In this document: piece by piece, positions 1 to 55,120 of the stretch | Layout: every line of letters begins with the position of its first letter | Position numbering within the stretch: the stretch's first letter is position 1 | IMG/VR virus record: IMGVR_UViG_3300037560_000072 | Span: 1-55,120 of that record | DNA: 55,120 bases | Strand: one strand, 5' to 3' | Source of the DNA: a virus | Lineage: Duplodnaviria > Caudoviricetes | Made by a program: the position numbers and the translations under genes | Notes under the pieces: model-generated | Database searches by the model: none | Told to the model about the DNA's origin: nothing | The model's input: the letters and a program-made list of their open reading frames with translations, nothing else

Positions 1-127
1 CCCTGTCCCTAAAGAAGTCATTCTCTCGCCAAGGTGACTTCACCGACTTCCGTGCGTTGACCGCCCCAACGCCGAAGTCCATCGTCCGCTTGGGGGAAGT
101 GGTCGGACCATACCTTAGTGACCCGAC
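1..127. repeat. Terminal direct repeat, identical to 54994-55120 (circular assembly overlap)
   Basis: Exact 127-bp match between the two ends. It lies inside the polymerase reading frame, which runs across the junction. Confidence 0.95.
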
Positions 128-2288
128 CCTTCCCCCTTTCCCCCGTTCCTGCCCAGTCTTTACCACCTACCACCCCATGGCGTGTGGACGCGACAAGAAC
201 TATGCTCCCTACGTCAGCTCCCACCTCAAGATGCTGAGTGACTACATAGATGGAGACCTCACCTACGAGATCAAGGGTGGCAGCCTCACTATCCAGACAG
301 CACCTCGCCCGCCGAGCTACCCACTTTCCCGGTTGAGCCTGGACATAGAAACGTATGGAATTCTCAAAGGACAGAACCAAACTCAGTTCCATCCTCTCAA
401 GTCCATGGTCCACGACGGTATCAAGAGAAAGGACCTGGTAGTGACTGTGGGCCTTACTTGGCCCAACGAAGAGGACGAACTGGAACACGCTATTTTTATT
501 ATGAACCGGGAGAGTCACCGGAGAAAGCTGTGGTCATGGCTGAAGAAGTGTTACGAAGCAGTATCGGACCTAACGGATGTCGGAGGGTTCGGGTACCTTG
601 GAGGACAGAACATCAAGTTCGATCTGATGTACCTACGCCACGCATACCCGGAGTGCAAGACATGGCTGAACTATCCCCTACCGATCGTAGACCTGATGGT
701 AACGAACTATCTGCTCAACGAAGGCAGACCAGAGAAGAGTCTGAAAGCTTTGGCACCATTACTGCGGATCACACAATACGATGGGGGCTTCACCCAGTAC
801 CCATCCCAGAACGATCCGGCTCTACATCAGTACAACTGTCAGGATACGGCAGCTACCCTCCTTTCTCAAACCAAATTAGAGAGTATGATCCAGACTCTAT
901 ACGGGAAGGACTCACCCAAGCTATCAGAGTTCAATCGCGAATGGTACACGAAGCTGCTGTGGTCAACCGTCTGGATGGAGGAGTCCGGGATAGCAATGAA
1001 TCAGCAGGCTCTAGAAGGGCTCTTGAAATCATACGAGGCACGGATGGTAAAGCTGGAGAGGGGAATCAAGAACCGATGGAACATCAGCCTCCGGGGGAAG
1101 GGCAGTGCAACGTACAAGAGGAAGATAATGGACGAGGCGTGCCAGACGTGTTTAGAGGTATCCCTCCCGATCCCGAAACTACAGAAGACCAACACGACGA
1201 GGGACATCTCATTCAAGGAGGAGAATCGGAACGCATTACTCGATGTACTTCCTGCAACAACAGATTCCTACAAGAAGTTACAGGCAGTGGGGCGTGTACA
1301 CACTGCGGGGGGGACCTTAGATAGATACTTGTATCCATTATTGGTGGGGAGGGGCAAAGGTCACAGCGACCCGACGACTCGCCTAATTAACGGCTTAGTT
1401 TACCCACGCTGGTATCCCGTTCCTTCGGAGTGGGAGGACGGGAGTGTGGGAGGAACCAAACAGTGTCGTATTGTGGCCAAAGGCCCCCCCTGCCAAACCT
1501 TTCCATCCCCAATCAAGAAGTGCATTACCTCTCGGTATGACTACCTCATTTGGTTTGACTACTCACAGATTGAACTCCGAATCGCTGCACTTCTCAGCAA
1601 CGATCCGTGGATGACGGAAGAATTCAGCAAGCCGGACTGTGATTTCCATTTAGGTGCTGCAACTAGGCTGTTCGGAGAGAAGGACGCAAAAAAGTTCCGG
1701 CAGGTTGCCAAGATTCTCAATTTTCTAGTAATTTACCTCGGCGGGGCTGGCCAGTATCAGACTACTCTTCTCCGTGAGAAGGGCATCGTCCGATCTCGCG
1801 GCCAGTGTCAGCAAGACATAAACGACTGGTGGAAGCAAGCTATTCGACTACACAAATGGCAGGAGGAACTCTACGAATTCGTCTGCACCCACGGCTACTT
1901 CCAGCTTCCCCTCGTTGGCCAGTCCCGCCTCTTTCTTGGTAACAGACGAGAAGTAAGAGACCAAATGAAAGAGATTGTGAACATGCCTGTGCAAGCGGTA
2001 GCAGCAAACGTAATGCTATCGGCACAGTTCGAGTTACAGTGGGCCTTCAAACAGAAACGAATGAAGTCCATCCTACCCATAAATGTATACGACGCAGCAG
2101 CCATTGAGTTTCCTAAACAGGAGCTGTACGCAGTACAGCATGAGATGAAAAGAATCCTGCCCGATCCGCCCTACTATCGGGCATTGTGCAAGGTTCTCGG
2201 ACGCAGGCTACCTCTGGCTTGTGAAGTAAAAGTTTACAGGGTGGACAAGAGCGGATTCAATACAAAAATTGAGAAGTATTCCGTTTGA
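1..2288 (+). CDS. polA: DNA polymerase family A with 3'-5' exonuclease; C-terminal part of a ~908-aa UDG-PolA fusion that starts at 54555
   Basis: ExoI DIET, ExoII GQNIKFD, ExoIII YNCQD; motif A DYSQIELR, motif B RQVAKILNFLVIY, motif C variant NVYDA. The frame is open back across the junction. Confidence 0.92.
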   Translation, partial: LSLKKSFSRQGDFTDFRALTAPTPKSIVRLGEVVGPYLSDPTLPPFPRSCPVFTTYHPMACGRDKNYAPYVSSHLKMLSDYIDGDLTYEIKGGSLTIQTAPRPPSYPLSRLSLDIETYGILKGQNQTQFHPLKSMVHDGIKRKDLVVTVGLTWPNEEDELEHAIFIMNRESHRRKLWSWLKKCYEAVSDLTDVGGFGYLGGQNIKFDLMYLRHAYPECKTWLNYPLPIVDLMVTNYLLNEGRPEKSLKALAPLLRITQYDGGFTQYPSQNDPALHQYNCQDTAATLLSQTKLESMIQTLYGKDSPKLSEFNREWYTKLLWSTVWMEESGIAMNQQALEGLLKSYEARMVKLERGIKNRWNISLRGKGSATYKRKIMDEACQTCLEVSLPIPKLQKTNTTRDISFKEENRNALLDVLPATTDSYKKLQAVGRVHTAGGTLDRYLYPLLVGRGKGHSDPTTRLINGLVYPRWYPVPSEWEDGSVGGTKQCRIVAKGPPCQTFPSPIKKCITSRYDYLIWFDYSQIELRIAALLSNDPWMTEEFSKPDCDFHLGAATRLFGEKDAKKFRQVAKILNFLVIYLGGAGQYQTTLLREKGIVRSRGQCQQDINDWWKQAIRLHKWQEELYEFVCTHGYFQLPLVGQSRLFLGNRREVRDQMKEIVNMPVQAVAANVMLSAQFELQWAFKQKRMKSILPINVYDAAAIEFPKQELYAVQHEMKRILPDPPYYRALCKVLGRRLPLACEVKVYRVDKSGFNTKIEKYSV

Positions 2289-2313
2289 CTTCGGCACCGA
2301 ACTGGCCTAAAAT
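2285..2313 (+). promoter_or_regulatory. sigma70-type promoter
   Basis: TTGACT-N17-TAAAAT, followed by a GGAG SD and ATG at 2326. Confidence 0.75.
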
Positions 2314-2325
2314 GGAGAAGAACAC

Positions 2326-2715
2326 ATGCAAGAAGTACGAAAAGCATCAACAAGGCGGTTACGAGTTTACATTGCTGGACCTATAACCAACGGCGGCAAG
2401 GGCTATGACATGAAGTCAATCCACGAGGCCACCAAGGTCCACCTTCGGCTCATCGAACTCGGCTTTGTCTCTCACTGTCCACAGTTGACAGTGTTCTGTG
2501 ACTTCATGGCTCCTAACCGGATACCCTACGGCGTGTGGCTTGACTTGGACCAGTGCTACATTGATGACTGTGATGTTATCCTGCGTCTACCGGGAGAGTC
2601 AAGGGGGGCAGACCGGGAGTGTCAATACGCCGAGTCCATCGGCATTCCAGTTCTCGATGGTCTAGGTAATTTCCTGGCCGAGTACAAAGACTGTTACGGA
2701 AAGGTACCAGTATGA
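2326..2715 (+). CDS. Nucleoside 2-deoxyribosyltransferase-like / DUF4406-type protein
   Basis: VYIAGPIT N-terminus and D..CD.ILRLPGESRGADRE..YA..IGIPV signature. Confidence 0.75.
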   Translation: MQEVRKASTRRLRVYIAGPITNGGKGYDMKSIHEATKVHLRLIELGFVSHCPQLTVFCDFMAPNRIPYGVWLDLDQCYIDDCDVILRLPGESRGADRECQYAESIGIPVLDGLGNFLAEYKDCYGKVPV

Positions 2716-3470
2716 AACGTCTTGTCCGAATAACCCTGCCGGATGTTCACTTTCCATTCCAAGATGATAATCTTCTCAATGCTTGGGCCAATCATGCCGC
2801 CCAACTAAAGCCAGATGGAGTTGACATCTTGGGGGACCTGCTAGACTGCTACGCACTCTCCCGGTTTGACAGGAATCCGAATCGTATAGGAACGTTCCAA
2901 GAAGAGCTGGATCAAGCTAAGGAGTTTCTTGCATTCATACGGGACGTGGTTGGTGATGACTGTGACATCCGAGAGTCTGAGGGTAACCACGAGCACCGAT
3001 TTACCAAAGTCATGTGGAACAAGGCACCTGCACTGGCAACCATTAGAAACCTTACCATTCCTGAACTTCTTGGCCTAAAAAAACTGGGAATCAAGTGGCA
3101 CAGCATTCAAAATCCATACAAAATTCGTGATCTCTGGTACACACACGGTGACATACTACGCAAGCACGCAGGCATGTCGGCCCGTGCTAAGTCAGAGGCA
3201 ATTCACGGATCAGTTATGGTGGGCCACTCCCACCGGGAGGGTTGGTCTCCTTACACAACGTGGGAGGGCATCGAACAGGCTTACGATGCTGGTCATGTAA
3301 GCGATTACACTCAGCTTGACTACGTCCACACCACTCCCAACTGGCAGCAAGGCTGGCCCGTAGTAGAGTTCCTGCCCGAAGGCGTACATGATGTCAGTTT
3401 CGCTCGTGTACACAACGTAGGCAAGAAGAGGATCGTAGTCTACAAGGGTGAGGTCATTGCAAAGCTATGA
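2712..3470 (+). CDS. Calcineurin-like metallophosphoesterase
   Basis: DVH, GDLLD, GNHE, THG and GHSH motifs. Confidence 0.88.
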   Translation: MKRLVRITLPDVHFPFQDDNLLNAWANHAAQLKPDGVDILGDLLDCYALSRFDRNPNRIGTFQEELDQAKEFLAFIRDVVGDDCDIRESEGNHEHRFTKVMWNKAPALATIRNLTIPELLGLKKLGIKWHSIQNPYKIRDLWYTHGDILRKHAGMSARAKSEAIHGSVMVGHSHREGWSPYTTWEGIEQAYDAGHVSDYTQLDYVHTTPNWQQGWPVVEFLPEGVHDVSFARVHNVGKKRIVVYKGEVIAKL

Positions 3471-3631
3471 GAGAAGAAAAACCAACACCAAAACCAAAGC
3501 TGTGTCCCCATTGCAACAAAGAAAAGGAACTCGTTTGGACTACTGATCCGTACCAAGAAGACATCAACAACATCAGGGTATGGAACTGGTTTTGTGAAGA
3601 CTGCTATCACGACTTTGTAATGGAGATTTAG
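3467..3631 (+). CDS. Small Zn-finger protein (54 aa, not in the ORF track)
   Basis: ATGA overlap with the upstream stop; CPHC...CEDC. Confidence 0.55.
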   Translation: MREEKPTPKPKLCPHCNKEKELVWTTDPYQEDINNIRVWNWFCEDCYHDFVMEI

Positions 3632-3632
3632 T

Positions 3633-3845
3633 ATGTCCAAGGGAGACACCCCACGACCGACTAACAAGGAGAAATATAATGAGTCGTTCGAGCACATATT
3701 TGGCCGGAAAGAAATCAAGACATGGAACCCAGACGGAGAGGAAGAGAATGAGAACGGCCTTCATTCTCCAGACCAGAACGGAGAAGGTAGCGTGCCTGGT
3801 AGCATCCAAACTCAAGACCCTGGTAATAGAAGAGGTAGCCAATGA
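3633..3845 (+). CDS. Hypothetical protein
   Basis: SD GGAG; tightly packed; MSKGD.PRP...Y..F..IFG is a common small phage-protein pattern. Confidence 0.55.
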   Translation: MSKGDTPRPTNKEKYNESFEHIFGRKEIKTWNPDGEEENENGLHSPDQNGEGSVPGSIQTQDPGNRRGSQ

Positions 3846-4072
3846 ACTCAACCGTAGAGGAATTAACAATAGCCCTGTGGAAGGTGGAGAATCAGATCAG
3901 CAAGCTGACGGACAAGTACCTGTCAACGAACCTAGCAGCGAAGACTTTCATGACCAATCAGACACCCCTCCTGATGCAGAGGAGCGTCCTGATAGCCAAG
4001 ATCAAAGTCCTAAGCGTCCCCTCCCCAGATGTGCCGGATGCGGAGCAGCCCCATTCTTCTGCAACTGTATGA
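3842..4072 (+). CDS. Hypothetical protein
   Basis: ATGA overlap with the previous ORF; SD GAGG. Confidence 0.5.
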   Translation: MNSTVEELTIALWKVENQISKLTDKYLSTNLAAKTFMTNQTPLLMQRSVLIAKIKVLSVPSPDVPDAEQPHSSATV

Positions 4073-4086
4073 GTAGCGTATAAACT

Positions 4087-4605
4087 ATGATTCCAAACCA
4101 GATAACAGTACTGATTGACAGCCGGGAGCGTCAGCCTCTTCTCTTTCCCTCATGGATCGAGTGGCACGGTGACCGCACCCTTGAGGCCAGACAGATACAG
4201 GTCCTTGCTAAAGTCGTTACTCTTCCGGCCGGTGACTACACGCTGGAGGGCTACGAAGGCATCTGTATCATTGAGACCAAGAGATCCCTTCGTGAGCTGT
4301 TCAACAACGTCTGTACCGAGTGGCCCCGAGCAGCTAAGGCCCTACACAGACTATCCAAAGCCTGTAAGTATCCCTACGTAGTGTGGGAAATGAGCTGCTC
4401 CGACCTGATGCGTAAGTCCAAACACGTACAGGACCCCCCGCTGGCAATTGATAGGTGGTTGCAAGCCTGCACCCGACTAAATCTGCGACTCATGTGGGTA
4501 GGCTCCCACAGTCAGCCGGGTCCTCGACGTAAGTTAGGCGAACAACTGGTCCGGCTCATGCTAGCCCATATAGAAACAGAGGAGGCAGAGAATGCACTAT
4601 CCTGA
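4087..4605 (+). CDS. ERCC4-domain nuclease (probable resolvase)
   Basis: IDSRE...LPAGDY...IETKRS pattern. Confidence 0.8.
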   Translation: MIPNQITVLIDSRERQPLLFPSWIEWHGDRTLEARQIQVLAKVVTLPAGDYTLEGYEGICIIETKRSLRELFNNVCTEWPRAAKALHRLSKACKYPYVVWEMSCSDLMRKSKHVQDPPLAIDRWLQACTRLNLRLMWVGSHSQPGPRRKLGEQLVRLMLAHIETEEAENALS

Positions 4606-5341
4606 TGGTAGCTATGACCTAAAACAGAGTGACACCAAGCAGACGTTCTCGACGGGTGCCCAACGTGACACCCAGGAATCCAAGTCCAGGATTGATCTCA
4701 TTAGTCCCGTATTCTTGGAGCGACTGGGCATGGTCCTCACCAAGGGGGCCGAGCACTACGGTGAGAGAAACTGGGAGAAGGGGGTGCCACTCTCCCGGTT
4801 ACTGGCATCTACTGCTAGGCACCTGAACCAAACTATTGATGGACTGGAAGACGAGGACCACCCAGCACAGGCAGCGTGGAACCTCATGGCCTACATCCAC
4901 ACGCTGCACAGGATTAAAGCAGGAACTCTCCCGGTAGAGCTGGATGATATGCCGCAAGAAAAAAACTTGGAGCAGGAAGTTGGCCCTCAAATTAAATGCG
5001 GGCGGGAAAAATGTGAGGCGTGTCATCCACACCCCGAGCCGTCTATGCTTGTACCTGTAAAAACCTTGCTGTGTCCATGGTGCAACAAGACGAAGGACTG
5101 GAACCTCTTTAAGAACATAGAACTCAAAGTAGAAATCTGCAACGGCTGCTACTGGAAAGGAGCCCACGAAAAAAATCTGTCAGCGGACTTGACTTCTGAC
5201 AAAAAGGAGCCTACAGTTGGGTATAGACCGGAACGCCTCTTACTTATGTGTACCTACTGCGGATTTAAGTTTGATGTAGAATTTGGGCAAACTGCGTCAG
5301 TCATACACTGCCCCCGATGTATAAGGAAACTACACTCGTGA
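4592..5341 (+). CDS. dATP/dGTP diphosphohydrolase-like (DUF5664) with C-terminal Cys/Zn-ribbon extensions
   Basis: FSTGAQRD...K.RIDLI...VLTKGAEHYGERNWEKG...S..RHL...EDH.A.AAWN; several CxxC pairs at the C-terminus. Confidence 0.8.
   Translation: MHYPDGSYDLKQSDTKQTFSTGAQRDTQESKSRIDLISPVFLERLGMVLTKGAEHYGERNWEKGVPLSRLLASTARHLNQTIDGLEDEDHPAQAAWNLMAYIHTLHRIKAGTLPVELDDMPQEKNLEQEVGPQIKCGREKCEACHPHPEPSMLVPVKTLLCPWCNKTKDWNLFKNIELKVEICNGCYWKGAHEKNLSADLTSDKKEPTVGYRPERLLLMCTYCGFKFDVEFGQTASVIHCPRCIRKLHS
5189..5217 (+). promoter_or_regulatory. sigma70-type promoter
   Basis: TTGACT-N17-TACAGT upstream of the exonuclease gene. Confidence 0.55.
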
Positions 5342-6525
5342 GAACTACTGAATTCGTACTACCGGAGCATGACTCGTCCATCCGACTCGGAGTGAAGGAC
5401 TGCAAGGATGCACACCCCCATGCTGATAGTAAGTTTGGGTGTAACATGCCTCGATCTCTTGACGAGTTCTTCAAGGACATTCGGATAGCTCCCATCAGGT
5501 CGTCTGGTATGCACGACTTCGAGCACTGTCCTCGCAAGTTCCTCTACCGATACAAGCTGGGCATCAAGCCACGTAACTATCAGCCCGCCCTACACATTGG
5601 CACTGTACTCCACTTGGTTCTCCAGTCCATGTTCATGGGCAAGTCCCAAGAGGAATCTCTCGACGCAGCCAAGCAGTACTTCCACCGATTCTGCAACAAG
5701 ATCCTAGCCTCTGCTGATGAGGTTGGGTTCACACCGGGAGGCAAGTCAGTTGAGGGAGTCATTAAGTCTGCCAATGATGACTACCATAAGGCCAGGGCCA
5801 TGGCAATATCTTTCATGTCCTTCAAGCCTTTTGACTGGAGCAAGTGGGAACTCCTCCACACTCCAGATGGTGTTCCCTGTGTCGAGCTGCTTCTGGAGGC
5901 CAAGGTCAGTGGCATCCCAGTTCCCATCATTTCTCCGATGGACCTGGCCCTGCTCCGAAAGGGCACTAAGGATGTCTTCATTGTAGACCACAAGAGTACC
6001 AGTGCCGATACCTTAGCCCGTGCCAAGTCTATCAAGATTAGTTCACAGATAGCCCTATACCGCTTGGTACTACAGTGCCACCTAGATGCTTGGGCTGAGG
6101 AGGACGAGAAGTATCAAGGACTACGTGTCGTTGGATCAATCCACAACATTGTCAAGAGGCCTACGATCAAGTACTGTAAGAAGGACGCTTCCTTTGAGGC
6201 CTACATTGACAGGGTCATTGAGTGGTACAAAGAGAAGCATGAGGAGGACCCCGAACACTCGCCCATCCTTCAACCAGAGACACGCTTCACCGAGCCCACC
6301 CTTACTAAGGAACTGTTCATGCGTCTCCGTCAGCAGGCTCGGGCAGCCCGTGCAGCTCCCAGCCTAGACAGGTTCTACCGAGCGGGTGACTATGCCTGCC
6401 ACAAGTTCAACTCGGTCTGTTCCTACGCCGACCTGTGTGACAGTAACCCAGTTATGTGGCCAGACATCGTTCGTACCAGATTTGACATTGAATTCAGAGA
6501 GGATGAGGAGAAAGAAAATGACTAA
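5317..6525 (+). CDS. PD-(D/E)XK exonuclease, Cas4/RecB-like
   Basis: CPRK..Y, GT.LH, E...D...VDHKS, Q..LY and a C-terminal Cys triad typical of Fe-S-containing Cas4-like nucleases. Confidence 0.85.
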   Translation: MYKETTLVRTTEFVLPEHDSSIRLGVKDCKDAHPHADSKFGCNMPRSLDEFFKDIRIAPIRSSGMHDFEHCPRKFLYRYKLGIKPRNYQPALHIGTVLHLVLQSMFMGKSQEESLDAAKQYFHRFCNKILASADEVGFTPGGKSVEGVIKSANDDYHKARAMAISFMSFKPFDWSKWELLHTPDGVPCVELLLEAKVSGIPVPIISPMDLALLRKGTKDVFIVDHKSTSADTLARAKSIKISSQIALYRLVLQCHLDAWAEEDEKYQGLRVVGSIHNIVKRPTIKYCKKDASFEAYIDRVIEWYKEKHEEDPEHSPILQPETRFTEPTLTKELFMRLRQQARAARAAPSLDRFYRAGDYACHKFNSVCSYADLCDSNPVMWPDIVRTRFDIEFREDEEKEND

Positions 6526-6709
6526 CAAAGAACTTCGGGAAATACTTCTGGGTTATCCAGACAATTGTCCAGTAAGATTCTTCAACAGAGACGAAACCGA
6601 AGGCTCTCCCTTCTATGAGATTAAAACGGCAGAGTACACACAAGTAAATAACGAGACAATTATGAGCTGCGTACTAACTGACGATCCAGAAGGAGTTACA
6701 CAACGATGA
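6518..6709 (+). CDS. Hypothetical protein (63 aa)
   Basis: MTNKELREIL..YPD start after SD GGAG. Confidence 0.55.
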   Translation: MTNKELREILLGYPDNCPVRFFNRDETEGSPFYEIKTAEYTQVNNETIMSCVLTDDPEGVTQR

Positions 6710-6820
6710 CTAGATGTAGCTACTGTGATAGAGAGACTGTCCTAGATGATAGAGTCCAACTGGACGAACCGGGAGAGTTTCTGTGTTTCATCTGCAACGA
6801 AGAGTTGATGGAGGAGTTAG

Positions 6821-7723
6821 ATGACTTCACAAGTAATAACTAGCCCCATCCCGAGTGACCTAGCTGACATCCCCGGAATCGTTACTGGCTTCCGTCCTGT
6901 CCCTGTAAACCGTGGTCGCTATGTACTCTGTGGAAGGGGAGGTTGTGGTAAGAGTACTCTCCTACACAGCAACCCCAAGGCTTTCATCCTTGATCCCGAA
7001 GAGGGCGGGAATACAGTCGATGATCCCAAGGCCATCTGCTACGCTCCCGACCCCGATCAGGTTCCAGAAGGAAGCTACGCAGAAGCCTACATGGACGTGG
7101 CAGACAGGATCATAACCCGATACAAGCAAGGCAAGAGGGAGTTTGAACTACTTGGAATAGATACTCTCGATGAACTAATTGAGGTATTCCTTGTAGACTT
7201 CTGCCGCAAGCACAAGCTGGAAGATCCTCTCGACTACAAGAGTGGAGAAGGTAATGCCTACAGTATAGTCAGGCGAGACATCTTCCGCATACTGGACCGT
7301 GCTCACCGAGCTGGCATGGGGTGGGTTCTCCTCTGTCACGTCACACCCAAGACCATCAGACAGGCAGGTGAAGAGCGAGTGGTGCAGTCCCTTGCAGTAT
7401 CGGATTCCTTCCGTAACGCAGTGTTCCGCAAGTGTGAGCACATGATGTTCATGGACTACTTTACAAAGAACATCAAGGGGCCTCTCATTAAGAAGGTCAT
7501 TAAAGGCAAGACAGTATCTATCCCCGGAGAGATGAAGCAGGAGATATGGAGAGTCCTGAAGACCAAGCCGGGTGGTCTCTGGAAAGGTGAATCAACTAGT
7601 GATGTAAAAGTTCGGGTTCCGTTTCCCGATTCCACTGAAATCCCACGCCTCGGAGGATGGAACGTGGTAACCAAAGCCTACGACGAGGCAGTCAAAACCC
7701 TTACCCAAGGAGTAACGACATGA
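6821..7723 (+). CDS. AAA_24 / Sak4-like P-loop ATPase (recombinase)
   Basis: Walker A GRGGCGKST, D.E.G, Walker B IDTLDE; next to the exonuclease and SSB-like genes. Confidence 0.8.
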   Translation: MTSQVITSPIPSDLADIPGIVTGFRPVPVNRGRYVLCGRGGCGKSTLLHSNPKAFILDPEEGGNTVDDPKAICYAPDPDQVPEGSYAEAYMDVADRIITRYKQGKREFELLGIDTLDELIEVFLVDFCRKHKLEDPLDYKSGEGNAYSIVRRDIFRILDRAHRAGMGWVLLCHVTPKTIRQAGEERVVQSLAVSDSFRNAVFRKCEHMMFMDYFTKNIKGPLIKKVIKGKTVSIPGEMKQEIWRVLKTKPGGLWKGESTSDVKVRVPFPDSTEIPRLGGWNVVTKAYDEAVKTLTQGVTT

Positions 7724-8229
7724 GTGATGTAGATGCTGGATTTTTGGAGGTCCTCGCAGGTTGTGAGGGTGCCGAGGGCGAGGTAGACTATACCGACGAT
7801 GGGTGGAAACCCGCTGACGGCGAGTACACTGTGCTCTTGGAGAAGTTTACCGCAAACACCGTAGACAAGAACGGAGTTGTATGTGCCATGGCAAAGGCCA
7901 TCTTCCGAATCCTTGGCACCGAAGAGTTCGATGGCAGGTCCTTTAGTGAGCTATTTTGGCTCCCCGGACACTCTGCGAAGACGGGTATGGGTCAAGCCAA
8001 CATGCTTCGGCTTGCCGCCTGTCTCGGTGGCCGCGAACTCCAGGTCTCTGAGACCAGGGAAGCCGCCGAAACGATCAACTCAAATGCTGGCTGTGCCATC
8101 CTTAACGTGCGTGTCTTCACTACCAAGAGTAAGAAGAACGCCAAGACCTACACCAACACTCGGTTCCTGGGTCTGGTGGACGACGCCGGTACGGATGCCG
8201 CTGTGGAAACTGAGGAGGCAACTGCGTAG
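7720..8229 (+). CDS. Putative ssDNA-binding protein (DUF669-like); start refined to 7720
   Basis: P.DGEY.V motif, acidic C-terminal tail, position after Sak4, SD GGAG. Confidence 0.6.
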   Translation: MSDVDAGFLEVLAGCEGAEGEVDYTDDGWKPADGEYTVLLEKFTANTVDKNGVVCAMAKAIFRILGTEEFDGRSFSELFWLPGHSAKTGMGQANMLRLAACLGGRELQVSETREAAETINSNAGCAILNVRVFTTKSKKNAKTYTNTRFLGLVDDAGTDAAVETEEATA

Positions 8230-8246
8230 ACTTTAACCGGGAGAGT

Positions 8247-8292
8247 AGAGGGGGACCGCTCTGGCTGGTCCAGATGTCCCCCTCTCATTTTT
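8247..8292 (+). terminator. Intrinsic terminator
   Basis: AGAGGGGGAC / GTCCCCCTCT stem followed by CATTTTT. Confidence 0.7.
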
Positions 8293-8302
8293 GGAGTAAG
8301 AC

Positions 8303-8776
8303 ATGGCTGATCCACAACGAACAGTATGCACCGCAAGCGTATGGCCTCACCGCCACACCAACGAACTGACTGGCCCGCTGGACGTCAAGATCAGCTACAA
8401 AAACCAGCCACCCATCGTGCGGACCTGGGCTAAGATGAAGTCAGCTTGGATCTACCTAGAACAGCCAGATGAACGGACTAATCTCACAATTATAAGGCTA
8501 TCCTTTGGACACAACCCTGACCCAGGCTATCGGATCAACCAGTGCCGCGTTGGAAAAGATGATACTCTGAAGCTCTATATCAAAGCCAGGATTACCAACA
8601 AGATGGAGCACCCAATTCCGCGTGGCCGGTGGCAAGGAACCTGTCAGTATACTGATGAGTGGTGTGTATTTACATTCCAAGCTATGACCATGAAGGTGAA
8701 GCCCAAGTATGAACCCAAGATCGTTCTACCGGACGGATCTCTCCCGGTTAAGAAAACTAGGATTGTAATACCATGA
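8303..8776 (+). CDS. Hypothetical protein
   Basis: 157-aa ORF with SD GGAG. Confidence 0.6.
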   Translation: MADPQRTVCTASVWPHRHTNELTGPLDVKISYKNQPPIVRTWAKMKSAWIYLEQPDERTNLTIIRLSFGHNPDPGYRINQCRVGKDDTLKLYIKARITNKMEHPIPRGRWQGTCQYTDEWCVFTFQAMTMKVKPKYEPKIVLPDGSLPVKKTRIVIP

Positions 8777-8964
8777 GTCTCATACCCACAGTCGAGGAAG
8801 ACCTACAACATGATGACTTGTGTTGGCAGTGCGGCTGTGAATCTGCCGACTGTATTTGCCACGAGAGTTTACCAGACGACTTTGATCCTCTGGACGAAGA
8901 CGGATATGATCCAGATTGGGATGACTATGTTGATGACCTTGGACCTAGCCCGAAAGATATGTGA
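8773..8964 (+). CDS. Small acidic Cys-rich protein
   Basis: ATGA overlap; CWQCGC...CIC. Confidence 0.45.
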   Translation: MSLIPTVEEDLQHDDLCWQCGCESADCICHESLPDDFDPLDEDGYDPDWDDYVDDLGPSPKDM

Positions 8965-9043
8965 CACCGCAGAACCATTCATCAAAAGTACAATGAAGAG
9001 ACTAGCGGAAGAGGAAGCACGAATCTTTTATGGAGAAACAGAA

Positions 9044-9388
9044 ATGTGTAATACATTATGCCCAGAGTGTGCCCAAGAAGAGGGTGCGTGTCTTTGTAAA
9101 GAGGTAATCAAAACTCCTATACCTCTTGGTAAGAGAGTACTGCTAGTAAAGGCTGACGCTGCGGAGGAGAGTAAGGGTGGAATCATACTTCCCTCCGACT
9201 CACGGGAGCAGCCCCTTGAAGCACGGGTAGTTGCAGTGGGACACGAAGTAACCCAGGTTGCCAAGGACGACATGGTTATCTTTGCTGCCTTTGCTGGTAC
9301 CACGTTTACCATTGGTGACCGGGATGTAATCGTATTGGACGAAGAGGACATCATGCTAGTCCTCCGGGAGGTGAAAAGTGACGACTAA
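9044..9388 (+). CDS. groES: Co-chaperonin GroES (start refined to 9044)
   Basis: PLGKRVLL...EESKGGIILP...VVAVG...D.V.F..FAGT...EEDI. Confidence 0.9.
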   Translation: MCNTLCPECAQEEGACLCKEVIKTPIPLGKRVLLVKADAAEESKGGIILPSDSREQPLEARVVAVGHEVTQVAKDDMVIFAAFAGTTFTIGDRDVIVLDEEDIMLVLREVKSDD

Positions 9389-9947
9389 GGAGAAGGTCTA
9401 CTTTACAGTGCGGTTTACAGAAAAGCATGGACTTACCGTACCGGAGTTCCTGGAGGCTCACCCTAACTTCCTGCCCCAAACTGTATATCCCTGCTTCACC
9501 CAGTTGTGCAAGGCAAAAAAGATTCTGGATAGCCGGGAGCGTCGTAAATCAAAAAACAACCGACGTTCTATCGTCTGGATTGACGCCAAGTATGGAGGTA
9601 CCATCCCGGTATGGGGTAGTGGGCAGCCCAGCTACAGCTACAAGAACCGAGCGAAGATTATCATGGACTTACTAGCTATTTTCGGGCCTCTTAGTGTGGC
9701 TGAAATGATGCAGTGTTCAGACAGTCTGAAGCCCATGAGCACCTCCTCTCTAGTGTCTCGATTAGTACTACAGCAATGGCTTCGTAAGACCAATAAGACC
9801 AGACAGAACCAGATCAATCAGACGTGCTGCTTGTATGACCTAACACCTAGAGGTAGACAAGTGAGAGAGGGGGCTCCCAGCCTCTTCAAGAAGACCTATG
9901 ATGCAGCCCCAATCAAGCGTACTGATACGGAGAAGACTCGTGGCTAG
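9378..9947 (+). CDS. Tandem winged-helix DNA-binding protein (putative regulator)
   Basis: Two wHTH-like repeats; the second ends in YDLTPRG (MarR-like wing). Confidence 0.55.
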   Translation: MTTKEKVYFTVRFTEKHGLTVPEFLEAHPNFLPQTVYPCFTQLCKAKKILDSRERRKSKNNRRSIVWIDAKYGGTIPVWGSGQPSYSYKNRAKIIMDLLAIFGPLSVAEMMQCSDSLKPMSTSSLVSRLVLQQWLRKTNKTRQNQINQTCCLYDLTPRGRQVREGAPSLFKKTYDAAPIKRTDTEKTRG

Positions 9948-12900
9948 AAATCGAACCTGGAGCTGCTTGGTAAGGCCTGACGCCCCACCTGTTGAGGGTC
10001 CACTGAGTCAAACGGACCAGTCCGATAGCTCTGCCGAGCAGATGATTGGGGTCCGGGTCCAACAGAACGGGATCGTTCTCGTACAGACTTTGGTTCTCCG
10101 AGAAGTGCTGGATCAATTCCTAGCAGAGATGGCCCAGAGGCTCCCAGAGTCGCTGCAATTAGCTGTACATATTGATCTCGTGCCGGTCCAGGCGGCAGGG
10201 TCCGGACCAATTGTTCCAGCCTAGACACGCGGCGGCGGACTTGCATTGCCTCAACGTCTTGTTCAGAAACCGGGAGAGGGAAGCCAAACTGTATTTGGAA
10301 TCTCTCAGCGATGGAGTTGGCCGCCGAGGCATCGTTCTGGAGGCGTGAGTCCAACCAGTCCTTTCGTATCTCCCTAATCTGGTCACGTCCTTTGACCAGC
10401 GTGGACATCAGCTCCTCCTCAGCCAGCTTGTCCCCAGACCGGATGCCCATGCCCATCTTCACCAGCTCCCACCGGCTAAAGTACCCCTTCAAAGTACCCT
10501 GTCGAGTGTACACCGGTATCCGGCCATCTGGTGCGGGGTTGTTGTAGTCAGCGTAGGACCTGCCGAGGACCTTGGAGGCTCGGACTCCAATGTCACCGCC
10601 CAGTGACGGTGGAAGCAGCCCAGCAGCCCGGAGCATTCCGGTACCACCAGGGATCAGCAGGGGGGTAGCCCTCATCAGGGATGAGAAGTCCCCAGTGGTA
10701 GCACTCTGGGCTATCGCTCCCATGATGCCTATGGCTGGTGGAACAATTGGGAACCCACCGAACGGTCCCTCTGTCCGGGACTGGAACGTTGGTACCGCAC
10801 CGCCCACCAGAGCGTCAGAGGCATCTACCCCAAGGTATCGTCCCAGCTCCAGGGCCATGATGGACCCAGCAATCATGCGAGCGAAGGTGCCTGGGTTCTT
10901 ACCCATCACGTTCATCTTCTTGCCGGTCAGTGGATCAATGTCATTTACGCCCAGGTTGAAGGCTGTATGGGTAGCAAACTCCAGGAACCTAAGTGGGAAC
11001 TGAGCAAGCTGACGGACCAACGCATTGCGTCCCAGTAGAAAGTAGGGGGTATTCTGTGGACCAGTCAAGAACTGGGTCTCCTCGACTACCCTCGCAGCGA
11101 ACTTATGAGCCATCTCTGCTGGCATCTTGGCTCGCCTAGCATGGATCAGTGCTGCCTCCCATGTGACCAGGCGGTTGGTTGTCTCTGTAGCAGTGAACAG
11201 TGACATCATAGACGCACTGATCTTCTTCTGCAAGTTCATCACCTTGCTGGGTGCCAACGACTGAACACTAACCACGTTCCGGAGAGTACTCTCCAATGCC
11301 TCATCGGTAAGGGGAGCTGATGCTATGCCAGACTTACCAAATGCCGGGTAGGCAAACCGTATGGCATCGTCGTGGCCCATCTTCTTAGGCCCAAAACGAG
11401 CCGCGAAGTACTTGTGGGACTTCCTCATAGCCTCATTAAGACCCTTGGCCGTAGTCACAGGACCGAGAGTGGGAGCGGTAGTGAGAACCATCTGTAGCAT
11501 ATTCTTTAGGGCAGATGCTGGGTTCAAACCAAGAGTGGAAAGGTAGAAGTAACCTGCCGCCTTCTGACTCACGTTCACATAGGAATATGCACTACGAGAA
11601 TTTTCCAGGTGGGTATGGATGATCTTTGACATAGACTCACCAAGTACACGACGAACCTTGGGAGTCTGAGTCCAAGCAGAGAGCTGCATCATATTCTGTT
11701 CCCAGGCTTGTGCCTTGAGAGCATTCTTGAAAGTACCGCGTCCCAGAGCCAGTGGGATGTAAGTATTCTCCAACATCTCCGCACGCATCTTTGCATAGGG
11801 GGCACCCATACGTCCTCCCTTGCCAAGCTCTTTGAGGTCACGGAGATGGTCCATTATCTTCACACCACCACCCTTGATGGTCCACCCATAAGTACTGCCC
11901 ATAGTCTGTGCGTAGTTGTTCATGGTGGTCATTAGCTTCATGGTGTACTGCTTGGGAGTGGCCTCCGACAGTATAGAACTAAAGGCTTGGCCCTCCTGCT
12001 TACTCATAACCGCCGGGTATTTCTCCTTAATCTGGTCAAAGGTCGCCCTCTCTAGCTTATGGAGTACCGGCTGGGTAAGTACACCCTCCGCTCTGGCCAC
12101 TGCAAGTACCTTGAACTTCGATGCTTCCTTCAACTTATTCAAGGCTGCCCTATCAACTAGCCCATGCTGAGCCATTATATCTAGTTCGGGTAGGCTAGGC
12201 ATCATAGCATTGTGACGACGGTAACTCTCTGGACCTAGCCACCGCTCTGCCTTCCTTCCTGCCTGCCGAGCGAAAGCCTTTCCGCTAGATGAATCAGTCA
12301 TGGCCTTCATCATAGCCTGGAAATCTTCCTCACTCCGTATGAGTCTATGTGGATAGTAGTGTTCTATCTTACGTGGATCAGTAAGATACTCAGCCCAGGT
12401 TTCGGTTATCTCATCAAGCTGACCAGACTTACGAAGCCTAGCCATGGTAGCCATGATCGCCTTGCGGTTCTCCTGACTGCCAAAGGACTCACCGTACATG
12501 TCATCGAGCACGCCACGCATACCCTGTGCAAACTGACGTAACTGTGGTGTCATCTGGGCTTCGAGGTTGGGCATAAGAGTACCAACACTCGGCAACTCTA
12601 CACGAGAGGCCCCCTTACCCAGTGTAATAACTCCATCCTTTCCCTCCCATCCACGAAGAGGCCGGTGTAGTCCGTCCAACCAGGACGACACCATAAGCTG
12701 CTCTTTCTGTGAGGGAAGAGTACCAGTGCCCGCCCTATATTGCCTAAGCAAGGTGGACATGCGACCATTGTACTTGGTACGGAAGTTGGTAACGTCGTGT
12801 ATAATCTTACCATAGTCCTCAAACACACCTGTTCCCCTGTACAGGGCTGGCATTGAAGAGAGCCTACCCATAATAGGAAACCGCTTGAGCATGGACTTTA

Positions 12901-13180
12901 CGGCATTCTCCACCTTGAACATGTTCTTGGCATTAGCGACTGGAAACTTGTAGCTTAGAGCCAGTGTGATAATGAGGGCAGGATTAGTAACCAACCGAAA
13001 GATGTGAGACCACGGACCCTGATCCAGTCCATACTCTTTAAGAAAGGCATCCCTCTGCTTGATAGACAGAGTTTGTGGGGTGAACATTGCCTGGAATGCA
13101 CCAGGCAAATCACCTACTAGTGTATTCTGTAGGGCCTGACCCGGACGTTCAAGAGCCCCTATTTGTAGAGGTACAGGCAT
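9944..13180 (-). CDS. Large internal virion / DNA-ejection protein (1078 aa)
   Basis: Size, helical composition and terminal position in the podovirus-like structural operon. Confidence 0.55.
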   Translation of the reverse strand: MPVPLQIGALERPGQALQNTLVGDLPGAFQAMFTPQTLSIKQRDAFLKEYGLDQGPWSHIFRLVTNPALIITLALSYKFPVANAKNMFKVENAVKSMLKRFPIMGRLSSMPALYRGTGVFEDYGKIIHDVTNFRTKYNGRMSTLLRQYRAGTGTLPSQKEQLMVSSWLDGLHRPLRGWEGKDGVITLGKGASRVELPSVGTLMPNLEAQMTPQLRQFAQGMRGVLDDMYGESFGSQENRKAIMATMARLRKSGQLDEITETWAEYLTDPRKIEHYYPHRLIRSEEDFQAMMKAMTDSSSGKAFARQAGRKAERWLGPESYRRHNAMMPSLPELDIMAQHGLVDRAALNKLKEASKFKVLAVARAEGVLTQPVLHKLERATFDQIKEKYPAVMSKQEGQAFSSILSEATPKQYTMKLMTTMNNYAQTMGSTYGWTIKGGGVKIMDHLRDLKELGKGGRMGAPYAKMRAEMLENTYIPLALGRGTFKNALKAQAWEQNMMQLSAWTQTPKVRRVLGESMSKIIHTHLENSRSAYSYVNVSQKAAGYFYLSTLGLNPASALKNMLQMVLTTAPTLGPVTTAKGLNEAMRKSHKYFAARFGPKKMGHDDAIRFAYPAFGKSGIASAPLTDEALESTLRNVVSVQSLAPSKVMNLQKKISASMMSLFTATETTNRLVTWEAALIHARRAKMPAEMAHKFAARVVEETQFLTGPQNTPYFLLGRNALVRQLAQFPLRFLEFATHTAFNLGVNDIDPLTGKKMNVMGKNPGTFARMIAGSIMALELGRYLGVDASDALVGGAVPTFQSRTEGPFGGFPIVPPAIGIMGAIAQSATTGDFSSLMRATPLLIPGGTGMLRAAGLLPPSLGGDIGVRASKVLGRSYADYNNPAPDGRIPVYTRQGTLKGYFSRWELVKMGMGIRSGDKLAEEELMSTLVKGRDQIREIRKDWLDSRLQNDASAANSIAERFQIQFGFPLPVSEQDVEAMQVRRRVSRLEQLVRTLPPGPARDQYVQLIAATLGASGPSLLGIDPALLGEPKSVRERSRSVGPGPQSSARQSYRTGPFDSVDPQQVGRQALPSSSRFDF

Positions 13181-13189
13181 GACTCCTCC

Positions 13190-14395
13190 TTACATGCCAC
13201 GCATTTCGCCAAGCAACCGGTCCAACATTCCATTCATTTCATCTGGAGAGGGACCTTGCTGGCCCATATCAACACCAAACCCAGCCTCACTACCAGTAAG
13301 AACCTTGGTCTGTGAACCACCTAATGCCTGTATGATCTGTTGCATAAGCTGTGGGTCTTGACCTAACGTAGCCCGCCTTGCTTGCAGGTCAGAACGCTTA
13401 TCAAGAATATCATACATGAGTTCCTGGGATACTGAGGCAGTTCCACCACGTCGGCTAGCTTCCAATGCAGCCCGTGCCCTCTTAGATTTGCCAACTAGAG
13501 AGTCATACGCTTCGTGAGCTAAGAGTGGTACAGTTAACAGAGTACCCACCCCACCCAATCCACGAGCCAGCTTGGCACCACGCCCCAGACCCTTGGCCCC
13601 AGCCTTAGTTAGCTGACCAAGAGTACCCTCTTCAGCAGCAGTCAAATCCTTTGGAGTAAGAGCCTCACCAACTCCCTTAGCAGCAGCCTTACCCTTACCG
13701 AACACCCCCTTGGCCTCACCCACACTCTCAGATAGTTTAGTCTTGGCCATACCTTCCAGCTCATCTATCTGAGCCCGAACGCCCGCCGCCAAATTCTGTG
13801 TAGGACCGGTTCCAAGAAACTTCTTACCGGTCAGTTTGGGATCGCCCTTGGTCGCCCACCGCAAGAGCCTCCTAGCAGACGACTCCTTAGTAGCTATATC
13901 ATAGACTCGGGCAACACTTGTAGGTCCAGCCTTGAACACACGCTCTGGCCCCATACGTTTCAGGGCGTCTAGAGTATTAGCAGGTATGCCAGCCTCCGAC
14001 GCTGCCCGCATGGTGATACCAAACAACTTCTTGAGTTCAGCAGGAGTAGCTCCATTAGGGCTAATCTGCCTCAGCATCTTAAGTGTATTGGTAAATGCTA
14101 CCTGTTTCCTTGAACCCCCTGCCGCCTTCATTATAGTCTTTGGAATTCGGTTGGATGACATGGTAAGAACACGCTCACCCATCTCCCCTTCCAGCATTCT
14201 CAAGAGGGACTTGGAGGCATTACCATGACGCATCAGGACTCGGAGTGTATCAGCCTTCTCGGCGGTCGTAGCACCACGCAACCACTGCTCTGACATCCGG
14301 TGCATAATCTCTATAGGAGATAGAGTAGCACCCGCACCAGCCTCGGCAGCACCCAGACCAGCTACAGCTCCAGCTATCTTTAACTCAGGGGGCAT
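13190..14395 (-). CDS. Putative internal virion protein (Ala/Gly/Lys-rich)
   Basis: 401-aa ORF in the ejection-protein cluster. Confidence 0.5.
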   Translation of the reverse strand: MPPELKIAGAVAGLGAAEAGAGATLSPIEIMHRMSEQWLRGATTAEKADTLRVLMRHGNASKSLLRMLEGEMGERVLTMSSNRIPKTIMKAAGGSRKQVAFTNTLKMLRQISPNGATPAELKKLFGITMRAASEAGIPANTLDALKRMGPERVFKAGPTSVARVYDIATKESSARRLLRWATKGDPKLTGKKFLGTGPTQNLAAGVRAQIDELEGMAKTKLSESVGEAKGVFGKGKAAAKGVGEALTPKDLTAAEEGTLGQLTKAGAKGLGRGAKLARGLGGVGTLLTVPLLAHEAYDSLVGKSKRARAALEASRRGGTASVSQELMYDILDKRSDLQARRATLGQDPQLMQQIIQALGGSQTKVLTGSEAGFGVDMGQQGPSPDEMNGMLDRLLGEMRGM

Positions 14396-14396
14396 G

Positions 14397-14807
14397 TTAT
14401 TTCATCCTCTTTGCTGACCTACCAAAGGCTGCCCTACTAACAGACGAGTAATCACCCACGTTGGTTGGACTCAGCCTTCTACCCAGATCCTCTGAAGTAG
14501 TACCCAACCTCTGAGACACAGCATCCAACAGATCGCGTGCTCCAGTAACCCTTCTTCCCAATCCAACTTCTCGCATACCAGAACCTATACTTCCCAGCTC
14601 GCTTTCCAATGCACCCTGTGACTCCTCCTGTGTAGACAACCTCTGCCTCATTCTATTCAGGGGCATCTGCTGTTGAAGTGCAGTAAGTGCTTGATACTTG
14701 GCAGCCTCACCAGCCACCTCACCCTCAGGATCACCACCCATCTGGTCGATGATCTTAGACGCCGCCATGAATCCAGCAACGGCAAAGATTAGTCCTGCTA
14801 CTGCCAT
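14397..14807 (-). CDS. Putative virion protein with hydrophobic N-terminus
   Basis: Tightly packed 136-aa ORF. Confidence 0.5.
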   Translation of the reverse strand: MAVAGLIFAVAGFMAASKIIDQMGGDPEGEVAGEAAKYQALTALQQQMPLNRMRQRLSTQEESQGALESELGSIGSGMREVGLGRRVTGARDLLDAVSQRLGTTSEDLGRRLSPTNVGDYSSVSRAAFGRSAKRMK

Positions 14808-14810
14808 AGT

Positions 14811-16943
14811 TTATCTCCCTGGACCTTGGATGTCAGGCTGATCTTGCACTTGTCCGCCCTCTTCAGGTTGTTCAGTCTTCTTAGACCGTGCCTCTCTACG
14901 CCGCCTCATTTCGGCTTCCACCTTACCACGACGACGCTTGGAAACTCCCATATAGTTTTCCAGAGCTGCTTGTGATTCCCCCAGATTAGACACAGTAACT
15001 GGAGGCATCGTTACAGGTGCCAAGTCATAATCTCCCGAGTAGAGAGCCGCCAGGAACTCAGGATGAGAAGCAACCCCAGCCATCAATTCACCAGCAGCCT
15101 GAAATGGAGATAGCTTGATCGCTTCCTTCAGAGTTTCTACCTCAAGATCAAATTCCTCTTCTGGTGCTCTATCTTCTTGACCCAAGAATTCTCCATATGC
15201 CCCTTGGGTACTGGCCGAGATAGCTCTGGACCTTGCATCGAACGGCAGCTCCCCCTCTCCCGGTTTGTCAGACATGTAGGAAGCAACTGCACCGTCTATG
15301 TACCTACTAGCAAACCCACCCTTCATTTGGTACGTCTTCATAGTGGGCTGGTCCTCAATTAAGTCACGAAGATCCATAGCCTTCTGCTTGGTCAGCCGGA
15401 ACATTCTATTTATACCGTCGTGCATTTGAGCCTGTGACTTGGGAGTAATAGAACCAAACTTTGTTACAACTGGTTGTAGCAGCTTACCCCTTTGAACATC
15501 ACCCGGTACCTGTGCTAGTGCTCTAAGAAGTTCTGTCTTACCGGGAGAGTTGGGCATTTCAAAGATGGTCTTGGCCAGTTTCATCGACAGAGGTGTACCA
15601 CCTTCTGGGGCTACCGTCATAGCCATAAGCTGATCGTCAATATGTCGTAGCACATTCCTCATATTGAACCCCTTATAGAGTTCAACATCAGTATCTAGCA
15701 CCCCCTTATCACCCTCCCCATTCAGTAAGGCATCTATGTCCTTCAATGAGGCTTCACTACCAGGACCCGCAATGGAAACATAGACAGACTCAAGTAGCTT
15801 GGTAGCCATGTTGTGCATCACGTCCTGAGAACCAAATTCCCCAGATTTCAGGACTAGAGAACTGGTTAAAGAACCGGGAGAGATCCGTCCGGTAGAAATC
15901 TCATCAATGAATCCAGCCGCACCATAGTAGGCACCTTCAACAGCGGTGGGAGCCAGACGATCATAGTCCTTGGTAGAGAACTCAGTTATCTTGTCGTGCT
16001 CTTCCTTTAGGTCCTTGAAACTCTCCAGCCTCATAGCCAAGTAGTCGTCTCGGAACTTCTTATGCTTCACCAAGGCGAAGAACTGTTCGTCCTCCATAAA
16101 TGCCATGTTGCTCATGTACTCAACTGGATTGAAGCCACGGTACTTTTGCAGAGCTGGATCGTCTGGGTCTCTACCATATAGTCCTCCCGGTGGATACCCA
16201 CCAGTATGGTATAGCTCCTCTACCTCCTCGTCTGACCAATCCTTACCCGACATTACATCTCTTGGACTTTCCCCCAGTAGCTTAGTAAGGTCAGCATGGG
16301 GATCACCAGCAAGAACCTGCTCCTGTACCTTGGCCATATCCTGTGCTACCTGACCAGTAATATCAGACTGATGATCCTGTTCGTGGAACATCTCCGCTAA
16401 GCGTAACTGCCGATTCATCTCCCGGAGTCGGTCCATCCCACCCGGCACGTTGGTCCACTGCTCAATCATGGATGGGTCATGTAGCATCTGTCTCATACCA
16501 CGAATGCGGTCACCAAACTCTACCCGATTTGTATTCATCCTCTGAATGAAGTCTCTTCCAGCATTCATCTGAGATGCTACACGGGCCTGGGTGACGGCAA
16601 AGTCTTTGGCCATATCTTTCTGGAGGTTAGCAGTCCACTCATGGTACCGTTCCTGGTACTCCCGGTCCTTCATCTTCTCCTGCATAGACTCTTCACGAGC
16701 CAGCTTCTCATCCTCTCGTGCCACAACCTGATTCATAGATTGAGTCATCTGGGCAGCATTCATGGATGACTCTTGTGCTTGAGCCTCAGACAGCTTCGTA
16801 AAGTTGTCCATCATTTTCTTCTGGGCTGTGTTCTGATCGTTGATGAAGTTACCAATAGCTACATTGGCCAAGGATGAAGCACCACCACCGCCACCCCGCC
16901 CAGATGACTGCATGATAGGAATTGGTTGCGTTGGTTTCGGCAT
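14811..16943 (-). CDS. Putative internal virion protein (710 aa, coiled-coil N-terminus)
   Basis: Long ORF; gene context. Confidence 0.5.
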   Translation of the reverse strand: MPKPTQPIPIMQSSGRGGGGGASSLANVAIGNFINDQNTAQKKMMDNFTKLSEAQAQESSMNAAQMTQSMNQVVAREDEKLAREESMQEKMKDREYQERYHEWTANLQKDMAKDFAVTQARVASQMNAGRDFIQRMNTNRVEFGDRIRGMRQMLHDPSMIEQWTNVPGGMDRLREMNRQLRLAEMFHEQDHQSDITGQVAQDMAKVQEQVLAGDPHADLTKLLGESPRDVMSGKDWSDEEVEELYHTGGYPPGGLYGRDPDDPALQKYRGFNPVEYMSNMAFMEDEQFFALVKHKKFRDDYLAMRLESFKDLKEEHDKITEFSTKDYDRLAPTAVEGAYYGAAGFIDEISTGRISPGSLTSSLVLKSGEFGSQDVMHNMATKLLESVYVSIAGPGSEASLKDIDALLNGEGDKGVLDTDVELYKGFNMRNVLRHIDDQLMAMTVAPEGGTPLSMKLAKTIFEMPNSPGKTELLRALAQVPGDVQRGKLLQPVVTKFGSITPKSQAQMHDGINRMFRLTKQKAMDLRDLIEDQPTMKTYQMKGGFASRYIDGAVASYMSDKPGEGELPFDARSRAISASTQGAYGEFLGQEDRAPEEEFDLEVETLKEAIKLSPFQAAGELMAGVASHPEFLAALYSGDYDLAPVTMPPVTVSNLGESQAALENYMGVSKRRRGKVEAEMRRRREARSKKTEQPEEGGQVQDQPDIQGPGR

Positions 16944-16955
16944 AGTACAATACCC

Positions 16956-18113
16956 CTACAAAAATTGCTTAATAACTTCAATTCCTATATTCCATAGATT
17001 GTTCTTCTCAGTCTCGTCCAGATTCTGCATCATAACAGCTAGTGATTTCCCAAACTCATCACTGCGGATGTAATCACCGGCCAAGTCTCTCGTAGCCGTG
17101 AGATTATTGATAGCCACAGGATAAGCCGACACATAGGTATCCTGAGTGTAGTCCATCATGGCAATGTTGTTCTGGTCACCAGCGTTTATGAATGCCCCAC
17201 GAGCAGCAGCATTTTGGGAAAGAGTAGCATCCCGACTAGCTACGGCTTGAGCACCCAACTTGGTCAACTCTGTATTGAATTGTGCCTTAGCCGCGTTAGC
17301 TTGCCCAAATGCCCCGGCTGCCTGTGCCCCAAACTGTCCCTGAACCTGAGCAGCAGTGCCCTCAAACTGGGTAAACATACTACCAAATGATGTAGCAACC
17401 TGGGCCTGTGTCTGAGTAAACATGTGTGCAGTCTGTCCCACGGCGGCACTAAGCTGCATGGCACCACCCATTTTGACCTTGTGCTTCATCATCTGGGCCT
17501 GGGACGGACTCAAAGTTCCTTGTTGTACTTGAGCATCTATCTGTGAAATCTGTTGGTTAATGGCTCCGTGAATACTATCTGTTGCAGCATCCATTGCAGA
17601 AGCCCGTCCCTGCATGACACCAGACAACGCCTCAGTACGCTGCTCACCAAGACCAGTACGAGCTGCATCCAAACCAGCATCTAGTTTCTTTTGCCCCTCG
17701 TCAAATTCTGCCTTAACGTCTTCTGGAAGAGTATCAATACCCTTTCTGGTATCATCAATCGTTCTCTGCACATCTTTAAGTCCAACCTCAGCGGCCAAGT
17801 CGGCCTCGTTGAACTTGTCCATGCCAACAGCCTGCCCACGTTCCTGGTCCCTTTCCTGAGTCCTTGCACGCTCTAGATTTTCTGCTGTTACATCCCGCTC
17901 ACCGGCTACGTGCTCCTCGCCAGCAGTGGCCAAATCCTCTGTAGCCTGGGCCACAGGCTCAAGACGCTCCTCTGCCGTAGGAGTACTAGCTTCTATCTCA
18001 GCAGCTTTCTTCTGACCCCCGGCAAAGATATTGGACAGGAAGGCCTTGGTCTCCTTACCATGGGTCACACCACGCTGCCGGTATTGCTCTATCTGTTCTG
18101 GGGTTAGGGCCAT
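16956..18113 (-). CDS. Putative ejection / pilot-like protein (Ala/Gln-rich coiled coil)
   Basis: 385 aa, helical; first gene after the promoter at 18131-18159. Confidence 0.5.
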   Translation of the reverse strand: MALTPEQIEQYRQRGVTHGKETKAFLSNIFAGGQKKAAEIEASTPTAEERLEPVAQATEDLATAGEEHVAGERDVTAENLERARTQERDQERGQAVGMDKFNEADLAAEVGLKDVQRTIDDTRKGIDTLPEDVKAEFDEGQKKLDAGLDAARTGLGEQRTEALSGVMQGRASAMDAATDSIHGAINQQISQIDAQVQQGTLSPSQAQMMKHKVKMGGAMQLSAAVGQTAHMFTQTQAQVATSFGSMFTQFEGTAAQVQGQFGAQAAGAFGQANAAKAQFNTELTKLGAQAVASRDATLSQNAAARGAFINAGDQNNIAMMDYTQDTYVSAYPVAINNLTATRDLAGDYIRSDEFGKSLAVMMQNLDETEKNNLWNIGIEVIKQFL

Positions 18114-18130
18114 AAGTAGTCTCTCGGTCT

Positions 18131-18159
18131 ATTATAGGCCTTCAGGAGGCCCAAGTCAA
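18131..18159 (-). promoter_or_regulatory. sigma70-type promoter
   Basis: TTGACT-N17-TATAAT on the - strand; a CCGGGAGAG copy lies just upstream of the -35. Confidence 0.8.
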
Positions 18160-18172
18160 GTTCTCTCCCGGT

Positions 18173-20989
18173 TTAAGCCTGTCTACTTTGGGCCTCAGAG
18201 ATGCCCAATACTCCATGTATCAGCAGGCCCTGTAGCTCAAAGTCCATGTTTCCACCAAGGAACCTCAGACTTGGATATACCCTCACGTCTCCAACGTCCG
18301 TTTTTGCCACACACTTATCCGGTAAGATATTAAGTGTCACTTCAACCTCAGTCAATCTCTGTCGGTTTCTCCACAGTCCCATTCTGATGTAGGCATTGGT
18401 ATCAGATGATCCCGTCTCCCCTCCAAGGTCAGAGAACGCAGCAGACATGGCCGTAGCAATCTTCCTAACAAAAGGATCAATACCTTTCTCTACATCCAAC
18501 TGACTCATTACCAGTTCAGTCACAATGGGGGCTACGGAGTATCTAGTAGTAGTAGCTGTAGATTCTGAAAGACCAGAGACTGTAATCGTAGTATCGCTGT
18601 TGCGTACTGTAATCTCTACGGAGTCCCCCTCCATATCTCCGTTGTGAATATAGACTTGATGTCCAACACAGTTGACTGGAAACACAGCAGCAGTATCAAT
18701 AATCTGAGTAGATGATCCAGTAGTACAGGTACCGTTGACAGTCTCTCCAGCACCAGTACCACACATTGATCGCTTACCCATCTCACGGGCTGCATCTATA
18801 CAGGTCACCACCCCAGCATCATCTATGAAGTATGCTCTCTGCGGACCATCTGTAAGTACATCTTCTCCACCTACCATGAAACTCCATGGACAGTCCTTTA
18901 GCCTGGTAACGGCACCGGTTGACTCCCACAGTATAAAGCACTCATCCTTGGTAGTATTGAAGAAGATCAAGGCACCTAGCGTAGCATCATACTCAAGAGA
19001 AACAGCACCTAAGCTCTGTGCCCACTCCCTATCACTTACGATAATGCGATCCATAGCAGAGATAGACTTTACTGCCCTAGTATTTCCATCAATAGACTTG
19101 ACGCCAGACTTAGTTACGATAAAGAGAACATTCCCTACTCCAGTTGCAGCATAACGTGATACCCCTCCTAACCGGGAGAGTACGCGGGTGAGGGCCAGAG
19201 GTGATCCTGTACGTGTAATCTGGTATACCGACCCATTGGAGATCGCAAAGAGATGGTCACCAGCCTGCTCTAGGGACAGGAACTTCTCTCCGGAATCCTC
19301 TGGTGGATACCTATTCTCAGTTGGGAAATTCTCTGGTTCTAGTTTGCCAGTATGAGACCAACACAGCTCCTCGGTTCTCTGATCTGCCTCATCCCAATCA
19401 TCTTCCAAACTAGATGGCTCTGCAATATCGGTAATACCTACCAACAGTCCGTTGTACTGAGCAATCCTCTTCATTCGTGGGGCCGGACCAAATGCTTCCT
19501 CGATAGCATCAAACTTTGTTTGTGTGACCAGACCGGTGTCAGTATAGTATGTTGTATCTGGTCCATTTTCACTGCTCCTGTACTCAACAGGGGCGTGGTC
19601 CAGTCGTACCTGGTGAAAACCAGAGTTCTCATCATAGAACCCTTTGGGTAGGTACTCGTTCACCATATAGAGTGGTCCAACTGGTGAGTACTTATCAAGA
19701 TTCAAGCCAGACGCAGCCGCATCGCCCTGTGTCCTCCACACTCGGTATCCATCTACATGTGGTATACCCCAATGCAACATACACGAAGTACCGGGAGAGC
19801 CGTTGACGCTCCCGCGTACTTGGTTGGTCTCGGCACCAACTGCTGATGGTAGAACCAATTCATCTACGAAGTATCTCAGTCCGGAACTCTCACTACCCAA
19901 GGCAAACCTGGTACGCATACGCAAGTAGGAACGAAGGCCATGCTTGCTACTGACTAATTCTATTCCTCCAGTATAGTGCCCAACTGGCATTTCCCAGGGA
20001 GTGTGCCCCCCGTCTACCTCGAAACTCATGGAATCTTCAGAATCTGTAGTAGATCCAGATTTTATAGACCAAACCACATTAGTTGCTGTAGACTGTGGAG
20101 CAACCGTTACAACTACAGTATCAGCTCCGTCATCCTTAGAGGCAATAGTCAGAGTCTCAGACCAACTCATACCAGAAGTAGTACCGGCTATAGTAATGAT
20201 GTCACTGGCCGCCACGCCCGACAAATTTGGAGTGTCTCCCGTCAAGTCAATAGTAGTATTAGAGGCAGTAGTTGCACCAGCGACACCTCGTGCTAGTGTA
20301 CTACGAGTATCTTCATTGATTGGTGTAGCCAAGAGACGCATAGGCATGAGACCCATGAATCTACCGTCGAAGCCAGCTACGAACTTATCCCAAGCATTGA
20401 TCTTCCAGTCCCAGAAGTAAGCCTTGTTGTATGGTGGTTCCTTTTTGTCATAGTTTGTAATAGTGGACGAGGTATCTCCAGAAGCCACGAAGTAGATGTA
20501 TTTTCCTTTTGAGGTAATGTCATACTCGCGGAGAGTATCCATTGTAAAGTCAGTCCAGCTTACTAGGTCCTCTAGCATTACTACATCATAATTCAATAGG
20601 GTTGATTGACCATGGCCACCAGCACCCTCAGAATCACGATAGGCAAAGTAAATAGCAGAACCATTGGCATTCTGGTTCTCAGCGATGTAGACAATACCTT
20701 TGATGGTGTGTCTAGTAGCTCCTTTCTGGATGGACACGTACTTAGCATAGATGATAGTGCTAATGGACTCGATAGTAGTTACGCCAGACTCAGGAGCAGG
20801 AACACCATGCACTGTTATGTCTGCCATTCCGGGGAATGGACGTATGGCTCCCAAGAACCTACCGTCTACTCCAGTGGACTCCACCAAACGAGGGTGCTGT
20901 ACTCCAAGTTGATTCTGGCGGAAGTCAGCTCCGGGATAGGTGAGAAGATAAGGCCACCTAGCATTGTTATCGCCACTAAGTTCAGCCAT
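18173..20989 (-). CDS. Tail nozzle / tubular protein B-like (938 aa)
   Basis: Size, beta-rich composition, LCWS...PE.FP motif, position after the adaptor and fibre genes. Confidence 0.6.
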   Translation of the reverse strand: MAELSGDNNARWPYLLTYPGADFRQNQLGVQHPRLVESTGVDGRFLGAIRPFPGMADITVHGVPAPESGVTTIESISTIIYAKYVSIQKGATRHTIKGIVYIAENQNANGSAIYFAYRDSEGAGGHGQSTLLNYDVVMLEDLVSWTDFTMDTLREYDITSKGKYIYFVASGDTSSTITNYDKKEPPYNKAYFWDWKINAWDKFVAGFDGRFMGLMPMRLLATPINEDTRSTLARGVAGATTASNTTIDLTGDTPNLSGVAASDIITIAGTTSGMSWSETLTIASKDDGADTVVVTVAPQSTATNVVWSIKSGSTTDSEDSMSFEVDGGHTPWEMPVGHYTGGIELVSSKHGLRSYLRMRTRFALGSESSGLRYFVDELVLPSAVGAETNQVRGSVNGSPGTSCMLHWGIPHVDGYRVWRTQGDAAASGLNLDKYSPVGPLYMVNEYLPKGFYDENSGFHQVRLDHAPVEYRSSENGPDTTYYTDTGLVTQTKFDAIEEAFGPAPRMKRIAQYNGLLVGITDIAEPSSLEDDWDEADQRTEELCWSHTGKLEPENFPTENRYPPEDSGEKFLSLEQAGDHLFAISNGSVYQITRTGSPLALTRVLSRLGGVSRYAATGVGNVLFIVTKSGVKSIDGNTRAVKSISAMDRIIVSDREWAQSLGAVSLEYDATLGALIFFNTTKDECFILWESTGAVTRLKDCPWSFMVGGEDVLTDGPQRAYFIDDAGVVTCIDAAREMGKRSMCGTGAGETVNGTCTTGSSTQIIDTAAVFPVNCVGHQVYIHNGDMEGDSVEITVRNSDTTITVSGLSESTATTTRYSVAPIVTELVMSQLDVEKGIDPFVRKIATAMSAAFSDLGGETGSSDTNAYIRMGLWRNRQRLTEVEVTLNILPDKCVAKTDVGDVRVYPSLRFLGGNMDFELQGLLIHGVLGISEAQSRQA

Positions 20990-21165
20990 TATTCAGACTC
21001 AACTTCCTCACCGGGTTTGTCCTCTGGTTTAGGGCTGTTCTCTTTTATCCATTTTTGCAGTGACACAGCTAGTTTGCGGCATTGATCGTGTTCGTCGGCC
21101 GATACATGGGCTCTCCTAGTGACCTCATAAAGAACGTTCAATGCTTGAAGAGGACTTACATTCAT
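20989..21165 (-). CDS. Small protein (58 aa), possible fibre chaperone
   Basis: SD AGGAG; stop overlaps the next start; not in the ORF track. Confidence 0.45.
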   Translation of the reverse strand: MNVSPLQALNVLYEVTRRAHVSADEHDQCRKLAVSLQKWIKENSPKPEDKPGEEVESE

Positions 21166-21183
21166 TTTGTTTCTCCTGTTCTG

Positions 21184-23364
21184 TTAGTTTTCCGTAGTAC
21201 TGTCCGTAATATAGCCGGATGTTGCCAGTGCTGCCAGTAGATTTTTCACTGCCTCTTCCGGTACATCCCGAGCCCCAGTGATTTCCGGCCTGGCCACGGC
21301 TGCCGCTCCGAGAACTCCCAGCTTCGGTATCCCGCCCGTGGCACCGTCCAACGAAAGGATTAGCTGCTCACCTGCGTATGCCTTCATAGTGTCGGCAACC
21401 GACCAGTCGAAGCTCGCGTCGGGGTTGGTCATCACACCGCCCCCGCCTACAGTCGGGCCGAACGTCAGAGTGCCGTCATGTAACACAACGTCATCGGTGC
21501 CGACGATCATCCAGATACCTGACGTGTCGTCCGCTCCGATGAATACGCCGTCGCCGCTGCCTCCGCTATGCCCGATGCTGTTACTGCCCGAGAAGAGAAT
21601 GGTCGCACCGTCCAGCTCCAACGACATATTGCCGTCCGCCTCCAGCGTCATCACGTTGGTGTTTTCGCCGGTCTGGAATTCCATCCGGGCGTGACTAGCG
21701 GAACGCATGAAGCAGCGGATGCTAGCTCGCACAACCATTGAACCACCCACTTGAGCAGACCAGCTATTCGTACCGATTCGGTTGCCTTCCTCCACATTAG
21801 TTGGACTATCGAGCGTGCCCTTGCTGCACCGCAACTGGAGTCCTGGCTGGTCCGCGGCCGTGTTGGAATGGACACCTATGACGATGAAAGCTGGCATACC
21901 ATCCCGCCGAACATCTATCCGAAAATTGTCGTTCTCGATCGTCGGCCGACCAACTAGCAACACCACACCCTCGGGGGCTTCACCGTCACCGGTTAGTCGC
22001 ATACCCTCGGTACCGGCTCGCTCAAAAATGATGTCGTCACTCGGCGAATTCAGAACGAGATCACCGGTCGTATCGACCAGCTCGAACCCGCCCATGTCAA
22101 AATCACCACCAGCCGTCGGAGATGTATCCTCAACAACATCCTTCAGGTACTGTGTATGATCGTCATCTAATAATCCCGCCAATTGACCATGATCTGTTAC
22201 TCCACCACCACCTCCAGTGGGAATCTTTCGTATGGCTGCGTAGTCAATAAAAATGTTGTGGGTAATATTACCATTTGACGAATGGTTTATCCGTGTATTG
22301 ACAACTCCCCCGCCCGTGACGTACTTAGAACCATTGATAATATCGTAGGTCAAGTAACCAAAGTCAGAACCACCATTCGGAATTGTTCCAAGAACATCCC
22401 ACCCCAAACCAACTTGGTCATAAATCTCGACGTTGACTGTGTGTGCCAAAGATCCATCATAGTAGACATGTAGGTCTAATCGTGTAGGAGTTTCTGTAAT
22501 ACTAACATAATCAATCTCGATCATAAACCCCGGAGAGCCCACAACCTCACTGACCTCCAGAGCATCAGCATCGTCAAGAGTCTGAAGAGAAGCTACGTTC
22601 CCAGAATCCTGGGTTCCAGTGGATACTGTTACACTGTCTGGAACATAATCTACTGGAATAACAAGATCGTCTATGTATAGCTTAGTAGCAAGATCAGCAT
22701 CGGCTACCGGTGTAATTCCCCCGACAGTTCCTGAAAAGTCCCTTGTACCGTCAGCCAAACTATAGATGGTATGGTCATCGTCCCCCAGCCCACTCAATCC
22801 ACCATGGTCATGGACGTGCAAAGAATTGGCCTCGCTACCATCAGTAAGGGTATCCAGCTCTGCTCCTGTAGCAGTAGTATCATCATGTGAAGCTATACTA
22901 TGGGCTTCAGAGTGATGGTCATCAGCCGACACGTCATCCAGGTTGTCATGGCTCTTTGTGGTTAGGTTATTCAGGTCCTCAGCAGCAAAGTCGGTCGTAA
23001 AGTCAGAGGTCTCATAGTGGGATAGGTCAGTAACATCAGCCTCGACGTGGGTGTGGCTTTCTAGGCCGCCCTCTATTACGATAATAGTTGACTCGGTAGT
23101 GGTAAGACGAGTATTAAGAGAAGACACATCTCCTATGCCAGAGCTAGACAAATCAGACGGACTCAAGCTAGGAACTCGTATGCCCTCATTCTGATCCTGA
23201 TCTAAAACCGGGAGAGAAAAGGGGCCATCCTCGTCTACAGGCTCAGCAAACAAACCTCTCCCGGTTGAAAGAGTAGATGGAAGCAGTGACTGATCCAGTG
23301 GCTTATCCACTAGAGGAGTACCAACAGGTCTGTCCTTATTCCAGAACTTCACTACACAAGCCAC
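21184..23364 (-). CDS. Tail fibre / receptor-binding protein
   Basis: His-rich fibre repeats (HTH.EAD, DHG.L.GL.DDDH twice), ATK.YID, beta-rich C-terminus. Confidence 0.7.
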   Translation of the reverse strand: MACVVKFWNKDRPVGTPLVDKPLDQSLLPSTLSTGRGLFAEPVDEDGPFSLPVLDQDQNEGIRVPSLSPSDLSSSGIGDVSSLNTRLTTTESTIIVIEGGLESHTHVEADVTDLSHYETSDFTTDFAAEDLNNLTTKSHDNLDDVSADDHHSEAHSIASHDDTTATGAELDTLTDGSEANSLHVHDHGGLSGLGDDDHTIYSLADGTRDFSGTVGGITPVADADLATKLYIDDLVIPVDYVPDSVTVSTGTQDSGNVASLQTLDDADALEVSEVVGSPGFMIEIDYVSITETPTRLDLHVYYDGSLAHTVNVEIYDQVGLGWDVLGTIPNGGSDFGYLTYDIINGSKYVTGGGVVNTRINHSSNGNITHNIFIDYAAIRKIPTGGGGGVTDHGQLAGLLDDDHTQYLKDVVEDTSPTAGGDFDMGGFELVDTTGDLVLNSPSDDIIFERAGTEGMRLTGDGEAPEGVVLLVGRPTIENDNFRIDVRRDGMPAFIVIGVHSNTAADQPGLQLRCSKGTLDSPTNVEEGNRIGTNSWSAQVGGSMVVRASIRCFMRSASHARMEFQTGENTNVMTLEADGNMSLELDGATILFSGSNSIGHSGGSGDGVFIGADDTSGIWMIVGTDDVVLHDGTLTFGPTVGGGGVMTNPDASFDWSVADTMKAYAGEQLILSLDGATGGIPKLGVLGAAAVARPEITGARDVPEEAVKNLLAALATSGYITDSTTEN

Positions 23365-25157
23365 CCAAAATAATCGCCACGATCGTCATTGTCTGCCGTG
23401 TCACCAATAGCATGACTCCCAAATCTGGAAGACTTCTTTGAAACCAATTGACGCAGTGCTCTGATCTTCACAAGGTACCGACGCTCAAGCAACTGAAGCC
23501 TTTTCTTGTTGCCCTCATTACCAAGAATATCCATTGCTGCATTCATGCACGCGGCATGTTTGATAATATTACTGTACGTTGGCAAGACTTCATAAATCGT
23601 ACTACCAGTAAGAGAAGGACTGAAGTCTGTTGTCAGCGTAGCAACAAGAGTCGTATTGACATAGGAGTCGATAGTACGCTCCTGTATGTAGCCCGTAGTA
23701 TCTTCAAGAATACGACACAAGTATCCGGCATAAGCATTCGCACGAGTATCCAAAGTTCCATCAGTAGCAGAGGTTGCGAAGGTGATAGTACTATCCGTAG
23801 TAGACTGGGCCGTTCCCTTGTGCATGAAACTCTCCCCGTTGGGAACGTATAGCACCTCCAGAACGTCCGTGCTTCTCCAGTCAGTCAGAAGACGGAACTC
23901 GTTGCCCTCGATAACAAAACCAGACTGGTGGGCAGACCAGTGATTGTCCGACCATGCTTCGTAGACTGGCCTGATAGGAGTGACCGTACTCATCTTACGG
24001 ACAGCCCAAATCTCTCCCACGTTGGGCGGCAGTATGTAGGTCTGCTGACCAGACACTAGGGTAATGTCAAACCTACAGAGAATGTTGTGGTCAGAGTTAA
24101 TATGCAACTCGGCCATCACGGTCGACATAGCAGAGGTCAGTTGCTCTACTATATCTGAGTCGGTATACTTTGGAACCAGAGAAGGCTCATCGGTCATTCG
24201 ACGTATGAGAGTAACACAGTCAGAGAGAAATCCGCTGCCTGACAGAGCGGAAGCACCGACCACAGATGGAGCAACAAGAGTATCAATTGCATCCCTAATC
24301 TCCGTTAGACTGTCCGTACCTGTAGAGAATCCACTTCCAGCCATACTATCCAGCAGCTCACGAATGGACTCCTGTGAATCGGTAGCCGCAGCATAAGTCC
24401 CCACGTCCGACGGATCACTGGCAGTCTTGTCCATCATAGCACTTACATGGCCATGAAGACTGTCACTTCCTGAACCAAACCCAGTAGACAAACTGGTAAG
24501 AGCAGCAAGAGTAGTTGTATCAGCAGCCCACACCTCCACAAGGTCACCGCTGTTGGGAGTAAAGTCTAAATCGGTATCTACAATAAACGACGGGTCACTA
24601 TCATCGTAGTCTGATATTGTACGCAAGTTGAATTGTCCCGTACTCTTAGAGCCGGTATCCCACACAAAGAGCAACATATTATTGTAGTTGTCGTCTGCAC
24701 CTCCAGACGGTGGATCACTAGGCTGGACAAACACCTTAGAAGCTGTGGAGCTGTTCGTTGAGGTACCATTGAATACCCTAGAGGAAACACTGTCTGTCAA
24801 GTCAGCATCAGGGTCAGTTCCTACCAGTTGTATTTCTTCAGGAGGAGAAGAGAAACCAGTGCCAGTTACGTACAGAATCACATGGCTCACACCAGAAGCG
24901 AAAGCGGCATCAGGCCAATCTACACGATAGAGGCCTGGAGAAGAGGTGCCGTCTACTTCATATATCTTGTTGTCACCATGAGCAGCATCAGTAGCACCTA
25001 AATCTCCGGCATCAGCCTTAGCAGCAGGGGCAGCCCCAACTCTAGTGTACTGCATATCAAGATCAGTAACGGTAATCCCCGTTTCCGGGGACCCGTCCGA
25101 GGAGTCTACGATCATTACGTACCGGGTGACATCAGCAGTCCCAACTTGGATATCCAT
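23352..25157 (-). CDS. Head-tail adaptor-like protein with N-terminal extra domains
   Basis: C-terminal half (IRRMTDEP...YTDSDI...ITLVSGQQTY.LP) resembles podoviral adaptors. Confidence 0.55.
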   Translation of the reverse strand: MDIQVGTADVTRYVMIVDSSDGSPETGITVTDLDMQYTRVGAAPAAKADAGDLGATDAAHGDNKIYEVDGTSSPGLYRVDWPDAAFASGVSHVILYVTGTGFSSPPEEIQLVGTDPDADLTDSVSSRVFNGTSTNSSTASKVFVQPSDPPSGGADDNYNNMLLFVWDTGSKSTGQFNLRTISDYDDSDPSFIVDTDLDFTPNSGDLVEVWAADTTTLAALTSLSTGFGSGSDSLHGHVSAMMDKTASDPSDVGTYAAATDSQESIRELLDSMAGSGFSTGTDSLTEIRDAIDTLVAPSVVGASALSGSGFLSDCVTLIRRMTDEPSLVPKYTDSDIVEQLTSAMSTVMAELHINSDHNILCRFDITLVSGQQTYILPPNVGEIWAVRKMSTVTPIRPVYEAWSDNHWSAHQSGFVIEGNEFRLLTDWRSTDVLEVLYVPNGESFMHKGTAQSTTDSTITFATSATDGTLDTRANAYAGYLCRILEDTTGYIQERTIDSYVNTTLVATLTTDFSPSLTGSTIYEVLPTYSNIIKHAACMNAAMDILGNEGNKKRLQLLERRYLVKIRALRQLVSKKSSRFGSHAIGDTADNDDRGDYFGWLV

Positions 25158-26218
25158 TAAAGCTGCTTTCCGCCTCTCTTGTTAGCACCACCAGGCCCAC
25201 CAGGACCAGTAGACTCCATCGACCCAATGTCCATACGTTGAGTACCACCAGCTAAGATTGACCCATCGTACCCAGCATCACGAGCAGGAGAAGCGACTGT
25301 TAAAGCATAATCTTGGCTACCTTCGTCAACGAAAGCTGGTGCCGATGTTACCTCCCCACTATAGGTTCCTGCACCATTGATGTAGTTGTTGGTATTGGAA
25401 TTCACCAAGTTGTTTCGTGAGATAAACGCCTCTCCATTGGAGAAATCTATACCATTAGTACAGTCATACAGGATACAATTTACTATTGCCCCAAAGTGTC
25501 GAAAAGCCACACTCTGATTTAGACCATTCACAGTATCCTTACCGTCTCCGTCTACAGTACAGTTCACCATGAGCGTAACAACATCATGGGAAGCACCGGA
25601 ATCCATAGCAGTAGTACCATTACTAAAGAAGGTACAGAAGACTGCTAAGGTCGTACCAGATCCATCTAGTCCTGATCCCCCATTACTCATGAATTCACAA
25701 CCGATGAAGATACCATTACTCTGGCAGGCACACCCATCAGCACTATTACTATTGAACTTACAGTTTTCAAAAGCATGAAGCAAACCCACTAACGCTCCAT
25801 GCCCACTAACTGTACCGTTGCCAATGAATTCACAATTTTTCCAGGTAAACCTGTCTACGTCATTAAGGTCTATCCCGTGGCTGGTATGATTCTGTATAAT
25901 GAAGTTCTTGAAGACGTAGTTGGTATTGCCAGCGAAGCCAGATTCTACAATTCCACTTGCTCGTGCAGCTCCACCGTCTATAGTGACCTTTCCGCCATCT
26001 CCGGTAGAAGACGTATACCCCTCAATTACAATAGGAGTATTCCATGTTGCTTGATGCCCATCAATGTCTACAGTCTCGGTATAGCTAGCAGTAGCCTTAA
26101 CCCAAACCTTATCCCCATCCCCCAAGCCAGCCATAGCCTGATCTATAGTCAACCAGGGATTGGCTTCAGTTCCGGAGTCCGTACCCCCATGACCAGCTTC
26201 GACGTAGTACGTTGCCAT
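25157..26218 (-). CDS. Right-handed beta-helix protein (pectate-lyase-like fold)
   Basis: ATYYV...GT..NPW.TI..A start, repeated NC.F..N...G turns, DY.L...SPA.DAG...DIG..E end. Confidence 0.7.
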   Translation of the reverse strand: MATYYVEAGHGGTDSGTEANPWLTIDQAMAGLGDGDKVWVKATASYTETVDIDGHQATWNTPIVIEGYTSSTGDGGKVTIDGGAARASGIVESGFAGNTNYVFKNFIIQNHTSHGIDLNDVDRFTWKNCEFIGNGTVSGHGALVGLLHAFENCKFNSNSADGCACQSNGIFIGCEFMSNGGSGLDGSGTTLAVFCTFFSNGTTAMDSGASHDVVTLMVNCTVDGDGKDTVNGLNQSVAFRHFGAIVNCILYDCTNGIDFSNGEAFISRNNLVNSNTNNYINGAGTYSGEVTSAPAFVDEGSQDYALTVASPARDAGYDGSILAGGTQRMDIGSMESTGPGGPGGANKRGGKQL

Positions 26219-26658
26219 TATAGAGTTCTCGGAGGCAGGACAGCTCCCCCACTCATTGGAGTACTAAAGGCATACGGAATTGGTGCCTTGTCCTTAGTCT
26301 TCTTCTTCAGCCAGTCCCACCTCTCTTGATCCTCCATGATAGCTTCATTCTGCTTACGAATAGTATTTCTTTCTCGGGAGAGTATTCGTTTCTTCTTCGC
26401 TTTGAAGTTAACTGGTCCATAACACTGCACAATCATCTGGACAAAACCGGGAGAGACAGCCTCAAAGTTAGGACCCAGGTCTTCGATCTCCTCAACGATA
26501 CGTTTTCCTTTGTGCATCCAGAACGCGAGAATCCACATGCCTGTCTGGGAGTGCCAGAAAGTCATAACGTCTTCCTCTCCCAGTTTTCGTCGAAAGAACT
26601 TAGCTACGTTGGTATCCTTAACCAGGTGGATACGCGGATTCAAAACCGTTACTGACAT
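26218..26658 (-). CDS. Hypothetical protein
   Basis: 146-aa ORF with SD GAGG. Confidence 0.6.
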   Translation of the reverse strand: MSVTVLNPRIHLVKDTNVAKFFRRKLGEEDVMTFWHSQTGMWILAFWMHKGKRIVEEIEDLGPNFEAVSPGFVQMIVQCYGPVNFKAKKKRILSRERNTIRKQNEAIMEDQERWDWLKKKTKDKAPIPYAFSTPMSGGAVLPPRTL

Positions 26659-26684
26659 TTTACCTCCCCACTCTCCTAGCCTCC

Positions 26685-26729
26685 AAAAATTGGAGCGGCC
26701 CTCCCAGTTATTAGCCGGTCAGGCCGCTC
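26685..26729 (-). terminator. Intrinsic terminator after the major capsid gene
   Basis: GAGCGGCC / GGCCGCTC stem followed by a T-tract on the - strand. Confidence 0.6.
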
Positions 26730-26763
26730 TTCAGGAGGAGGAGATCAGTTACTTACTCAATTC

Positions 26764-28260
26764 TTACCCAAGCACCTCACGGATTCCACTCAGCTTCATG
26801 AACTGAGGCTGCGTGGGCATACAATTCCACTGCCTAATGAATGGAGCCTCAAGGAAGTCGGTGGTTGCACCGGACCCACCATGAGCATGTTTGAAGATGC
26901 CCTGGTAGCCACCGGACCCACCCATGGGAGCAATGAACTCAACTTCGGTACCAAACCGCGAGTCCACCTTTGCACCTGGAAGTGACGGGGGAACGTATCG
27001 AGTAATTCCACCGTTCTTCAGTTTCCCGGTGTAGAAGGTTCCACTGTTTGCATAGGTGGACGTGTAAATCTCACACGGCCTAGAAGCAAACCGATAGCGG
27101 AATGACTCCCAACCCGCGTCCACCTCAAGGGCACGGCCGTTACGATCATACCGGAACCGGCCAGGCTGGTCAGCCACAGCCGCATTATAGGTATCCAGGT
27201 TGTCAATGAAGCCAATGAGAACACCCATCGTAGTGATCGCAGCGTCCAGCTTCTTGCCGGGGAAGGACTCATAGAACTTGGCATAGTGCCTATTCAGAGT
27301 ACTCTCCGTCAGAGCAGCATTGATGGCACCCGGAACGTAACTCTTGAACTGAGAGTTGTCCGCAACCGGAATTCCGAAGAAGTCGGTTACCGTAGTGCCG
27401 TCCGCAATCCATGACTCCAGAGAGTTTGGAGCCACACCAACCGAATCCTTAATGACGAGGATGTCATTGTCACACCCAGTACCCGCGAAGGTAACACCGC
27501 CACCGAGAACCGTATCAGTCTGGAAGGTTCCACCATCTACACGTCTGAGCGTAATCTTGTTATCCAACGGATCTACGTTGTCAACAGCAATGTAGAAGTT
27601 GGTATTACGCTTAGTTCCATCAGTAGCGTCATACTGGTCTACCAGCATTCCACCACGGAACCTATGAACTCGACCGCTAGCATCAGTACCTGAGAGGTCA
27701 ATCTCGACCGCTGCCGTATCACCAGACTTGTTGGCAACATTGGCACTTGCATCCCCCATATCCGCGAGAGCAAAGTTGGTCGTGTCGGTGCTATAGAATA
27801 CCGCCGCTTCCTGTTGAGCCAGGAGGTCACCCACACCCTTGAGGTTCTGAGCAACCACCGACCCAATGCTTGCATTCAGACGGTCAGCCCGAAGGATCTG
27901 ATGGGGAAGGTAGAAGTTACCTCGGTGCTCCACAAGCTGAATGGTCGTCTGAATGAAGGCCGGAGCCGTCACTTCGTCCACCGCTTGGAAGGACTGAGGA
28001 GTATCGTACATGGTGAAGTTGTTAGTTCCGGTCACGACGTTACCGCCGACCGGACTCGTAAACTTAGCACCGCCCGCTAGTCCAGCAACCCAGGTCTTGA
28101 GGACGTTCCACCCACGACCAATACCCCGGTTACGCACCACGTTGGTACTAGACCGAGCGATCATCGGATAGATGGGGTCCAAGGCCCACAGAGACTCAAA
28201 AATCGTGGGAACGATCTTCTGCTCCAAGGTAAACTGTACTGCATCGCTAATCGTAGCCAT
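26764..28260 (-). CDS. Major capsid protein
   Basis: 498 aa; follows portal and scaffold; strong SD GGAGGAGG; downstream terminator. Confidence 0.75.
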   Translation of the reverse strand: MATISDAVQFTLEQKIVPTIFESLWALDPIYPMIARSSTNVVRNRGIGRGWNVLKTWVAGLAGGAKFTSPVGGNVVTGTNNFTMYDTPQSFQAVDEVTAPAFIQTTIQLVEHRGNFYLPHQILRADRLNASIGSVVAQNLKGVGDLLAQQEAAVFYSTDTTNFALADMGDASANVANKSGDTAAVEIDLSGTDASGRVHRFRGGMLVDQYDATDGTKRNTNFYIAVDNVDPLDNKITLRRVDGGTFQTDTVLGGGVTFAGTGCDNDILVIKDSVGVAPNSLESWIADGTTVTDFFGIPVADNSQFKSYVPGAINAALTESTLNRHYAKFYESFPGKKLDAAITTMGVLIGFIDNLDTYNAAVADQPGRFRYDRNGRALEVDAGWESFRYRFASRPCEIYTSTYANSGTFYTGKLKNGGITRYVPPSLPGAKVDSRFGTEVEFIAPMGGSGGYQGIFKHAHGGSGATTDFLEAPFIRQWNCMPTQPQFMKLSGIREVLG

Positions 28261-28361
28261 TTGTCACTCCGTCCTCCTCCTGGACAGAGACGTAAACTCA
28301 CCCCACGCTTTTACTTACAACCTGGCTACGCAGATATGTGGGACATCATCTGCACTTCGTG

Positions 28362-29414
28362 TTACTGTCCGCCTTGCTGAGCCTTAAAGAGGTTATGAAC
28401 CAACGTATCGGCTATGTGCTCTTCAAAGCCAGCTTCGGTAGACGGTACATGTTCAGGCTGCTTTCGCGGGTGGATGTCAGCTCCGCTTTGGCCACCTGGT
28501 GCAGGTCCCAATCCCATTTGGGGTATGGCACGTTGTGGAGTGCCGAGTGCTTCGAGGCGTTCTCTCACTTCAGGTACTACCTCTCGAAGAATCCGGGTTC
28601 CATCACCAAATTTACCATCAGAAGCGTCAAGTCGCCCTCTGACTTTCTCATCAATCATGTCACGAATAGCCTTCTGGCCTTTCGCGTCATATACTGTCAT
28701 ATAATAGGCAAGAACTTCGTCCTTGTCAAGTGTATTCTGGATAATTTTATCCACTCTGATTTCCTCAGCATCACCTATGACCGTTTGCAGGTCATCAGAG
28801 AGGTCACTGAAACCTGTCTGCTTACCACTCAACTGCCCCTGCATTTTCTGTACTACTGCTGTAAGAGCAGCAATCTGCTGAGCTACGTTCCCGCCAGTTC
28901 CCGCACCCACGTTACCACCGTGTCCCTCCACATGGTCATCATACAGGCTATTTTCATCAAATCCTTCTGAACCGGGAGAGTTGCTGCTGCCCTCGTTCAT
29001 CTGTTCGTAAACGACACGGGCAGCTTCCTCTACCTCGTCCCCACTCAGTCCCATGGAAGCCCCGGCCCTACGGAACGCATTGATGTCTCCCGTCTCGGCC
29101 AGGAGGTCCATGTCAGCCTTGAAGTTGATAGCAGCATCAGCCTCCCTGGACTTGGACGATGCCTCCTGGTACCTAGCATCAGAGGATACTCCCTTCTGAG
29201 CCAGCTCCACTAACCGGGCGTGTGTAACAACTTGCTTCTGACCGTCCACTACAATCTCCGTAGTCTGCTGCTCATACGGATGAGGAGCACTCGCTAGTTG
29301 TGGAGGAACCGCTGAGGCCGGGATATTCTGTACCGGAGTGTTGTCAGTTTGGTCCTGCGGCATTGGATATGGGTTTACCTGTGCCTGTCCTGCTAGATTA
29401 GGTTGCGTTTCCAT
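28362..29414 (-). CDS. Capsid scaffolding protein
   Basis: VDGQ...VT...L...AQKG....RYQEAS pattern, coiled coil, located between portal and MCP. Confidence 0.7.
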   Translation of the reverse strand: METQPNLAGQAQVNPYPMPQDQTDNTPVQNIPASAVPPQLASAPHPYEQQTTEIVVDGQKQVVTHARLVELAQKGVSSDARYQEASSKSREADAAINFKADMDLLAETGDINAFRRAGASMGLSGDEVEEAARVVYEQMNEGSSNSPGSEGFDENSLYDDHVEGHGGNVGAGTGGNVAQQIAALTAVVQKMQGQLSGKQTGFSDLSDDLQTVIGDAEEIRVDKIIQNTLDKDEVLAYYMTVYDAKGQKAIRDMIDEKVRGRLDASDGKFGDGTRILREVVPEVRERLEALGTPQRAIPQMGLGPAPGGQSGADIHPRKQPEHVPSTEAGFEEHIADTLVHNLFKAQQGGQ

Positions 29415-29434
29415 TCTTCATTCTCCTTTAGTTG

Positions 29435-31486
29435 TTATGGTCCACCAACTCCGGGTGCAACACCCGGCGGGATTCCTGCACCTTCAACACCTGGACGCTG
29501 CTCGGCTGCCATAGCTTGGGCAGCAATTTCTTCCGGTGGGCCTAAGCCGGTTGGGAACACACCACTCAGAGTTTCAAGCATCATCTTCCATTCCTCAAAC
29601 CTACGACGTACTGGCTCCTCAGCCAGGGAAAACTCAATTCGGTTCATAAACTGTTGGACTGCCATCAGTTGAATCTGTGGATTCTGAGTATGCTCCCCCA
29701 CCACCAACGGCCCCGGAGTCTTACCATCCCGGAACAGTACAATGATCTGCCAGGTAGCCTTACGCCAGGTCTCCCAGATTTCCTTGTTGGCACCGGGGAA
29801 GTCTAGGTTCTCTTCCAACGCAGCAATCCAGAACCTAGTAGGGTCTACTAGTTGGAGACCATAAAGTTCCTTTAGCTCCTCTTTTCTGACGTTCCTGTCG
29901 CGGGGAGTACGATCTTTGACATTGACTTCGACTTCCCAAGGATTAGGCAGAGGATTATTCGATAACTCCATGAGTCCGGTTGTCGGGTCAATGATGACAC
30001 CTGCAACGGCATCGTCGATTGTGGCCAATTCAATAGTATCACCCGGCCCAAGTCGGTCCTTTGCCACTTGAAGCATCCTGGCATACGCACCAGCGAGGGC
30101 ATCAGCCATGCCATGAGTTGGTAGGCCCAAGGCAATGTTACCAGTGTTGAATAGGAACCCAAGTCCAGCCGCAGAATCAACCCTACCACTTGTCTCTCCT
30201 TGATAGTATGGACCCTGGTTAGCTAGACGCTGCATCTGCTGTAGAGCTATTTCCGCAACCTTAGCAGGCATCGTGCCAGTATTATGGGGACCAAGTGTAA
30301 ACGGCTGTCCACCCGGATTCAACGGATCGGGATCAAACTTCTCGACCTTGGGCCTGACTCCAGTACGCCATCGCTTGAGGTCAATTCCCGACGCTCCCGG
30401 TATGAATAGGGTACCGAAGGTGTCCAGCTCTCTGATGTTCTTGAATAAGGAGGCGAACATCTTCTCACATTGGTCATTGAAAGGGATAAGGGGATGTACG
30501 AATCCGCGAGCAAACATGCGACCAATGTCAGTATGGCGAGCGACATGAAGAGGACAGACAGCCTTGACCCTCTTCTGCTCGAAGTCTTCGTCCACGAGAA
30601 TAACGTCTCCGACCTTGATGATCCATCTGGCAACGAATTCTTGTGAGTCGTCATAAATGTAAATCTCCTCCAGCTTGACGTAGGAACGACCGTCCTTCTT
30701 TGCACGACTCTTACTGTCATCATATTGTGTAATGAGTAGTTCGTCTCGACGTAGACGACTGGAACTCCCCGGATCGTATCCTTGAGGTGACACCCTATCG
30801 AAGCTCTGTTGACCTGGAGGAGTGGTTCCCCACGGAACGTCCTGGGCATTTAGCTTAGCCCAGTCCGCCTTAACCTTGACTTCGTGTACATCCCTCATGC
30901 GAGCAACGGCCCACGCCATAGGTACCCACCGAACACGGGCTACACCAGTCAGGTTGCCAATACCGTCCACGTAAGCAGGAAACCCACGAAGCTGATTAGC
31001 GGGCACTACCTCAATCAGGTCAGGCATCTCGGGATCACCAGTCTCATAATGAGAAACACCCACAGTACCATACTTGAGAAACGGAATGACCACACGACGC
31101 TTGAACTTCTCACGAGGCATCTTGGCAGCAAGTGACCCAAGAGCGGCATTAGCAATAGATGCCTTCCGCAGGGAATCCAGAGACTCACCCTTCTTTTCCG
31201 CTACAGGAGAGATGTCCATTTTCATGTAGCGTCCGGCTTCAGTCAGAAACTGCCTTGCAATCTCCTCAAACTTGAAGTCCAACTCCCCCTTGGCGTTCTC
31301 ATACGCAATGGAGACATGCCCCGACCACCTATCCATCACACGAAACCTACGAACACCGGATAGGTAAGCGTCGATTACTTTCCACCCGACGCTGTGTACG
31401 TTACATTCAGTCTCGGCAGGCTGCAACTCATGCTCCAGGGCATCTGCCAGTTCTTCTTCTTTTGTTGGGAGGTCCAGTCGAGCCAT
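29435..31486 (-). CDS. Portal protein
   Basis: 683 aa; FLKYGT.G and RG.V..L.P.ND patterns; located after the terminase. Confidence 0.75.
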   Translation of the reverse strand: MARLDLPTKEEELADALEHELQPAETECNVHSVGWKVIDAYLSGVRRFRVMDRWSGHVSIAYENAKGELDFKFEEIARQFLTEAGRYMKMDISPVAEKKGESLDSLRKASIANAALGSLAAKMPREKFKRRVVIPFLKYGTVGVSHYETGDPEMPDLIEVVPANQLRGFPAYVDGIGNLTGVARVRWVPMAWAVARMRDVHEVKVKADWAKLNAQDVPWGTTPPGQQSFDRVSPQGYDPGSSSRLRRDELLITQYDDSKSRAKKDGRSYVKLEEIYIYDDSQEFVARWIIKVGDVILVDEDFEQKRVKAVCPLHVARHTDIGRMFARGFVHPLIPFNDQCEKMFASLFKNIRELDTFGTLFIPGASGIDLKRWRTGVRPKVEKFDPDPLNPGGQPFTLGPHNTGTMPAKVAEIALQQMQRLANQGPYYQGETSGRVDSAAGLGFLFNTGNIALGLPTHGMADALAGAYARMLQVAKDRLGPGDTIELATIDDAVAGVIIDPTTGLMELSNNPLPNPWEVEVNVKDRTPRDRNVRKEELKELYGLQLVDPTRFWIAALEENLDFPGANKEIWETWRKATWQIIVLFRDGKTPGPLVVGEHTQNPQIQLMAVQQFMNRIEFSLAEEPVRRRFEEWKMMLETLSGVFPTGLGPPEEIAAQAMAAEQRPGVEGAGIPPGVAPGVGGP

Positions 31487-31490
31487 GTTA

Positions 31491-31889
31491 TTATCCTTGT
31501 ATATCTACAGCATCACACCCCTTGGGTGGCCACACATCTTCAGGTTGCTCATCTGGAGTCCAGGACTGTACATCTGAGAAGTTACTTTCAACCCGAGCCT
31601 GTGCCCGGTGGACCACAGCATCCTGAGACTGTCCACGATTCACCATGGACATCTCAATCAGTCGATCTACCAGCTTACTTGAATCCACCTGTGAAGCCGC
31701 CAGCTTGTCTAACCGGGAGAGTATGCTCTCCTCCACCTCATCTATGTGACCTTCCAGTGCTACCATGTCCTTCAATAAATGAAGAAGCTGGTCAAGTTTT
31801 CTTTCAACTGTAAACAGCCTCTGCATTGTCCTACCAAGTTTCACAACAGCCAGTACTAGTTCCTCCAGCTTGTCCAATTGCTTACTCAT
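31491..31889 (-). CDS. Hypothetical coiled-coil protein
   Basis: 132 aa with SD AGGAGGAG. Confidence 0.6.
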   Translation of the reverse strand: MSKQLDKLEELVLAVVKLGRTMQRLFTVERKLDQLLHLLKDMVALEGHIDEVEESILSRLDKLAASQVDSSKLVDRLIEMSMVNRGQSQDAVVHRAQARVESNFSDVQSWTPDEQPEDVWPPKGCDAVDIQG

Positions 31890-31898
31890 TGTCTCCTC

Positions 31899-33794
31899 CT
31901 ATGCGTAGTTTACCCAGTCTGGTTCTGGTTCGTAGTCCTCTTCCTGGGCCTCTTCCCACCGCTTCTGGAACATCTCTTCAAGTACTTCGTTTGGAATGTC
32001 CCCAGCATTGATTCCGGACATCACACCAATACCGGAGTCATAAGAGTACTTCCCCTCCTTCAGCATTTGGATAGGGTCCTTGAACATGTGTGTATCTGGA
32101 CCAGCCGGTGCTGGGTGACCAAATAACCCTTTGGCATTCGACATGGCCAAAGTATCAATCGCATCATCGAAACGAAGTAGGGCCAGGTCCTCAGTGAAGT
32201 TCTCAACCTGGTACCACAAATCACTGTACGGCCTCTCCCGGCTTTGATCCAGTGGGAGTTTTACCCTGTACTGCTTAAATCTCCAGTGCAGACCGGCTAT
32301 CTTGTCGGGCTTCTTATAACTCGTTGGAAAACTTACTTCCAACACCCGACAAGGGACCTCGCCCTCCCCATACATTGCAGGGAGGTCGTGTGGTAGTCGC
32401 TTAGCCAACTCCATCTGCACTGGATATGCCTCTACTGCAACAATAGGAACTTGCCACTTAAGAGCCATTAGATAGGTACGTCGGATCACCTCCTCTGTTG
32501 GTTTCTTGTCCAGCCAAAGATCAAGAGACCACAAGGTATCCCGATAGTATCCAGAGTTCTCGATGCCCATTACGTGGATGCACGAGAAGTCGGAGGTTTC
32601 GGAGACGGTGGGTGCCCAATCAATCGTAATAAATCGACGCATTCCGGCAACGGCTTCCCCAAACGGTCGAACGACGGATCGAGGCAATGGTACCGGTTCA
32701 TCCAACGCATTCTCCCATCCGGCGAGTTGGTAAGACACCATCTTAGCTTGGGAGTTGAGGGGATCGGTTGCATAGGCTCCATCTTTGTCCTCCACCCAGT
32801 AGGTATTGAGTTCCGGATGGATACGCAGGATACGCTCTGCTTCCGTTACCGGATTGTTTTCATACTGTGCTGCATAGGCCGCTGGACCCATACGACGCTT
32901 CTGGACTATCTGCCACTCACGTCCCATCTTCTCCGGCCACTCGTCCACGGTTTGGCCATCTGTGTTTACAAAGGTCACAGCATGGAACAGACGCTTCCAA
33001 TCGTCGATGCGAGCGTCCTTAGTAGAGTGAAGCCAATAGATGAAGGTTCTCCGGGAGAGTAGTGTCCCGATGATCCGTATCTTAACATCAAAGTTATCGG
33101 CCATAGGATAGACTACGTTGAAGAAGAAGGACTGGAACCCCTTGATGTTCTCTGAGGGCACCATAATGAGACTGTCATCCTTCTCCACATCATCGAAGTA
33201 AATCTCGTGAGGACGCTTACCTAGTGCAGCCCCCATGATTGGCATACCAGTAATCATAGCCCCATTACGGAGTTTGATTTGACTATGATTCCAGATTCCA
33301 CCCTGTGACTTACTAGGCTTCAATTTTCCGAAGTCATCAATGATTAGTGAGTTGTCATCTATTTGTGACATGAAGTCATCGAAGGTGGTAGTAATGAAGT
33401 CCTGCTTAGCCAGGAACATCACCGACTCCCAGTGGGGACGAGCTACTATCTTACGAAGGATGTTCTCCTTAACCAATGTAGACTTGGCTGCTGATCGTGG
33501 AGCCGCTGTCACCGAGAGCTGAGAGTTCTCCCAGTGATACAACCAACGGTAGTGCATGTCTGGACTGCGGTGAGTGCCGTGTTTATAAAATGGTCCACGA
33601 CCACAAATACCAGAAGCAGTCGGGAAGAGATAGTGCTCACGGAAGAATGCCCACGAGGCCACCTCCAAGTCAGGTCGTCCTTCCAGACGTACTGCATTCA
33701 CACGAGCCAACTTCCTCCCACCACTATCGAGCGTGTCGTAGTCTCTGGGAAGCGGCCAGTATGGGTTGTTCTTTCTAGGGAAGACTGTTGGCAT
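31899..33794 (-). CDS. terL: Terminase large subunit
   Basis: Walker A APRSAAKST, G.RP...YFDDVE, IGT, QYENNP; nuclease IDWA...SDFS and DDAID. Confidence 0.92.
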   Translation of the reverse strand: MPTVFPRKNNPYWPLPRDYDTLDSGGRKLARVNAVRLEGRPDLEVASWAFFREHYLFPTASGICGRGPFYKHGTHRSPDMHYRWLYHWENSQLSVTAAPRSAAKSTLVKENILRKIVARPHWESVMFLAKQDFITTTFDDFMSQIDDNSLIIDDFGKLKPSKSQGGIWNHSQIKLRNGAMITGMPIMGAALGKRPHEIYFDDVEKDDSLIMVPSENIKGFQSFFFNVVYPMADNFDVKIRIIGTLLSRRTFIYWLHSTKDARIDDWKRLFHAVTFVNTDGQTVDEWPEKMGREWQIVQKRRMGPAAYAAQYENNPVTEAERILRIHPELNTYWVEDKDGAYATDPLNSQAKMVSYQLAGWENALDEPVPLPRSVVRPFGEAVAGMRRFITIDWAPTVSETSDFSCIHVMGIENSGYYRDTLWSLDLWLDKKPTEEVIRRTYLMALKWQVPIVAVEAYPVQMELAKRLPHDLPAMYGEGEVPCRVLEVSFPTSYKKPDKIAGLHWRFKQYRVKLPLDQSRERPYSDLWYQVENFTEDLALLRFDDAIDTLAMSNAKGLFGHPAPAGPDTHMFKDPIQMLKEGKYSYDSGIGVMSGINAGDIPNEVLEEMFQKRWEEAQEEDYEPEPDWVNYA

Positions 33795-34058
33795 CTACTC
33801 GAGCTTCCTCCACACTAATGCTACCGTTCCTGCTGGCATGTCTCCAAGAGGTATCACAAAGAAGGTTTCGTCTCCTACTACCATTGTAGTTTCAACTGTG
33901 GTCTTTGGTGCCGTACTGTTCTTAACAAGACTCCACCAGCTCTCGTAGTCAATACCAATTGCAAACTTCTCTGGATCAACCTTACCGGTCATGGCCCACA
34001 GACAGTTCAAAACAGTCCGGATTTCCTTCTCAACTGAATCTGGTGATATGTCAACCAC
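33795..34058 (-). CDS. Hypothetical protein
   Basis: 87-aa ORF packed between its neighbours. Confidence 0.5.
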   Translation of the reverse strand: MVDISPDSVEKEIRTVLNCLWAMTGKVDPEKFAIGIDYESWWSLVKNSTAPKTTVETTMVVGDETFFVIPLGDMPAGTVALVWRKLE

Positions 34059-34059
34059 C

Positions 34060-35088
34060 CTATACCTCCATCAGTGCAAAGCTGAGGAAACCAACCATGA
34101 CGGTTACAAAGGCCCCAGCGACGTGGGGTGCTACCAAGTGACCATTCTGCATCTTGGTAATACGACCACATATAGTTGCAAGAATCTGTGGGTCCTTTAT
34201 CGTGGCCAGGAACCTCTCATCGAATGAAGACTTCATCTCTTCAGGCCATGTATTGTAACTTAGGTTTTTGTTGCAGGCACCGGCAACGAATTGTCTCCAG
34301 AACTTGTGCGGATCTTTCTGACTCAGCCAGTTGGTAACCTGATCCGTTAGAATCTGCTGACGCTCCAGACGCTTTGTCTCGATAGGATCAACCGGCGAAG
34401 TCTCTTCCTCAACCAACTCAAACTGTTCTAAACCGGGAGAGCTGTCGGGCTCTTCAATCAAGGGAGCAGCCGTACCAATAGGACCCATGGACATACTAGG
34501 AGTCGGGGGTGCTGTCTCCTGGGAAACCGGAGGCAGCGTCTCCTTGGGAGAGGAATCTGGCACGTATACGTGGGTCTGTGGATCTAGCGTCGTCTGCACC
34601 GTCGGCGGGACGGGGGGTTGAGGCGTCGGGGGATTCAGGACCGCTGCCAGCGTCCCGTTCGGAGCTGAGCTGTCGAGCGGCTCTGCGACGGGCTTCACCG
34701 GGGGTGTAAGGGGTGGTGCGTACCGTTGGCTTTGGATTAGCTGAGTCATTACTCCAGTCAACTTGTTGATGTTGTCGTTGATCTGTGATACCTGACTCTC
34801 CAGGGCCACAACTCTCCCGGCTTCCTCCAGATTGGATGGGAGTCCTGCTGCTTCGTTCATCTTCTGCTCCTCCAGTTGTTGTTTGGTCATTACGTTCGCC
34901 CTCCTCCGTTGGATTGGGCGGACTGGTCCGTTCTGGGCCATGTACTGCATTGTTCTGCTCAGGCCCTCGTTGACTACATCTACTCCCTCTGATTCTACTG
35001 AGTGTGCCATCTCTACCGATCCCGCTGCTGCTGCTGCCGGGTCCGGCATACTGCGGGTCTGGAACATCGCCATCTGTTCTGGTGTCAT
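34060..35088 (-). CDS. Hypothetical protein with Pro-rich linker
   Basis: 342 aa; the GGGAGAG of a motif copy sits at SD distance from its ATG. Confidence 0.6.
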   Translation of the reverse strand: MTPEQMAMFQTRSMPDPAAAAAGSVEMAHSVESEGVDVVNEGLSRTMQYMAQNGPVRPIQRRRANVMTKQQLEEQKMNEAAGLPSNLEEAGRVVALESQVSQINDNINKLTGVMTQLIQSQRYAPPLTPPVKPVAEPLDSSAPNGTLAAVLNPPTPQPPVPPTVQTTLDPQTHVYVPDSSPKETLPPVSQETAPPTPSMSMGPIGTAAPLIEEPDSSPGLEQFELVEEETSPVDPIETKRLERQQILTDQVTNWLSQKDPHKFWRQFVAGACNKNLSYNTWPEEMKSSFDERFLATIKDPQILATICGRITKMQNGHLVAPHVAGAFVTVMVGFLSFALMEV

Positions 35089-35512
35089 CTGGTAACTCTC
35101 CCGGTTCTACATCTATGATTTTCGTAGTCTGACTTCCTGCTTCTAGGAGGGCCAGGGTTGACAGCGTTCTGGCTGCTCCATCCTTGATGAGCTGAAGTCC
35201 TTCTGCTGTCAGCGTCTTCTTGGTTTCTCCATCATCCTGTACCGCTTCGAGCGAGATTCGTCGGATAACACCATGAAGTGTCAGAGCCTTTTCGGCTTTC
35301 TCGTCCAGCATCTTTACGGCCTTCATTCGTTCACTGGCCGTATTGTTGACTGTATCTCTGGCTATAGTCGCCAGGATTTCGATTGCCTGATCCGAGTCCC
35401 ACCCCTGATCGTGTAGGGCATCACCGATATTGGTAGGATCAAATAGGGACTCAGCAAAGGATCGAGGTCCTACGCCTTCTGGATCAGCCTGAATAATTGA
35501 AGTGTCAGCCAC
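34496..35512 (-). CDS. Possible terminase small subunit (first ~140 aa) with a long overlapping C-terminal extension
   Basis: Helical N-terminus with L..IARD...SERMKA..ML; lies upstream of terL. Confidence 0.45.
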   Translation of the reverse strand: MADTSIIQADPEGVGPRSFAESLFDPTNIGDALHDQGWDSDQAIEILATIARDTVNNTASERMKAVKMLDEKAEKALTLHGVIRRISLEAVQDDGETKKTLTAEGLQLIKDGAARTLSTLALLEAGSQTTKIIDVEPGELPDDTRTDGDVPDPQYAGPGSSSSGIGRDGTLSRIRGSRCSQRGPEQNNAVHGPERTSPPNPTEEGERNDQTTTGGAEDERSSRTPIQSGGSRESCGPGESGITDQRQHQQVDWSNDSANPKPTVRTTPYTPGEARRRAARQLSSERDAGSGPESPDASTPRPADGADDARSTDPRIRARFLSQGDAASGFPGDSTPDS

Positions 35513-35945
35513 TTAGTTTACGGCCGCTCCATGTGCTATGGTCCTTGCGAGTTCTCTTCTTTCTCTTACCTATAATAGCATCATCACCCGCTGAAGTCAA
35601 GGTCTTCGTAAGAAGAAGTACCCTCTTTTTCAGGGCGTCCATGGTCAAGGTCCCGTAGAGGATCCCGGCCAACTCCTGATGGACACGTAGCAAATCCGGA
35701 CGTTCCTTGATCTTCTTGGGCATTCCCAGGCCAAACAGTGCAGATTCAAATGCGTAAGTGAGGATGTAACGGCTGTCAGACGTACCTGGGAAGTGGACGA
35801 GAGGAATCTCCAGGAGGCCCACCAGGGACCTCACGCTCTTCTCTGTGGACCCCAGCAGGTTGGCAAGCACATCTAGACGGGTGTAATGTGCTCCGGCTCC
35901 TAGCTTGATATACGGAGGAGGCGGCTTATCCGGTTTCACTTGCAT
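35505..35945 (-). CDS. Putative HTH DNA-binding protein
   Basis: LDVLANLLGSTEKSVRSL helix-turn-helix-like segment; basic C-terminus. Confidence 0.45.
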   Translation of the reverse strand: MQVKPDKPPPPYIKLGAGAHYTRLDVLANLLGSTEKSVRSLVGLLEIPLVHFPGTSDSRYILTYAFESALFGLGMPKKIKERPDLLRVHQELAGILYGTLTMDALKKRVLLLTKTLTSAGDDAIIGKRKKRTRKDHSTWSGRKLSG

Positions 35946-36061
35946 TTTTCATTACTCCCTGCAAGGGATGTCATAGATCCACAGATGAATCTATGTTTTC
36001 CTTATCCTTACTCTATACCCCTTTTTCTATATAAACAGTTAAAAAGCACTATGGTATTGGT

Positions 36062-37411
36062 TCAATTCCGTGGTACGAAAATCTGGAGGCCCACGTAGTG
36101 CATTTCGCGTGCATATTGTGGCCCGAGCCGTTTCTTTTCCACTCCAGGTACCAGCTTCTTTATGAGGCGTCCTACTCCAACAGCACTCAGAGCATTCAGT
36201 CCATTGTCTTTACAGTAAGACTGATATTCTTCCATGAATCTCCTGGTCGGCTCAGAGTAGGTACATGCTTTGACCATGTCATCAACGAACTGAGAAAGTG
36301 AGCAGGTATCATGTCTGGCTTCGGTCTTGGCTTGTAGGAATGACTGAGAGACCGTGAAATGACCTTGCTTCTTGAGTCGCTTGAGACCAGCCAAGGCCCA
36401 ATTGAAGATACCCGGTAGTTCCCGACGAAGAGGCCACGAAGTCTTGCTTGAGTCCAGAAGAGACCGGTCTATCTCATGGTCCTGGAGTCGGACGTTCATA
36501 GGAACTACGATGAACCTATCCCATAGAGCCTCAGAGGTATCCTGGACTTGGGGAAAGACGTTGGTAGCTACAACGATCTTGGCGGTCATCTTGAGATGGA
36601 CAGGCTGCTTGTACTTGCGATCTACTAGGATAGTGTCTCCACCAGTGAATCGCTTAATGACTCCTTCGGCTAGGCGATCGATCTTGTTACAGTCCCCACA
36701 GAAGTTGACCAGCTTGCCGACCATCTCTTGGGGAGAGAATCTATTCCAGAAACACTCTAAAGGTACAGCACTTCTATTCTCAGTTCCAATCATGGCTTCC
36801 AGGATGTTACAGAGGGTAGACTTCCCGGTCTTGGCCTCACCGTACAGGATCAGCATAGACCTAAAGCTGGTATCCTTAGTGAGGCAGTAGCCGAACCATT
36901 CCTGCATGACCTCTTGGGAGGGTTTGTCTGGAAGAACCTTGTCAAGGAAGGACATAAATTTGGGACAGGTTACTTCTGGATCATAGTCATGGTCCATGAT
37001 CACAGTACTGAACCAGTTGGGGGTTGGACGCAGCTTAACTGAACGAACTCCCTCTGTTGAAAGGACATCTAGGTCCATGAGGCAGTCCTTGAAGGCCAGG
37101 AAGTTACTAGTATCGTCGTAGGACTCTATGTCCACGTAGAGTGGCATGTCCACTGTACTGGCTATGTTGACGTGTGGTAGTGATCGGATATGATTACGTA
37201 GTTCTCGGATGGAGGATGTCGAAGCGTCCTCATGTTCCTCCGTCATCCAGGTTACCATCATGCCCGTAATGTCGTCCTCGCTCACAACACGATAACGACC
37301 CATGGACCAGATCCACCATTCCTGCCGGTAGTACCGGAGAGTGGTAGGACTCCCGTACCTGTTCTTTACAAATTGAATTGCTAGCTGGTAGTAGTTCGTT
37401 CCTTTTGACAT
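36062..37411 (-). CDS. SF3 helicase of the P4/D5 primase-helicase family (no primase domain visible)
   Basis: D5_N-like region, QEWFGYCL, Walker A GEAKTGKST, K.FTGGD, ATN.P, A.W.RF. Confidence 0.88.
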   Translation of the reverse strand: MSKGTNYYQLAIQFVKNRYGSPTTLRYYRQEWWIWSMGRYRVVSEDDITGMMVTWMTEEHEDASTSSIRELRNHIRSLPHVNIASTVDMPLYVDIESYDDTSNFLAFKDCLMDLDVLSTEGVRSVKLRPTPNWFSTVIMDHDYDPEVTCPKFMSFLDKVLPDKPSQEVMQEWFGYCLTKDTSFRSMLILYGEAKTGKSTLCNILEAMIGTENRSAVPLECFWNRFSPQEMVGKLVNFCGDCNKIDRLAEGVIKRFTGGDTILVDRKYKQPVHLKMTAKIVVATNVFPQVQDTSEALWDRFIVVPMNVRLQDHEIDRSLLDSSKTSWPLRRELPGIFNWALAGLKRLKKQGHFTVSQSFLQAKTEARHDTCSLSQFVDDMVKACTYSEPTRRFMEEYQSYCKDNGLNALSAVGVGRLIKKLVPGVEKKRLGPQYAREMHYVGLQIFVPRN

Positions 37412-37728
37412 TTCGTCACTTCCTTTCTTGCCTGTCTGGGGTCAGAGCAGGCTCGACAGAGAATGACGCAACGTGCTAGAATCTCGTTTATTTGGTCACA
37501 GTTTTTCACGGTCGATGATCGGGATAGTTGTGAGATAGGAACGTCCGAGTCCCTTGGCTCGCCGACGTACTTGAACACGAAGCATCGTGGGTTATATGAA
37601 TCATCCTCCCAAAATCTTGCAAAGCCTCCTTCCAATGCTCGCCCCTTACCACACACAGCACATCCATAGGCTATTACAATTTTCAGCTTCCGAACGGCGA
37701 TGTAGGCGTCTTTTTCTTTGCGTGTCAT
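37381..37728 (-). CDS. HNH-like Zn-binding protein, catalytic His apparently absent
   Basis: GCAVCG...EILARCVILCRAC. Confidence 0.5.
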   Translation of the reverse strand: MTRKEKDAYIAVRKLKIVIAYGCAVCGKGRALEGGFARFWEDDSYNPRCFVFKYVGEPRDSDVPISQLSRSSTVKNCDQINEILARCVILCRACSDPRQARKEVTKCQKERTTTS

Positions 37729-37742
37729 TTTTCCTCCTGCTT

Positions 37743-37771
37743 ACTATAGGCAGGTCGCGGCACGAAGTCAA
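37743..37771 (-). promoter_or_regulatory. sigma70-type promoter
   Basis: TTGACT-N17-TATAGT, then AGGAGG SD and ATG at 37728. Confidence 0.75.
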
Positions 37772-37831
37772 CTAGAATCGAAAAATGTGGTCGGCCGTGA
37801 AACGTCGGGCACGCGACGATCCGGGAACGTA

Positions 37832-38020
37832 CTACCTTATCTTCTTTTGCATCGCCGCTTGCGAAACCGTTTTCTTCTTTCCGGCTTTTCGCATCGCTGC
37901 CGCTACTGCCATCAGGTAACGCTTCTTCTTGGACTTTTCCGGAGCGAACGTTGGACTTTCCAGTGTCTCTTTGATGTTGGAGCTGATTGTCTCCTGACTG
38001 TTTCCACCTTCCAGAGGCAA
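37832..38020 (-). CDS. Small basic protein
   Basis: MPL.GG.S...ISSNI.E...AVAAA..KA pattern common in phage small virion proteins. Confidence 0.55.
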   Translation of the reverse strand: MPLEGGNSQETISSNIKETLESPTFAPEKSKKKRYLMAVAAAMRKAGKKKTVSQAAMQKKIR

Positions 38021-38023
38021 TGG

Positions 38024-38398
38024 TTAGTTCCTCCCGTAATGCTTTTCATAGGCCCCACGACTGATGGGTTTCTTCTTGGCCGGTCTATCAGAGGCAGAAG
38101 AGGCTGCTTCCTTGGTAGTTTCTTCAACAGACTTCAAACCCTTCTTTATCTTGCCTGGCATCTTGGATGCACGCTCAACTAGTTCAAGAACACCACGAGC
38201 ACCTTCTGACAACGAACCCTTCTTCGCTTTAGGCTTGGCGGCTCCACCCCTACCTAAGAGTTTCTCAGTTCGGATCACAATGCGGCTAGCGTGGATGAAT
38301 GTCTTAGAAGTAGTTCGGCCATTCATTCTCTCAACTCGTACAATGCCCCTAGCCTTTGAAAGCTGCTTCTGAAGTTTCTCCCTATTGATTCCTGCCAT
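38024..38398 (-). CDS. Lys/Arg-rich protein
   Basis: 124 aa; start overlaps the upstream stop. Confidence 0.55.
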   Translation of the reverse strand: MAGINREKLQKQLSKARGIVRVERMNGRTTSKTFIHASRIVIRTEKLLGRGGAAKPKAKKGSLSEGARGVLELVERASKMPGKIKKGLKSVEETTKEAASSASDRPAKKKPISRGAYEKHYGRN

Positions 38399-38781
38399 TA
38401 TGGTTTCTCTGTTGAGGTATTGTCCTTCTTATGCCACTTGGCTTTCTGTGCCATAGCTGACTGGGTGACCGTAGTGGTTGCCTCCTTACCTTTCTTCTTG
38501 GCACGCTTGGTCTTGTAATCTTTGTAGGACTTCTCCAGTTCATGGCCAGCGGCGGCACCAGCAAGACCAGCCTTGAGAAGACGGCCAGCCCTACCACGAC
38601 CGGACAGGGCAGCCGATGCACCAGCTAGGCCCTTCGTTAGGGTGGTTTCTCTACCGGGAGAGTCGTCTTTTGTCTGCTCGGACGGACGCGGACGCTTAGG
38701 TGACTGCTTGGGTGGTTGGATCGTGTCAGAGAGTTTCTTCTTTCGACGCCTGGTTGATTTGTAGATTGGGATGTTTGCCAT
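38398..38781 (-). CDS. Lys/Arg-rich protein
   Basis: 127 aa, translationally coupled. Confidence 0.55.
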   Translation of the reverse strand: MANIPIYKSTRRRKKKLSDTIQPPKQSPKRPRPSEQTKDDSPGRETTLTKGLAGASAALSGRGRAGRLLKAGLAGAAAGHELEKSYKDYKTKRAKKKGKEATTTVTQSAMAQKAKWHKKDNTSTEKP

Positions 38782-38960
38782 TAGATTTTCTTCTTACGAA
38801 GACGGTTCTTACAGGTCGTGTCACGCCACTGAGTACTCCACGAAATCCGGAAGGGGCTATAACCAAGACTGTCCCTACCACATTCAACGAAGGCATGGTC
38901 CATACTGGGTAGTTTGTGTGTCTTTAGTGCTTTGTTATTTGGAAACGTCACCTTTGCCAT
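38781..38960 (-). CDS. Small protein (59 aa, MAKVTFPNNK..., not in the ORF track)
   Basis: Fills the gap exactly; its stop overlaps the next ATG; preceded by the motif's GGGAGAG. Confidence 0.5.
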   Translation of the reverse strand: MAKVTFPNNKALKTHKLPSMDHAFVECGRDSLGYSPFRISWSTQWRDTTCKNRLRKKKI

Positions 38961-38974
38961 TTTGCTCTCCCGGT

Positions 38975-39184
38975 TTAGAAGGCCGAAGCGAAGTTCTGGT
39001 GTGCTTGAGCCATGGCGATCAGGGCACGCTGCCTGTTGTTCATGGCTTGTCCAATGGCTTCCTGCATTTTGCCAAGTCGGCGACGTTTAGGTCGGGCGGC
39101 GTCACGGGCCTTTGACTCCTCTCGGGAGGCTAGGGCTTCTGTTCCTACTGATGCAAGGGCACCTGCGATCATTCCAATGGCCAT
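38975..39184 (-). CDS. Small protein
   Basis: SD GAGGA; tightly packed. Confidence 0.5.
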   Translation of the reverse strand: MAIGMIAGALASVGTEALASREESKARDAARPKRRRLGKMQEAIGQAMNNRQRALIAMAQAHQNFASAF

Positions 39185-39187
39185 GGT

Positions 39188-39667
39188 TTATTCCTCTACT
39201 ATGCCACGTCTTCGTGTTCTCATATTAGCCGCTGGCTCGGCGAAGTTACCGCCAATCTGGCGTCCCTGCATGTTGGCGGGTTGCTGAAATCTGCTCATAC
39301 CTCCCGCACCACCTCCACCTCGTTGGGCCTGGAGTCTCTGCATAATGCTCTGGACTCCACCTTGCTGTCCTTGCCTTCCTTGCTGTAGCTGTTGTCGTTG
39401 GGACATCATTCGAGCGGAGAGACCTTTTTGGGCTATGGCGTTCTGTTGGCCTGCAAGTTTCTTCTTCTTAGTTAGACCTTGGGACATTCGTTCTGAGAGC
39501 ATACCAAGGGCTCCGGTTTGGCCAGTACGTTTTGCTGTTTGTCCAGTACGGGTTTGAATTGCTTGGCGAAGACGACTACCCATTCCCATTTGGGCTGTCT
39601 TGGCAGCTTGGTTTTGAGGGATACGCCGTCCTTGTTGGTTCATAGCGTATTGAGGTTTCTGTGCCAT
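39188..39667 (-). CDS. Gln/Arg/Gly-rich low-complexity protein
   Basis: 159-aa ORF in a coupled operon. Confidence 0.55.
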   Translation of the reverse strand: MAQKPQYAMNQQGRRIPQNQAAKTAQMGMGSRLRQAIQTRTGQTAKRTGQTGALGMLSERMSQGLTKKKKLAGQQNAIAQKGLSARMMSQRQQLQQGRQGQQGGVQSIMQRLQAQRGGGGAGGMSRFQQPANMQGRQIGGNFAEPAANMRTRRRGIVEE

Positions 39668-39669
39668 GG

Positions 39670-39924
39670 TTATACCTTATGCCTTTCCTCTTCGAGGCTC
39701 TTCTCCAGAGGAGGTACCTCATGGGGTTTGGGATTGAGAGTCATGTTTCGATACTGGTGGATAGCTTCCAGGGTAGTATGGCCTATGAGCATCCGCATTT
39801 CTTTCTTGGTGGCGGGGTGCCAGGCTTTGGATGCACTGCAACCGGTTAGCCAGATGAGGCCATAGCAGACTGCTACGGCGATGAGGCCCAGGAACATGAC
39901 TCGTGTGGTTGATCTGTCGTTCAT
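39670..39924 (-). CDS. Putative lipoprotein
   Basis: Basic N-terminus, hydrophobic stretch, LTGC lipobox. Confidence 0.55.
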   Translation of the reverse strand: MNDRSTTRVMFLGLIAVAVCYGLIWLTGCSASKAWHPATKKEMRMLIGHTTLEAIHQYRNMTLNPKPHEVPPLEKSLEEERHKV

Positions 39925-40192
39925 GGTTTATTCTGTGGGGAAGCAGAAATTAGGGTTGCCAGGTACTTCTTCATTAGCAGGTCGCTATTGTGGTTGTACA
40001 GGGATGCTGGGGAAAGACCGGTAGGTCCGTGTTGGGAGACTGCCAAGGGTACCTCCAAGGGTATGGAAATGCCTCCTGGTATGGACGTTTGGATTGGCCA
40101 CAGTGTGGACAGTAGCCACAGTGGGGACATCGGGGGTCTTTGGTCGGGACTAGTCTTTGGTCGGCTTCTGGCATATTGGTTCTCCTATCCAC

Positions 40193-40221
40193 AGTATAGG
40201 CATGGGGAGGGGGAAAGTCAA
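40193..40221 (-). promoter_or_regulatory. sigma70-type promoter
   Basis: TTGACT-N17-TATACT. Confidence 0.7.
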
Positions 40222-40228
40222 GGGAAAT

Positions 40229-40444
40229 CTAGGAAAGTTCTCGGTTGAGGTTTCCTACCATTTTCTCGATTGCACCTTTGAGTGTGTCTTGCAACCAGTC
40301 AGTTTTTACCTTTACTAGGATGGTGTGGGGGATTATGAGACTGATGGAAACTTGAGCGGAATCGGTCATTCGCTCTTCGTCGTCAAAGACTGGACCGAAG
40401 GCGGGTAGGGTATCTTTTCTACTGTCAAATTGGTAGGTAATCAT
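40229..40444 (-). CDS. Hypothetical protein
   Basis: SD GAGGAG; 71 aa. Confidence 0.5.
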   Translation of the reverse strand: MITYQFDSRKDTLPAFGPVFDDEERMTDSAQVSISLIIPHTILVKVKTDWLQDTLKGAIEKMVGNLNRELS

Positions 40445-40466
40445 TTGGGGTTCTCCTCGGCGATGT

Positions 40467-40548
40467 AAGCAGGGAGGGGACTCGAACCGCTATTTCCAGT
40501 ATCCGTCGGTGGCTAGCTTCTGGGGTACTACCTTTGTACGACCCTGCC
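40467..40548 (-). ncRNA. tRNA-like RNA with an enlarged, non-canonical anticodon loop
   Basis: Acceptor GGCAGGG/CCCTGCT; D-arm GTAC-AAAGGTA-GTAC; T-loop TTCGAGT with one stem mismatch; ~18-nt anticodon loop. Confidence 0.6.
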
Positions 40549-40553
40549 GTGGT

Positions 40554-40582
40554 ATTATAGTCGGTGTTCGGGTACGAGTCAA
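40554..40582 (-). promoter_or_regulatory. sigma70-type promoter driving the tRNA-like RNA
   Basis: TTGACT-N17-TATAAT; the expected +1 is at about the 5' G of the tRNA-like element. Confidence 0.8.
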
Positions 40583-40603
40583 GGGAAAAAGGGAATTTTT
40601 TGG

Positions 40604-40867
40604 TTATCTGGGTGGTGCTCCATGGTCTTCCATGCAATGAACAGATATACCAGCTATTTTTCTAATGACAGCAAGGAAAGCGTCTTTCCCCTCCTGAGTG
40701 GCTCCTGAATTGTCGGCCCAAGCGATTGTGGCGTGCATCATATAGCGGGCTAGCATAGTTGCATAGTCCCCCGGTGTATGTTGTACTCCTGACTTTCGGT
40801 CTTTTCCTAGAGCATCCTGGTAGTTACGCTCTCCGTCGATCAGTTTGTAAACTTCTGTGCGGGTCAT
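40604..40867 (-). CDS. Hypothetical protein (possible MazG-like helical fold)
   Basis: IDGER.YQD...RKIAG..V.CME.HG.P.R pattern. Confidence 0.5.
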   Translation of the reverse strand: MTRTEVYKLIDGERNYQDALGKDRKSGVQHTPGDYATMLARYMMHATIAWADNSGATQEGKDAFLAVIRKIAGISVHCMEDHGAPPR

Positions 40868-40899
40868 CTAGAACTTCCTTTTCGTCGATCGGGGGATTA

Positions 40900-40973
40900 T
40901 AAGGAGGGGAGGAATCGAACCTCCCAACCGCATCCACGGCTAGACTGCTGCTCTACCTTTGAGACATACTCCC
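40900..40973 (-). ncRNA. Degenerate tRNA-like element
   Basis: D-arm CTC-AAAGGTA-GAG; T-arm GGAGG-TTCGATT-CCTCC; imperfect acceptor and anticodon arms. Confidence 0.5.
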
Positions 40974-41000
40974 GTTCACAAGCTCCCAGTTTTTCATGGG

Positions 41001-41029
41001 ATTATAGGCGGGTTTTAGTGGGAAGTCAA
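41001..41029 (-). promoter_or_regulatory. sigma70-type promoter
   Basis: TTGACT-N17-TATAAT. Confidence 0.8.
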
Positions 41030-41872
41030 GTTTCAACGAGCGTTGAAAGTAGGGATTTTGGTGAAATTTTGGTGAAAACTGGTGGTTCTATTCCGCTACA
41101 TTATCAGACTCTCTGGGGGCCGATGGGGGGTCCGATATTACTTGGGCCTAAGAATGTGTTATCCGGACGTACCGATCAGCTCTCCCGGTTATAGGACGCC
41201 CCAGTGAGAGCTAAGTGCGTGGTTATCGGACGATTGAAGTGGTACTGACTGCCATTATGGCAGGTTCGAGGGCTTTGGACTGCCATTTTGGCAGTGAAGT
41301 GTGACTTGACATGATCAAGGGGCCGATAATATTGCCCATCAATAAAAACATAACGCCCCAATGTGGGACGCCTAACCCTAGACTTAACCTAGCCTAACTC
41401 TAAAGTTAGCCCAACCTAACTACGACGTCCAGCTAACCCGCACTATAGAGTGGACGTAACCACGTGGAACATAGATTGTGTCCATATTCGAGTTACCAGT
41501 CTCAACCACGTATCCCTCGGGTTTCTCCCGTGCAACACGATACCACTCCTGTCGTACCAGACCACTATAGTTGAACAACATTTGCACTTCCATTTCAATC
41601 CCCCCATCTCACCTGACGCCGTGATGATCCTTACATGCCTTGACAAAGCAGCTATTACACAGCTTGATGCGGTCCCCACATCGACAGTCTGTCGGCTTAG
41701 TATCACGCACCCACGACCAGTAGCCCAACCTAGTACCCCCACTACCTACTGCCGCTTGCCACACATGCAAGGGACGAGACGGATGACTGTCCCAATAATC
41801 AAACCCGTCTAATGGCTTTTCCAATTTAACACTCATACTTCAATCCTCCCTTCTCACTTGTACCCACTATAT

Positions 41873-42217
41873 CTAGTAGCACGAGCAAGGATAAGTGTCA
41901 CAGCCCTTACAGATCGCACACCCACACTTCCCACGACACCCCTCACACCCATCTTCGGCGATGGTCTCACGATTGGCGTCACAATTGGGCCAGTATTCAC
42001 ACGACGGACAACCACACTTACCATCATCGTCCCCACAGCTACTACACTCATCACAAGCGACTAACTCATGATGCACCGTCCGCTGTGGGATAGTAACTTC
42101 CCGTTTCTCATAATCCCCATTAGACGCCATACACATAGCTTCATCTTCAGTGTCCGCTGTAATCGCATACCGCACATGAACCACCGATGTTTCGACAACT
42201 TCTGCTGTCCACTTCAT
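41873..42217 (-). CDS. Cys-rich hypothetical protein
   Basis: Many CxxC/CxC motifs; SD GGAGG. Confidence 0.5.
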   Translation of the reverse strand: MKWTAEVVETSVVHVRYAITADTEDEAMCMASNGDYEKREVTIPQRTVHHELVACDECSSCGDDDGKCGCPSCEYWPNCDANRETIAEDGCEGCRGKCGCAICKGCDTYPCSCY

Positions 42218-42876
42218 TTCAACCTCCTTAGCTTCGGGTGCCGAATCTTGTGATGTGTCCCTTCACCATGATTTGGACCACGGATCTTGAATCCACACCT
42301 TATACACCGCTCGCGTGTACCCATAGACCTCACCACCCCTTGCATCAGGTGGAATCCACGCTCCGATAGTCCGTTTACAAGTTTCGTCATCAGTACCCCC
42401 ACACTTCGTCTATGTCTGTCGAATCGCCCGGTCCACACTCTCCCCGTTCAACCTCCCCAAGTTCGTCCCTAAGCTCTCCAAACAGGGCCGATATTTCACG
42501 GTCCGCCTCATCCGACCCTAAGTCTACTCGAACGTTCTCCAGTATCCTGTCTAGCCCAACCAAGTCCGATACTTTCACCGTTTATCCCCTGCCCGTTCTG
42601 TGTCATAACTACCACACTTCGGGCATAGTTTGAGGCCATTTACAGCGGCAGTCCACACATCATACTCGCCCCACGATCCACATGCTCGGCACATAATGTC
42701 CAGGTCAATTCCTAGCCCAGACATAATAGCACTGTCAACAGACCTACCACTAACGTACCACGGTAGCGTTACGTTCACGGTCTTGCCCCCTACATCAGGG
42801 CCACGTATACTACGACCGTCAGCACAAGCAACCTCAAGCCATCGTATACGTGGTCCCTGATTCGCACGGTCAATCC

Positions 42877-43191
42877 CTACTCCCTGGTCACGTTGACACT
42901 AACCTTACAGTCCCCGACAGAAGCAAACCCCCCACTAGTCGCGATAAGGTCAACCACGCGGACCTTACCTGGATCTGCCTTACTAGGATTCGGGCTCCCC
43001 GCTACACATGGATTGCCGCTTGCGTTGTGAGCAATCCCTTTGGTGTCAATCCGAAGAATGATCTCACTACCTTCAAGAGCAAGCTGAAGATTCTTCTTAC
43101 CATACTTCTGTCCACGTCCACCGTCTTCGTTCGTCATTGTCCGTTCCCCTATAAAAGCCAAAAAGCCGTACGGTCTCATTTGCCGCGTCAC
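42877..43191 (-). CDS. Hypothetical protein (first gene after the promoter at 43198-43226)
   Basis: IATSGGF...KVSVNV C-terminus; true start probably internal (MTNEDG). Confidence 0.5.
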   Translation of the reverse strand: MTRQMRPYGFLAFIGERTMTNEDGGRGQKYGKKNLQLALEGSEIILRIDTKGIAHNASGNPCVAGSPNPSKADPGKVRVVDLIATSGGFASVGDCKVSVNVTRE

Positions 43192-43197
43192 ACCCTA

Positions 43198-43226
43198 AGC
43201 ATACCACACGTTTGGCCCTATGTCAA
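43198..43226 (-). promoter_or_regulatory. sigma70-type promoter
   Basis: TTGACA-N17-TATGCT with an upstream A-tract. Confidence 0.65.
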
Positions 43227-44299
43227 CTGCCCACCTAACTTTTTTTCACGCCCGATAATCCACAGGCCAATAACAAGACTAGGCTAGGAGAGTCTAATAA
43301 CCCACCCAGCCTAGTCTACACCCGATAACCTAGCCAGCCACGCCACTCAAGGCTATGAACAGGAAATTAGTGTCGCCCGTGTCGTGTACCAGCTTTCATT
43401 AGCTCATGTACATGCTGAGCTAACCTCAGTGCCGTCTCAGCAGCCTCTACACTCCTAAGAGACATGACTGCCTGAAACACAATGTGAAGACCAAACAGAC
43501 CAATAGCAATGCTACCTAGTACCAGCATTCTTATCTCCTTTACCTTGCTCCTCCAGTTCTCCCATCCTCCAATCCTCACGTCTCATTGCTACCATGATAG
43601 CTTCCCTCACAGTGCTGGAAGCATCCTCCCTGGTAGTCTCATGTAGCCTAAGCCCTCGACCTGTAGTTGAGTTCCTACAGATCCAACCCCTACCGGGCCA
43701 CGTATGTCTCTGGTTAGCATCCAACCAATCCAATAGTTCTGTATCCGTTAGCATTAGTCTTTCCACCACTCCCCAATTCCATCAATACCATCCACAACAG
43801 CCCTACTGATCTCTTGGGCTACCTTCACCTTAGCTTCAGCATTTATGGCTTCAGCCTTGCAGATAAAGTATCCCAGCGGAAGAACCATTGCAAGTATACA
43901 AGCAACAGCGACACTACCAATCCACATAAACTCTTGTTTCTCATTCATTTCTAATCCCCTTTCTTCTTGTAAGGATACCCATGTGGCAACTCCCCCTTAG
44001 TCCTCGCCAGACTGTCCTTCCAGCTATCATCCGGGAGAGTTGTCTTGTTCCTCCAATCTAGCATAATTAAAGCTACGAGCAGCAGTGCTAACACTAGAAC
44101 CAAGTACAGCCAAATCATTACTTGACCTCCTGATAGTCCTCTACAGTGAGGACCACGCTGTCTACATTGTCACACAAGCCATAGCCCATTTCCTCTTCTT
44201 CCTCGATTGCTGCGTCCTGTGCTTCCTGTTCACTCTTAAAGAAGAATGGTGTAGCACCACCGTCACCATTGTCTTGCACATGATACCATACCCTGATCT

Positions 44300-44725
44300 T
44301 CATTCCTCATCCTCCCTATCTTTGCTTTTCTCAATTGACTCAAACAAACCACGCATCCAAGGTGGACACTCTTTAGATGGATACACATTCAACAGTCCAT
44401 CCTTCCCTAGCACATCCCTACCACCAGATAGAAGAGCAAAGGTTTTGCATAGTATACTGATAACTGGGCACAAGGCATGTATGTCGTTATCCATCTGTCT
44501 AGCCAATCCAGCCGCCACCCTATCTACGAAATCATCAGTAACTCCTCCTTTGATAGCCATAGTAGTAGAGTAAATACTGCCCTTGAGCTGCAAGGTAGTA
44601 GCAATCTCGCTGAGGCCAAGCTCTACCTCTCCACCATCACTCACAGCCAAATCAGCAGTCATAACCCCAGCATCGTCCTCTGGACACCTCTGATAGTTAA
44701 GCTCCACACTTATTCCTCCCCACAT
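44300..44725 (-). CDS. Hypothetical protein, distal part of the Ubl operon
   Basis: 141-aa ORF. Confidence 0.5.
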   Translation of the reverse strand: MWGGISVELNYQRCPEDDAGVMTADLAVSDGGEVELGLSEIATTLQLKGSIYSTTMAIKGGVTDDFVDRVAAGLARQMDNDIHALCPVISILCKTFALLSGGRDVLGKDGLLNVYPSKECPPWMRGLFESIEKSKDREDEE

Positions 44726-44780
44726 TCAAGGGTACTTCTTCCAGCAGCGTTCCAAAGTGAGACAACAATTACAGTCTCCG

Positions 44781-46214
44781 TCATGTGAATATCCTCCCCG
44801 GCACCGCACACTCTCCCGGTTTAGAGGGAACAGGACCATTTGGAACATCTTTAGTGGCCTCCTCTGTATAGGTCACCTCTTCCCCACTATCGACTGCTTC
44901 CTCTTTGGCAGAAAGTAGTTGTCCACTTGAATCACAATCATTGATCTCTAGGTTATGTGAGCCGTCGTCTCGCTCCTCAAAAGAAGTTATTACAGAAAAG
45001 TGCAGGATAGGACTTGAGATACTGCCCAAAAACCGTACAGCAGGAACCTTTCTACTTTCCTGCAAAGATAAATCCTGCCTCTCGTGTAGCCCCAAAGGCA
45101 ACTCTGACTCTCCCAAAGTTTCTGCACATTCTATGGCTTTATTCAGCCACTCGTCTGGGGGATTAAGATCAGAAGGCCAGTATGACACCACACCTGGAAG
45201 GTCAAGGTTAAACCTATTAATCACTCCCGCTGTAATCTTGTCGCCTACAGTATCATACATAATATTACGTGGTAGACCAGTGCATGGCTCACTGGGAGGT
45301 CCGTTGAACATCCAATTTCTTTGTATGAAATACTGAGGAACTAGTGGTGGTATTCCTCGCTCCAAATTCTTACTTACTACTTCCAGTAATGCTTGGGGCA
45401 TAACAATATTGTAATACATCGGGCGAACTACTTCCAAATCCCACTTCCTATGCCCATCATTTCCGGATATATGACGTAGTCTACTCCAGTCAAAACGCTT
45501 GGTCGATGGAGATGTGAATCCAGGATAAGCCCTACCTGCCACCAGAAAAAGCATGGTCCTATAGTTCTCATCTCTTTCCAAAGTTACATCTTGCGTATAT
45601 GGACTGTCTCTATACAGTCCACGCATCATATCCTCAATAAAAGACGATAAGCTAGTTTTGCCAAGTAACCGCCTGAATTCGACTCCACTGGGAGTAGTAT
45701 CTTTAGGATGAAGTAGGGACGTAGCTCCCACAATCATTCTATCCACTCTAAATAGGCTATCTTTATGGTTACCTATAACCATACTGTTGGCTACCCGAGG
45801 TATCACTCCTCCCGGAAACTCCTTCTCTATAAGCTCACTTTGGCAGTTAATCCTAATTGGACAGTATCCGTACTGTACCTCATCTTCTGGGAATGATGGA
45901 GATAGTCTCAAGTGTGTACTTTTCCTACTACCTACGTTGATTATCCAACACCCTAATTCGTCACGCCAGCAGCTCCTCAAGTCGGGAACCCCGATCCACA
46001 TAGCCCCAAGAAGTGAATCCTTAGTTTCGGACCACGGACTACAACTTACCTTGTTTGATGTTATATCAGGGGGTCTTAGTTCATTCATAACCTTAGTAAC
46101 AACTCTACTTACTTGGTTCCCCAAACTTGGGTTTAACGCCGTAGTACTATTCCAATCCAAAGGACGGATGATTCTACTACTACTCATTACTTGCTTCCTC
46201 CAATCCTGATACAA
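44781..46214 (-). CDS. Unknown 477-aa protein coupled to the JAB gene (candidate E2, ligase or substrate)
   Basis: Overlaps the JAB stop; no confidently recognised domain. Confidence 0.6.
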   Translation of the reverse strand: MYQDWRKQVMSSSRIIRPLDWNSTTALNPSLGNQVSRVVTKVMNELRPPDITSNKVSCSPWSETKDSLLGAMWIGVPDLRSCWRDELGCWIINVGSRKSTHLRLSPSFPEDEVQYGYCPIRINCQSELIEKEFPGGVIPRVANSMVIGNHKDSLFRVDRMIVGATSLLHPKDTTPSGVEFRRLLGKTSLSSFIEDMMRGLYRDSPYTQDVTLERDENYRTMLFLVAGRAYPGFTSPSTKRFDWSRLRHISGNDGHRKWDLEVVRPMYYNIVMPQALLEVVSKNLERGIPPLVPQYFIQRNWMFNGPPSEPCTGLPRNIMYDTVGDKITAGVINRFNLDLPGVVSYWPSDLNPPDEWLNKAIECAETLGESELPLGLHERQDLSLQESRKVPAVRFLGSISSPILHFSVITSFEERDDGSHNLEINDCDSSGQLLSAKEEAVDSGEEVTYTEEATKDVPNGPVPSKPGECAVPGRIFT

Positions 46215-47251
46215 AGATTCTTAGCCTGGGGAGTTGGACATATATCTTTACACCACGACTCCAGACCAGCATACTGGGAACTCGTCATAATATACCAGTG
46301 GTTCCGATAATATACAAGACGAAGATTCTTCAGATGTTCAGGACAAATCTTGAGTGCTCCCAGTATATCCAAGGAATCCTCGACATAATCCGAATCGACA
46401 GTGTCTGCAATGTCTACAATAGTTTGGGCAACTGTAGTCTTAGTAGTGAGTCGGGTACGTTTGGATTTAGTCTTGAGTTTCTTGGTTGGCTCAGGAATCT
46501 TCAATAGTTCTTCAAGACTTCTGTTACCACTCCTAGAGAATACAACTGCTACCCTCTCAATATCGCCAATGCTTCCGTCCAGCAATTGAAACACTTTACC
46601 TGCAATGGCCCCATTGATTGTGTACGATCCATCCCGACCAAAGACTAAGTGAAGTCCAGACTTCTCTGGTTCAGCCCAATCATCAATATCGGTTTGGCTA
46701 GGACTGCATGGCTCTCCCGGATGAATATGTATTGTTCCAATCCATCGTGCCTTCTCTTGGAACTTTCCCATCTCCTCCGTAGTGTCTTTCCAAGTAACCC
46801 CACCAGGTGTACCTGTCTGTGGTGGTACGTGATATGTCCAGCCAGTTAGGTCCCTATTACGTCCAACCAACATAAGGACCTCTCTATTGTACTTGGAAAA
46901 GAACACGTCAAACAACCAAGCTAACTCGGACATGGGAGGAAAGTTAGGCCAGTCAATCTTGTCAACATAGACATTTGACTCATCTTCGTCCAGCTTAGCT
47001 GGAGCTAGACATTCAATAAGTCCAAACCTGTGCTCGTAGACCCTCCTATCATCTCCCATTACAAGCCTAGTAGTCGAAAGGTTCACCGTGTTCAAGTCAT
47101 CTAATCCAAGTAGGTCCTGACTCTTACCAGGCATAGTTGACTTAATAGCTGTAGTGGACACATGAGAAGACCGAGGCCATTCTGGATTCCACCCGGGATC
47201 TTCGTATCCATTCTCATCATCGTCGTTGAATAACCAGTCTAAGTCTATCAA
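46187..47251 (-). CDS. JAB/MPN+ metalloprotease (deubiquitinase-like)
   Basis: NREV (Glu), P.Q, IGTIHIHP...SQTDIDD = E...HxH-x6-SxxD. Confidence 0.85.
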   Translation of the reverse strand: MIDLDWLFNDDDENGYEDPGWNPEWPRSSHVSTTAIKSTMPGKSQDLLGLDDLNTVNLSTTRLVMGDDRRVYEHRFGLIECLAPAKLDEDESNVYVDKIDWPNFPPMSELAWLFDVFFSKYNREVLMLVGRNRDLTGWTYHVPPQTGTPGGVTWKDTTEEMGKFQEKARWIGTIHIHPGEPCSPSQTDIDDWAEPEKSGLHLVFGRDGSYTINGAIAGKVFQLLDGSIGDIERVAVVFSRSGNRSLEELLKIPEPTKKLKTKSKRTRLTTKTTVAQTIVDIADTVDSDYVEDSLDILGALKICPEHLKNLRLVYYRNHWYIMTSSQYAGLESWCKDICPTPQAKNLCIRIGGSK

Positions 47252-47964
47252 GAGACCACCACCTTCCTACACTTGGCTAGTGTGTTCCACATCCGGACTG
47301 AACCAATACCGTGTTCAGAAGGAACAGACCAGTAGAACTCCAGAACCTCATCTATTCTATCACACCGAGTTTCTTGTAACCGGAAAGCAATGTCCTCAAT
47401 ACACATACCCACTAAAACGCCAGTCAAAGCATTGGCTCTCACATCCTGGAGGTTGCACCTATTAGCCTGTAGACCGACCTGTCCTACGTCTGAATGGTGT
47501 TCTCTCCAGTCAAATATAGCCTCCCCCCCCATCCAAATGCCAGGATAGCACTGGCCATGCAGTCTTTCACAACCCGAGACAATCATAATACCGGGACTCG
47601 ACCTAGAAGCCAACCACTCAGCCGCATCCAATCTAGTCCAATCATTGTCCACATTCACAACAGCAATTACCGGTCGGCCCTCTGTTTCTCTACCTAGTAT
47701 CTCGTCCATAGGAGAGAAGGAGTCAACCACCTGCCAGGACTCTGCCTCGTTCAGGATTTGTGACGCCACACTCACCTTAGTACTCCCGGGTTGAAATCCA
47801 GGCCACTGACGTCCATAGTTCTCTGATTCAACTGTGTCTGGATCTATCAGTATGGCCTTAGTCTTACCATATCTCTCTCTCAGTACAGCCAGATAAGGAC
47901 TAGCTGCATAGAATGTTCCACCACACCCTATAAACACCCAAGTATATTCATCAAGAGTCCACAT
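47248..47964 (-). CDS. ThiF/MoeB/E1-like ubiquitin-activating enzyme
   Basis: FIGCGGT, IDPDTVESENYGRQ, K, VNVDN..TR; candidate catalytic Cys in NRCNLQDVRAN. Confidence 0.88.
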   Translation of the reverse strand: MWTLDEYTWVFIGCGGTFYAASPYLAVLRERYGKTKAILIDPDTVESENYGRQWPGFQPGSTKVSVASQILNEAESWQVVDSFSPMDEILGRETEGRPVIAVVNVDNDWTRLDAAEWLASRSSPGIMIVSGCERLHGQCYPGIWMGGEAIFDWREHHSDVGQVGLQANRCNLQDVRANALTGVLVGMCIEDIAFRLQETRCDRIDEVLEFYWSVPSEHGIGSVRMWNTLAKCRKVVVS

Positions 47965-48149
47965 TAGAACGGGTCCTCCTCAAGATCAGAAATACGCTCA
48001 CCAGGACTACACTCTATATCTTTTACCACCACTTCCCATACCTCACCTGGAATTTCATCCTGGCCCTGAAATTTCTCGGCCTCAAGAACGCTGACACGCC
48101 TCTCTAATTCTTTGACCCTCTCTAGGAGAGCTACAAACTTTCTTGACAT
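47964..48149 (-). CDS. Small coiled-coil/acidic protein (61 aa; start refined to MSRKF)
   Basis: SD AAGG; stop overlaps the E1 start. Confidence 0.5.
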   Translation of the reverse strand: MSRKFVALLERVKELERRVSVLEAEKFQGQDEIPGEVWEVVVKDIECSPGERISDLEEDPF

Positions 48150-48163
48150 TACTCTACCTTTCA

Positions 48164-48297
48164 AACCGGGAGAGGAAAGAACCAAGAGGGGGGAGGCGTG
48201 TCGCCGGATCACTACCACCACGGGACAAGATCATCAGGGGACTTGCCTCTATGTGGCGGGCAGGACTCGAACCTGCCTTTCCTCTCCTCTCCCAGTT
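48164..48297 (-). ncRNA. Circularly permuted tRNA-mimic RNA (YrlA/Y-RNA-like)
   Basis: 5' to 3' on the - strand: closing stem, T-arm GCAGG-TTCGAGT-CCTGC, acceptor-like stem CCGCCAC/GTGGTGG closed by a loop, TA, D-arm GTG-ATCCGGCGA-CAC, pyrimidine tract, closing stem. Confidence 0.65.
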
Positions 48298-48360
48298 CAT
48301 CCTCTCTCCTCAGCTAGTCTGTCTTGGTTCCCCGATGCACTTAATCTCTACCCGAACTGA

Positions 48361-48600
48361 TTAGGCCCCCTGCTTGCCGGACTTCGGAACTTGAGAAATA
48401 CGATCTCCCTCCTGGAGGGGAGTGGAGTCGGAAGCTGGAGTCCCATTCACGCGAGTACTGACAACTTCAAGACCACGCAGGTGGTTATCCTCAATCAGTG
48501 CTCGAATAGTTGAGCCCTCGGGAACCTGAGTGTCAACGTTCTCTCCGCCCTTCTCGATCCTCACACTAATCATCCCACTCTTGATGTCCTCAATGTACAT
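48361..48600 (-). CDS. Ubiquitin-like (beta-grasp, ThiS/MoaD/Ubl) protein
   Basis: V.EG.T...L...RVNG.PA...TPLQEGD.I..VPK.GKQGA; Gly is the penultimate residue. Confidence 0.85.
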   Translation of the reverse strand: MYIEDIKSGMISVRIEKGGENVDTQVPEGSTIRALIEDNHLRGLEVVSTRVNGTPASDSTPLQEGDRISQVPKSGKQGA

Positions 48601-48862
48601 TACCTTCTCCCATTTCTGCCACTGTGTGGCCGTGCTTCCCTAGTTGGATCATAGCGTGTATGTCCTTGACCAGGGAGTCTGGAAACTCCAGGTATACCAA
48701 GTAGATTGTACTTTGATGCCAGAAAGCCACATGGCATTGTCCAACACAGAGGGTACTTCCATCGGTATATACTGAACCATCCAGGCTTGCGTAGGATCGT
48801 CGAGCGAGGAACCATTCCACCGCTTTCCTTCGACTTTCCACAGTCTCCTTCGACCGGATCAT
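48590..48862 (-). CDS. Hypothetical protein, first gene of the Ubl operon
   Basis: SD GGAGG; overlaps the Ubl start. Confidence 0.55.
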   Translation of the reverse strand: MIRSKETVESRRKAVEWFLARRSYASLDGSVYTDGSTLCVGQCHVAFWHQSTIYLVYLEFPDSLVKDIHAMIQLGKHGHTVAEMGEGNVH

Positions 48863-48972
48863 AAGATGTCCCTCCGTGAACTGAACTCACAACTGCCTCC
48901 TGATAGGAACCAAGACTACTTCTTGCTGCCAGTTCTCCCTCAGTCGTGATGCAAAATTCGACGTTCATGGCG

Positions 48973-49002
48973 ATTCTATGCCACCCGGTCGCGTCAAGTC
49001 AA
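48973..49002 (-). promoter_or_regulatory. sigma70-type promoter of the Ubl operon
   Basis: TTGACT-N18-TAGAAT with upstream A-tracts. Confidence 0.6.
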
Positions 49003-49109
49003 CTTTTTTCTTAATTTTTTACGGCCGATAACTACTTAGATGTGTAGAACCGGGAGAGTTCCGCTGTGTCTAGTACCAAGAACTACCCGCAAGCGGTAAT
49101 TAACTTTGC

Positions 49110-49415
49110 TTACTTACTTAGCGTCTGAAGTGCATACTGAATAAATACCGGATTGGATTTGATAAACTCAGTCAGGGCCTGTCCAAGTATAAGTACCACC
49201 GCCTCCTCATCCTTGAACTCCGCTCCCACAAGCATAGCGTGCAGAGCCTCATGGAGTAGTAGCTCTATCTTTCGAGAGGCTGCTGTTCTCTTGTACACTC
49301 GGATGATATTGAAGTTGTGGTCTACCTCGGCTATATTACCCTTGCCAAGATCTTTACGGTTGACGTGCTTGATCCGGTACGTCTGTCCCTTAATATCAAG
49401 GGATCGTGGGATCAT
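49110..49415 (-). CDS. Small HExxH metallopeptidase-like protein
   Basis: LLLHEALHA...E motif. Confidence 0.65.
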   Translation of the reverse strand: MIPRSLDIKGQTYRIKHVNRKDLGKGNIAEVDHNFNIIRVYKRTAASRKIELLLHEALHAMLVGAEFKDEEAVVLILGQALTEFIKSNPVFIQYALQTLSK

Positions 49416-49424
49416 CCTCTCCTC

Positions 49425-49664
49425 CTATCTCTCTCGAAGAACTGCCTCCACTGCTGCCAGCCTCTGAGCCACCTCCGACAGGCCCTGATTCATGCCTTTG
49501 ATGTCCCCCCGAAGAAGCCTAAGATGTTCGATAGCAGTCACCTCAACATAGCTGGTCATCTCAGCCCGGGAGATAAGATCAGGAGCCATGGTCAACCAGA
49601 GGACCGTCAGGCCCACTAGTACGCCCGCTATAACCTTGGCAGCTACCTCTCCCGGTTTAGTCAT
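49425..49664 (-). CDS. Membrane protein with a TM helix and coiled coil (holin/spanin-like?)
   Basis: MTKPGE start with ATGA overlap; one hydrophobic helix. Confidence 0.45.
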   Translation of the reverse strand: MTKPGEVAAKVIAGVLVGLTVLWLTMAPDLISRAEMTSYVEVTAIEHLRLLRGDIKGMNQGLSEVAQRLAAVEAVLRER

Positions 49665-50524
49665 CTTGACACCGTCCGACCTACTAGAAATATAAGACGA
49701 TCCCATCTCCGCTTGGGAGTCCGCCCACCAGGAACCAAGTAAATGGATTGAATGTCCTCAGATGCTTGTGAAGCAGACCACAAGACCTTTTCTTGTGTAC
49801 CATCGAAGTTAGCAACCCGTAAGTCTATACTAGTGGCACCAACCCAGCGATTGAAGTACATCTTCTGCTTTTTGATGTCCAGAGTAATATAAACGAAGCC
49901 ATCAGTTGCACTGGTAATTAGTACTTCTGCGTTACCACCATCGAGATCAGCTCGTCTTACACTGGAAGTACCAGGCCAGTCAACCCAATACATCTTCTCC
50001 CTATCTGTGTCGATTTCAATACCGAATCCAGAAGGGGCGGACGCAACAACATCCGCGGTACCGGCACCCTCCATGGTAGCCTTGGAAATTTTGTCCGGAT
50101 TGGGTTTTTTATCAGTCCAGTACATTTCCCTATTAACTAAATCAAGACCCAGTCCACTGGCTCTAATACCAGTTACTAGGTCTTCACGCCCTGATCCATC
50201 CAAGTTAGCTCTTCCAATACGCTCATCGGCCGCTGAGGAGGAAGCATAGTACAGTTTGCCGTTTGGGACATCTAGTACAATGTCTCGGCATCCTGTTTCG
50301 CTAGTAATGAGTTGTTCTACTCCGGTGCCGTCTAGATTGCAGCGAGAAATGGCATCTACTGCTCCCCACTCACTGTAGTAGATTTTTCCTTCCCCCTTAT
50401 CTACAGTTATGGCTTCTGGAGTGTCCAGACCATCTAGAACTGTAACTTTCTTCTTACCATTGGTCATGCACCTGCGTATGGCACCCATGACCGTATCGGT
50501 CCAGTATATCTGTGCTACACCCAT
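49661..50524 (-). CDS. YWTD (LDL-receptor class B repeat) beta-propeller protein
   Basis: IYWTD, IYYSE, LYYAS, MYWTD, MYWVD and MYFN repeats, most followed by R.NLDG-like segments. Confidence 0.85.
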   Translation of the reverse strand: MGVAQIYWTDTVMGAIRRCMTNGKKKVTVLDGLDTPEAITVDKGEGKIYYSEWGAVDAISRCNLDGTGVEQLITSETGCRDIVLDVPNGKLYYASSSAADERIGRANLDGSGREDLVTGIRASGLGLDLVNREMYWTDKKPNPDKISKATMEGAGTADVVASAPSGFGIEIDTDREKMYWVDWPGTSSVRRADLDGGNAEVLITSATDGFVYITLDIKKQKMYFNRWVGATSIDLRVANFDGTQEKVLWSASQASEDIQSIYLVPGGRTPKRRWDRLIFLVGRTVSR

Positions 50525-50536
50525 AGCACACTCCTC

Positions 50537-50902
50537 CTATTCCCAGCCGACTACAGCAACTTTATCCAGATCGTCAGCACCATCAAGGGTTACGAAAGAT
50601 ACACTCAGGACAGACAAGCCGCTTCCGATACTAACGTCAATGGTCTCTCCATCAGCAAGAGTAAAGTGTCCCGGACCATCATCATCTGCATCATTGTCAA
50701 AGTCATTAGAAACCGTACCATTGGTTTCCGCATTGACTTTAACCCTAATGTCATTACCATTACCAGTACCATTCATTACAATACACGGACGTACCGGCGT
50801 ACCGAAGATAATGATTCTTGGATCGGTAAGACTATTGTCTGTACCATCAGCAGCCTGAGTTCCTTGAACTGGAAGTCCAGCCTTTACAGTGCCTCTACCC
50901 AT
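50537..50902 (-). CDS. Putative structural protein
   Basis: 121 aa, beta-rich, SD AGGAGGAG. Confidence 0.5.
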   Translation of the reverse strand: MGRGTVKAGLPVQGTQAADGTDNSLTDPRIIIFGTPVRPCIVMNGTGNGNDIRVKVNAETNGTVSNDFDNDADDDGPGHFTLADGETIDVSIGSGLSVLSVSFVTLDGADDLDKVAVVGWE

Positions 50903-50912
50903 GAGTCTCCTC

Positions 50913-51599
50913 CTACTTTAGGATTCGGGAAATCTTCTGTCCGTACACCGTCAGCGTGGCCGCGTCCGCAGCCCCATCCGCCTCGACACCAATGTAAGGC
51001 TTGAGGTTGACCGTATTACCCCTAAAGCTGCGAGAGAATACCTCACGTCCGTTTATGAACATGTGGCACACCTCGTCCTTATCAAACTTTACCTTTACAG
51101 TGTAAATCTCACCAGCAATGAGGATGTTGTCTGATACATGAGAGAGGTCGGTATCGTTTACGGAGACTTGTGCTACAATCGCTGCTGACGAAACATCGTC
51201 CTCATACCGAAAGTAGGTCTGGTCAGCATCAGTGGCTACCACGTCTGTATCAGTCAACTTGAGACCGAACCAGTAAATTGAGGAATCAATATCTCCAGCC
51301 TTGAAAGTGCATTCCCATTCAGTTTCGTCGTCTGTACCCCAAGTAACAGTCTCCCAAGGAGCAAATGTACCTCCTAATTGAGGTACAATGAAAATGCCCT
51401 CCCCATCAGTAGCATCCGTACTGTAAAGAGCCCCGCCATCAGTGGCAAATGCCACAGTGAGGGTAGAAGTACCTAGACCCTCAAAGAGTGGATCTACTGC
51501 AAAAGCATATCCAGCAGCATTCGCCGCAGTCAGGCCCTTCTCACCAGCAATCCACTCCATGGTAAGACGTCTTGCCTTGTAGTCAATTGACATACTCAT
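50913..51599 (-). CDS. Putative structural beta-sandwich protein, paralog A
   Basis: 228 aa; closely similar to 51610-52296. Confidence 0.6.
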   Translation of the reverse strand: MSMSIDYKARRLTMEWIAGEKGLTAANAAGYAFAVDPLFEGLGTSTLTVAFATDGGALYSTDATDGEGIFIVPQLGGTFAPWETVTWGTDDETEWECTFKAGDIDSSIYWFGLKLTDTDVVATDADQTYFRYEDDVSSAAIVAQVSVNDTDLSHVSDNILIAGEIYTVKVKFDKDEVCHMFINGREVFSRSFRGNTVNLKPYIGVEADGAADAATLTVYGQKISRILK

Positions 51600-51609
51600 T
51601 AGTTGTTCC

Positions 51610-52296
51610 TTACGCGATCAGCCGGGAAATCTTTTGACCATACACCGTCATAGTGCTTTCGGACCCACCAGCTCCATCAATGATTCCAATGTAGGGTTTC
51701 AAATCTACCGTGTTACCCACAAAGCTAACCTGACTAACCAGCTTACCATTCACAAACATGTTACATAGCTCGGCCGCGTCGAAGACTACTTTCAGGTGCA
51801 TGATCTGACCGACCGCAGCCAGAACACCAGTATCGACAGTGGTCAGAGAGGTATTAACCTCCACAAGGGACTGCCACTTGCCAGAGTTGATTCCATTCTC
51901 AAACCTAAAATACGCCTGATCGGCATCGGTACCAGAAACATTAGTATTAGTCAGTTTGAGGCCGCAGTACCCAATATCATCAGCAATAGTACCAACCTTC
52001 AACAGGCATTCCCATTCGGTCTCGTTGTCAGTCCCGAATGTTACATCATCCCAAATACCATGTTCGGCATCAAGGTGCGGAAGAATAATAACACCATCCG
52101 AGGCAGCACCATCCGTCGTCAGCAACACGCCGCCGTCAGCCGCGAATGTTACATCATCTGCCGTAGCATTTGTCCCTAGAATCTCGAACCAGGGGTCAGC
52201 CGCGAAGTTCTCGGTCGCAGCATTAAGAGCAGGAGTACCATGTTCACCCGCAACCCACTCCATAACCAGCCTATTACCTTGCAGTGAAAAACCCAT
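51610..52296 (-). CDS. Putative structural beta-sandwich protein, paralog B
   Basis: 228 aa; shares MEW.AGE, GTD.ETEWEC, GLKLT, LKPYIG and TVYGQKISR with paralog A. Confidence 0.6.
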   Translation of the reverse strand: MGFSLQGNRLVMEWVAGEHGTPALNAATENFAADPWFEILGTNATADDVTFAADGGVLLTTDGAASDGVIILPHLDAEHGIWDDVTFGTDNETEWECLLKVGTIADDIGYCGLKLTNTNVSGTDADQAYFRFENGINSGKWQSLVEVNTSLTTVDTGVLAAVGQIMHLKVVFDAAELCNMFVNGKLVSQVSFVGNTVDLKPYIGIIDGAGGSESTMTVYGQKISRLIA

Positions 52297-52306
52297 CTTT
52301 GTCTCC

Positions 52307-52831
52307 CTACATTACCCGCAAAAGGGTAAGTTCCACGAATAGCTTCATTGTATTCGTATCGTTCGTTAGAGGAACCCGTGAAACCACCTTCACAGACAGG
52401 CTCCCATTAGCAGAAACCTCTTCGCCACCAGTCGTATTAAGAGGTACATTCCGCACCTCATTCATCGTCATGCCCTTCAACTGGGCAGCACACACAACCG
52501 AAGACCCGCTCAGCACGCTTAAACTCAGTCTACCGTTCGGACTCCGTACAACACCGTTCGCGTCGTCCATCAAAGTTGCTTCGCACTTCAGTACTCGAAA
52601 CTTCCACGGAGCATCTGAACTAAACAGCGATACAGTTTGACTGTCATCGGCCGTAGCCGTAAAATAAGCCACCATCTTGACGGACTGACCAAACGCCGTA
52701 TTTCCATCTGCATTCGTTAGTCCGCCGGGAGAGTGTAGCATACTCTCGGGGTCCTGGGTTACAACGCCCAGTACCCCATCAGCAGTCAGGTTGACCTTAA
52801 CACCAGTTCTACCAACTTCGTTCAATGACAT
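52307..52831 (-). CDS. Putative capsid decoration-like protein
   Basis: 174 aa; shares PWKFRVL with 53373-53969. Confidence 0.5.
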   Translation of the reverse strand: MSLNEVGRTGVKVNLTADGVLGVVTQDPESMLHSPGGLTNADGNTAFGQSVKMVAYFTATADDSQTVSLFSSDAPWKFRVLKCEATLMDDANGVVRSPNGRLSLSVLSGSSVVCAAQLKGMTMNEVRNVPLNTTGGEEVSANGSLSVKVVSRVPLTNDTNTMKLFVELTLLRVM

Positions 52832-53391
52832 TACAGGTTCTCCGTAATGGTTCTCGGCACGACTACATACTCAACCATGACCAGCATTTTTCCAGCTCCG
52901 TCCCCGGCCACAGCAGTCTCACTTCCAGCAGTAGTGAGGGCCACCTCAACACCATAGCCTGCCGGTACAGAGTAAGTAGTCCTATCGTCAGCGGCTGCTC
53001 TGTTATCCCAGTTAGTCGTAAGTGACCCACCAGCCTGCCACACCCCAATAGCCGCATTGTCCGTAGACGTAATCGTATCCAAAGACGCGGGAGTAGCACC
53101 TTTCGTTCTCACCGTAATCACAGCATCAGTATTGGCGGCTAAGATAGCTTCAGTATTGATCGCTCCTAGACTCAGAATGACAATACCAGTTCCCACAGCC
53201 TCGTCTTCGTGAATCAACGTGTGGTACCTGTCCAAGACCTGAGTGTCATTTTCATCCAGGTCAATTTCAAGCATTGCCATCTTGACCGGTACTGACATTC
53301 CCCTATTAGGAACCGCCTCTGAGTTCGACCTAGCCTTCAACGAAGAATGAATAGTAAAGTCAGTCCCTGCCATTAGTTTACCCTCATGCAA
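52831..53391 (-). CDS. Putative capsid decoration-like protein
   Basis: 186 aa, beta-rich, G...V.VEY C-terminus. Confidence 0.5.
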   Translation of the reverse strand: MHEGKLMAGTDFTIHSSLKARSNSEAVPNRGMSVPVKMAMLEIDLDENDTQVLDRYHTLIHEDEAVGTGIVILSLGAINTEAILAANTDAVITVRTKGATPASLDTITSTDNAAIGVWQAGGSLTTNWDNRAAADDRTTYSVPAGYGVEVALTTAGSETAVAGDGAGKMLVMVEYVVVPRTITENL

Positions 53392-53969
53392 AGCATCTTG
53401 ACGGATACCTCTTCGCTCTCTGTAGCCGCTCCACCATCATTCTTGACCTGTACCACGACCTCCTGACCTGCCGTCACGATAGCATAAGCCTCGATCAGCT
53501 GGCTGGTATCCTCTACACGTCCCAGCTTAATCAGATCGGAAGTATCCTGATCCAGAGTCACCTCATCCGTCATAGCATTGGCCGTATCCAAGGCCCCATC
53601 AGAGTCAAGAGTATAGTGGAAAATTTGCAGTGTGTGTGTCTCAACCTGGTCGCTCAGGAGGTGAGCCCAAGTATCCAGCACCCTAAACTTCCACGGAGAC
53701 CCACTCGTACCAAACACGCGGGCATTGACCGTTCGATCCGTGCCCCCATCATCACCTGCACTGATTCCCATGTGTATAATAAAGGGGATCCCAAATTCCA
53801 CGTTGCTGTCTTCGGTATCGACCGCCCCAACCGCCGTCGGAATAACCGTCAAGGTCGTTCCGTCTCGCTCCTGGGTCATTGAGTCGGGAGGTTGCATCAA
53901 CAGGCCCGTCTGACGCTCACACGTCTCTCGGACGTTCGTTCCAGTCAATCCACTCTCTTCTAACGCCAT
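53373..53969 (-). CDS. Putative capsid decoration-like protein
   Basis: 198 aa; first gene after the leader; SD GAGGA. Confidence 0.5.
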   Translation of the reverse strand: MALEESGLTGTNVRETCERQTGLLMQPPDSMTQERDGTTLTVIPTAVGAVDTEDSNVEFGIPFIIHMGISAGDDGGTDRTVNARVFGTSGSPWKFRVLDTWAHLLSDQVETHTLQIFHYTLDSDGALDTANAMTDEVTLDQDTSDLIKLGRVEDTSQLIEAYAIVTAGQEVVVQVKNDGGAATESEEVSVKMLCMRVN

Positions 53970-53986
53970 CTCGTTTTCCTCTTATC

Positions 53987-54032
53987 AAAAAATGTGGGGG
54001 AGGTCGGAAATCAATCCCGTCGCCTCCCCCAC
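53987..54032 (-). terminator. Terminator-like hairpin in a 5' leader
   Basis: GTGGGGGAGG / CCTCCCCCAC 10-bp stem followed by ATTTTTT on the - strand, between the promoter and the first gene. Confidence 0.65.
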
Positions 54033-54051
54033 TCTCCCGGTTTCTATCCTT

Positions 54052-54080
54052 ATCATAGGCACCGTGACGACCCAAGTCAA
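54052..54080 (-). promoter_or_regulatory. sigma70-type promoter (leftward of a divergent pair)
   Basis: TTGACT-N17-TATGAT. Confidence 0.75.
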
Positions 54081-54126
54081 GTTAAAAGTCCGATAAAACT
54101 ACATATTTTTATTTTTGATTTTCCAC

Positions 54127-54155
54127 TTGACTCGCCGCAAAACGCCGCCTATAAG
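54127..54155 (+). promoter_or_regulatory. sigma70-type promoter (rightward; replication operon)
   Basis: TTGACT-N17-TATAAG with an AT-rich upstream segment. Confidence 0.7.
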
Positions 54156-54198
54156 AAGAGTGCCGCGACCGCCGATCGCCGCCCGGAAACGAACGAAA

Positions 54199-54573
54199 AT
54201 GCCCACGAAAGAAAACCCATATGAGTGTCAACCTCCACTTCCCCAGAAGGAAAAAACTCCACCTCCGACTTGGGACCTGGAAAAAAAGGACCTGCTCTAT
54301 CGCGTGAGCCAGTTGGAGAAGTCCCTAGAAATCTTGTACTTGAGTATGGGTGAAGGTAAGGAAACATCTATAGCTCAGTTAGAAGAAAAAGTCAGTACCT
54401 GTCTCAATTCCATTATTACTCTTTCACAGGGTAAAGAAACTCTTGCATTCCACATGCTCGAATTTCAAACCAAACTCAAAGAGACCATACGAGCTGTCGA
54501 GCGTCTGGCAACGGGCCACTCTATTGGTTGTCTGGGCCTGCCAACGGAGGAATCATGGGACCCGCCTGTGTAG
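54199..54573 (+). CDS. Hypothetical coiled-coil protein (start refined to 54199)
   Basis: Heptad-rich; follows the promoter. Confidence 0.5.
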   Translation: MPTKENPYECQPPLPQKEKTPPPTWDLEKKDLLYRVSQLEKSLEILYLSMGEGKETSIAQLEEKVSTCLNSIITLSQGKETLAFHMLEFQTKLKETIRAVERLATGHSIGCLGLPTEESWDPPV

Positions 54574-55120
54574 CCAACTGCACTGCCTGCCCGCTGCACC
54601 TACAGTGCAAGACCGCCTGCATACCAGCAACGTGGTTTAACCGGGAGAGTGGTACCTGGCCACAGCCTGGTTTTTGTACTCAGCACGATCGAGCCCTCTA
54701 CATCATTGGTGAGGCTCCCGGTTGGAACGAGGATCAGAAGGGCGAGTGCTGGATCGGTAAGGCTGGCAGCATCCTCAAGACTGCCTACATCGAATACTTC
54801 GAGTTTCAACACCGAGTAGATGTCTTCCTATCCAACGCCGTCCGCTGCCACCCGCCCGGCAACAAGAATCCTACCAGGACCCAGCTCAAGATGTGCCAGG
54901 GATTCTACCTGGCCGACATCGTTTACCTTCAACAGCTCTACGATCAGGTCATCATCCTATGCTGTGGAGCACCAGCAACTCAATCCGTGCTCGCCCTGTC
55001 CCTAAAGAAGTCATTCTCTCGCCAAGGTGACTTCACCGACTTCCGTGCGTTGACCGCCCCAACGCCGAAGTCCATCGTCCGCTTGGGGGAAGTGGTCGGA
55101 CCATACCTTAGTGACCCGAC
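54555..55120 (+). CDS. Uracil-DNA-glycosylase family-4-like domain; N-terminus of the UDG-PolA fusion (continues at position 1)
   Basis: SD GGAGG at 54546. Translation MGPACVANCTACPLH...IIGEAPGWNEDQKG..WIGKAG...LSNAVRCHPPGNKNP...C; in frame with 57..2288, which supplies TYHP. Confidence 0.88.
   Translation, partial: MGPACVANCTACPLHLQCKTACIPATWFNRESGTWPQPGFCTQHDRALYIIGEAPGWNEDQKGECWIGKAGSILKTAYIEYFEFQHRVDVFLSNAVRCHPPGNKNPTRTQLKMCQGFYLADIVYLQQLYDQVIILCCGAPATQSVLALSLKKSFSRQGDFTDFRALTAPTPKSIVRLGEVVGPYLSDP

Follow-up and report, generated by a model that had tools for sequence, protein, structure and literature searches.

A lineage-specific, G-rich word dispersed over a phage genome and its possible reading as a Chi-like signal

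The genome and its dispersed word

The window, the whole 55,120-nt stretch of DNA analysed, starts with 127 bases that are identical to its last 127, making it a circular assembly with 54,993 unique bases (the duplicated end carries no word site). It is a whole, circularly assembled phage genome without a cultured relative. Its genes include a phage recombination set and several candidate DNA-binding proteins (Table 1). The small ERCC4-like PD-(D/E)XK nuclease is fast-evolving, and its homologues in two relatives, G006 and G316, match Pfam ERCC4. The helicase belongs to TIGR01613, with a score of 173 bits against a cut-off of 108.7. No Gam/Abc2-type inhibitor was found among 83 window ORFs searched with PHROGs or 70 searched with Pfam, though such proteins are small and fast-evolving and so could escape profile detection. 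Profile searches of the window ORFs also found no integrase, partition or repressor family and no lysogeny genes, and neither the window nor the 112 ORFs of G006 and G316 gave a match to a primase of the Toprim/DnaG or AEP families. The sole repeat cluster in the window, at 41.0-41.4 kb, is built of repeats other than the word described here.

That word, CCGGGAGAG, has 37 exact matches in the 55-kb window, 21 on the plus and 16 on the minus strand (0.67 per kb), against an average of 0.64 and at most 3 in 100 dinucleotide-preserving shuffles. Screening all 6- to 12-mers under an order-2 Markov model brings out no other strongly over-represented word family. The observed/expected ratio of the word is about 67. 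A first-pass annotation of this DNA had counted at least 36 exact copies dispersed on both strands, and all 36 of the positions it listed are correct; one minus-strand site (15255-15263) had been omitted. Its figure of 25 copies extending to a longer form is replaced by 26, the recount of AACCGGGAGAG. The extended consensus is t.t.AACCGGGAGAGt, and the flanks have marked preferences: A at -2 in 30/37 sites, A at -1 in 31/37 and T at +1 in 21/37. With 9 invariant positions and 2 strongly biased ones, the word has an information content of about 21 bits, calculated from the site alignment. One-mismatch variants number only 23 against about 14 expected, so exact copies dominate.

With a greedy ORF call, 31 of the 37 sites lie wholly within ORFs, where each of the three frames and either orientation is represented. 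Read against the local gene, 11 sites run in the sense and 19 in the antisense direction, and 7 are intergenic or at a gene edge; the corresponding figures for the relative G004 are 16, 16 and 11. Codon shuffles that hold the amino-acid sequence and per-gene codon usage fixed (61 genes, 1000 shuffles) gave a mean of 1.15 and a maximum of 6 in-gene copies where 31 are observed. The enrichment thus survives both the codon-aware and the Markov treatment that the first-pass annotation had proposed. The peptides it had noted across the sites (NRES, PGE, LSR, SPG, LPV) were reproduced in the ORF translations, as were its statements that most copies are inside coding sequences in different frames and that their orientation is independent of transcription. 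From frame and transcription independence, the codon shuffles and orthologous sites in relatives, its deduction holds: selection acts on the DNA itself, regardless of reading frame or transcription direction. It had also raised an adapter or assembly artefact. This is excluded because the word recurs at orthologous positions, within intact genes, in independently assembled relatives. The over-representation is confirmed as real, and practically no credence remains for its being a by-product of composition, codon usage or amino-acid repeats, or an artefact, which the shuffles, the Markov models, the orthologous sites and the spread over all frames and both strands refute.

Copies on the same strand are spaced more evenly than chance. 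In the window the coefficient of variation is 0.54 (P=0.002) on the plus and 0.64 (P=0.06) on the minus strand, with an interval per strand of about 2.6-3.4 kb. Over seven independent word classes, the window's and those of relatives, Fisher's combined P is 6e-8; when strand is ignored it is only 0.02.

Table 1. Genes named in the text and the 37 word copies of the window
Feature	Position	Strand	Basis or remark
ERCC4-like (PD-(D/E)XK) nuclease, probable junction/flap nuclease	4087..4605	+	motifs DSRE...GDY...ETK in translation
RecB/Cas4-like PD-(D/E)XK exonuclease, phage recombination set	5317..6525	+	profile searches of ORFs
Sak4-like single-strand annealing ATPase, phage recombination set	6821..7723	+	profile searches of ORFs
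Tandem winged-helix-like protein (two halves), candidate binder	9378..9947	+	predicted structure, weak family matches
HTH protein with basic tail, candidate binder	35505-35945
P4-family SF3 helicase ('primase C-terminal' family), C-terminal RFX-type winged helix	36062..37411	-	profile match
Word copy CCGGGAGAG	506..514	+	exact match; inside UDG-PolA gene, sense
Word copy	2590..2598	+	exact match
Word copy	2856..2864	-	exact match
Word copy	4790..4798	-	exact match
Word copy	4926..4934	-	exact match
Word copy	6769..6777	+	exact match; intergenic
Word copy	8237..8245	+	exact match; intergenic
Word copy	8739..8747	-	exact match
Word copy	10270..10278	+	exact match
Word copy	15255..15263	-	exact match; absent from first-pass list
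Word copy	15541..15549	+	exact match
Word copy	15874..15882	+	exact match
Word copy	18163..18171	-	exact match; intergenic
Word copy	19172..19180	+	exact match
Word copy	19791..19799	+	exact match
Word copy	23208..23216	+	exact match
Word copy	23256..23264	-	exact match
Word copy	26447..26455	+	exact match
Word copy	28972..28980	+	exact match
Word copy	31713..31721	+	exact match
Word copy	32233..32241	-	exact match; inside terminase large subunit gene
Word copy	33051..33059	+	exact match; inside terminase large subunit gene
Word copy	34433..34441	+	exact match
Word copy	34812..34820	-	exact match
Word copy	35096..35104	-	exact match; 7 nt upstream of ATG at 35088
Word copy	38654..38662	+	exact match
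Word copy	38965..38973	-	exact match
Word copy	41180..41188	-	exact match
Word copy	44031..44039	+	exact match
Word copy	44811..44819	-	exact match
Word copy	46712..46720	-	exact match
Word copy	48166..48174	+	exact match
Word copy	49050..49058	+	exact match; intergenic
Word copy	49647..49655	-	exact match
Word copy	52725..52733	+	exact match
Word copy	54032..54040	-	exact match
Word copy	54641..54649	+	exact match

Words of related phages

Relatives large enough to judge each have a dispersed G-rich word of their own at 0.4-1.0 per kb, the exception being the word-less G319. The classes are CCGGGAGAG, GCAGAGACAGG, GTGGGTGAGA, CTGCGGGGC, CTGCGGAGG, AGTGGGGGG and GCTGGTGGGG, all of them G-rich and asymmetric; 10-11 positions are specified in G001, G004 and G006 and about 14 in G005. 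In close relatives the sites are at the same positions and their flanks have shifted in concert: at 17 sites common to the window and G001 (74% nucleotide identity) base -1 is A in the window, and at 14/17 it is G in G001. Distant relatives have unrelated words at unrelated positions, with 0/18 mapped window sites within 15 nt of a site in G004 and 0/7 for G005. Between word classes density is kept, not place, and the classes follow the phage tree.

A far branch of the same terminase-defined family (G006-G009) hoards the canonical Chi octamer, GCTGGTGG. There are 39 copies in 51.0 kb of G006 and 38 in 51.6 kb of G007, and the two shorter members have 19 in 25.8 kb and 16 in 32.7 kb; the reversed octamer as a control occurs 4, 4, 4 and 1 times in the four. 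Of the extended form, GCTGGTGGGG, there are 35 copies where 0.26 are expected. Word density in this branch, 0.5-0.7 per kb, is comparable to that of the window. By a rough estimate, a set of about 10 G-rich word classes would have around a 1% chance of including one with the Chi octamer. The lineage-specific dispersed words, the concerted flank shifts, the Chi octamer in one branch and the evenness per strand are among the new observations of this study.

The word as a possible Chi-like signal

Our preferred reading, held tentatively and with slightly less than even confidence, is that the word is a Chi-like signal matched to a putative host enzyme of the RecBCD/AddAB class. We infer that such an end-processing helicase-nuclease would read the oriented word during unwinding and switch there from destruction of linear DNA to production of a recombinogenic 3′ tail. 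Having no recognisable inhibitor and its own RecB-like exonuclease, Sak4 and ERCC4-like nuclease, the phage would have accumulated its host's word. Since copies recur on each strand at intervals of about 2.6-3.4 kb, an enzyme that loads at a packaged end, or at a replication or rolling-circle tail, would meet a correctly oriented copy before much was lost, whichever way it travels. The 3′ tail left behind could then be used for circularisation or recombination-dependent replication. Relatives infecting other hosts would bear the words of those hosts.

Known Chi words are G-rich and asymmetric, as is CCGGGAGAG. Evenness per strand is what is expected if a travelling machine reads one orientation only, and an orientation unrelated to transcription, with both orientations all round the circular assembly, fits ends arising anywhere. 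A conserved phage-encoded reader is not evident, given that the candidate binders are not conserved and that word-bearing genomes differ in their replicative helicase, which is P4-type in the window and DnaB-type in G316. The RecB-like exonuclease/Sak4/ERCC4 recombination set is partly conserved among word-bearing genomes. The first-pass annotation had taken the copies for binding sites of a phage or host protein and had left the function among genome organisation, silencing, packaging or ejection, and Chi-like protection; the Chi octamer branch and the evenness per strand favour the last, and no homologue of either binder it had put forward was detected in five further word-bearing genomes of the family.

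Phages with a recombinase and no inhibitor over-represent Chi (Bobay et al. 2013, PMC3784561, in part), and the window likewise combines no RecBCD inhibitor found with a word over-represented on its own composition. As far as the extracts of that account extend, Chi in E. coli lambdoid, P1-like and T5-like phages is similarly oriented, G-rich, asymmetric and independent of transcription, and accompanies recombination genes without a recognised inhibitor; one branch here has the canonical octamer itself. According to part of PMC8022716, related hosts can have minor 'dialects' of Chi, and part of PMC5041463 describes a dependence of Chi activity on flanks.

Several features count against a Chi-like signal. 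At 9-11 nt (about 14 in G005) the word is longer than known Chi, and a host would need hundreds of copies of so long a word. A recC mutant reads an 11-nt Chi variant. Experimentally known Chi words, five in number according to extracts of PMC8022716, are of 5-8 nt. The observed/expected ratio of about 67 compares with some 2-5 for Chi, whose medians in E. coli phages are 2.3-4.8, and the word is about three times as dense as Chi on the E. coli chromosome (0.2 per kb), both Chi figures being given in parts of PMC3784561. Unlike Chi, the window sites are on both strands all round the genome, not concentrated between origin and packaging site. Fine dialects between relatives as close as 74% identity would call for differences among host enzymes at the flank positions, and word classes tracking the phage tree are equally expected for a phage-encoded reader. 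While CCGGGAGAG matches no known Chi word, the words of G006-G009 do if their hosts use GCTGGTGG.

A search of candidate hosts for the same over-represented word, proposed with the first-pass annotation, gave no enriched genome among those examined, a small part of possible hosts, and is a weak test. Scanning 185,579 species genomes (GTDB) for two 11-mers within 30 nt yielded only local tandem repeats, bar one MAG whose hits were a palindromic repeat element. In a sample of 301 genomes from the class to which this MAG belongs, the best candidate, G306, is not enriched, with 13 copies against 12.8 expected in 353 kb, the expectation being modelled on oligonucleotide composition.

Possible phage-encoded readers and other dispersed sites

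A molecular-drive tag resembling DNA uptake sequences, with terminase packaging initiation or co-infection recombination preferring word-bearing DNA, would spread the word by biased transmission and not by benefit at each site. The density of 0.5-1 per kb on both strands and in all frames has its counterpart in the 9-12-nt uptake words, which occur about once per kb, on either strand and also within coding DNA, and their lineage-specific 'dialects', with conserved core and varying flanks, are similar too (PMC3630211, in part). Segments without homologues in relatives have few sites, though not significantly so. Packaging of a concatemer in one direction does not predict evenness per strand in both orientations, however, nor is the canonical Chi octamer of one branch explained. 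To our knowledge no drive mechanism of this kind exists in phages, and we consider such a tag very unlikely. The DNA uptake class proper does not fit: its words, in the portions of the literature drawn on, are carried by chromosomes of competent bacteria and read by a pilin or uptake receptor, whereas the carrier here is a complete phage genome and no word-saturated bacterial genome was found in the scan.

Concerted flank shifts at conserved sites are as predicted by a phage protein that co-evolves with its word and so generates dialects. One such reader would act in a replication step: a phage-encoded nickase or primosome that reads orientation would nick or prime at the word on either strand, give the family-A polymerase its 3′ ends and replace a primase. 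We regard this as unlikely. In its favour, no Toprim/DnaG or AEP family was detected in the window, G006 or G316, while G319, the sole word-less complete relative, has a PHROG 'DNA primase' match, a DnaB-like helicase and an SSB, which hints that the word may be tied to replication by the phage itself and not to the host. UDG-PolA and the ERCC4-like nuclease are the sole non-structural proteins common to 6/6 word-bearing genomes compared, and both are absent from G319. The interval per strand is within the range that Okazaki-fragment lengths span, and the winged helix of the P4-family helicase is its fastest-evolving part (49% identity between window and G001 against 87% for the ATPase). Set against this, ERCC4-type nucleases are as a rule structure-specific, the link to primase absence comes from one word-less genome and non-detection, helicase type is not conserved, and G003 and L043, despite their common dialect, differ in basic residues of the helicase recognition helix. 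The Chi octamer of one branch is again unexplained. The words may even be phage-autonomous address labels, not host Chi at all, at which the nickase or primosome starts synthesis and whose drifting dialects isolate lineages in mixed infections, a proposal to which we give a rather low probability; the Chi octamer of one branch would then have arisen by convergence towards a G-rich word, or would serve both purposes. Site-specific nicks at short, conserved, dispersed words whose positions are kept among relatives are found in T5-like and some Pseudomonas phages, but those nicks are few and on one strand only, and the window sites are 37 on both strands. Origin iterons of the P4 family are short asymmetric repeats bound by the C-terminal domain of the helicase and clustered at the origin beside its gene. 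The word is not of this class: it is dispersed, the 41.0-41.4 kb cluster consists of other repeats, and G316 with its DnaB-type helicase also bears a word.

It is likewise doubtful that the word serves a phage-encoded monomeric protein that marks or coats the genome, as a stoperator-like repressor or silencer or as a self-tag for packaging or organisation. In number (20-40), length (9-13 bp), asymmetry, synteny and drifting dialects the sites match the stoperators of Cluster A mycobacteriophages, 20-30 asymmetric 13-bp sites over a genome of about 50 kb, syntenic and with motif variants that track phylogeny as in the window's family (PMC6550527, in part). At some 21 bits the word would be nearly unique to the phage within a host of a few Mb. 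Of the two candidates, the HTH protein with a basic tail (35505-35945) and the tandem winged-helix protein (gp9378-9947), the latter has weak MarR/PadR matches and a predicted model of two winged-helix-like halves, a layout that suits an asymmetric site (pLDDT 64 overall, about 80 for the C-terminal half). Its first recognition helix is invariant in four genomes with the CGGGAGAG core and altered in G004, all such co-variation being confounded with phylogeny. No homologue of gp9378-9947 was found outside the window's close clade, however, neither candidate has one detectable by tblastn in G316, G317, G006, G007 or G315, all word-bearing, and searches of G006 and G316 gave no match to an HTH or winged-helix family. 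A simple binder also predicts evenness blind to strand, whereas the evenness is per strand.

In the extracts of PMC6550527, stoperators point along the direction of transcription, are mainly intergenic and form part of temperate immunity, for which the repressor is known. In the window and G004 orientation is independent of transcription, most window sites are inside genes, and neither lysogeny genes, including integrase, partition and repressor families, nor a conserved binder is evident, so the word is not assigned to that class. The 17-bp repeats of Cluster O mycobacteriophages, with more than 30 invariant copies genome-wide and about a third of them in coding regions, are palindromic (a 7-bp inverted repeat with a 3-bp spacer; PMC4351075, in part), whereas the window word is asymmetric with strand-specific spacing.

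A dispersed word and its classes among relatives

The 9-mer CCGGGAGAG ('the word') occurs 37 times in the window (21 on the + and 16 on the − strand) where 0.64 copies are expected, and no other word is strongly over-represented in that genome. The 36 copies of the first-pass annotation, a listing made by eye, are real and far above expectation; the − strand count was short by one (15255, − strand). Around the word the consensus reads AACCGGGAGAGt and the 5′ flank is rich in T; near-copies are fewer than exact ones, with 23 one-mismatch variants (~14 expected by chance) against 37. As that annotation had stated for most copies, sites are mainly inside coding sequence in different frames (31 of 37 wholly within ORFs, all frames represented), and their orientation is indeed independent of transcription, with 11 sense and 19 antisense to the local gene, the remaining 7 being between genes or at a gene edge. 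The word is enriched about three-fold in intergenic DNA, which makes up ~6% of the genome. Synonymous-codon shuffling of 61 genes (1000 shuffles) left a mean of 1.15 copies and a maximum of 6, against 31 observed in genes, so the enrichment, which it had been thought might vanish under a codon-aware model, survives it. Such a dispersed word is a genuine feature, under strong selection and found across the family.

Its counterparts in relatives (G- and L-numbers denote related phage genomes or records and loci on contigs, respectively) were sought through the terminase large subunit, TerL. The search gave 8, then 10, IMG/VR relatives and 17 loci in metagenome contigs; records G001–G005 were examined in full, and four 5–9-kb fragments (L002, L004, L031 and L032) are below the length needed to judge a word. 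A broader TerL profile from database proteins (117 matches; alignment A5) led to 51 loci with TerL identity of 23–88%, of which the 31 that were new and no shorter than 9 kb were screened, followed by seven records, some whole and others partial. In the clear cases the density is 0.44–1.0 per kb and the observed over expected count (O/E) is 27–890 under an order-2 Markov model. On a quick TerL tree each word class keeps to its own clade. The element of G315 may be of a different kind, the screened record G319 has no dispersed word, and L140, L141, L156, L160 and L173 showed no clear word on screening. The control was a set of three cultured phages whose helicases are P4-type: a dispersed word is present in none of them; a tandem 9-nt repeat occurs in one and a promoter-like word in one.

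Dispersed words in relatives of the window
Genome or locus	Word	Copies	Remark
G001	AAGCCGGGAGAG	29	TerL 88% identical to that of the window
G002	ACCGGGAGAGA	21	
G003, L043	AATCGGGAGAGAGT	22 in G003	
G004, L038, L039, L008	GCAGAGACAGG and variants	36 in G004	
G005, L040, L041	TTGTGGGTGAGATT	10 in 22 kb	
G316	CTGCGGGGC	29	
G317	CTGCGGAGG	31	
G318	AGTGGGGGG(A)	21	six further loci with 5–10
G006, G007	GCTGGTGGGG	35 and 27	
G315 (53.6 kb)	GCCATTGGTGGGGACCGGTTG	10, 5 per strand	21-nt element in place of a 9–11-nt word

G001 is syntenic with the window at ~74% nucleotide identity. At 16 of the 26 window sites within alignable DNA it keeps the 9-mer exactly, where ~1.7 exact matches would be expected at 74% per-base identity (0.74^9 x 26), and one additional site (18163) keeps it across an alignment gap. 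At these 17 shared sites base −1, window then G001, is A/G at 14, G/G at 2 and T/G at 1, and in G003 the first C of the core has become T at 5 of 5 sites where the remaining core is kept. This retention, together with the uniformity of the flank and core changes, led to the deduction that the sites are old, were individually kept and have shifted together with the specificity of their reader. Whether that reader is the host's or the phage's own, the 14 orthologous sites whose flank shifted in concert show, with unusual clarity, a recognition system and its sites evolving together. Between word classes what is maintained is the density of the current word and positions are not kept: none of the 18 window sites mapped for G004, and none of the 7 for G005, is within 15 nt of a site of the other class.

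Orientation and the possible reader

Same-strand gaps in the window are more regular than random, with a CV of 0.54 on the + strand (P=0.002) and 0.64 on the − strand (P=0.06). Of 14 strand sets from seven word classes (classes with no shared positions or with unrelated words), 13 have a CV below 0.75, and for same-strand evenness over the seven, Fisher's combined P is 6e-8 but only 0.02 when strand is ignored. This strand-specific evenness therefore points to a function that reads orientation and acts both ways along the genome. It speaks against a role in transcription, against packaging or ejection in a single direction and against a protein that simply coats the DNA, and favours a machine that tracks DNA from either side. 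(An apparent enrichment of close convergent pairs, + then −, 8 vs 2 in the window and 6 vs 2 in G001, was dropped as it is not seen in G004.)

Among the functions the first-pass annotation had listed, packaging and ejection, if one-way, are opposed by this evenness, and the Chi-like one has the best support. Chi is an oriented word read by the host's RecBCD/AddAB-class enzyme, and a phage of this family would hoard the Chi-like word of its host. This is the best-supported mechanism, to which we give slightly less than an even chance, because of the presence of the known octamer in relatives, recombination genes with no inhibitor found, the composition of the words and the published behaviour of Chi variants and flanks. 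The canonical Chi octamer, GCTGGTGG (PMC3784561, PMC5041463), occurs 39, 38, 19 and 16 times in G006, G007, G008 and G009, against 4, 4, 4 and 1 for the reversed word, and almost every copy extends to GCTGGTGGGG. The window has exonuclease and Sak4 genes, and family scans of its ORFs found no Gam/Abc2-type family, inhibitors of the host enzyme. In E. coli phages described as recombinase-positive and inhibitor-negative, Chi is over-represented with a median O/E of 2.5, most strongly in T5-like and P1-like phages (PMC3784561). Known Chi words are G-rich and asymmetric, and so is every word class of this family; related Enterobacteriaceae are reported to have Chi variants with single-position differences (PMC8022716), and flanks are reported to affect Chi activity (PMC5041463). 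Against this, the words are long (9–11 specified positions and more in G005), their excess is one order of magnitude beyond any reported for Chi, and flank positions differ between close relatives. The word most likely is a Chi-like word of the host in unusually extreme, long form; of the known systems its presumed working is closest to Chi, with an atypical length, and membership in the Chi class cannot be claimed for it, Chi being defined by recognition by the host's enzyme and by an excess with polarity in the host genome.

Other known systems are less close. Stoperators are similar in number, size, asymmetry and dialects (lineage-specific variants of word or flanks), but the word does not follow their defining orientation rule and their temperate setting is absent here. 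DNA uptake sequences are alike in density, strand use and dialects, though here a phage carries the word. The repeats of Cluster O differ from the word in being palindromic.

A credible minority reading is that an orientation-reading system encoded by the phage itself uses the words. The annotation had proposed as binders the winged-helix and HTH proteins listed below, and neither has a tblastn homologue in five word-bearing genomes (G316, G317, G006, G007 and G315). The former gives full-length but weak matches with the two-winged-helix ScpB, and its tandem winged-helix profile retrieved from IMG/VR only four relatives, all already known; a profile of the latter had no match among PDB sequences. 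The winged helix of the window helicase is the fastest-evolving domain of that protein. All three candidates differ from one word class to another, but the differences do no more than follow phylogeny. Among the same five genomes the helicase has tblastn homologues in G006 and G007 only, and its winged helix as reader is weakened by the comparison of G003 with L043 and by the DnaB-type replicative helicase of G316. The only non-structural proteins common to 6 of 6 word-bearing genomes compared are UDG-PolA (a fusion of a uracil-DNA-glycosylase domain with family-A DNA polymerase) and the ERCC4-like nuclease; most of these genomes also have the exonuclease and Sak4. By these comparisons no conserved phage-encoded reader is evident, though one may have diverged beyond detection. 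There is a hint of a phage-autonomous version in which the word would be where nicking or priming takes place: the sole word-less complete relative, G319 (n=1), has a conventional primase, DnaB-like helicase and SSB, and scans of the window, G006 and G316 detected no primase. The predicted fold of a 477-aa window protein considered as a possible primase is unusable (pLDDT 44.5).

The two readings differ in what they would mean. Chi words are stated to be experimentally known in just five bacterial species, and Chi inference to have failed for most Proteobacteria (both PMC8022716). If inhibitor-less phages hoard the host word this strongly (O/E of 30 to several hundred), the top oriented word is a testable prediction of the Chi of an uncultured host and a new handle for phage–host linking; this phage family would yield at least seven candidate Chi words, and the Chi of uncultured bacteria may become readable from the phages that infect them. 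With a phage-encoded reader, by contrast, the words would belong to a genome-marking system not described before, present across the family and fast-evolving in its specificity.

The search for a host

When 185,579 species genomes were scanned for two 11-mers no more than 30 nt apart, 82 loci came up, all local tandem repeats save in one bacterial MAG labelled Dehalococcoidia (G012, locus L112). Of its ~300 word copies many form the palindrome CTCTCCCGG-AA-CCGGGAGAG, which includes the full 11-mer of the window, and they are a REP-like element; because the MAG was found via the word, the coincidence cannot serve as independent support for linking it to the phage as host. In a 301-genome sample of its class several genomes seemed enriched relative to the reversed word, most clearly the MAG G306 (70 vs 3). 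This control was misleading: its apparent 23-fold enrichment became 13 observed vs 12.8 expected under an order-3 Markov model of the 12 largest contigs, and G306 was discarded. (The top over-represented word of those contigs is GTCATTGCGAG-like, a repeat family with 33 copies in 353 kb vs 0.4 expected.) A scan of IMG/VR for paired copies no more than 30 nt apart found 105 loci, all local tandem repeats and none dispersed; as it missed even known relatives, it is uninformative. Thus the host genomes over-representing the word that the annotation suggested looking for did not appear in these weak, narrow scans. Literature on the word itself comprised unrelated primers and constructs only, and ESM Atlas searches with the beta-propeller and winged-helix proteins gave no host clue.

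In DNA and protein searches cultured phages had no match to the window DNA, its TerL or its putative capsid protein, nor to the TerL of a Chi-type relative; the window PolA matches theirs at 25% identity or less only. A TerL profile found no relative in the 185,579 species genomes, and tRNA and Rfam scans of the window found nothing. The single public DNA run holding the window is by its label a marine sediment metagenome, possibly the source; no RNA run is listed as holding it.

Genome organization and further observations

The window is one entire virus record whose first 127 bases are identical to its last 127, which makes it a circular assembly with 54,993 bases that are unique. The UDG-PolA fusion spans the junction; G316 carries the same fusion as a single 869-aa ORF.

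Features of the window
Feature	Position	Strand	Remark
UDG-PolA, uracil-DNA-glycosylase domain fused to family-A DNA polymerase	54528-55120 joined to 1-2288	+	one frame across junction, ~917 aa
ERCC4-like nuclease	4087-4605		
RecB/Cas4-like exonuclease			
Sak4-like annealing ATPase			
MazG-like pyrophosphohydrolase			
P4-family SF3 helicase			RFX-type winged helix at C-terminus (C-terminal domain, residues 379-449)
TerL and podovirus-like large structural gene set			
Protein with two winged-helix-like halves	9378-9947		model pLDDT 64; weak MarR/PadR matches
HTH protein	35505-35945		basic tail
477-aa protein	44781-46214		
First overlapping ORF	34496-35512	−	downstream part looks low-complexity
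Second overlapping ORF	34060-35088	−	word copy 7 nt upstream of ATG
JAB-like, ThiF-like and ThiS-like gene cluster	46187-48600	−	ubiquitin-like conjugation set
YWTD/LDL-receptor-class-B beta-propeller protein	49661-50524	−	zero word copies within
Small-repeat cluster	41000-41450		11-nt x2, 22-nt x2.3, two 17-nt palindromic copies (GACTGCCATTATGGCAG)
Equivalent of G001/G003 contig break	~26795-26816		just inside 3′ end of putative capsid gene

The two overlapping ORFs share 593 nt in different frames (34060-35512) and both have tblastn relatives. The true extent of the first is probably about 35090-35512; there may be a frameshift in the pair. The conjugation-type cluster occurs in G316 too (ThiF and JAB matches), and the window ThiF has a weak PRTRC-type match. 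The beta-propeller gene, without a homologue in any relative, is probably a recent acquisition. The small-repeat cluster has no relation to the word; it sits among tiny ORFs and is possibly an origin or a regulatory region. The start of G001 and the end of G003, two independent linear contigs, fall within ~20 nt of each other; either the genome truly ends there or assemblies tend to break at this place. G004, L008 and L039 have (TA)n runs.

GCGC, an HhaI-type site, is absent from the window (0 vs ~57 expected), a classic restriction-avoidance signature. Observed and expected counts are 2 vs 61 in G001, 0 vs 119 in G003 and 0 vs 76 in G004; G317, G318, G316 and G319 have 0, 8, 11 and 14, and the site is common in G006, G007 and G315 (354–535). 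A different set of 6-bp palindromes is missing from each genome, those of the window being CTGCAG, ATGCAT, CCTAGG and GAGCTC. One protein of G006 carries an N-terminal domain of the major-tropism-determinant type (L235:10772-11791; Mtd_N, E=9e-15), a match that hints at a diversity-generating retroelement target in that relative.

What the first reader, a model, noticed from the sequence alone, without database searches (positions are those of the whole stretch)
44300..49002. Phage-encoded ubiquitin-like conjugation operon (Ubl + E1/ThiF + JAB + unknown partners)
Seen: one promoter (48973-49002) precedes coupled genes for a 90-aa protein, a 79-aa beta-grasp Ubl ending ...KSGKQGA, a 61-aa protein, a ThiF/E1 with an intact adenylation motif and candidate Cys, a JAB protease with an intact E/HxH/SxxD site, and 477-aa and 141-aa unknowns. 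Known: Ubl-E1-JAB(-E2) clusters are the core of prokaryotic ubiquitination-like systems, such as PRTRC-type clusters and the Bil anti-phage system; JABs trim Ubl precursors to expose a terminal Gly. No thiamine, molybdopterin or cysteine-synthesis genes are present, so a sulfur-carrier role is less likely. Inference: the phage brings its own protein-tagging system. JAB would cut QG|A, and E1 would activate the Ubl for transfer to host or phage targets, or to jam host Ubl-based defences.
Basis: partly seen in the sequence, partly recalled or inferred. Interest (0 to 1): 0.92.

Follow-up and report, generated by a model that had tools for sequence, protein, structure and literature searches.

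The report
Phage ubiquitin-like activation operon without E2
An uncultured marine-sediment phage carries a conserved gene set for a small ubiquitin-like protein, the enzyme that activates it, a protease that trims or removes it, and partner proteins of unknown fold, so the virus probably runs its own protein-tagging chemistry, though the target is unknown.

Summary
On the minus strand of a complete 55-kb phage genome, a conserved sigma-70-type promoter precedes genes for a 90-aa protein, a ThiS/SAMP2-like Ubl ending KSGKQGA, a 61-aa protein, a short ThiF-type E1 with all nucleotide-binding residues invariant, a JAB protease with an intact JAMM site, and two proteins without a known family or fold. 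The same order recurs in 15 distinct metagenomic loci. Ubl-E1-JAB-p477 is the core and also sits in an unrelated 522-kb contig. Six of 12 relatives' Ubls end exactly at the conserved Gly; five carry 1-3 extra residues. JAB is kept even where nothing needs trimming, so it must do more than mature the Ubl. No E2 was detected by Pfam or PADLOC, and fold searches gave no match. No sulfur-pathway enzyme is present in the genome. No homologue was found in 50,697 GenBank phages or 185,579 species genomes. Best reading (0.5): an E2-less, or novel-E2, Ubl conjugation system run by the phage. The p477 protein, with one invariant Cys and a zinc-finger tail in five of nine family members, is the candidate transfer or targeting factor. 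A sulfur-carrier role (0.2) is not excluded. It is a new variant of a known kind, and the function is untested.

The parts
48973..49002 (-). sigma-70-type promoter-like site (TTGACT-18-TAGAAT) with an upstream A-tract
   Evidence: 10 of 12 matches, the best in the region.: -35 and -10 conserved in 4 of 4 relatives; one of 6 such sites, against 0.29 expected.
48590..48862 (-). p90, a small conserved protein of unknown family and the first gene of the unit
   Evidence: no family match. Found upstream of the Ubl in 9 of 11 loci that reach that far. No invariant Cys or His. The Atlas gave no usable hit.
48361..48600 (-). Ubl, a ThiS/MoaD/SAMP2-like beta-grasp protein ending KSGKQG-A
   Evidence: Pfam ThiS 27.4 bits, above the cut-off. 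7 of 11 relatives match ThiS. Family profile against the PDB: SAMP2 E 2.7e-4. Gly78 is conserved in 10 of 11 aligned sequences.
48150..48360 (-). 211-nt spacer holding a T-arm-like hairpin and one copy of the genome-wide CTCTCCCGG motif
   Evidence: No tRNA and no Rfam family. MFE z-score -0.28. In relatives the spacer varies in length and may hold an extra gene.
47964..48149 (-). p61, a small acidic protein with a conserved N-terminal helix motif (FxALLERVxELERRV)
   Evidence: No family match.
47248..47964 (-). E1, a minimal ThiF-type adenylating enzyme without a rhodanese domain, CxxC pairs or a C-terminal ubiquitin-fold domain
   Evidence: Family profile against the PDB: UBA5 3.8e-4, MoeB 7.3e-4, MccB 3.4e-3. 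The C-terminal half (residues 97-238) matches no solved E1.
46187..47251 (-). JAB/JAMM metalloprotease with N- and C-terminal extensions
   Evidence: E124, H175-x-H177, S185-x-x-D188 invariant in 9 of 9. Family profile against the PDB: AMSH-like Sst2 E 0.004.
44781..46214 (-). p477 (probably 468 aa from the ATG at 46187), an unknown fold with one invariant Cys (C302 in 468-aa numbering)
   Evidence: It follows JAB in 7 of 7 loci that reach that far. Five of the 9 aligned family members (5 of 8 relatives) carry a C-terminal CxxC-rich tail; the window's copy does not.
44300..44725 (-). p141, a small helical protein with near-invariant R13, C14, D81, H83, C86 and P87
   Evidence: Confident model (pLDDT 84.9) with no fold match. 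Present in 4 of 7 loci that reach that far.

Best explanation
The phage encodes a self-contained, ATP-driven module that activates a ubiquitin-like protein and removes it again, and it most likely tags proteins.

Shown by sequence:
- a ThiS/SAMP2-type Ubl with a conserved C-terminal Gly;
- a minimal E1 with a complete nucleotide-binding and Mg site and two invariant cysteines (C132, C170);
- a JAB protease with an intact JAMM site;
- conserved linkage of these to p477, which has one invariant Cys.

Inferred steps:
1. JAB removes Ala79 to expose Gly78.
2. The E1 adenylates Gly78.
3. The Ubl passes, directly or through a thioester on the E1 and/or on Cys302 of p477, to lysines of host or phage proteins. 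p477 would act as an unconventional E2/E3-like transfer or targeting factor.
4. JAB also cleaves the conjugates.

p90, p61 and p141 are accessory or regulatory. The unit is read by the host's sigma-70 RNA polymerase. The target and the benefit to the phage (host takeover, counter-defence or virion maturation) are unknown.
For: Family assignments and invariant catalytic residues.

Synteny by tblastn with the window's proteins against 15 distinct loci:
- JAB follows E1 in 12 of 12 loci that extend past E1.
- The Ubl precedes E1 in 11 of 11 loci with at least 600 nt upstream.
- p477 follows JAB in 7 of 7.

The four-gene core Ubl-E1-JAB-p477 also lies in a different setting. In a 522-kb contig it sits among PARP+WGR, histidine-phosphatase, PP2C and kinase-like genes, which are protein-modifying enzymes.

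JAB is retained with an intact site in 4 of 4 testable loci whose Ubl already ends at Gly (L002, L004, L006, L011). It therefore has a role beyond precursor trimming.

No sulfur-pathway partner occurs anywhere in the genome. Rhodanese, Aminotran_5, PP-loop ATP_bind_3, MoaE, ThiG and PALP were all negative, with positive controls in 11-14 of 14 genomes.

The Ubl tail is ...KQG, not GG. By recall, non-GG tails occur in conjugating Ubls and not in known sulfur carriers.

Five of the nine aligned p477 family members (5 of 8 relatives) end in CxxC repeats, with marginal matches to cross-brace zinc fingers: IBR or B-box E 0.09-0.23 and FYVE/B-box/ZZ E>=0.0036.

Between two genomes whose TerL is 88% identical, the operon proteins are 41-79% identical. 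That matches other fast-evolving accessory genes.
Against: No E2 (UBC) domain was found. Pfam and PADLOC at E<=0.1 gave none. A six-frame Prok-E2_B scan gave none. UQ_con gave none, but that search had no positive control.

The models of p477 and p141 match no solved fold. The N-terminal third of p477 was barely tested.

The catalytic-Cys assignment on the E1 could not be checked, because its C-terminal half matches no solved E1.

The ThiF and Prok-JAB scores of the window's own proteins are below Pfam's cut-offs.

JAB proteases also act in sulfur-carrier pathways (Iyer 2006, section 12), and a phage could borrow the host's sulfur donors.

No expression, conjugate or biochemical data exist.
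Confidence: 0.5

Rival explanations
1. Sulfur-carrier pathway. The E1 adenylates the Ubl, and a host persulfide donor converts it to a thiocarboxylate. p477 and/or p141 use that sulfur to make a thio-modified small molecule, nucleotide or nucleic-acid base. JAB matures the carrier or releases an adduct.
For: The Ubl scores best with ThiS, and its PDB neighbours include MoaD as well as SAMP2. The E1's nearest NCBIfam and PDB neighbours include MoeB and ThiF. ThiS-E1-JAB clusters without thiamine or Moco genes are known sulfur-transfer systems (Iyer 2006, section 12, read). p477 has an invariant Cys, and p141 has a C/D/H/C set that could bind a metal.
Against: In the clusters described in that section the E1 carries a rhodanese domain or a SirA protein is present. 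Here the E1 is 238 aa with no such domain, and the whole genome has no rhodanese, cysteine desulfurase, PP-loop thiolase, MoaE, ThiG or PALP enzyme. The tail is KQG rather than GG (the rule itself is recalled). The core travels with protein-modifying enzymes in L011.
Confidence: 0.2
2. Counter-defence device. The main task is to undo or swamp host Ubl-based immunity (Bil-type tagging of virions, Cap2/Cap3 control of CBASS). JAB acts as a deconjugase, and the phage Ubl and E1 act as competitors or decoys.
For: The JAB's best defence-library matches are the JAB models of PADLOC (E 1.8e-4), with a faint Cap3 match (E 0.033). The operon proteins diverge faster than the core genes. Host Ubl systems that target phages exist (Hor 2023 preprint, passages; abstracts listed).
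Against: A decoy role does not explain the need for an active E1, for p477 or for the strict four-gene linkage. The scores are far below family cut-offs. The host is unknown, so its defences are unknown. No phage-encoded example turned up in five literature searches.
Confidence: 0.12
3. Non-protein acceptor. The E1 activates the Ubl C-terminus for linkage to a nucleotide, lipid or cell-wall amine (MccB-like or Atg8-like chemistry), and p477 is the transferase.
For: The E1 family profile also matches MccB (E 3.4e-3). No E2 was detected. p477 has a novel fold.
Against: The substrate is a folded ThiS-like beta-grasp protein rather than a short peptide. No transferase domain was recognised in p477.
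Confidence: 0.08
4. Virion-assembly role like lambda tail-assembly proteins I and K. The Ubl would act as a chaperone domain processed by JAB, with no conjugation.
For: A Ubl plus JAB pair in lambdoid and T1-like tail clusters is the only previously described phage Ubl-JAB association found (Iyer 2006, section 13 passages). Variable genes lie just upstream (49661-53969).
Against: Those systems have no E1, and their Ubl is fused to a C-terminal domain. Here an E1 with an intact active site is invariably linked. The main structural block lies elsewhere, at 9944-35088.
Confidence: 0.05

Closest known systems
Archaeal sampylation (SAMP-UbaA-HvJAMM1) and Thermus TtuB-TtuC; details recalled, not read here
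   Same: A ThiS/MoaD-type Ubl, a single MoeB/ThiF-type E1, a JAMM protease and no E2 or E3. The best solved-structure match of the Ubl family profile is SAMP2 (E 2.7e-4). The L011 Ubl hits Pfam SAMP2 at E 1.3e-4, below the cut-off.
   Different: Those are cellular systems whose E1 also serves sulfur transfer, and their Ubls end in GG (recalled). Here the tail is KQG. The E1's C-terminal half is unlike any solved E1. The module is viral and is tied to p477, p141 and p90, which have no counterparts.
Bil system (Ubl, E1, E2, JAB; operon type 6d of Iyer 2006)
   Same: A standalone Ubl with a conserved C-terminal Gly, a separate E1, a separate JAB with an N-terminal extension, and an extra helical protein (section 14).
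   Different: Bil needs an E2, and none was detected here. Bil is a host defence that tags phage tails (and listing abstract); this module belongs to the phage. PADLOC E1-E2 models score only E 0.0029.
Type II CBASS Cap2/Cap3 and Bub operons (types 6b and 6e)
   Same: E1-type adenylation plus JAB-type removal (Bub also uses a serine protease), in phage-host conflict (abstracts).
   Different: Cap2 is an E1-E2 fusion that conjugates the CD-NTase itself. Bub works through oxyesters, with an E2 and a peptidase-E1 fusion (abstract). The NCBIfam Cap3 match is 14.4 bits against a cut-off of 200.
Sulfur-carrier ThiS-E1-JAB clusters (PDTC/quinolobactin and cysteine-synthase types; rows 4a-4e of Iyer 2006)
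   Same: A ThiS-like protein, an E1 and a standalone JAB, with no thiamine or Moco genes (section 12). Trimming of extra C-terminal residues by JAB is known for such carriers (recalled).
   Different: Those E1s carry a rhodanese domain or come with SirA, and the clusters hold AMP-ligase, cysteine synthase or sulfate-assimilation genes. None of these is present here.
Lambda/T1 tail assembly proteins I (Ubl) and K (JAB+NlpC/P60)
   Same: A phage-encoded Ubl with a conserved Gly, next to a JAB protease.
   Different: There is no E1. That Ubl is fused to another domain, the JAB is fused to NlpC/P60, and the pair lies in the tail gene cluster.
PRTRC cassette (ParB-related, ThiF-related)
   Same: A ThiF-family protein on a mobile element. 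It gives the best NCBIfam match for the E1.
   Different: The score is 17.3 bits against a cut-off of 144.75. No other PRTRC protein family matched any operon protein.

Membership tests
ThiS/MoaD-type ubiquitin-like beta-grasp proteins | Sequence match to the family model above the curated threshold | tested here: met
   Pfam ThiS 27.4 bits against a cut-off of 22.5. 7 of 11 relatives match at E<=0.01. The family profile hits SAMP2 at 2.7e-4 and MoaD at 0.016 in the PDB.
ThiS/MoaD-type ubiquitin-like beta-grasp proteins | Conserved C-terminal glycine at the end of a flexible tail | tested here: met
   Gly78 is conserved in 10 of 11 aligned sequences. 6 of 12 proteins end exactly there and 5 of 12 carry 1-3 more residues. 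One (L017) ends ...GGRLA.
ThiS/MoaD-type ubiquitin-like beta-grasp proteins | Beta-grasp fold | not tested
The fold is inferred from the sequence matches only.
E1/ThiF/MoeB adenylating enzymes | Match to the ThiF model | tested here: inconclusive
   The window's protein scores 20.8 bits, below the cut-off of 28.1. 12 of 18 family members match at E<=0.01, best 5.2e-9. The family profile hits UBA5 at 3.8e-4 and MoeB at 7.3e-4.
E1/ThiF/MoeB adenylating enzymes | Gly-rich nucleotide loop, acidic ribose ligand, Arg-Gln pair, Lys, and the Asp of the DN..R motif | tested here: met
   G13-C-G15-G16, D41, R52-Q53, K63 and N104/D106 are invariant in 18 of 18; R111 is nearly invariant (at least 90% of the 18 sequences). 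These columns align to the matching UBA5 motifs in the HMMER alignment. The roles of the residues are recalled.
E1/ThiF/MoeB adenylating enzymes | Catalytic cysteine on the crossover loop (for thioester-forming E1s) | tested here: inconclusive
   C132 and C170 are invariant. The C-terminal half gives no alignment to any solved E1, so equivalence could not be shown.
JAB/JAMM metalloproteases | E ... HxH-x7-S-xx-D zinc and catalytic motif | tested here: met
   E124, H175, H177, S185 and D188 are invariant in 9 of 9. The motif aligns to the AMSH-like Sst2 motif.
JAB/JAMM metalloproteases | Match to the family model above threshold | tested here: inconclusive
   Prok-JAB scores 20.3 bits, below the cut-off of 25. 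7 of 9 members match at E<=0.01, best 2.1e-5.
Bil / type 6d and other E2-containing bacterial ubiquitination-like systems | An E2 (UBC-fold) protein or domain with a catalytic Cys | tested here: not met
   No E2 family matched any operon protein in Pfam or PADLOC at E<=0.1. A six-frame Prok-E2_B scan of the genome gave no match. UQ_con gave no match but had no positive control. The fold searches listed no UBC chain; they leave this open for residues 1-125 of p477.
Sulfur-carrier ThiS-E1(-JAB) pathways | A sulfur donor or acceptor partner (rhodanese, SirA, cysteine desulfurase, ThiG, MoaE, CysM or a PP-loop thiolase) in the same unit | tested here: not met
   Six-frame scans of the whole 55-kb genome gave no Rhodanese, Aminotran_5, ATP_bind_3, MoaE, ThiG or PALP, with controls positive in 11-14 of 14 genomes. 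SirA was not scanned. Host enzymes could substitute.
PRTRC cassette | PRTRC ThiF above the model cut-off, plus PRTRC A-F proteins | tested here: not met
   17.3 bits against a cut-off of 144.75, and no other PRTRC model matched.

The most novel reading that the evidence does not exclude
p477 founds a new class of Ubl-transfer enzyme. It would hold a catalytic Cys in a PP...FNG...PC motif on a fold unlike UBC, often fused to a cross-brace zinc finger that picks the target. This phage family would then run a complete ubiquitination-like cascade of its own and tag host proteins during infection. That would be the viral mirror image of the bacterial Bil and CBASS Ubl defences.
Probability: 0.22. 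Interest if true: 0.9.

Novelty: new variant of a known kind. Interest (0 to 1): 0.72.

Why it matters
Ubiquitin-like conjugation in bacteria has so far been described as a host weapon against phages (Bil, type II CBASS, probably Bub). The only phage-borne Ubl-JAB pair I found in print is the lambda and T1 tail-assembly pair, which has no E1.

A conserved phage operon with its own Ubl, an E1 with intact active-site motifs and a JAB would show that viruses of bacteria also use this chemistry. That parallels eukaryotic viruses that manipulate ubiquitin.

The operon also offers three protein families of unknown fold (p477, p141, p90) that are genetically tied to Ubl activation. One of them may be a new kind of conjugating or targeting factor.

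The system is small (seven genes, about 4.6 kb) and could be rebuilt in E. coli, so the question is directly testable.

Tried and rejected
- Complex prediction of p477 with the Ubl, both given as alignments, returned 'no answer' (score 0.00 in two runs). It counts neither way.
- ESM Atlas gave no lead for p477 (best 0.79) or p90.
- The word-based homologue search found only 2 relatives of p477 and none of the Ubl.
- Searches that found no relative: DNA against GenBank phages; single-protein pattern scans of viral contigs with E1 and p477; tblastn of E1, JAB and TerL against 50,697 phage records; pattern scans of 185,579 species genomes with the E1 and JAB alignments.
- Sequencing runs: no RNA holder is listed, and the only holder is one DNA run that may be the source.
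- The E1 as a single sequence against the PDB gave only chance-level rows. Its C-terminal half as a profile gave nothing.
- I looked for a p141 relative in L012 by hhalign (probability 0.4%) and found none.
- An 85-aa reading of the 61-aa gene was rejected, because L002 and L004 have stops upstream of the conserved Met.
- The two long repeat proteins among the p141 hits (P0046, P0054) are low-complexity repeats and were dropped from the alignment.
- The spacer's T-arm-like hairpin is not a tRNA by ARAGORN and matches no Rfam family.
- A resemblance between the motif around p477 Cys302 and the E2 YPxxPP...HPN...C core rests on recall only. No tool confirmed it.

Full report
WHAT THE WINDOW IS. 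The window is a whole virus record of 55,120 bp with direct terminal repeats, rated 100% complete. PHROG matches to DNA polymerase, exonuclease, Sak4-like annealing protein, large terminase and primase/helicase show that it is a tailed phage. Most of its proteins match nothing. Sites of the form TTGAC-N16-19-TANAAT occur 6 times against 0.29 expected, and 0 of 100 shuffles reach that count. A bacterial host whose sigma-70 polymerase reads the genome is therefore likely; this is an inference. The only sequencing run that holds the region is a marine-sediment metagenome, which may be the source.

THE OBSERVATION. The promoter-like site at 49002-48973 scores 10 of 12 and is the best in the region. 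Its -35 and -10 hexamers and its upstream A-tract are conserved in 4 of 4 aligned relatives. Gene junctions overlap by 1-11 nt. The exceptions are a 211-nt spacer after the Ubl and a 55-nt gap before the last gene.
- The Ubl passes Pfam's ThiS threshold (27.4 against 22.5 bits).
- The E1 and JAB scores of the window's own proteins fall below Pfam's cut-offs, but their families clearly belong. Of 18 E1 relatives, 12 match ThiF, best 5.2e-9. Of 9 JAB relatives, 7 match Prok-JAB.
- The family profiles find UBA5, MoeB and MccB for the E1, AMSH-like Sst2, AfJAMM and Rpn11 for JAB, and SAMP2 and MoaD for the Ubl.
- The E1's Gly loop, D41, R52-Q53, K63 and N104/D106 are invariant even in the most distant members, and so are C132 and C170.
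- The JAMM residues E124, H175, H177, S185 and D188 are invariant in 9 of 9.
- Two small corrections apply. p477 most likely starts at the ATG at 46187 (468 aa). The 61-aa reading of the small gene is right, because relatives have stops upstream.

RELATIVES AND LINKAGE. The E1 has 31 homologues at 51-60% identity. Three lie on contigs of 54.7-54.8 kb, the same size as this genome. Scans of viral and metagenome contigs gave 15 distinct loci.

With the window's proteins as tblastn queries:
- JAB follows E1 in 12 of 12 loci that extend past E1.
- The Ubl precedes E1 in 11 of 11 loci with at least 600 nt upstream.
- p477 follows JAB in 7 of 7.
- p141 follows p477 in 4 of 7.
- p90 precedes the Ubl in 9 of 11 (with for L016).

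In L011, part of a 522-kb contig, only Ubl-E1-JAB-p477 are present. There they sit among PARP+WGR, histidine-phosphatase, PP2C and kinase-like genes. The core is therefore these four genes, and it has moved between genome contexts.

No relative was found in 50,697 GenBank phage records. None was found in one genome per 185,579 prokaryote species by pattern scan.

Against the closest complete relative (TerL 88%, DNA polymerase 81%), the operon proteins are 41-79% identical: p477 41%, JAB 56%, E1 58%, Ubl 67%, p141 77%, p90 79%.

THE UBL TAIL. Twelve Ubls were read.
- Six end exactly at the conserved Gly (...KQG or ...QLG).
- Five carry extra residues after it: A in the window, E twice, K once and SDN once.
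- One ends ...GGRLA.

This fits trimming by JAB where a tail exists. However, JAB with an intact site is kept in 4 of 4 testable loci where no trimming is needed. Its conserved job must be something else. Removal of the Ubl from what it is attached to is the obvious candidate.

THE UNKNOWN PARTNERS.

p477 has no family match and only a handful of detectable relatives.
- One Cys (C302) is invariant in 9 of 9. It sits in a conserved stretch (PP...Y...W-x-F-N-G...P-C-x-G; N295 in 8 of 9) and in a low-confidence loop of the model.
- Five of the 9 aligned family members (5 of 8 relatives) end in CxxC repeats; the window's copy does not. These repeats give only marginal matches to IBR, B-box, FYVE and ZZ-type zinc fingers.
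- The AlphaFold model (pLDDT 70.4) matches no solved or viral structure.

p141 has 20 representative relatives and near-invariant R13-C14 and D81-x-H83-x-x-C86-P87. Its model is confident (pLDDT 84.9) and is made of helices plus two hairpins. It matches no known fold, and no UBC chain was listed among the hits.

p90 has no invariant Cys or His.

No E2 was detected by sequence.

HOW IT MOST LIKELY WORKS. What is shown is an intact adenylation site, an intact JAMM site, a Gly-terminated beta-grasp protein and strict linkage to p477. The inferred steps are these.
1. JAB exposes Gly78.
2. The E1 adenylates it.
3. The Ubl is handed, directly or through a cysteine on the E1 and/or p477, to protein lysines.
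4. JAB reverses the mark.

I put this at 0.5. The main rival is a sulfur-carrier pathway (0.2).

The evidence against the sulfur rival is as follows. The phage genome has no rhodanese, cysteine desulfurase, PP-loop thiolase, MoaE, ThiG or PALP enzyme, and controls were positive in 11-14 of 14 genomes. The E1 lacks the rhodanese domain that Iyer et al. describe for such clusters (section 12). The tail is not GG (the rule is recalled). A host could supply the sulfur enzymes, so this rival stands until a thiocarboxylate is looked for.

The other rivals are a counter-defence reading (0.12), a non-protein acceptor (0.08) and a lambda-like assembly role (0.05).

COMPARISON WITH WHAT IS KNOWN. In working principle the closest systems are the E2-free archaeal SAMP-UbaA-JAMM and Thermus TtuB-TtuC systems (recalled), and SAMP2 is the best solved match of the Ubl. 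In gene content the closest is the 6d/Bil type, which has a standalone Ubl, an E1, a JAB with an N-terminal extension and a helical protein (section 14). That type is defined by an E2, which was not found here. The PRTRC, MoeB, ThiF and Cap3 models all score far below their cut-offs.

Five full-text searches found no paper describing a phage operon with a Ubl, an E1 and a JAB. The nearest are:
- the lambda/T1 Ubl-JAB tail proteins (Iyer 2006; passages and sections 12 and 14 read);
- an Asgard-virus preprint reporting three ThiF/E1-like genes in Nidhogg viruses (passages);
- the Bub, Bil and CBASS papers, seen as an abstract, as listing abstracts or as passages.

Supplements were not seen.

VERDICT. 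It is a new variant of a known kind, namely a phage-borne, E2-less Ubl-E1-JAB module with three partner families of unknown fold. Interest 0.72.

Noticed in passing
whole window; e.g. 49050-49058(-), 48166-48174(-), 46712-46720(+), 44811-44819(+), 44031-44039(-): The 9-mer CTCTCCCGG occurs 37 times (16 on the plus strand, 21 on the minus) against 0.55 expected; 0 of 100 shuffles reach that count. It lies inside genes and between them, and its flanks are not conserved. It is followed by TT in 30-31 of 37 copies. The related genome G001 has 29 copies, all followed by C and then mostly TT. It may be a recognition site for nicking, modification or packaging. The likeness to the nick-site consensus of phiKMV-like phages is recalled only.
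   Followed up: partly
window 48150-48360 (-), centred near 48273: The spacer between the Ubl and the 61-aa gene holds a perfect T-arm-like hairpin (5-bp stem, 7-nt TTCGAGT loop). The hairpin is also present in L008 and L006. Similar GGTTCGA(G/T)TCC words lie near 40921 and 40488 on the minus strand. ARAGORN and Rfam find nothing, and the MFE z-score is -0.28.
   Followed up: partly
window 49661-50524 (-): A 287-aa protein made of YWTD / LDL-receptor class B repeats (Pfam Ldl_recept_b 4.9e-17, DUF5050), probably a beta-propeller. It has no counterpart in the close relative G001.
   Followed up: no
window 49110-49415 (-): A 101-aa protein with an HEALH (HExxH-like) motif, matching phrog_1233 (E 1.3e-10). 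It lies directly upstream of the operon's promoter and keeps that position in 8 of the relatives' loci (L002, L004, L008, L012, L013, L016, L017 and, with p90 absent, L017).
   Followed up: no
L011 1-14645 (part of a 522-kb contig): The Ubl-E1-JAB-p477 core sits among a PARP catalytic + WGR protein, a histidine phosphatase, a PP2C phosphatase and a kinase-like protein. Five of 16 ORFs match PHROGs, so this could be a very large phage, but the record could not be searched.
   Followed up: partly
L016 6113-6709 and L015 2-394: Some relatives carry an extra gene between the Ubl and the E1. Its C-terminus is conserved (W..(H/N)P.WP..LEL). In L016 it overlaps the Ubl gene in another frame.
   Followed up: no
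window 41873-42217 (-): A 114-aa protein with a very Cys-rich C-terminal half, containing many CxxC and CxC pairs. It has no Pfam match and no counterpart in G001.
   Followed up: no
window 50913-51599 and 51610-52296 (-): Two adjacent 228-aa paralogues that both map to one gene in G001, at 26-35% identity. They are among the most variable genes of the genome.
   Followed up: no
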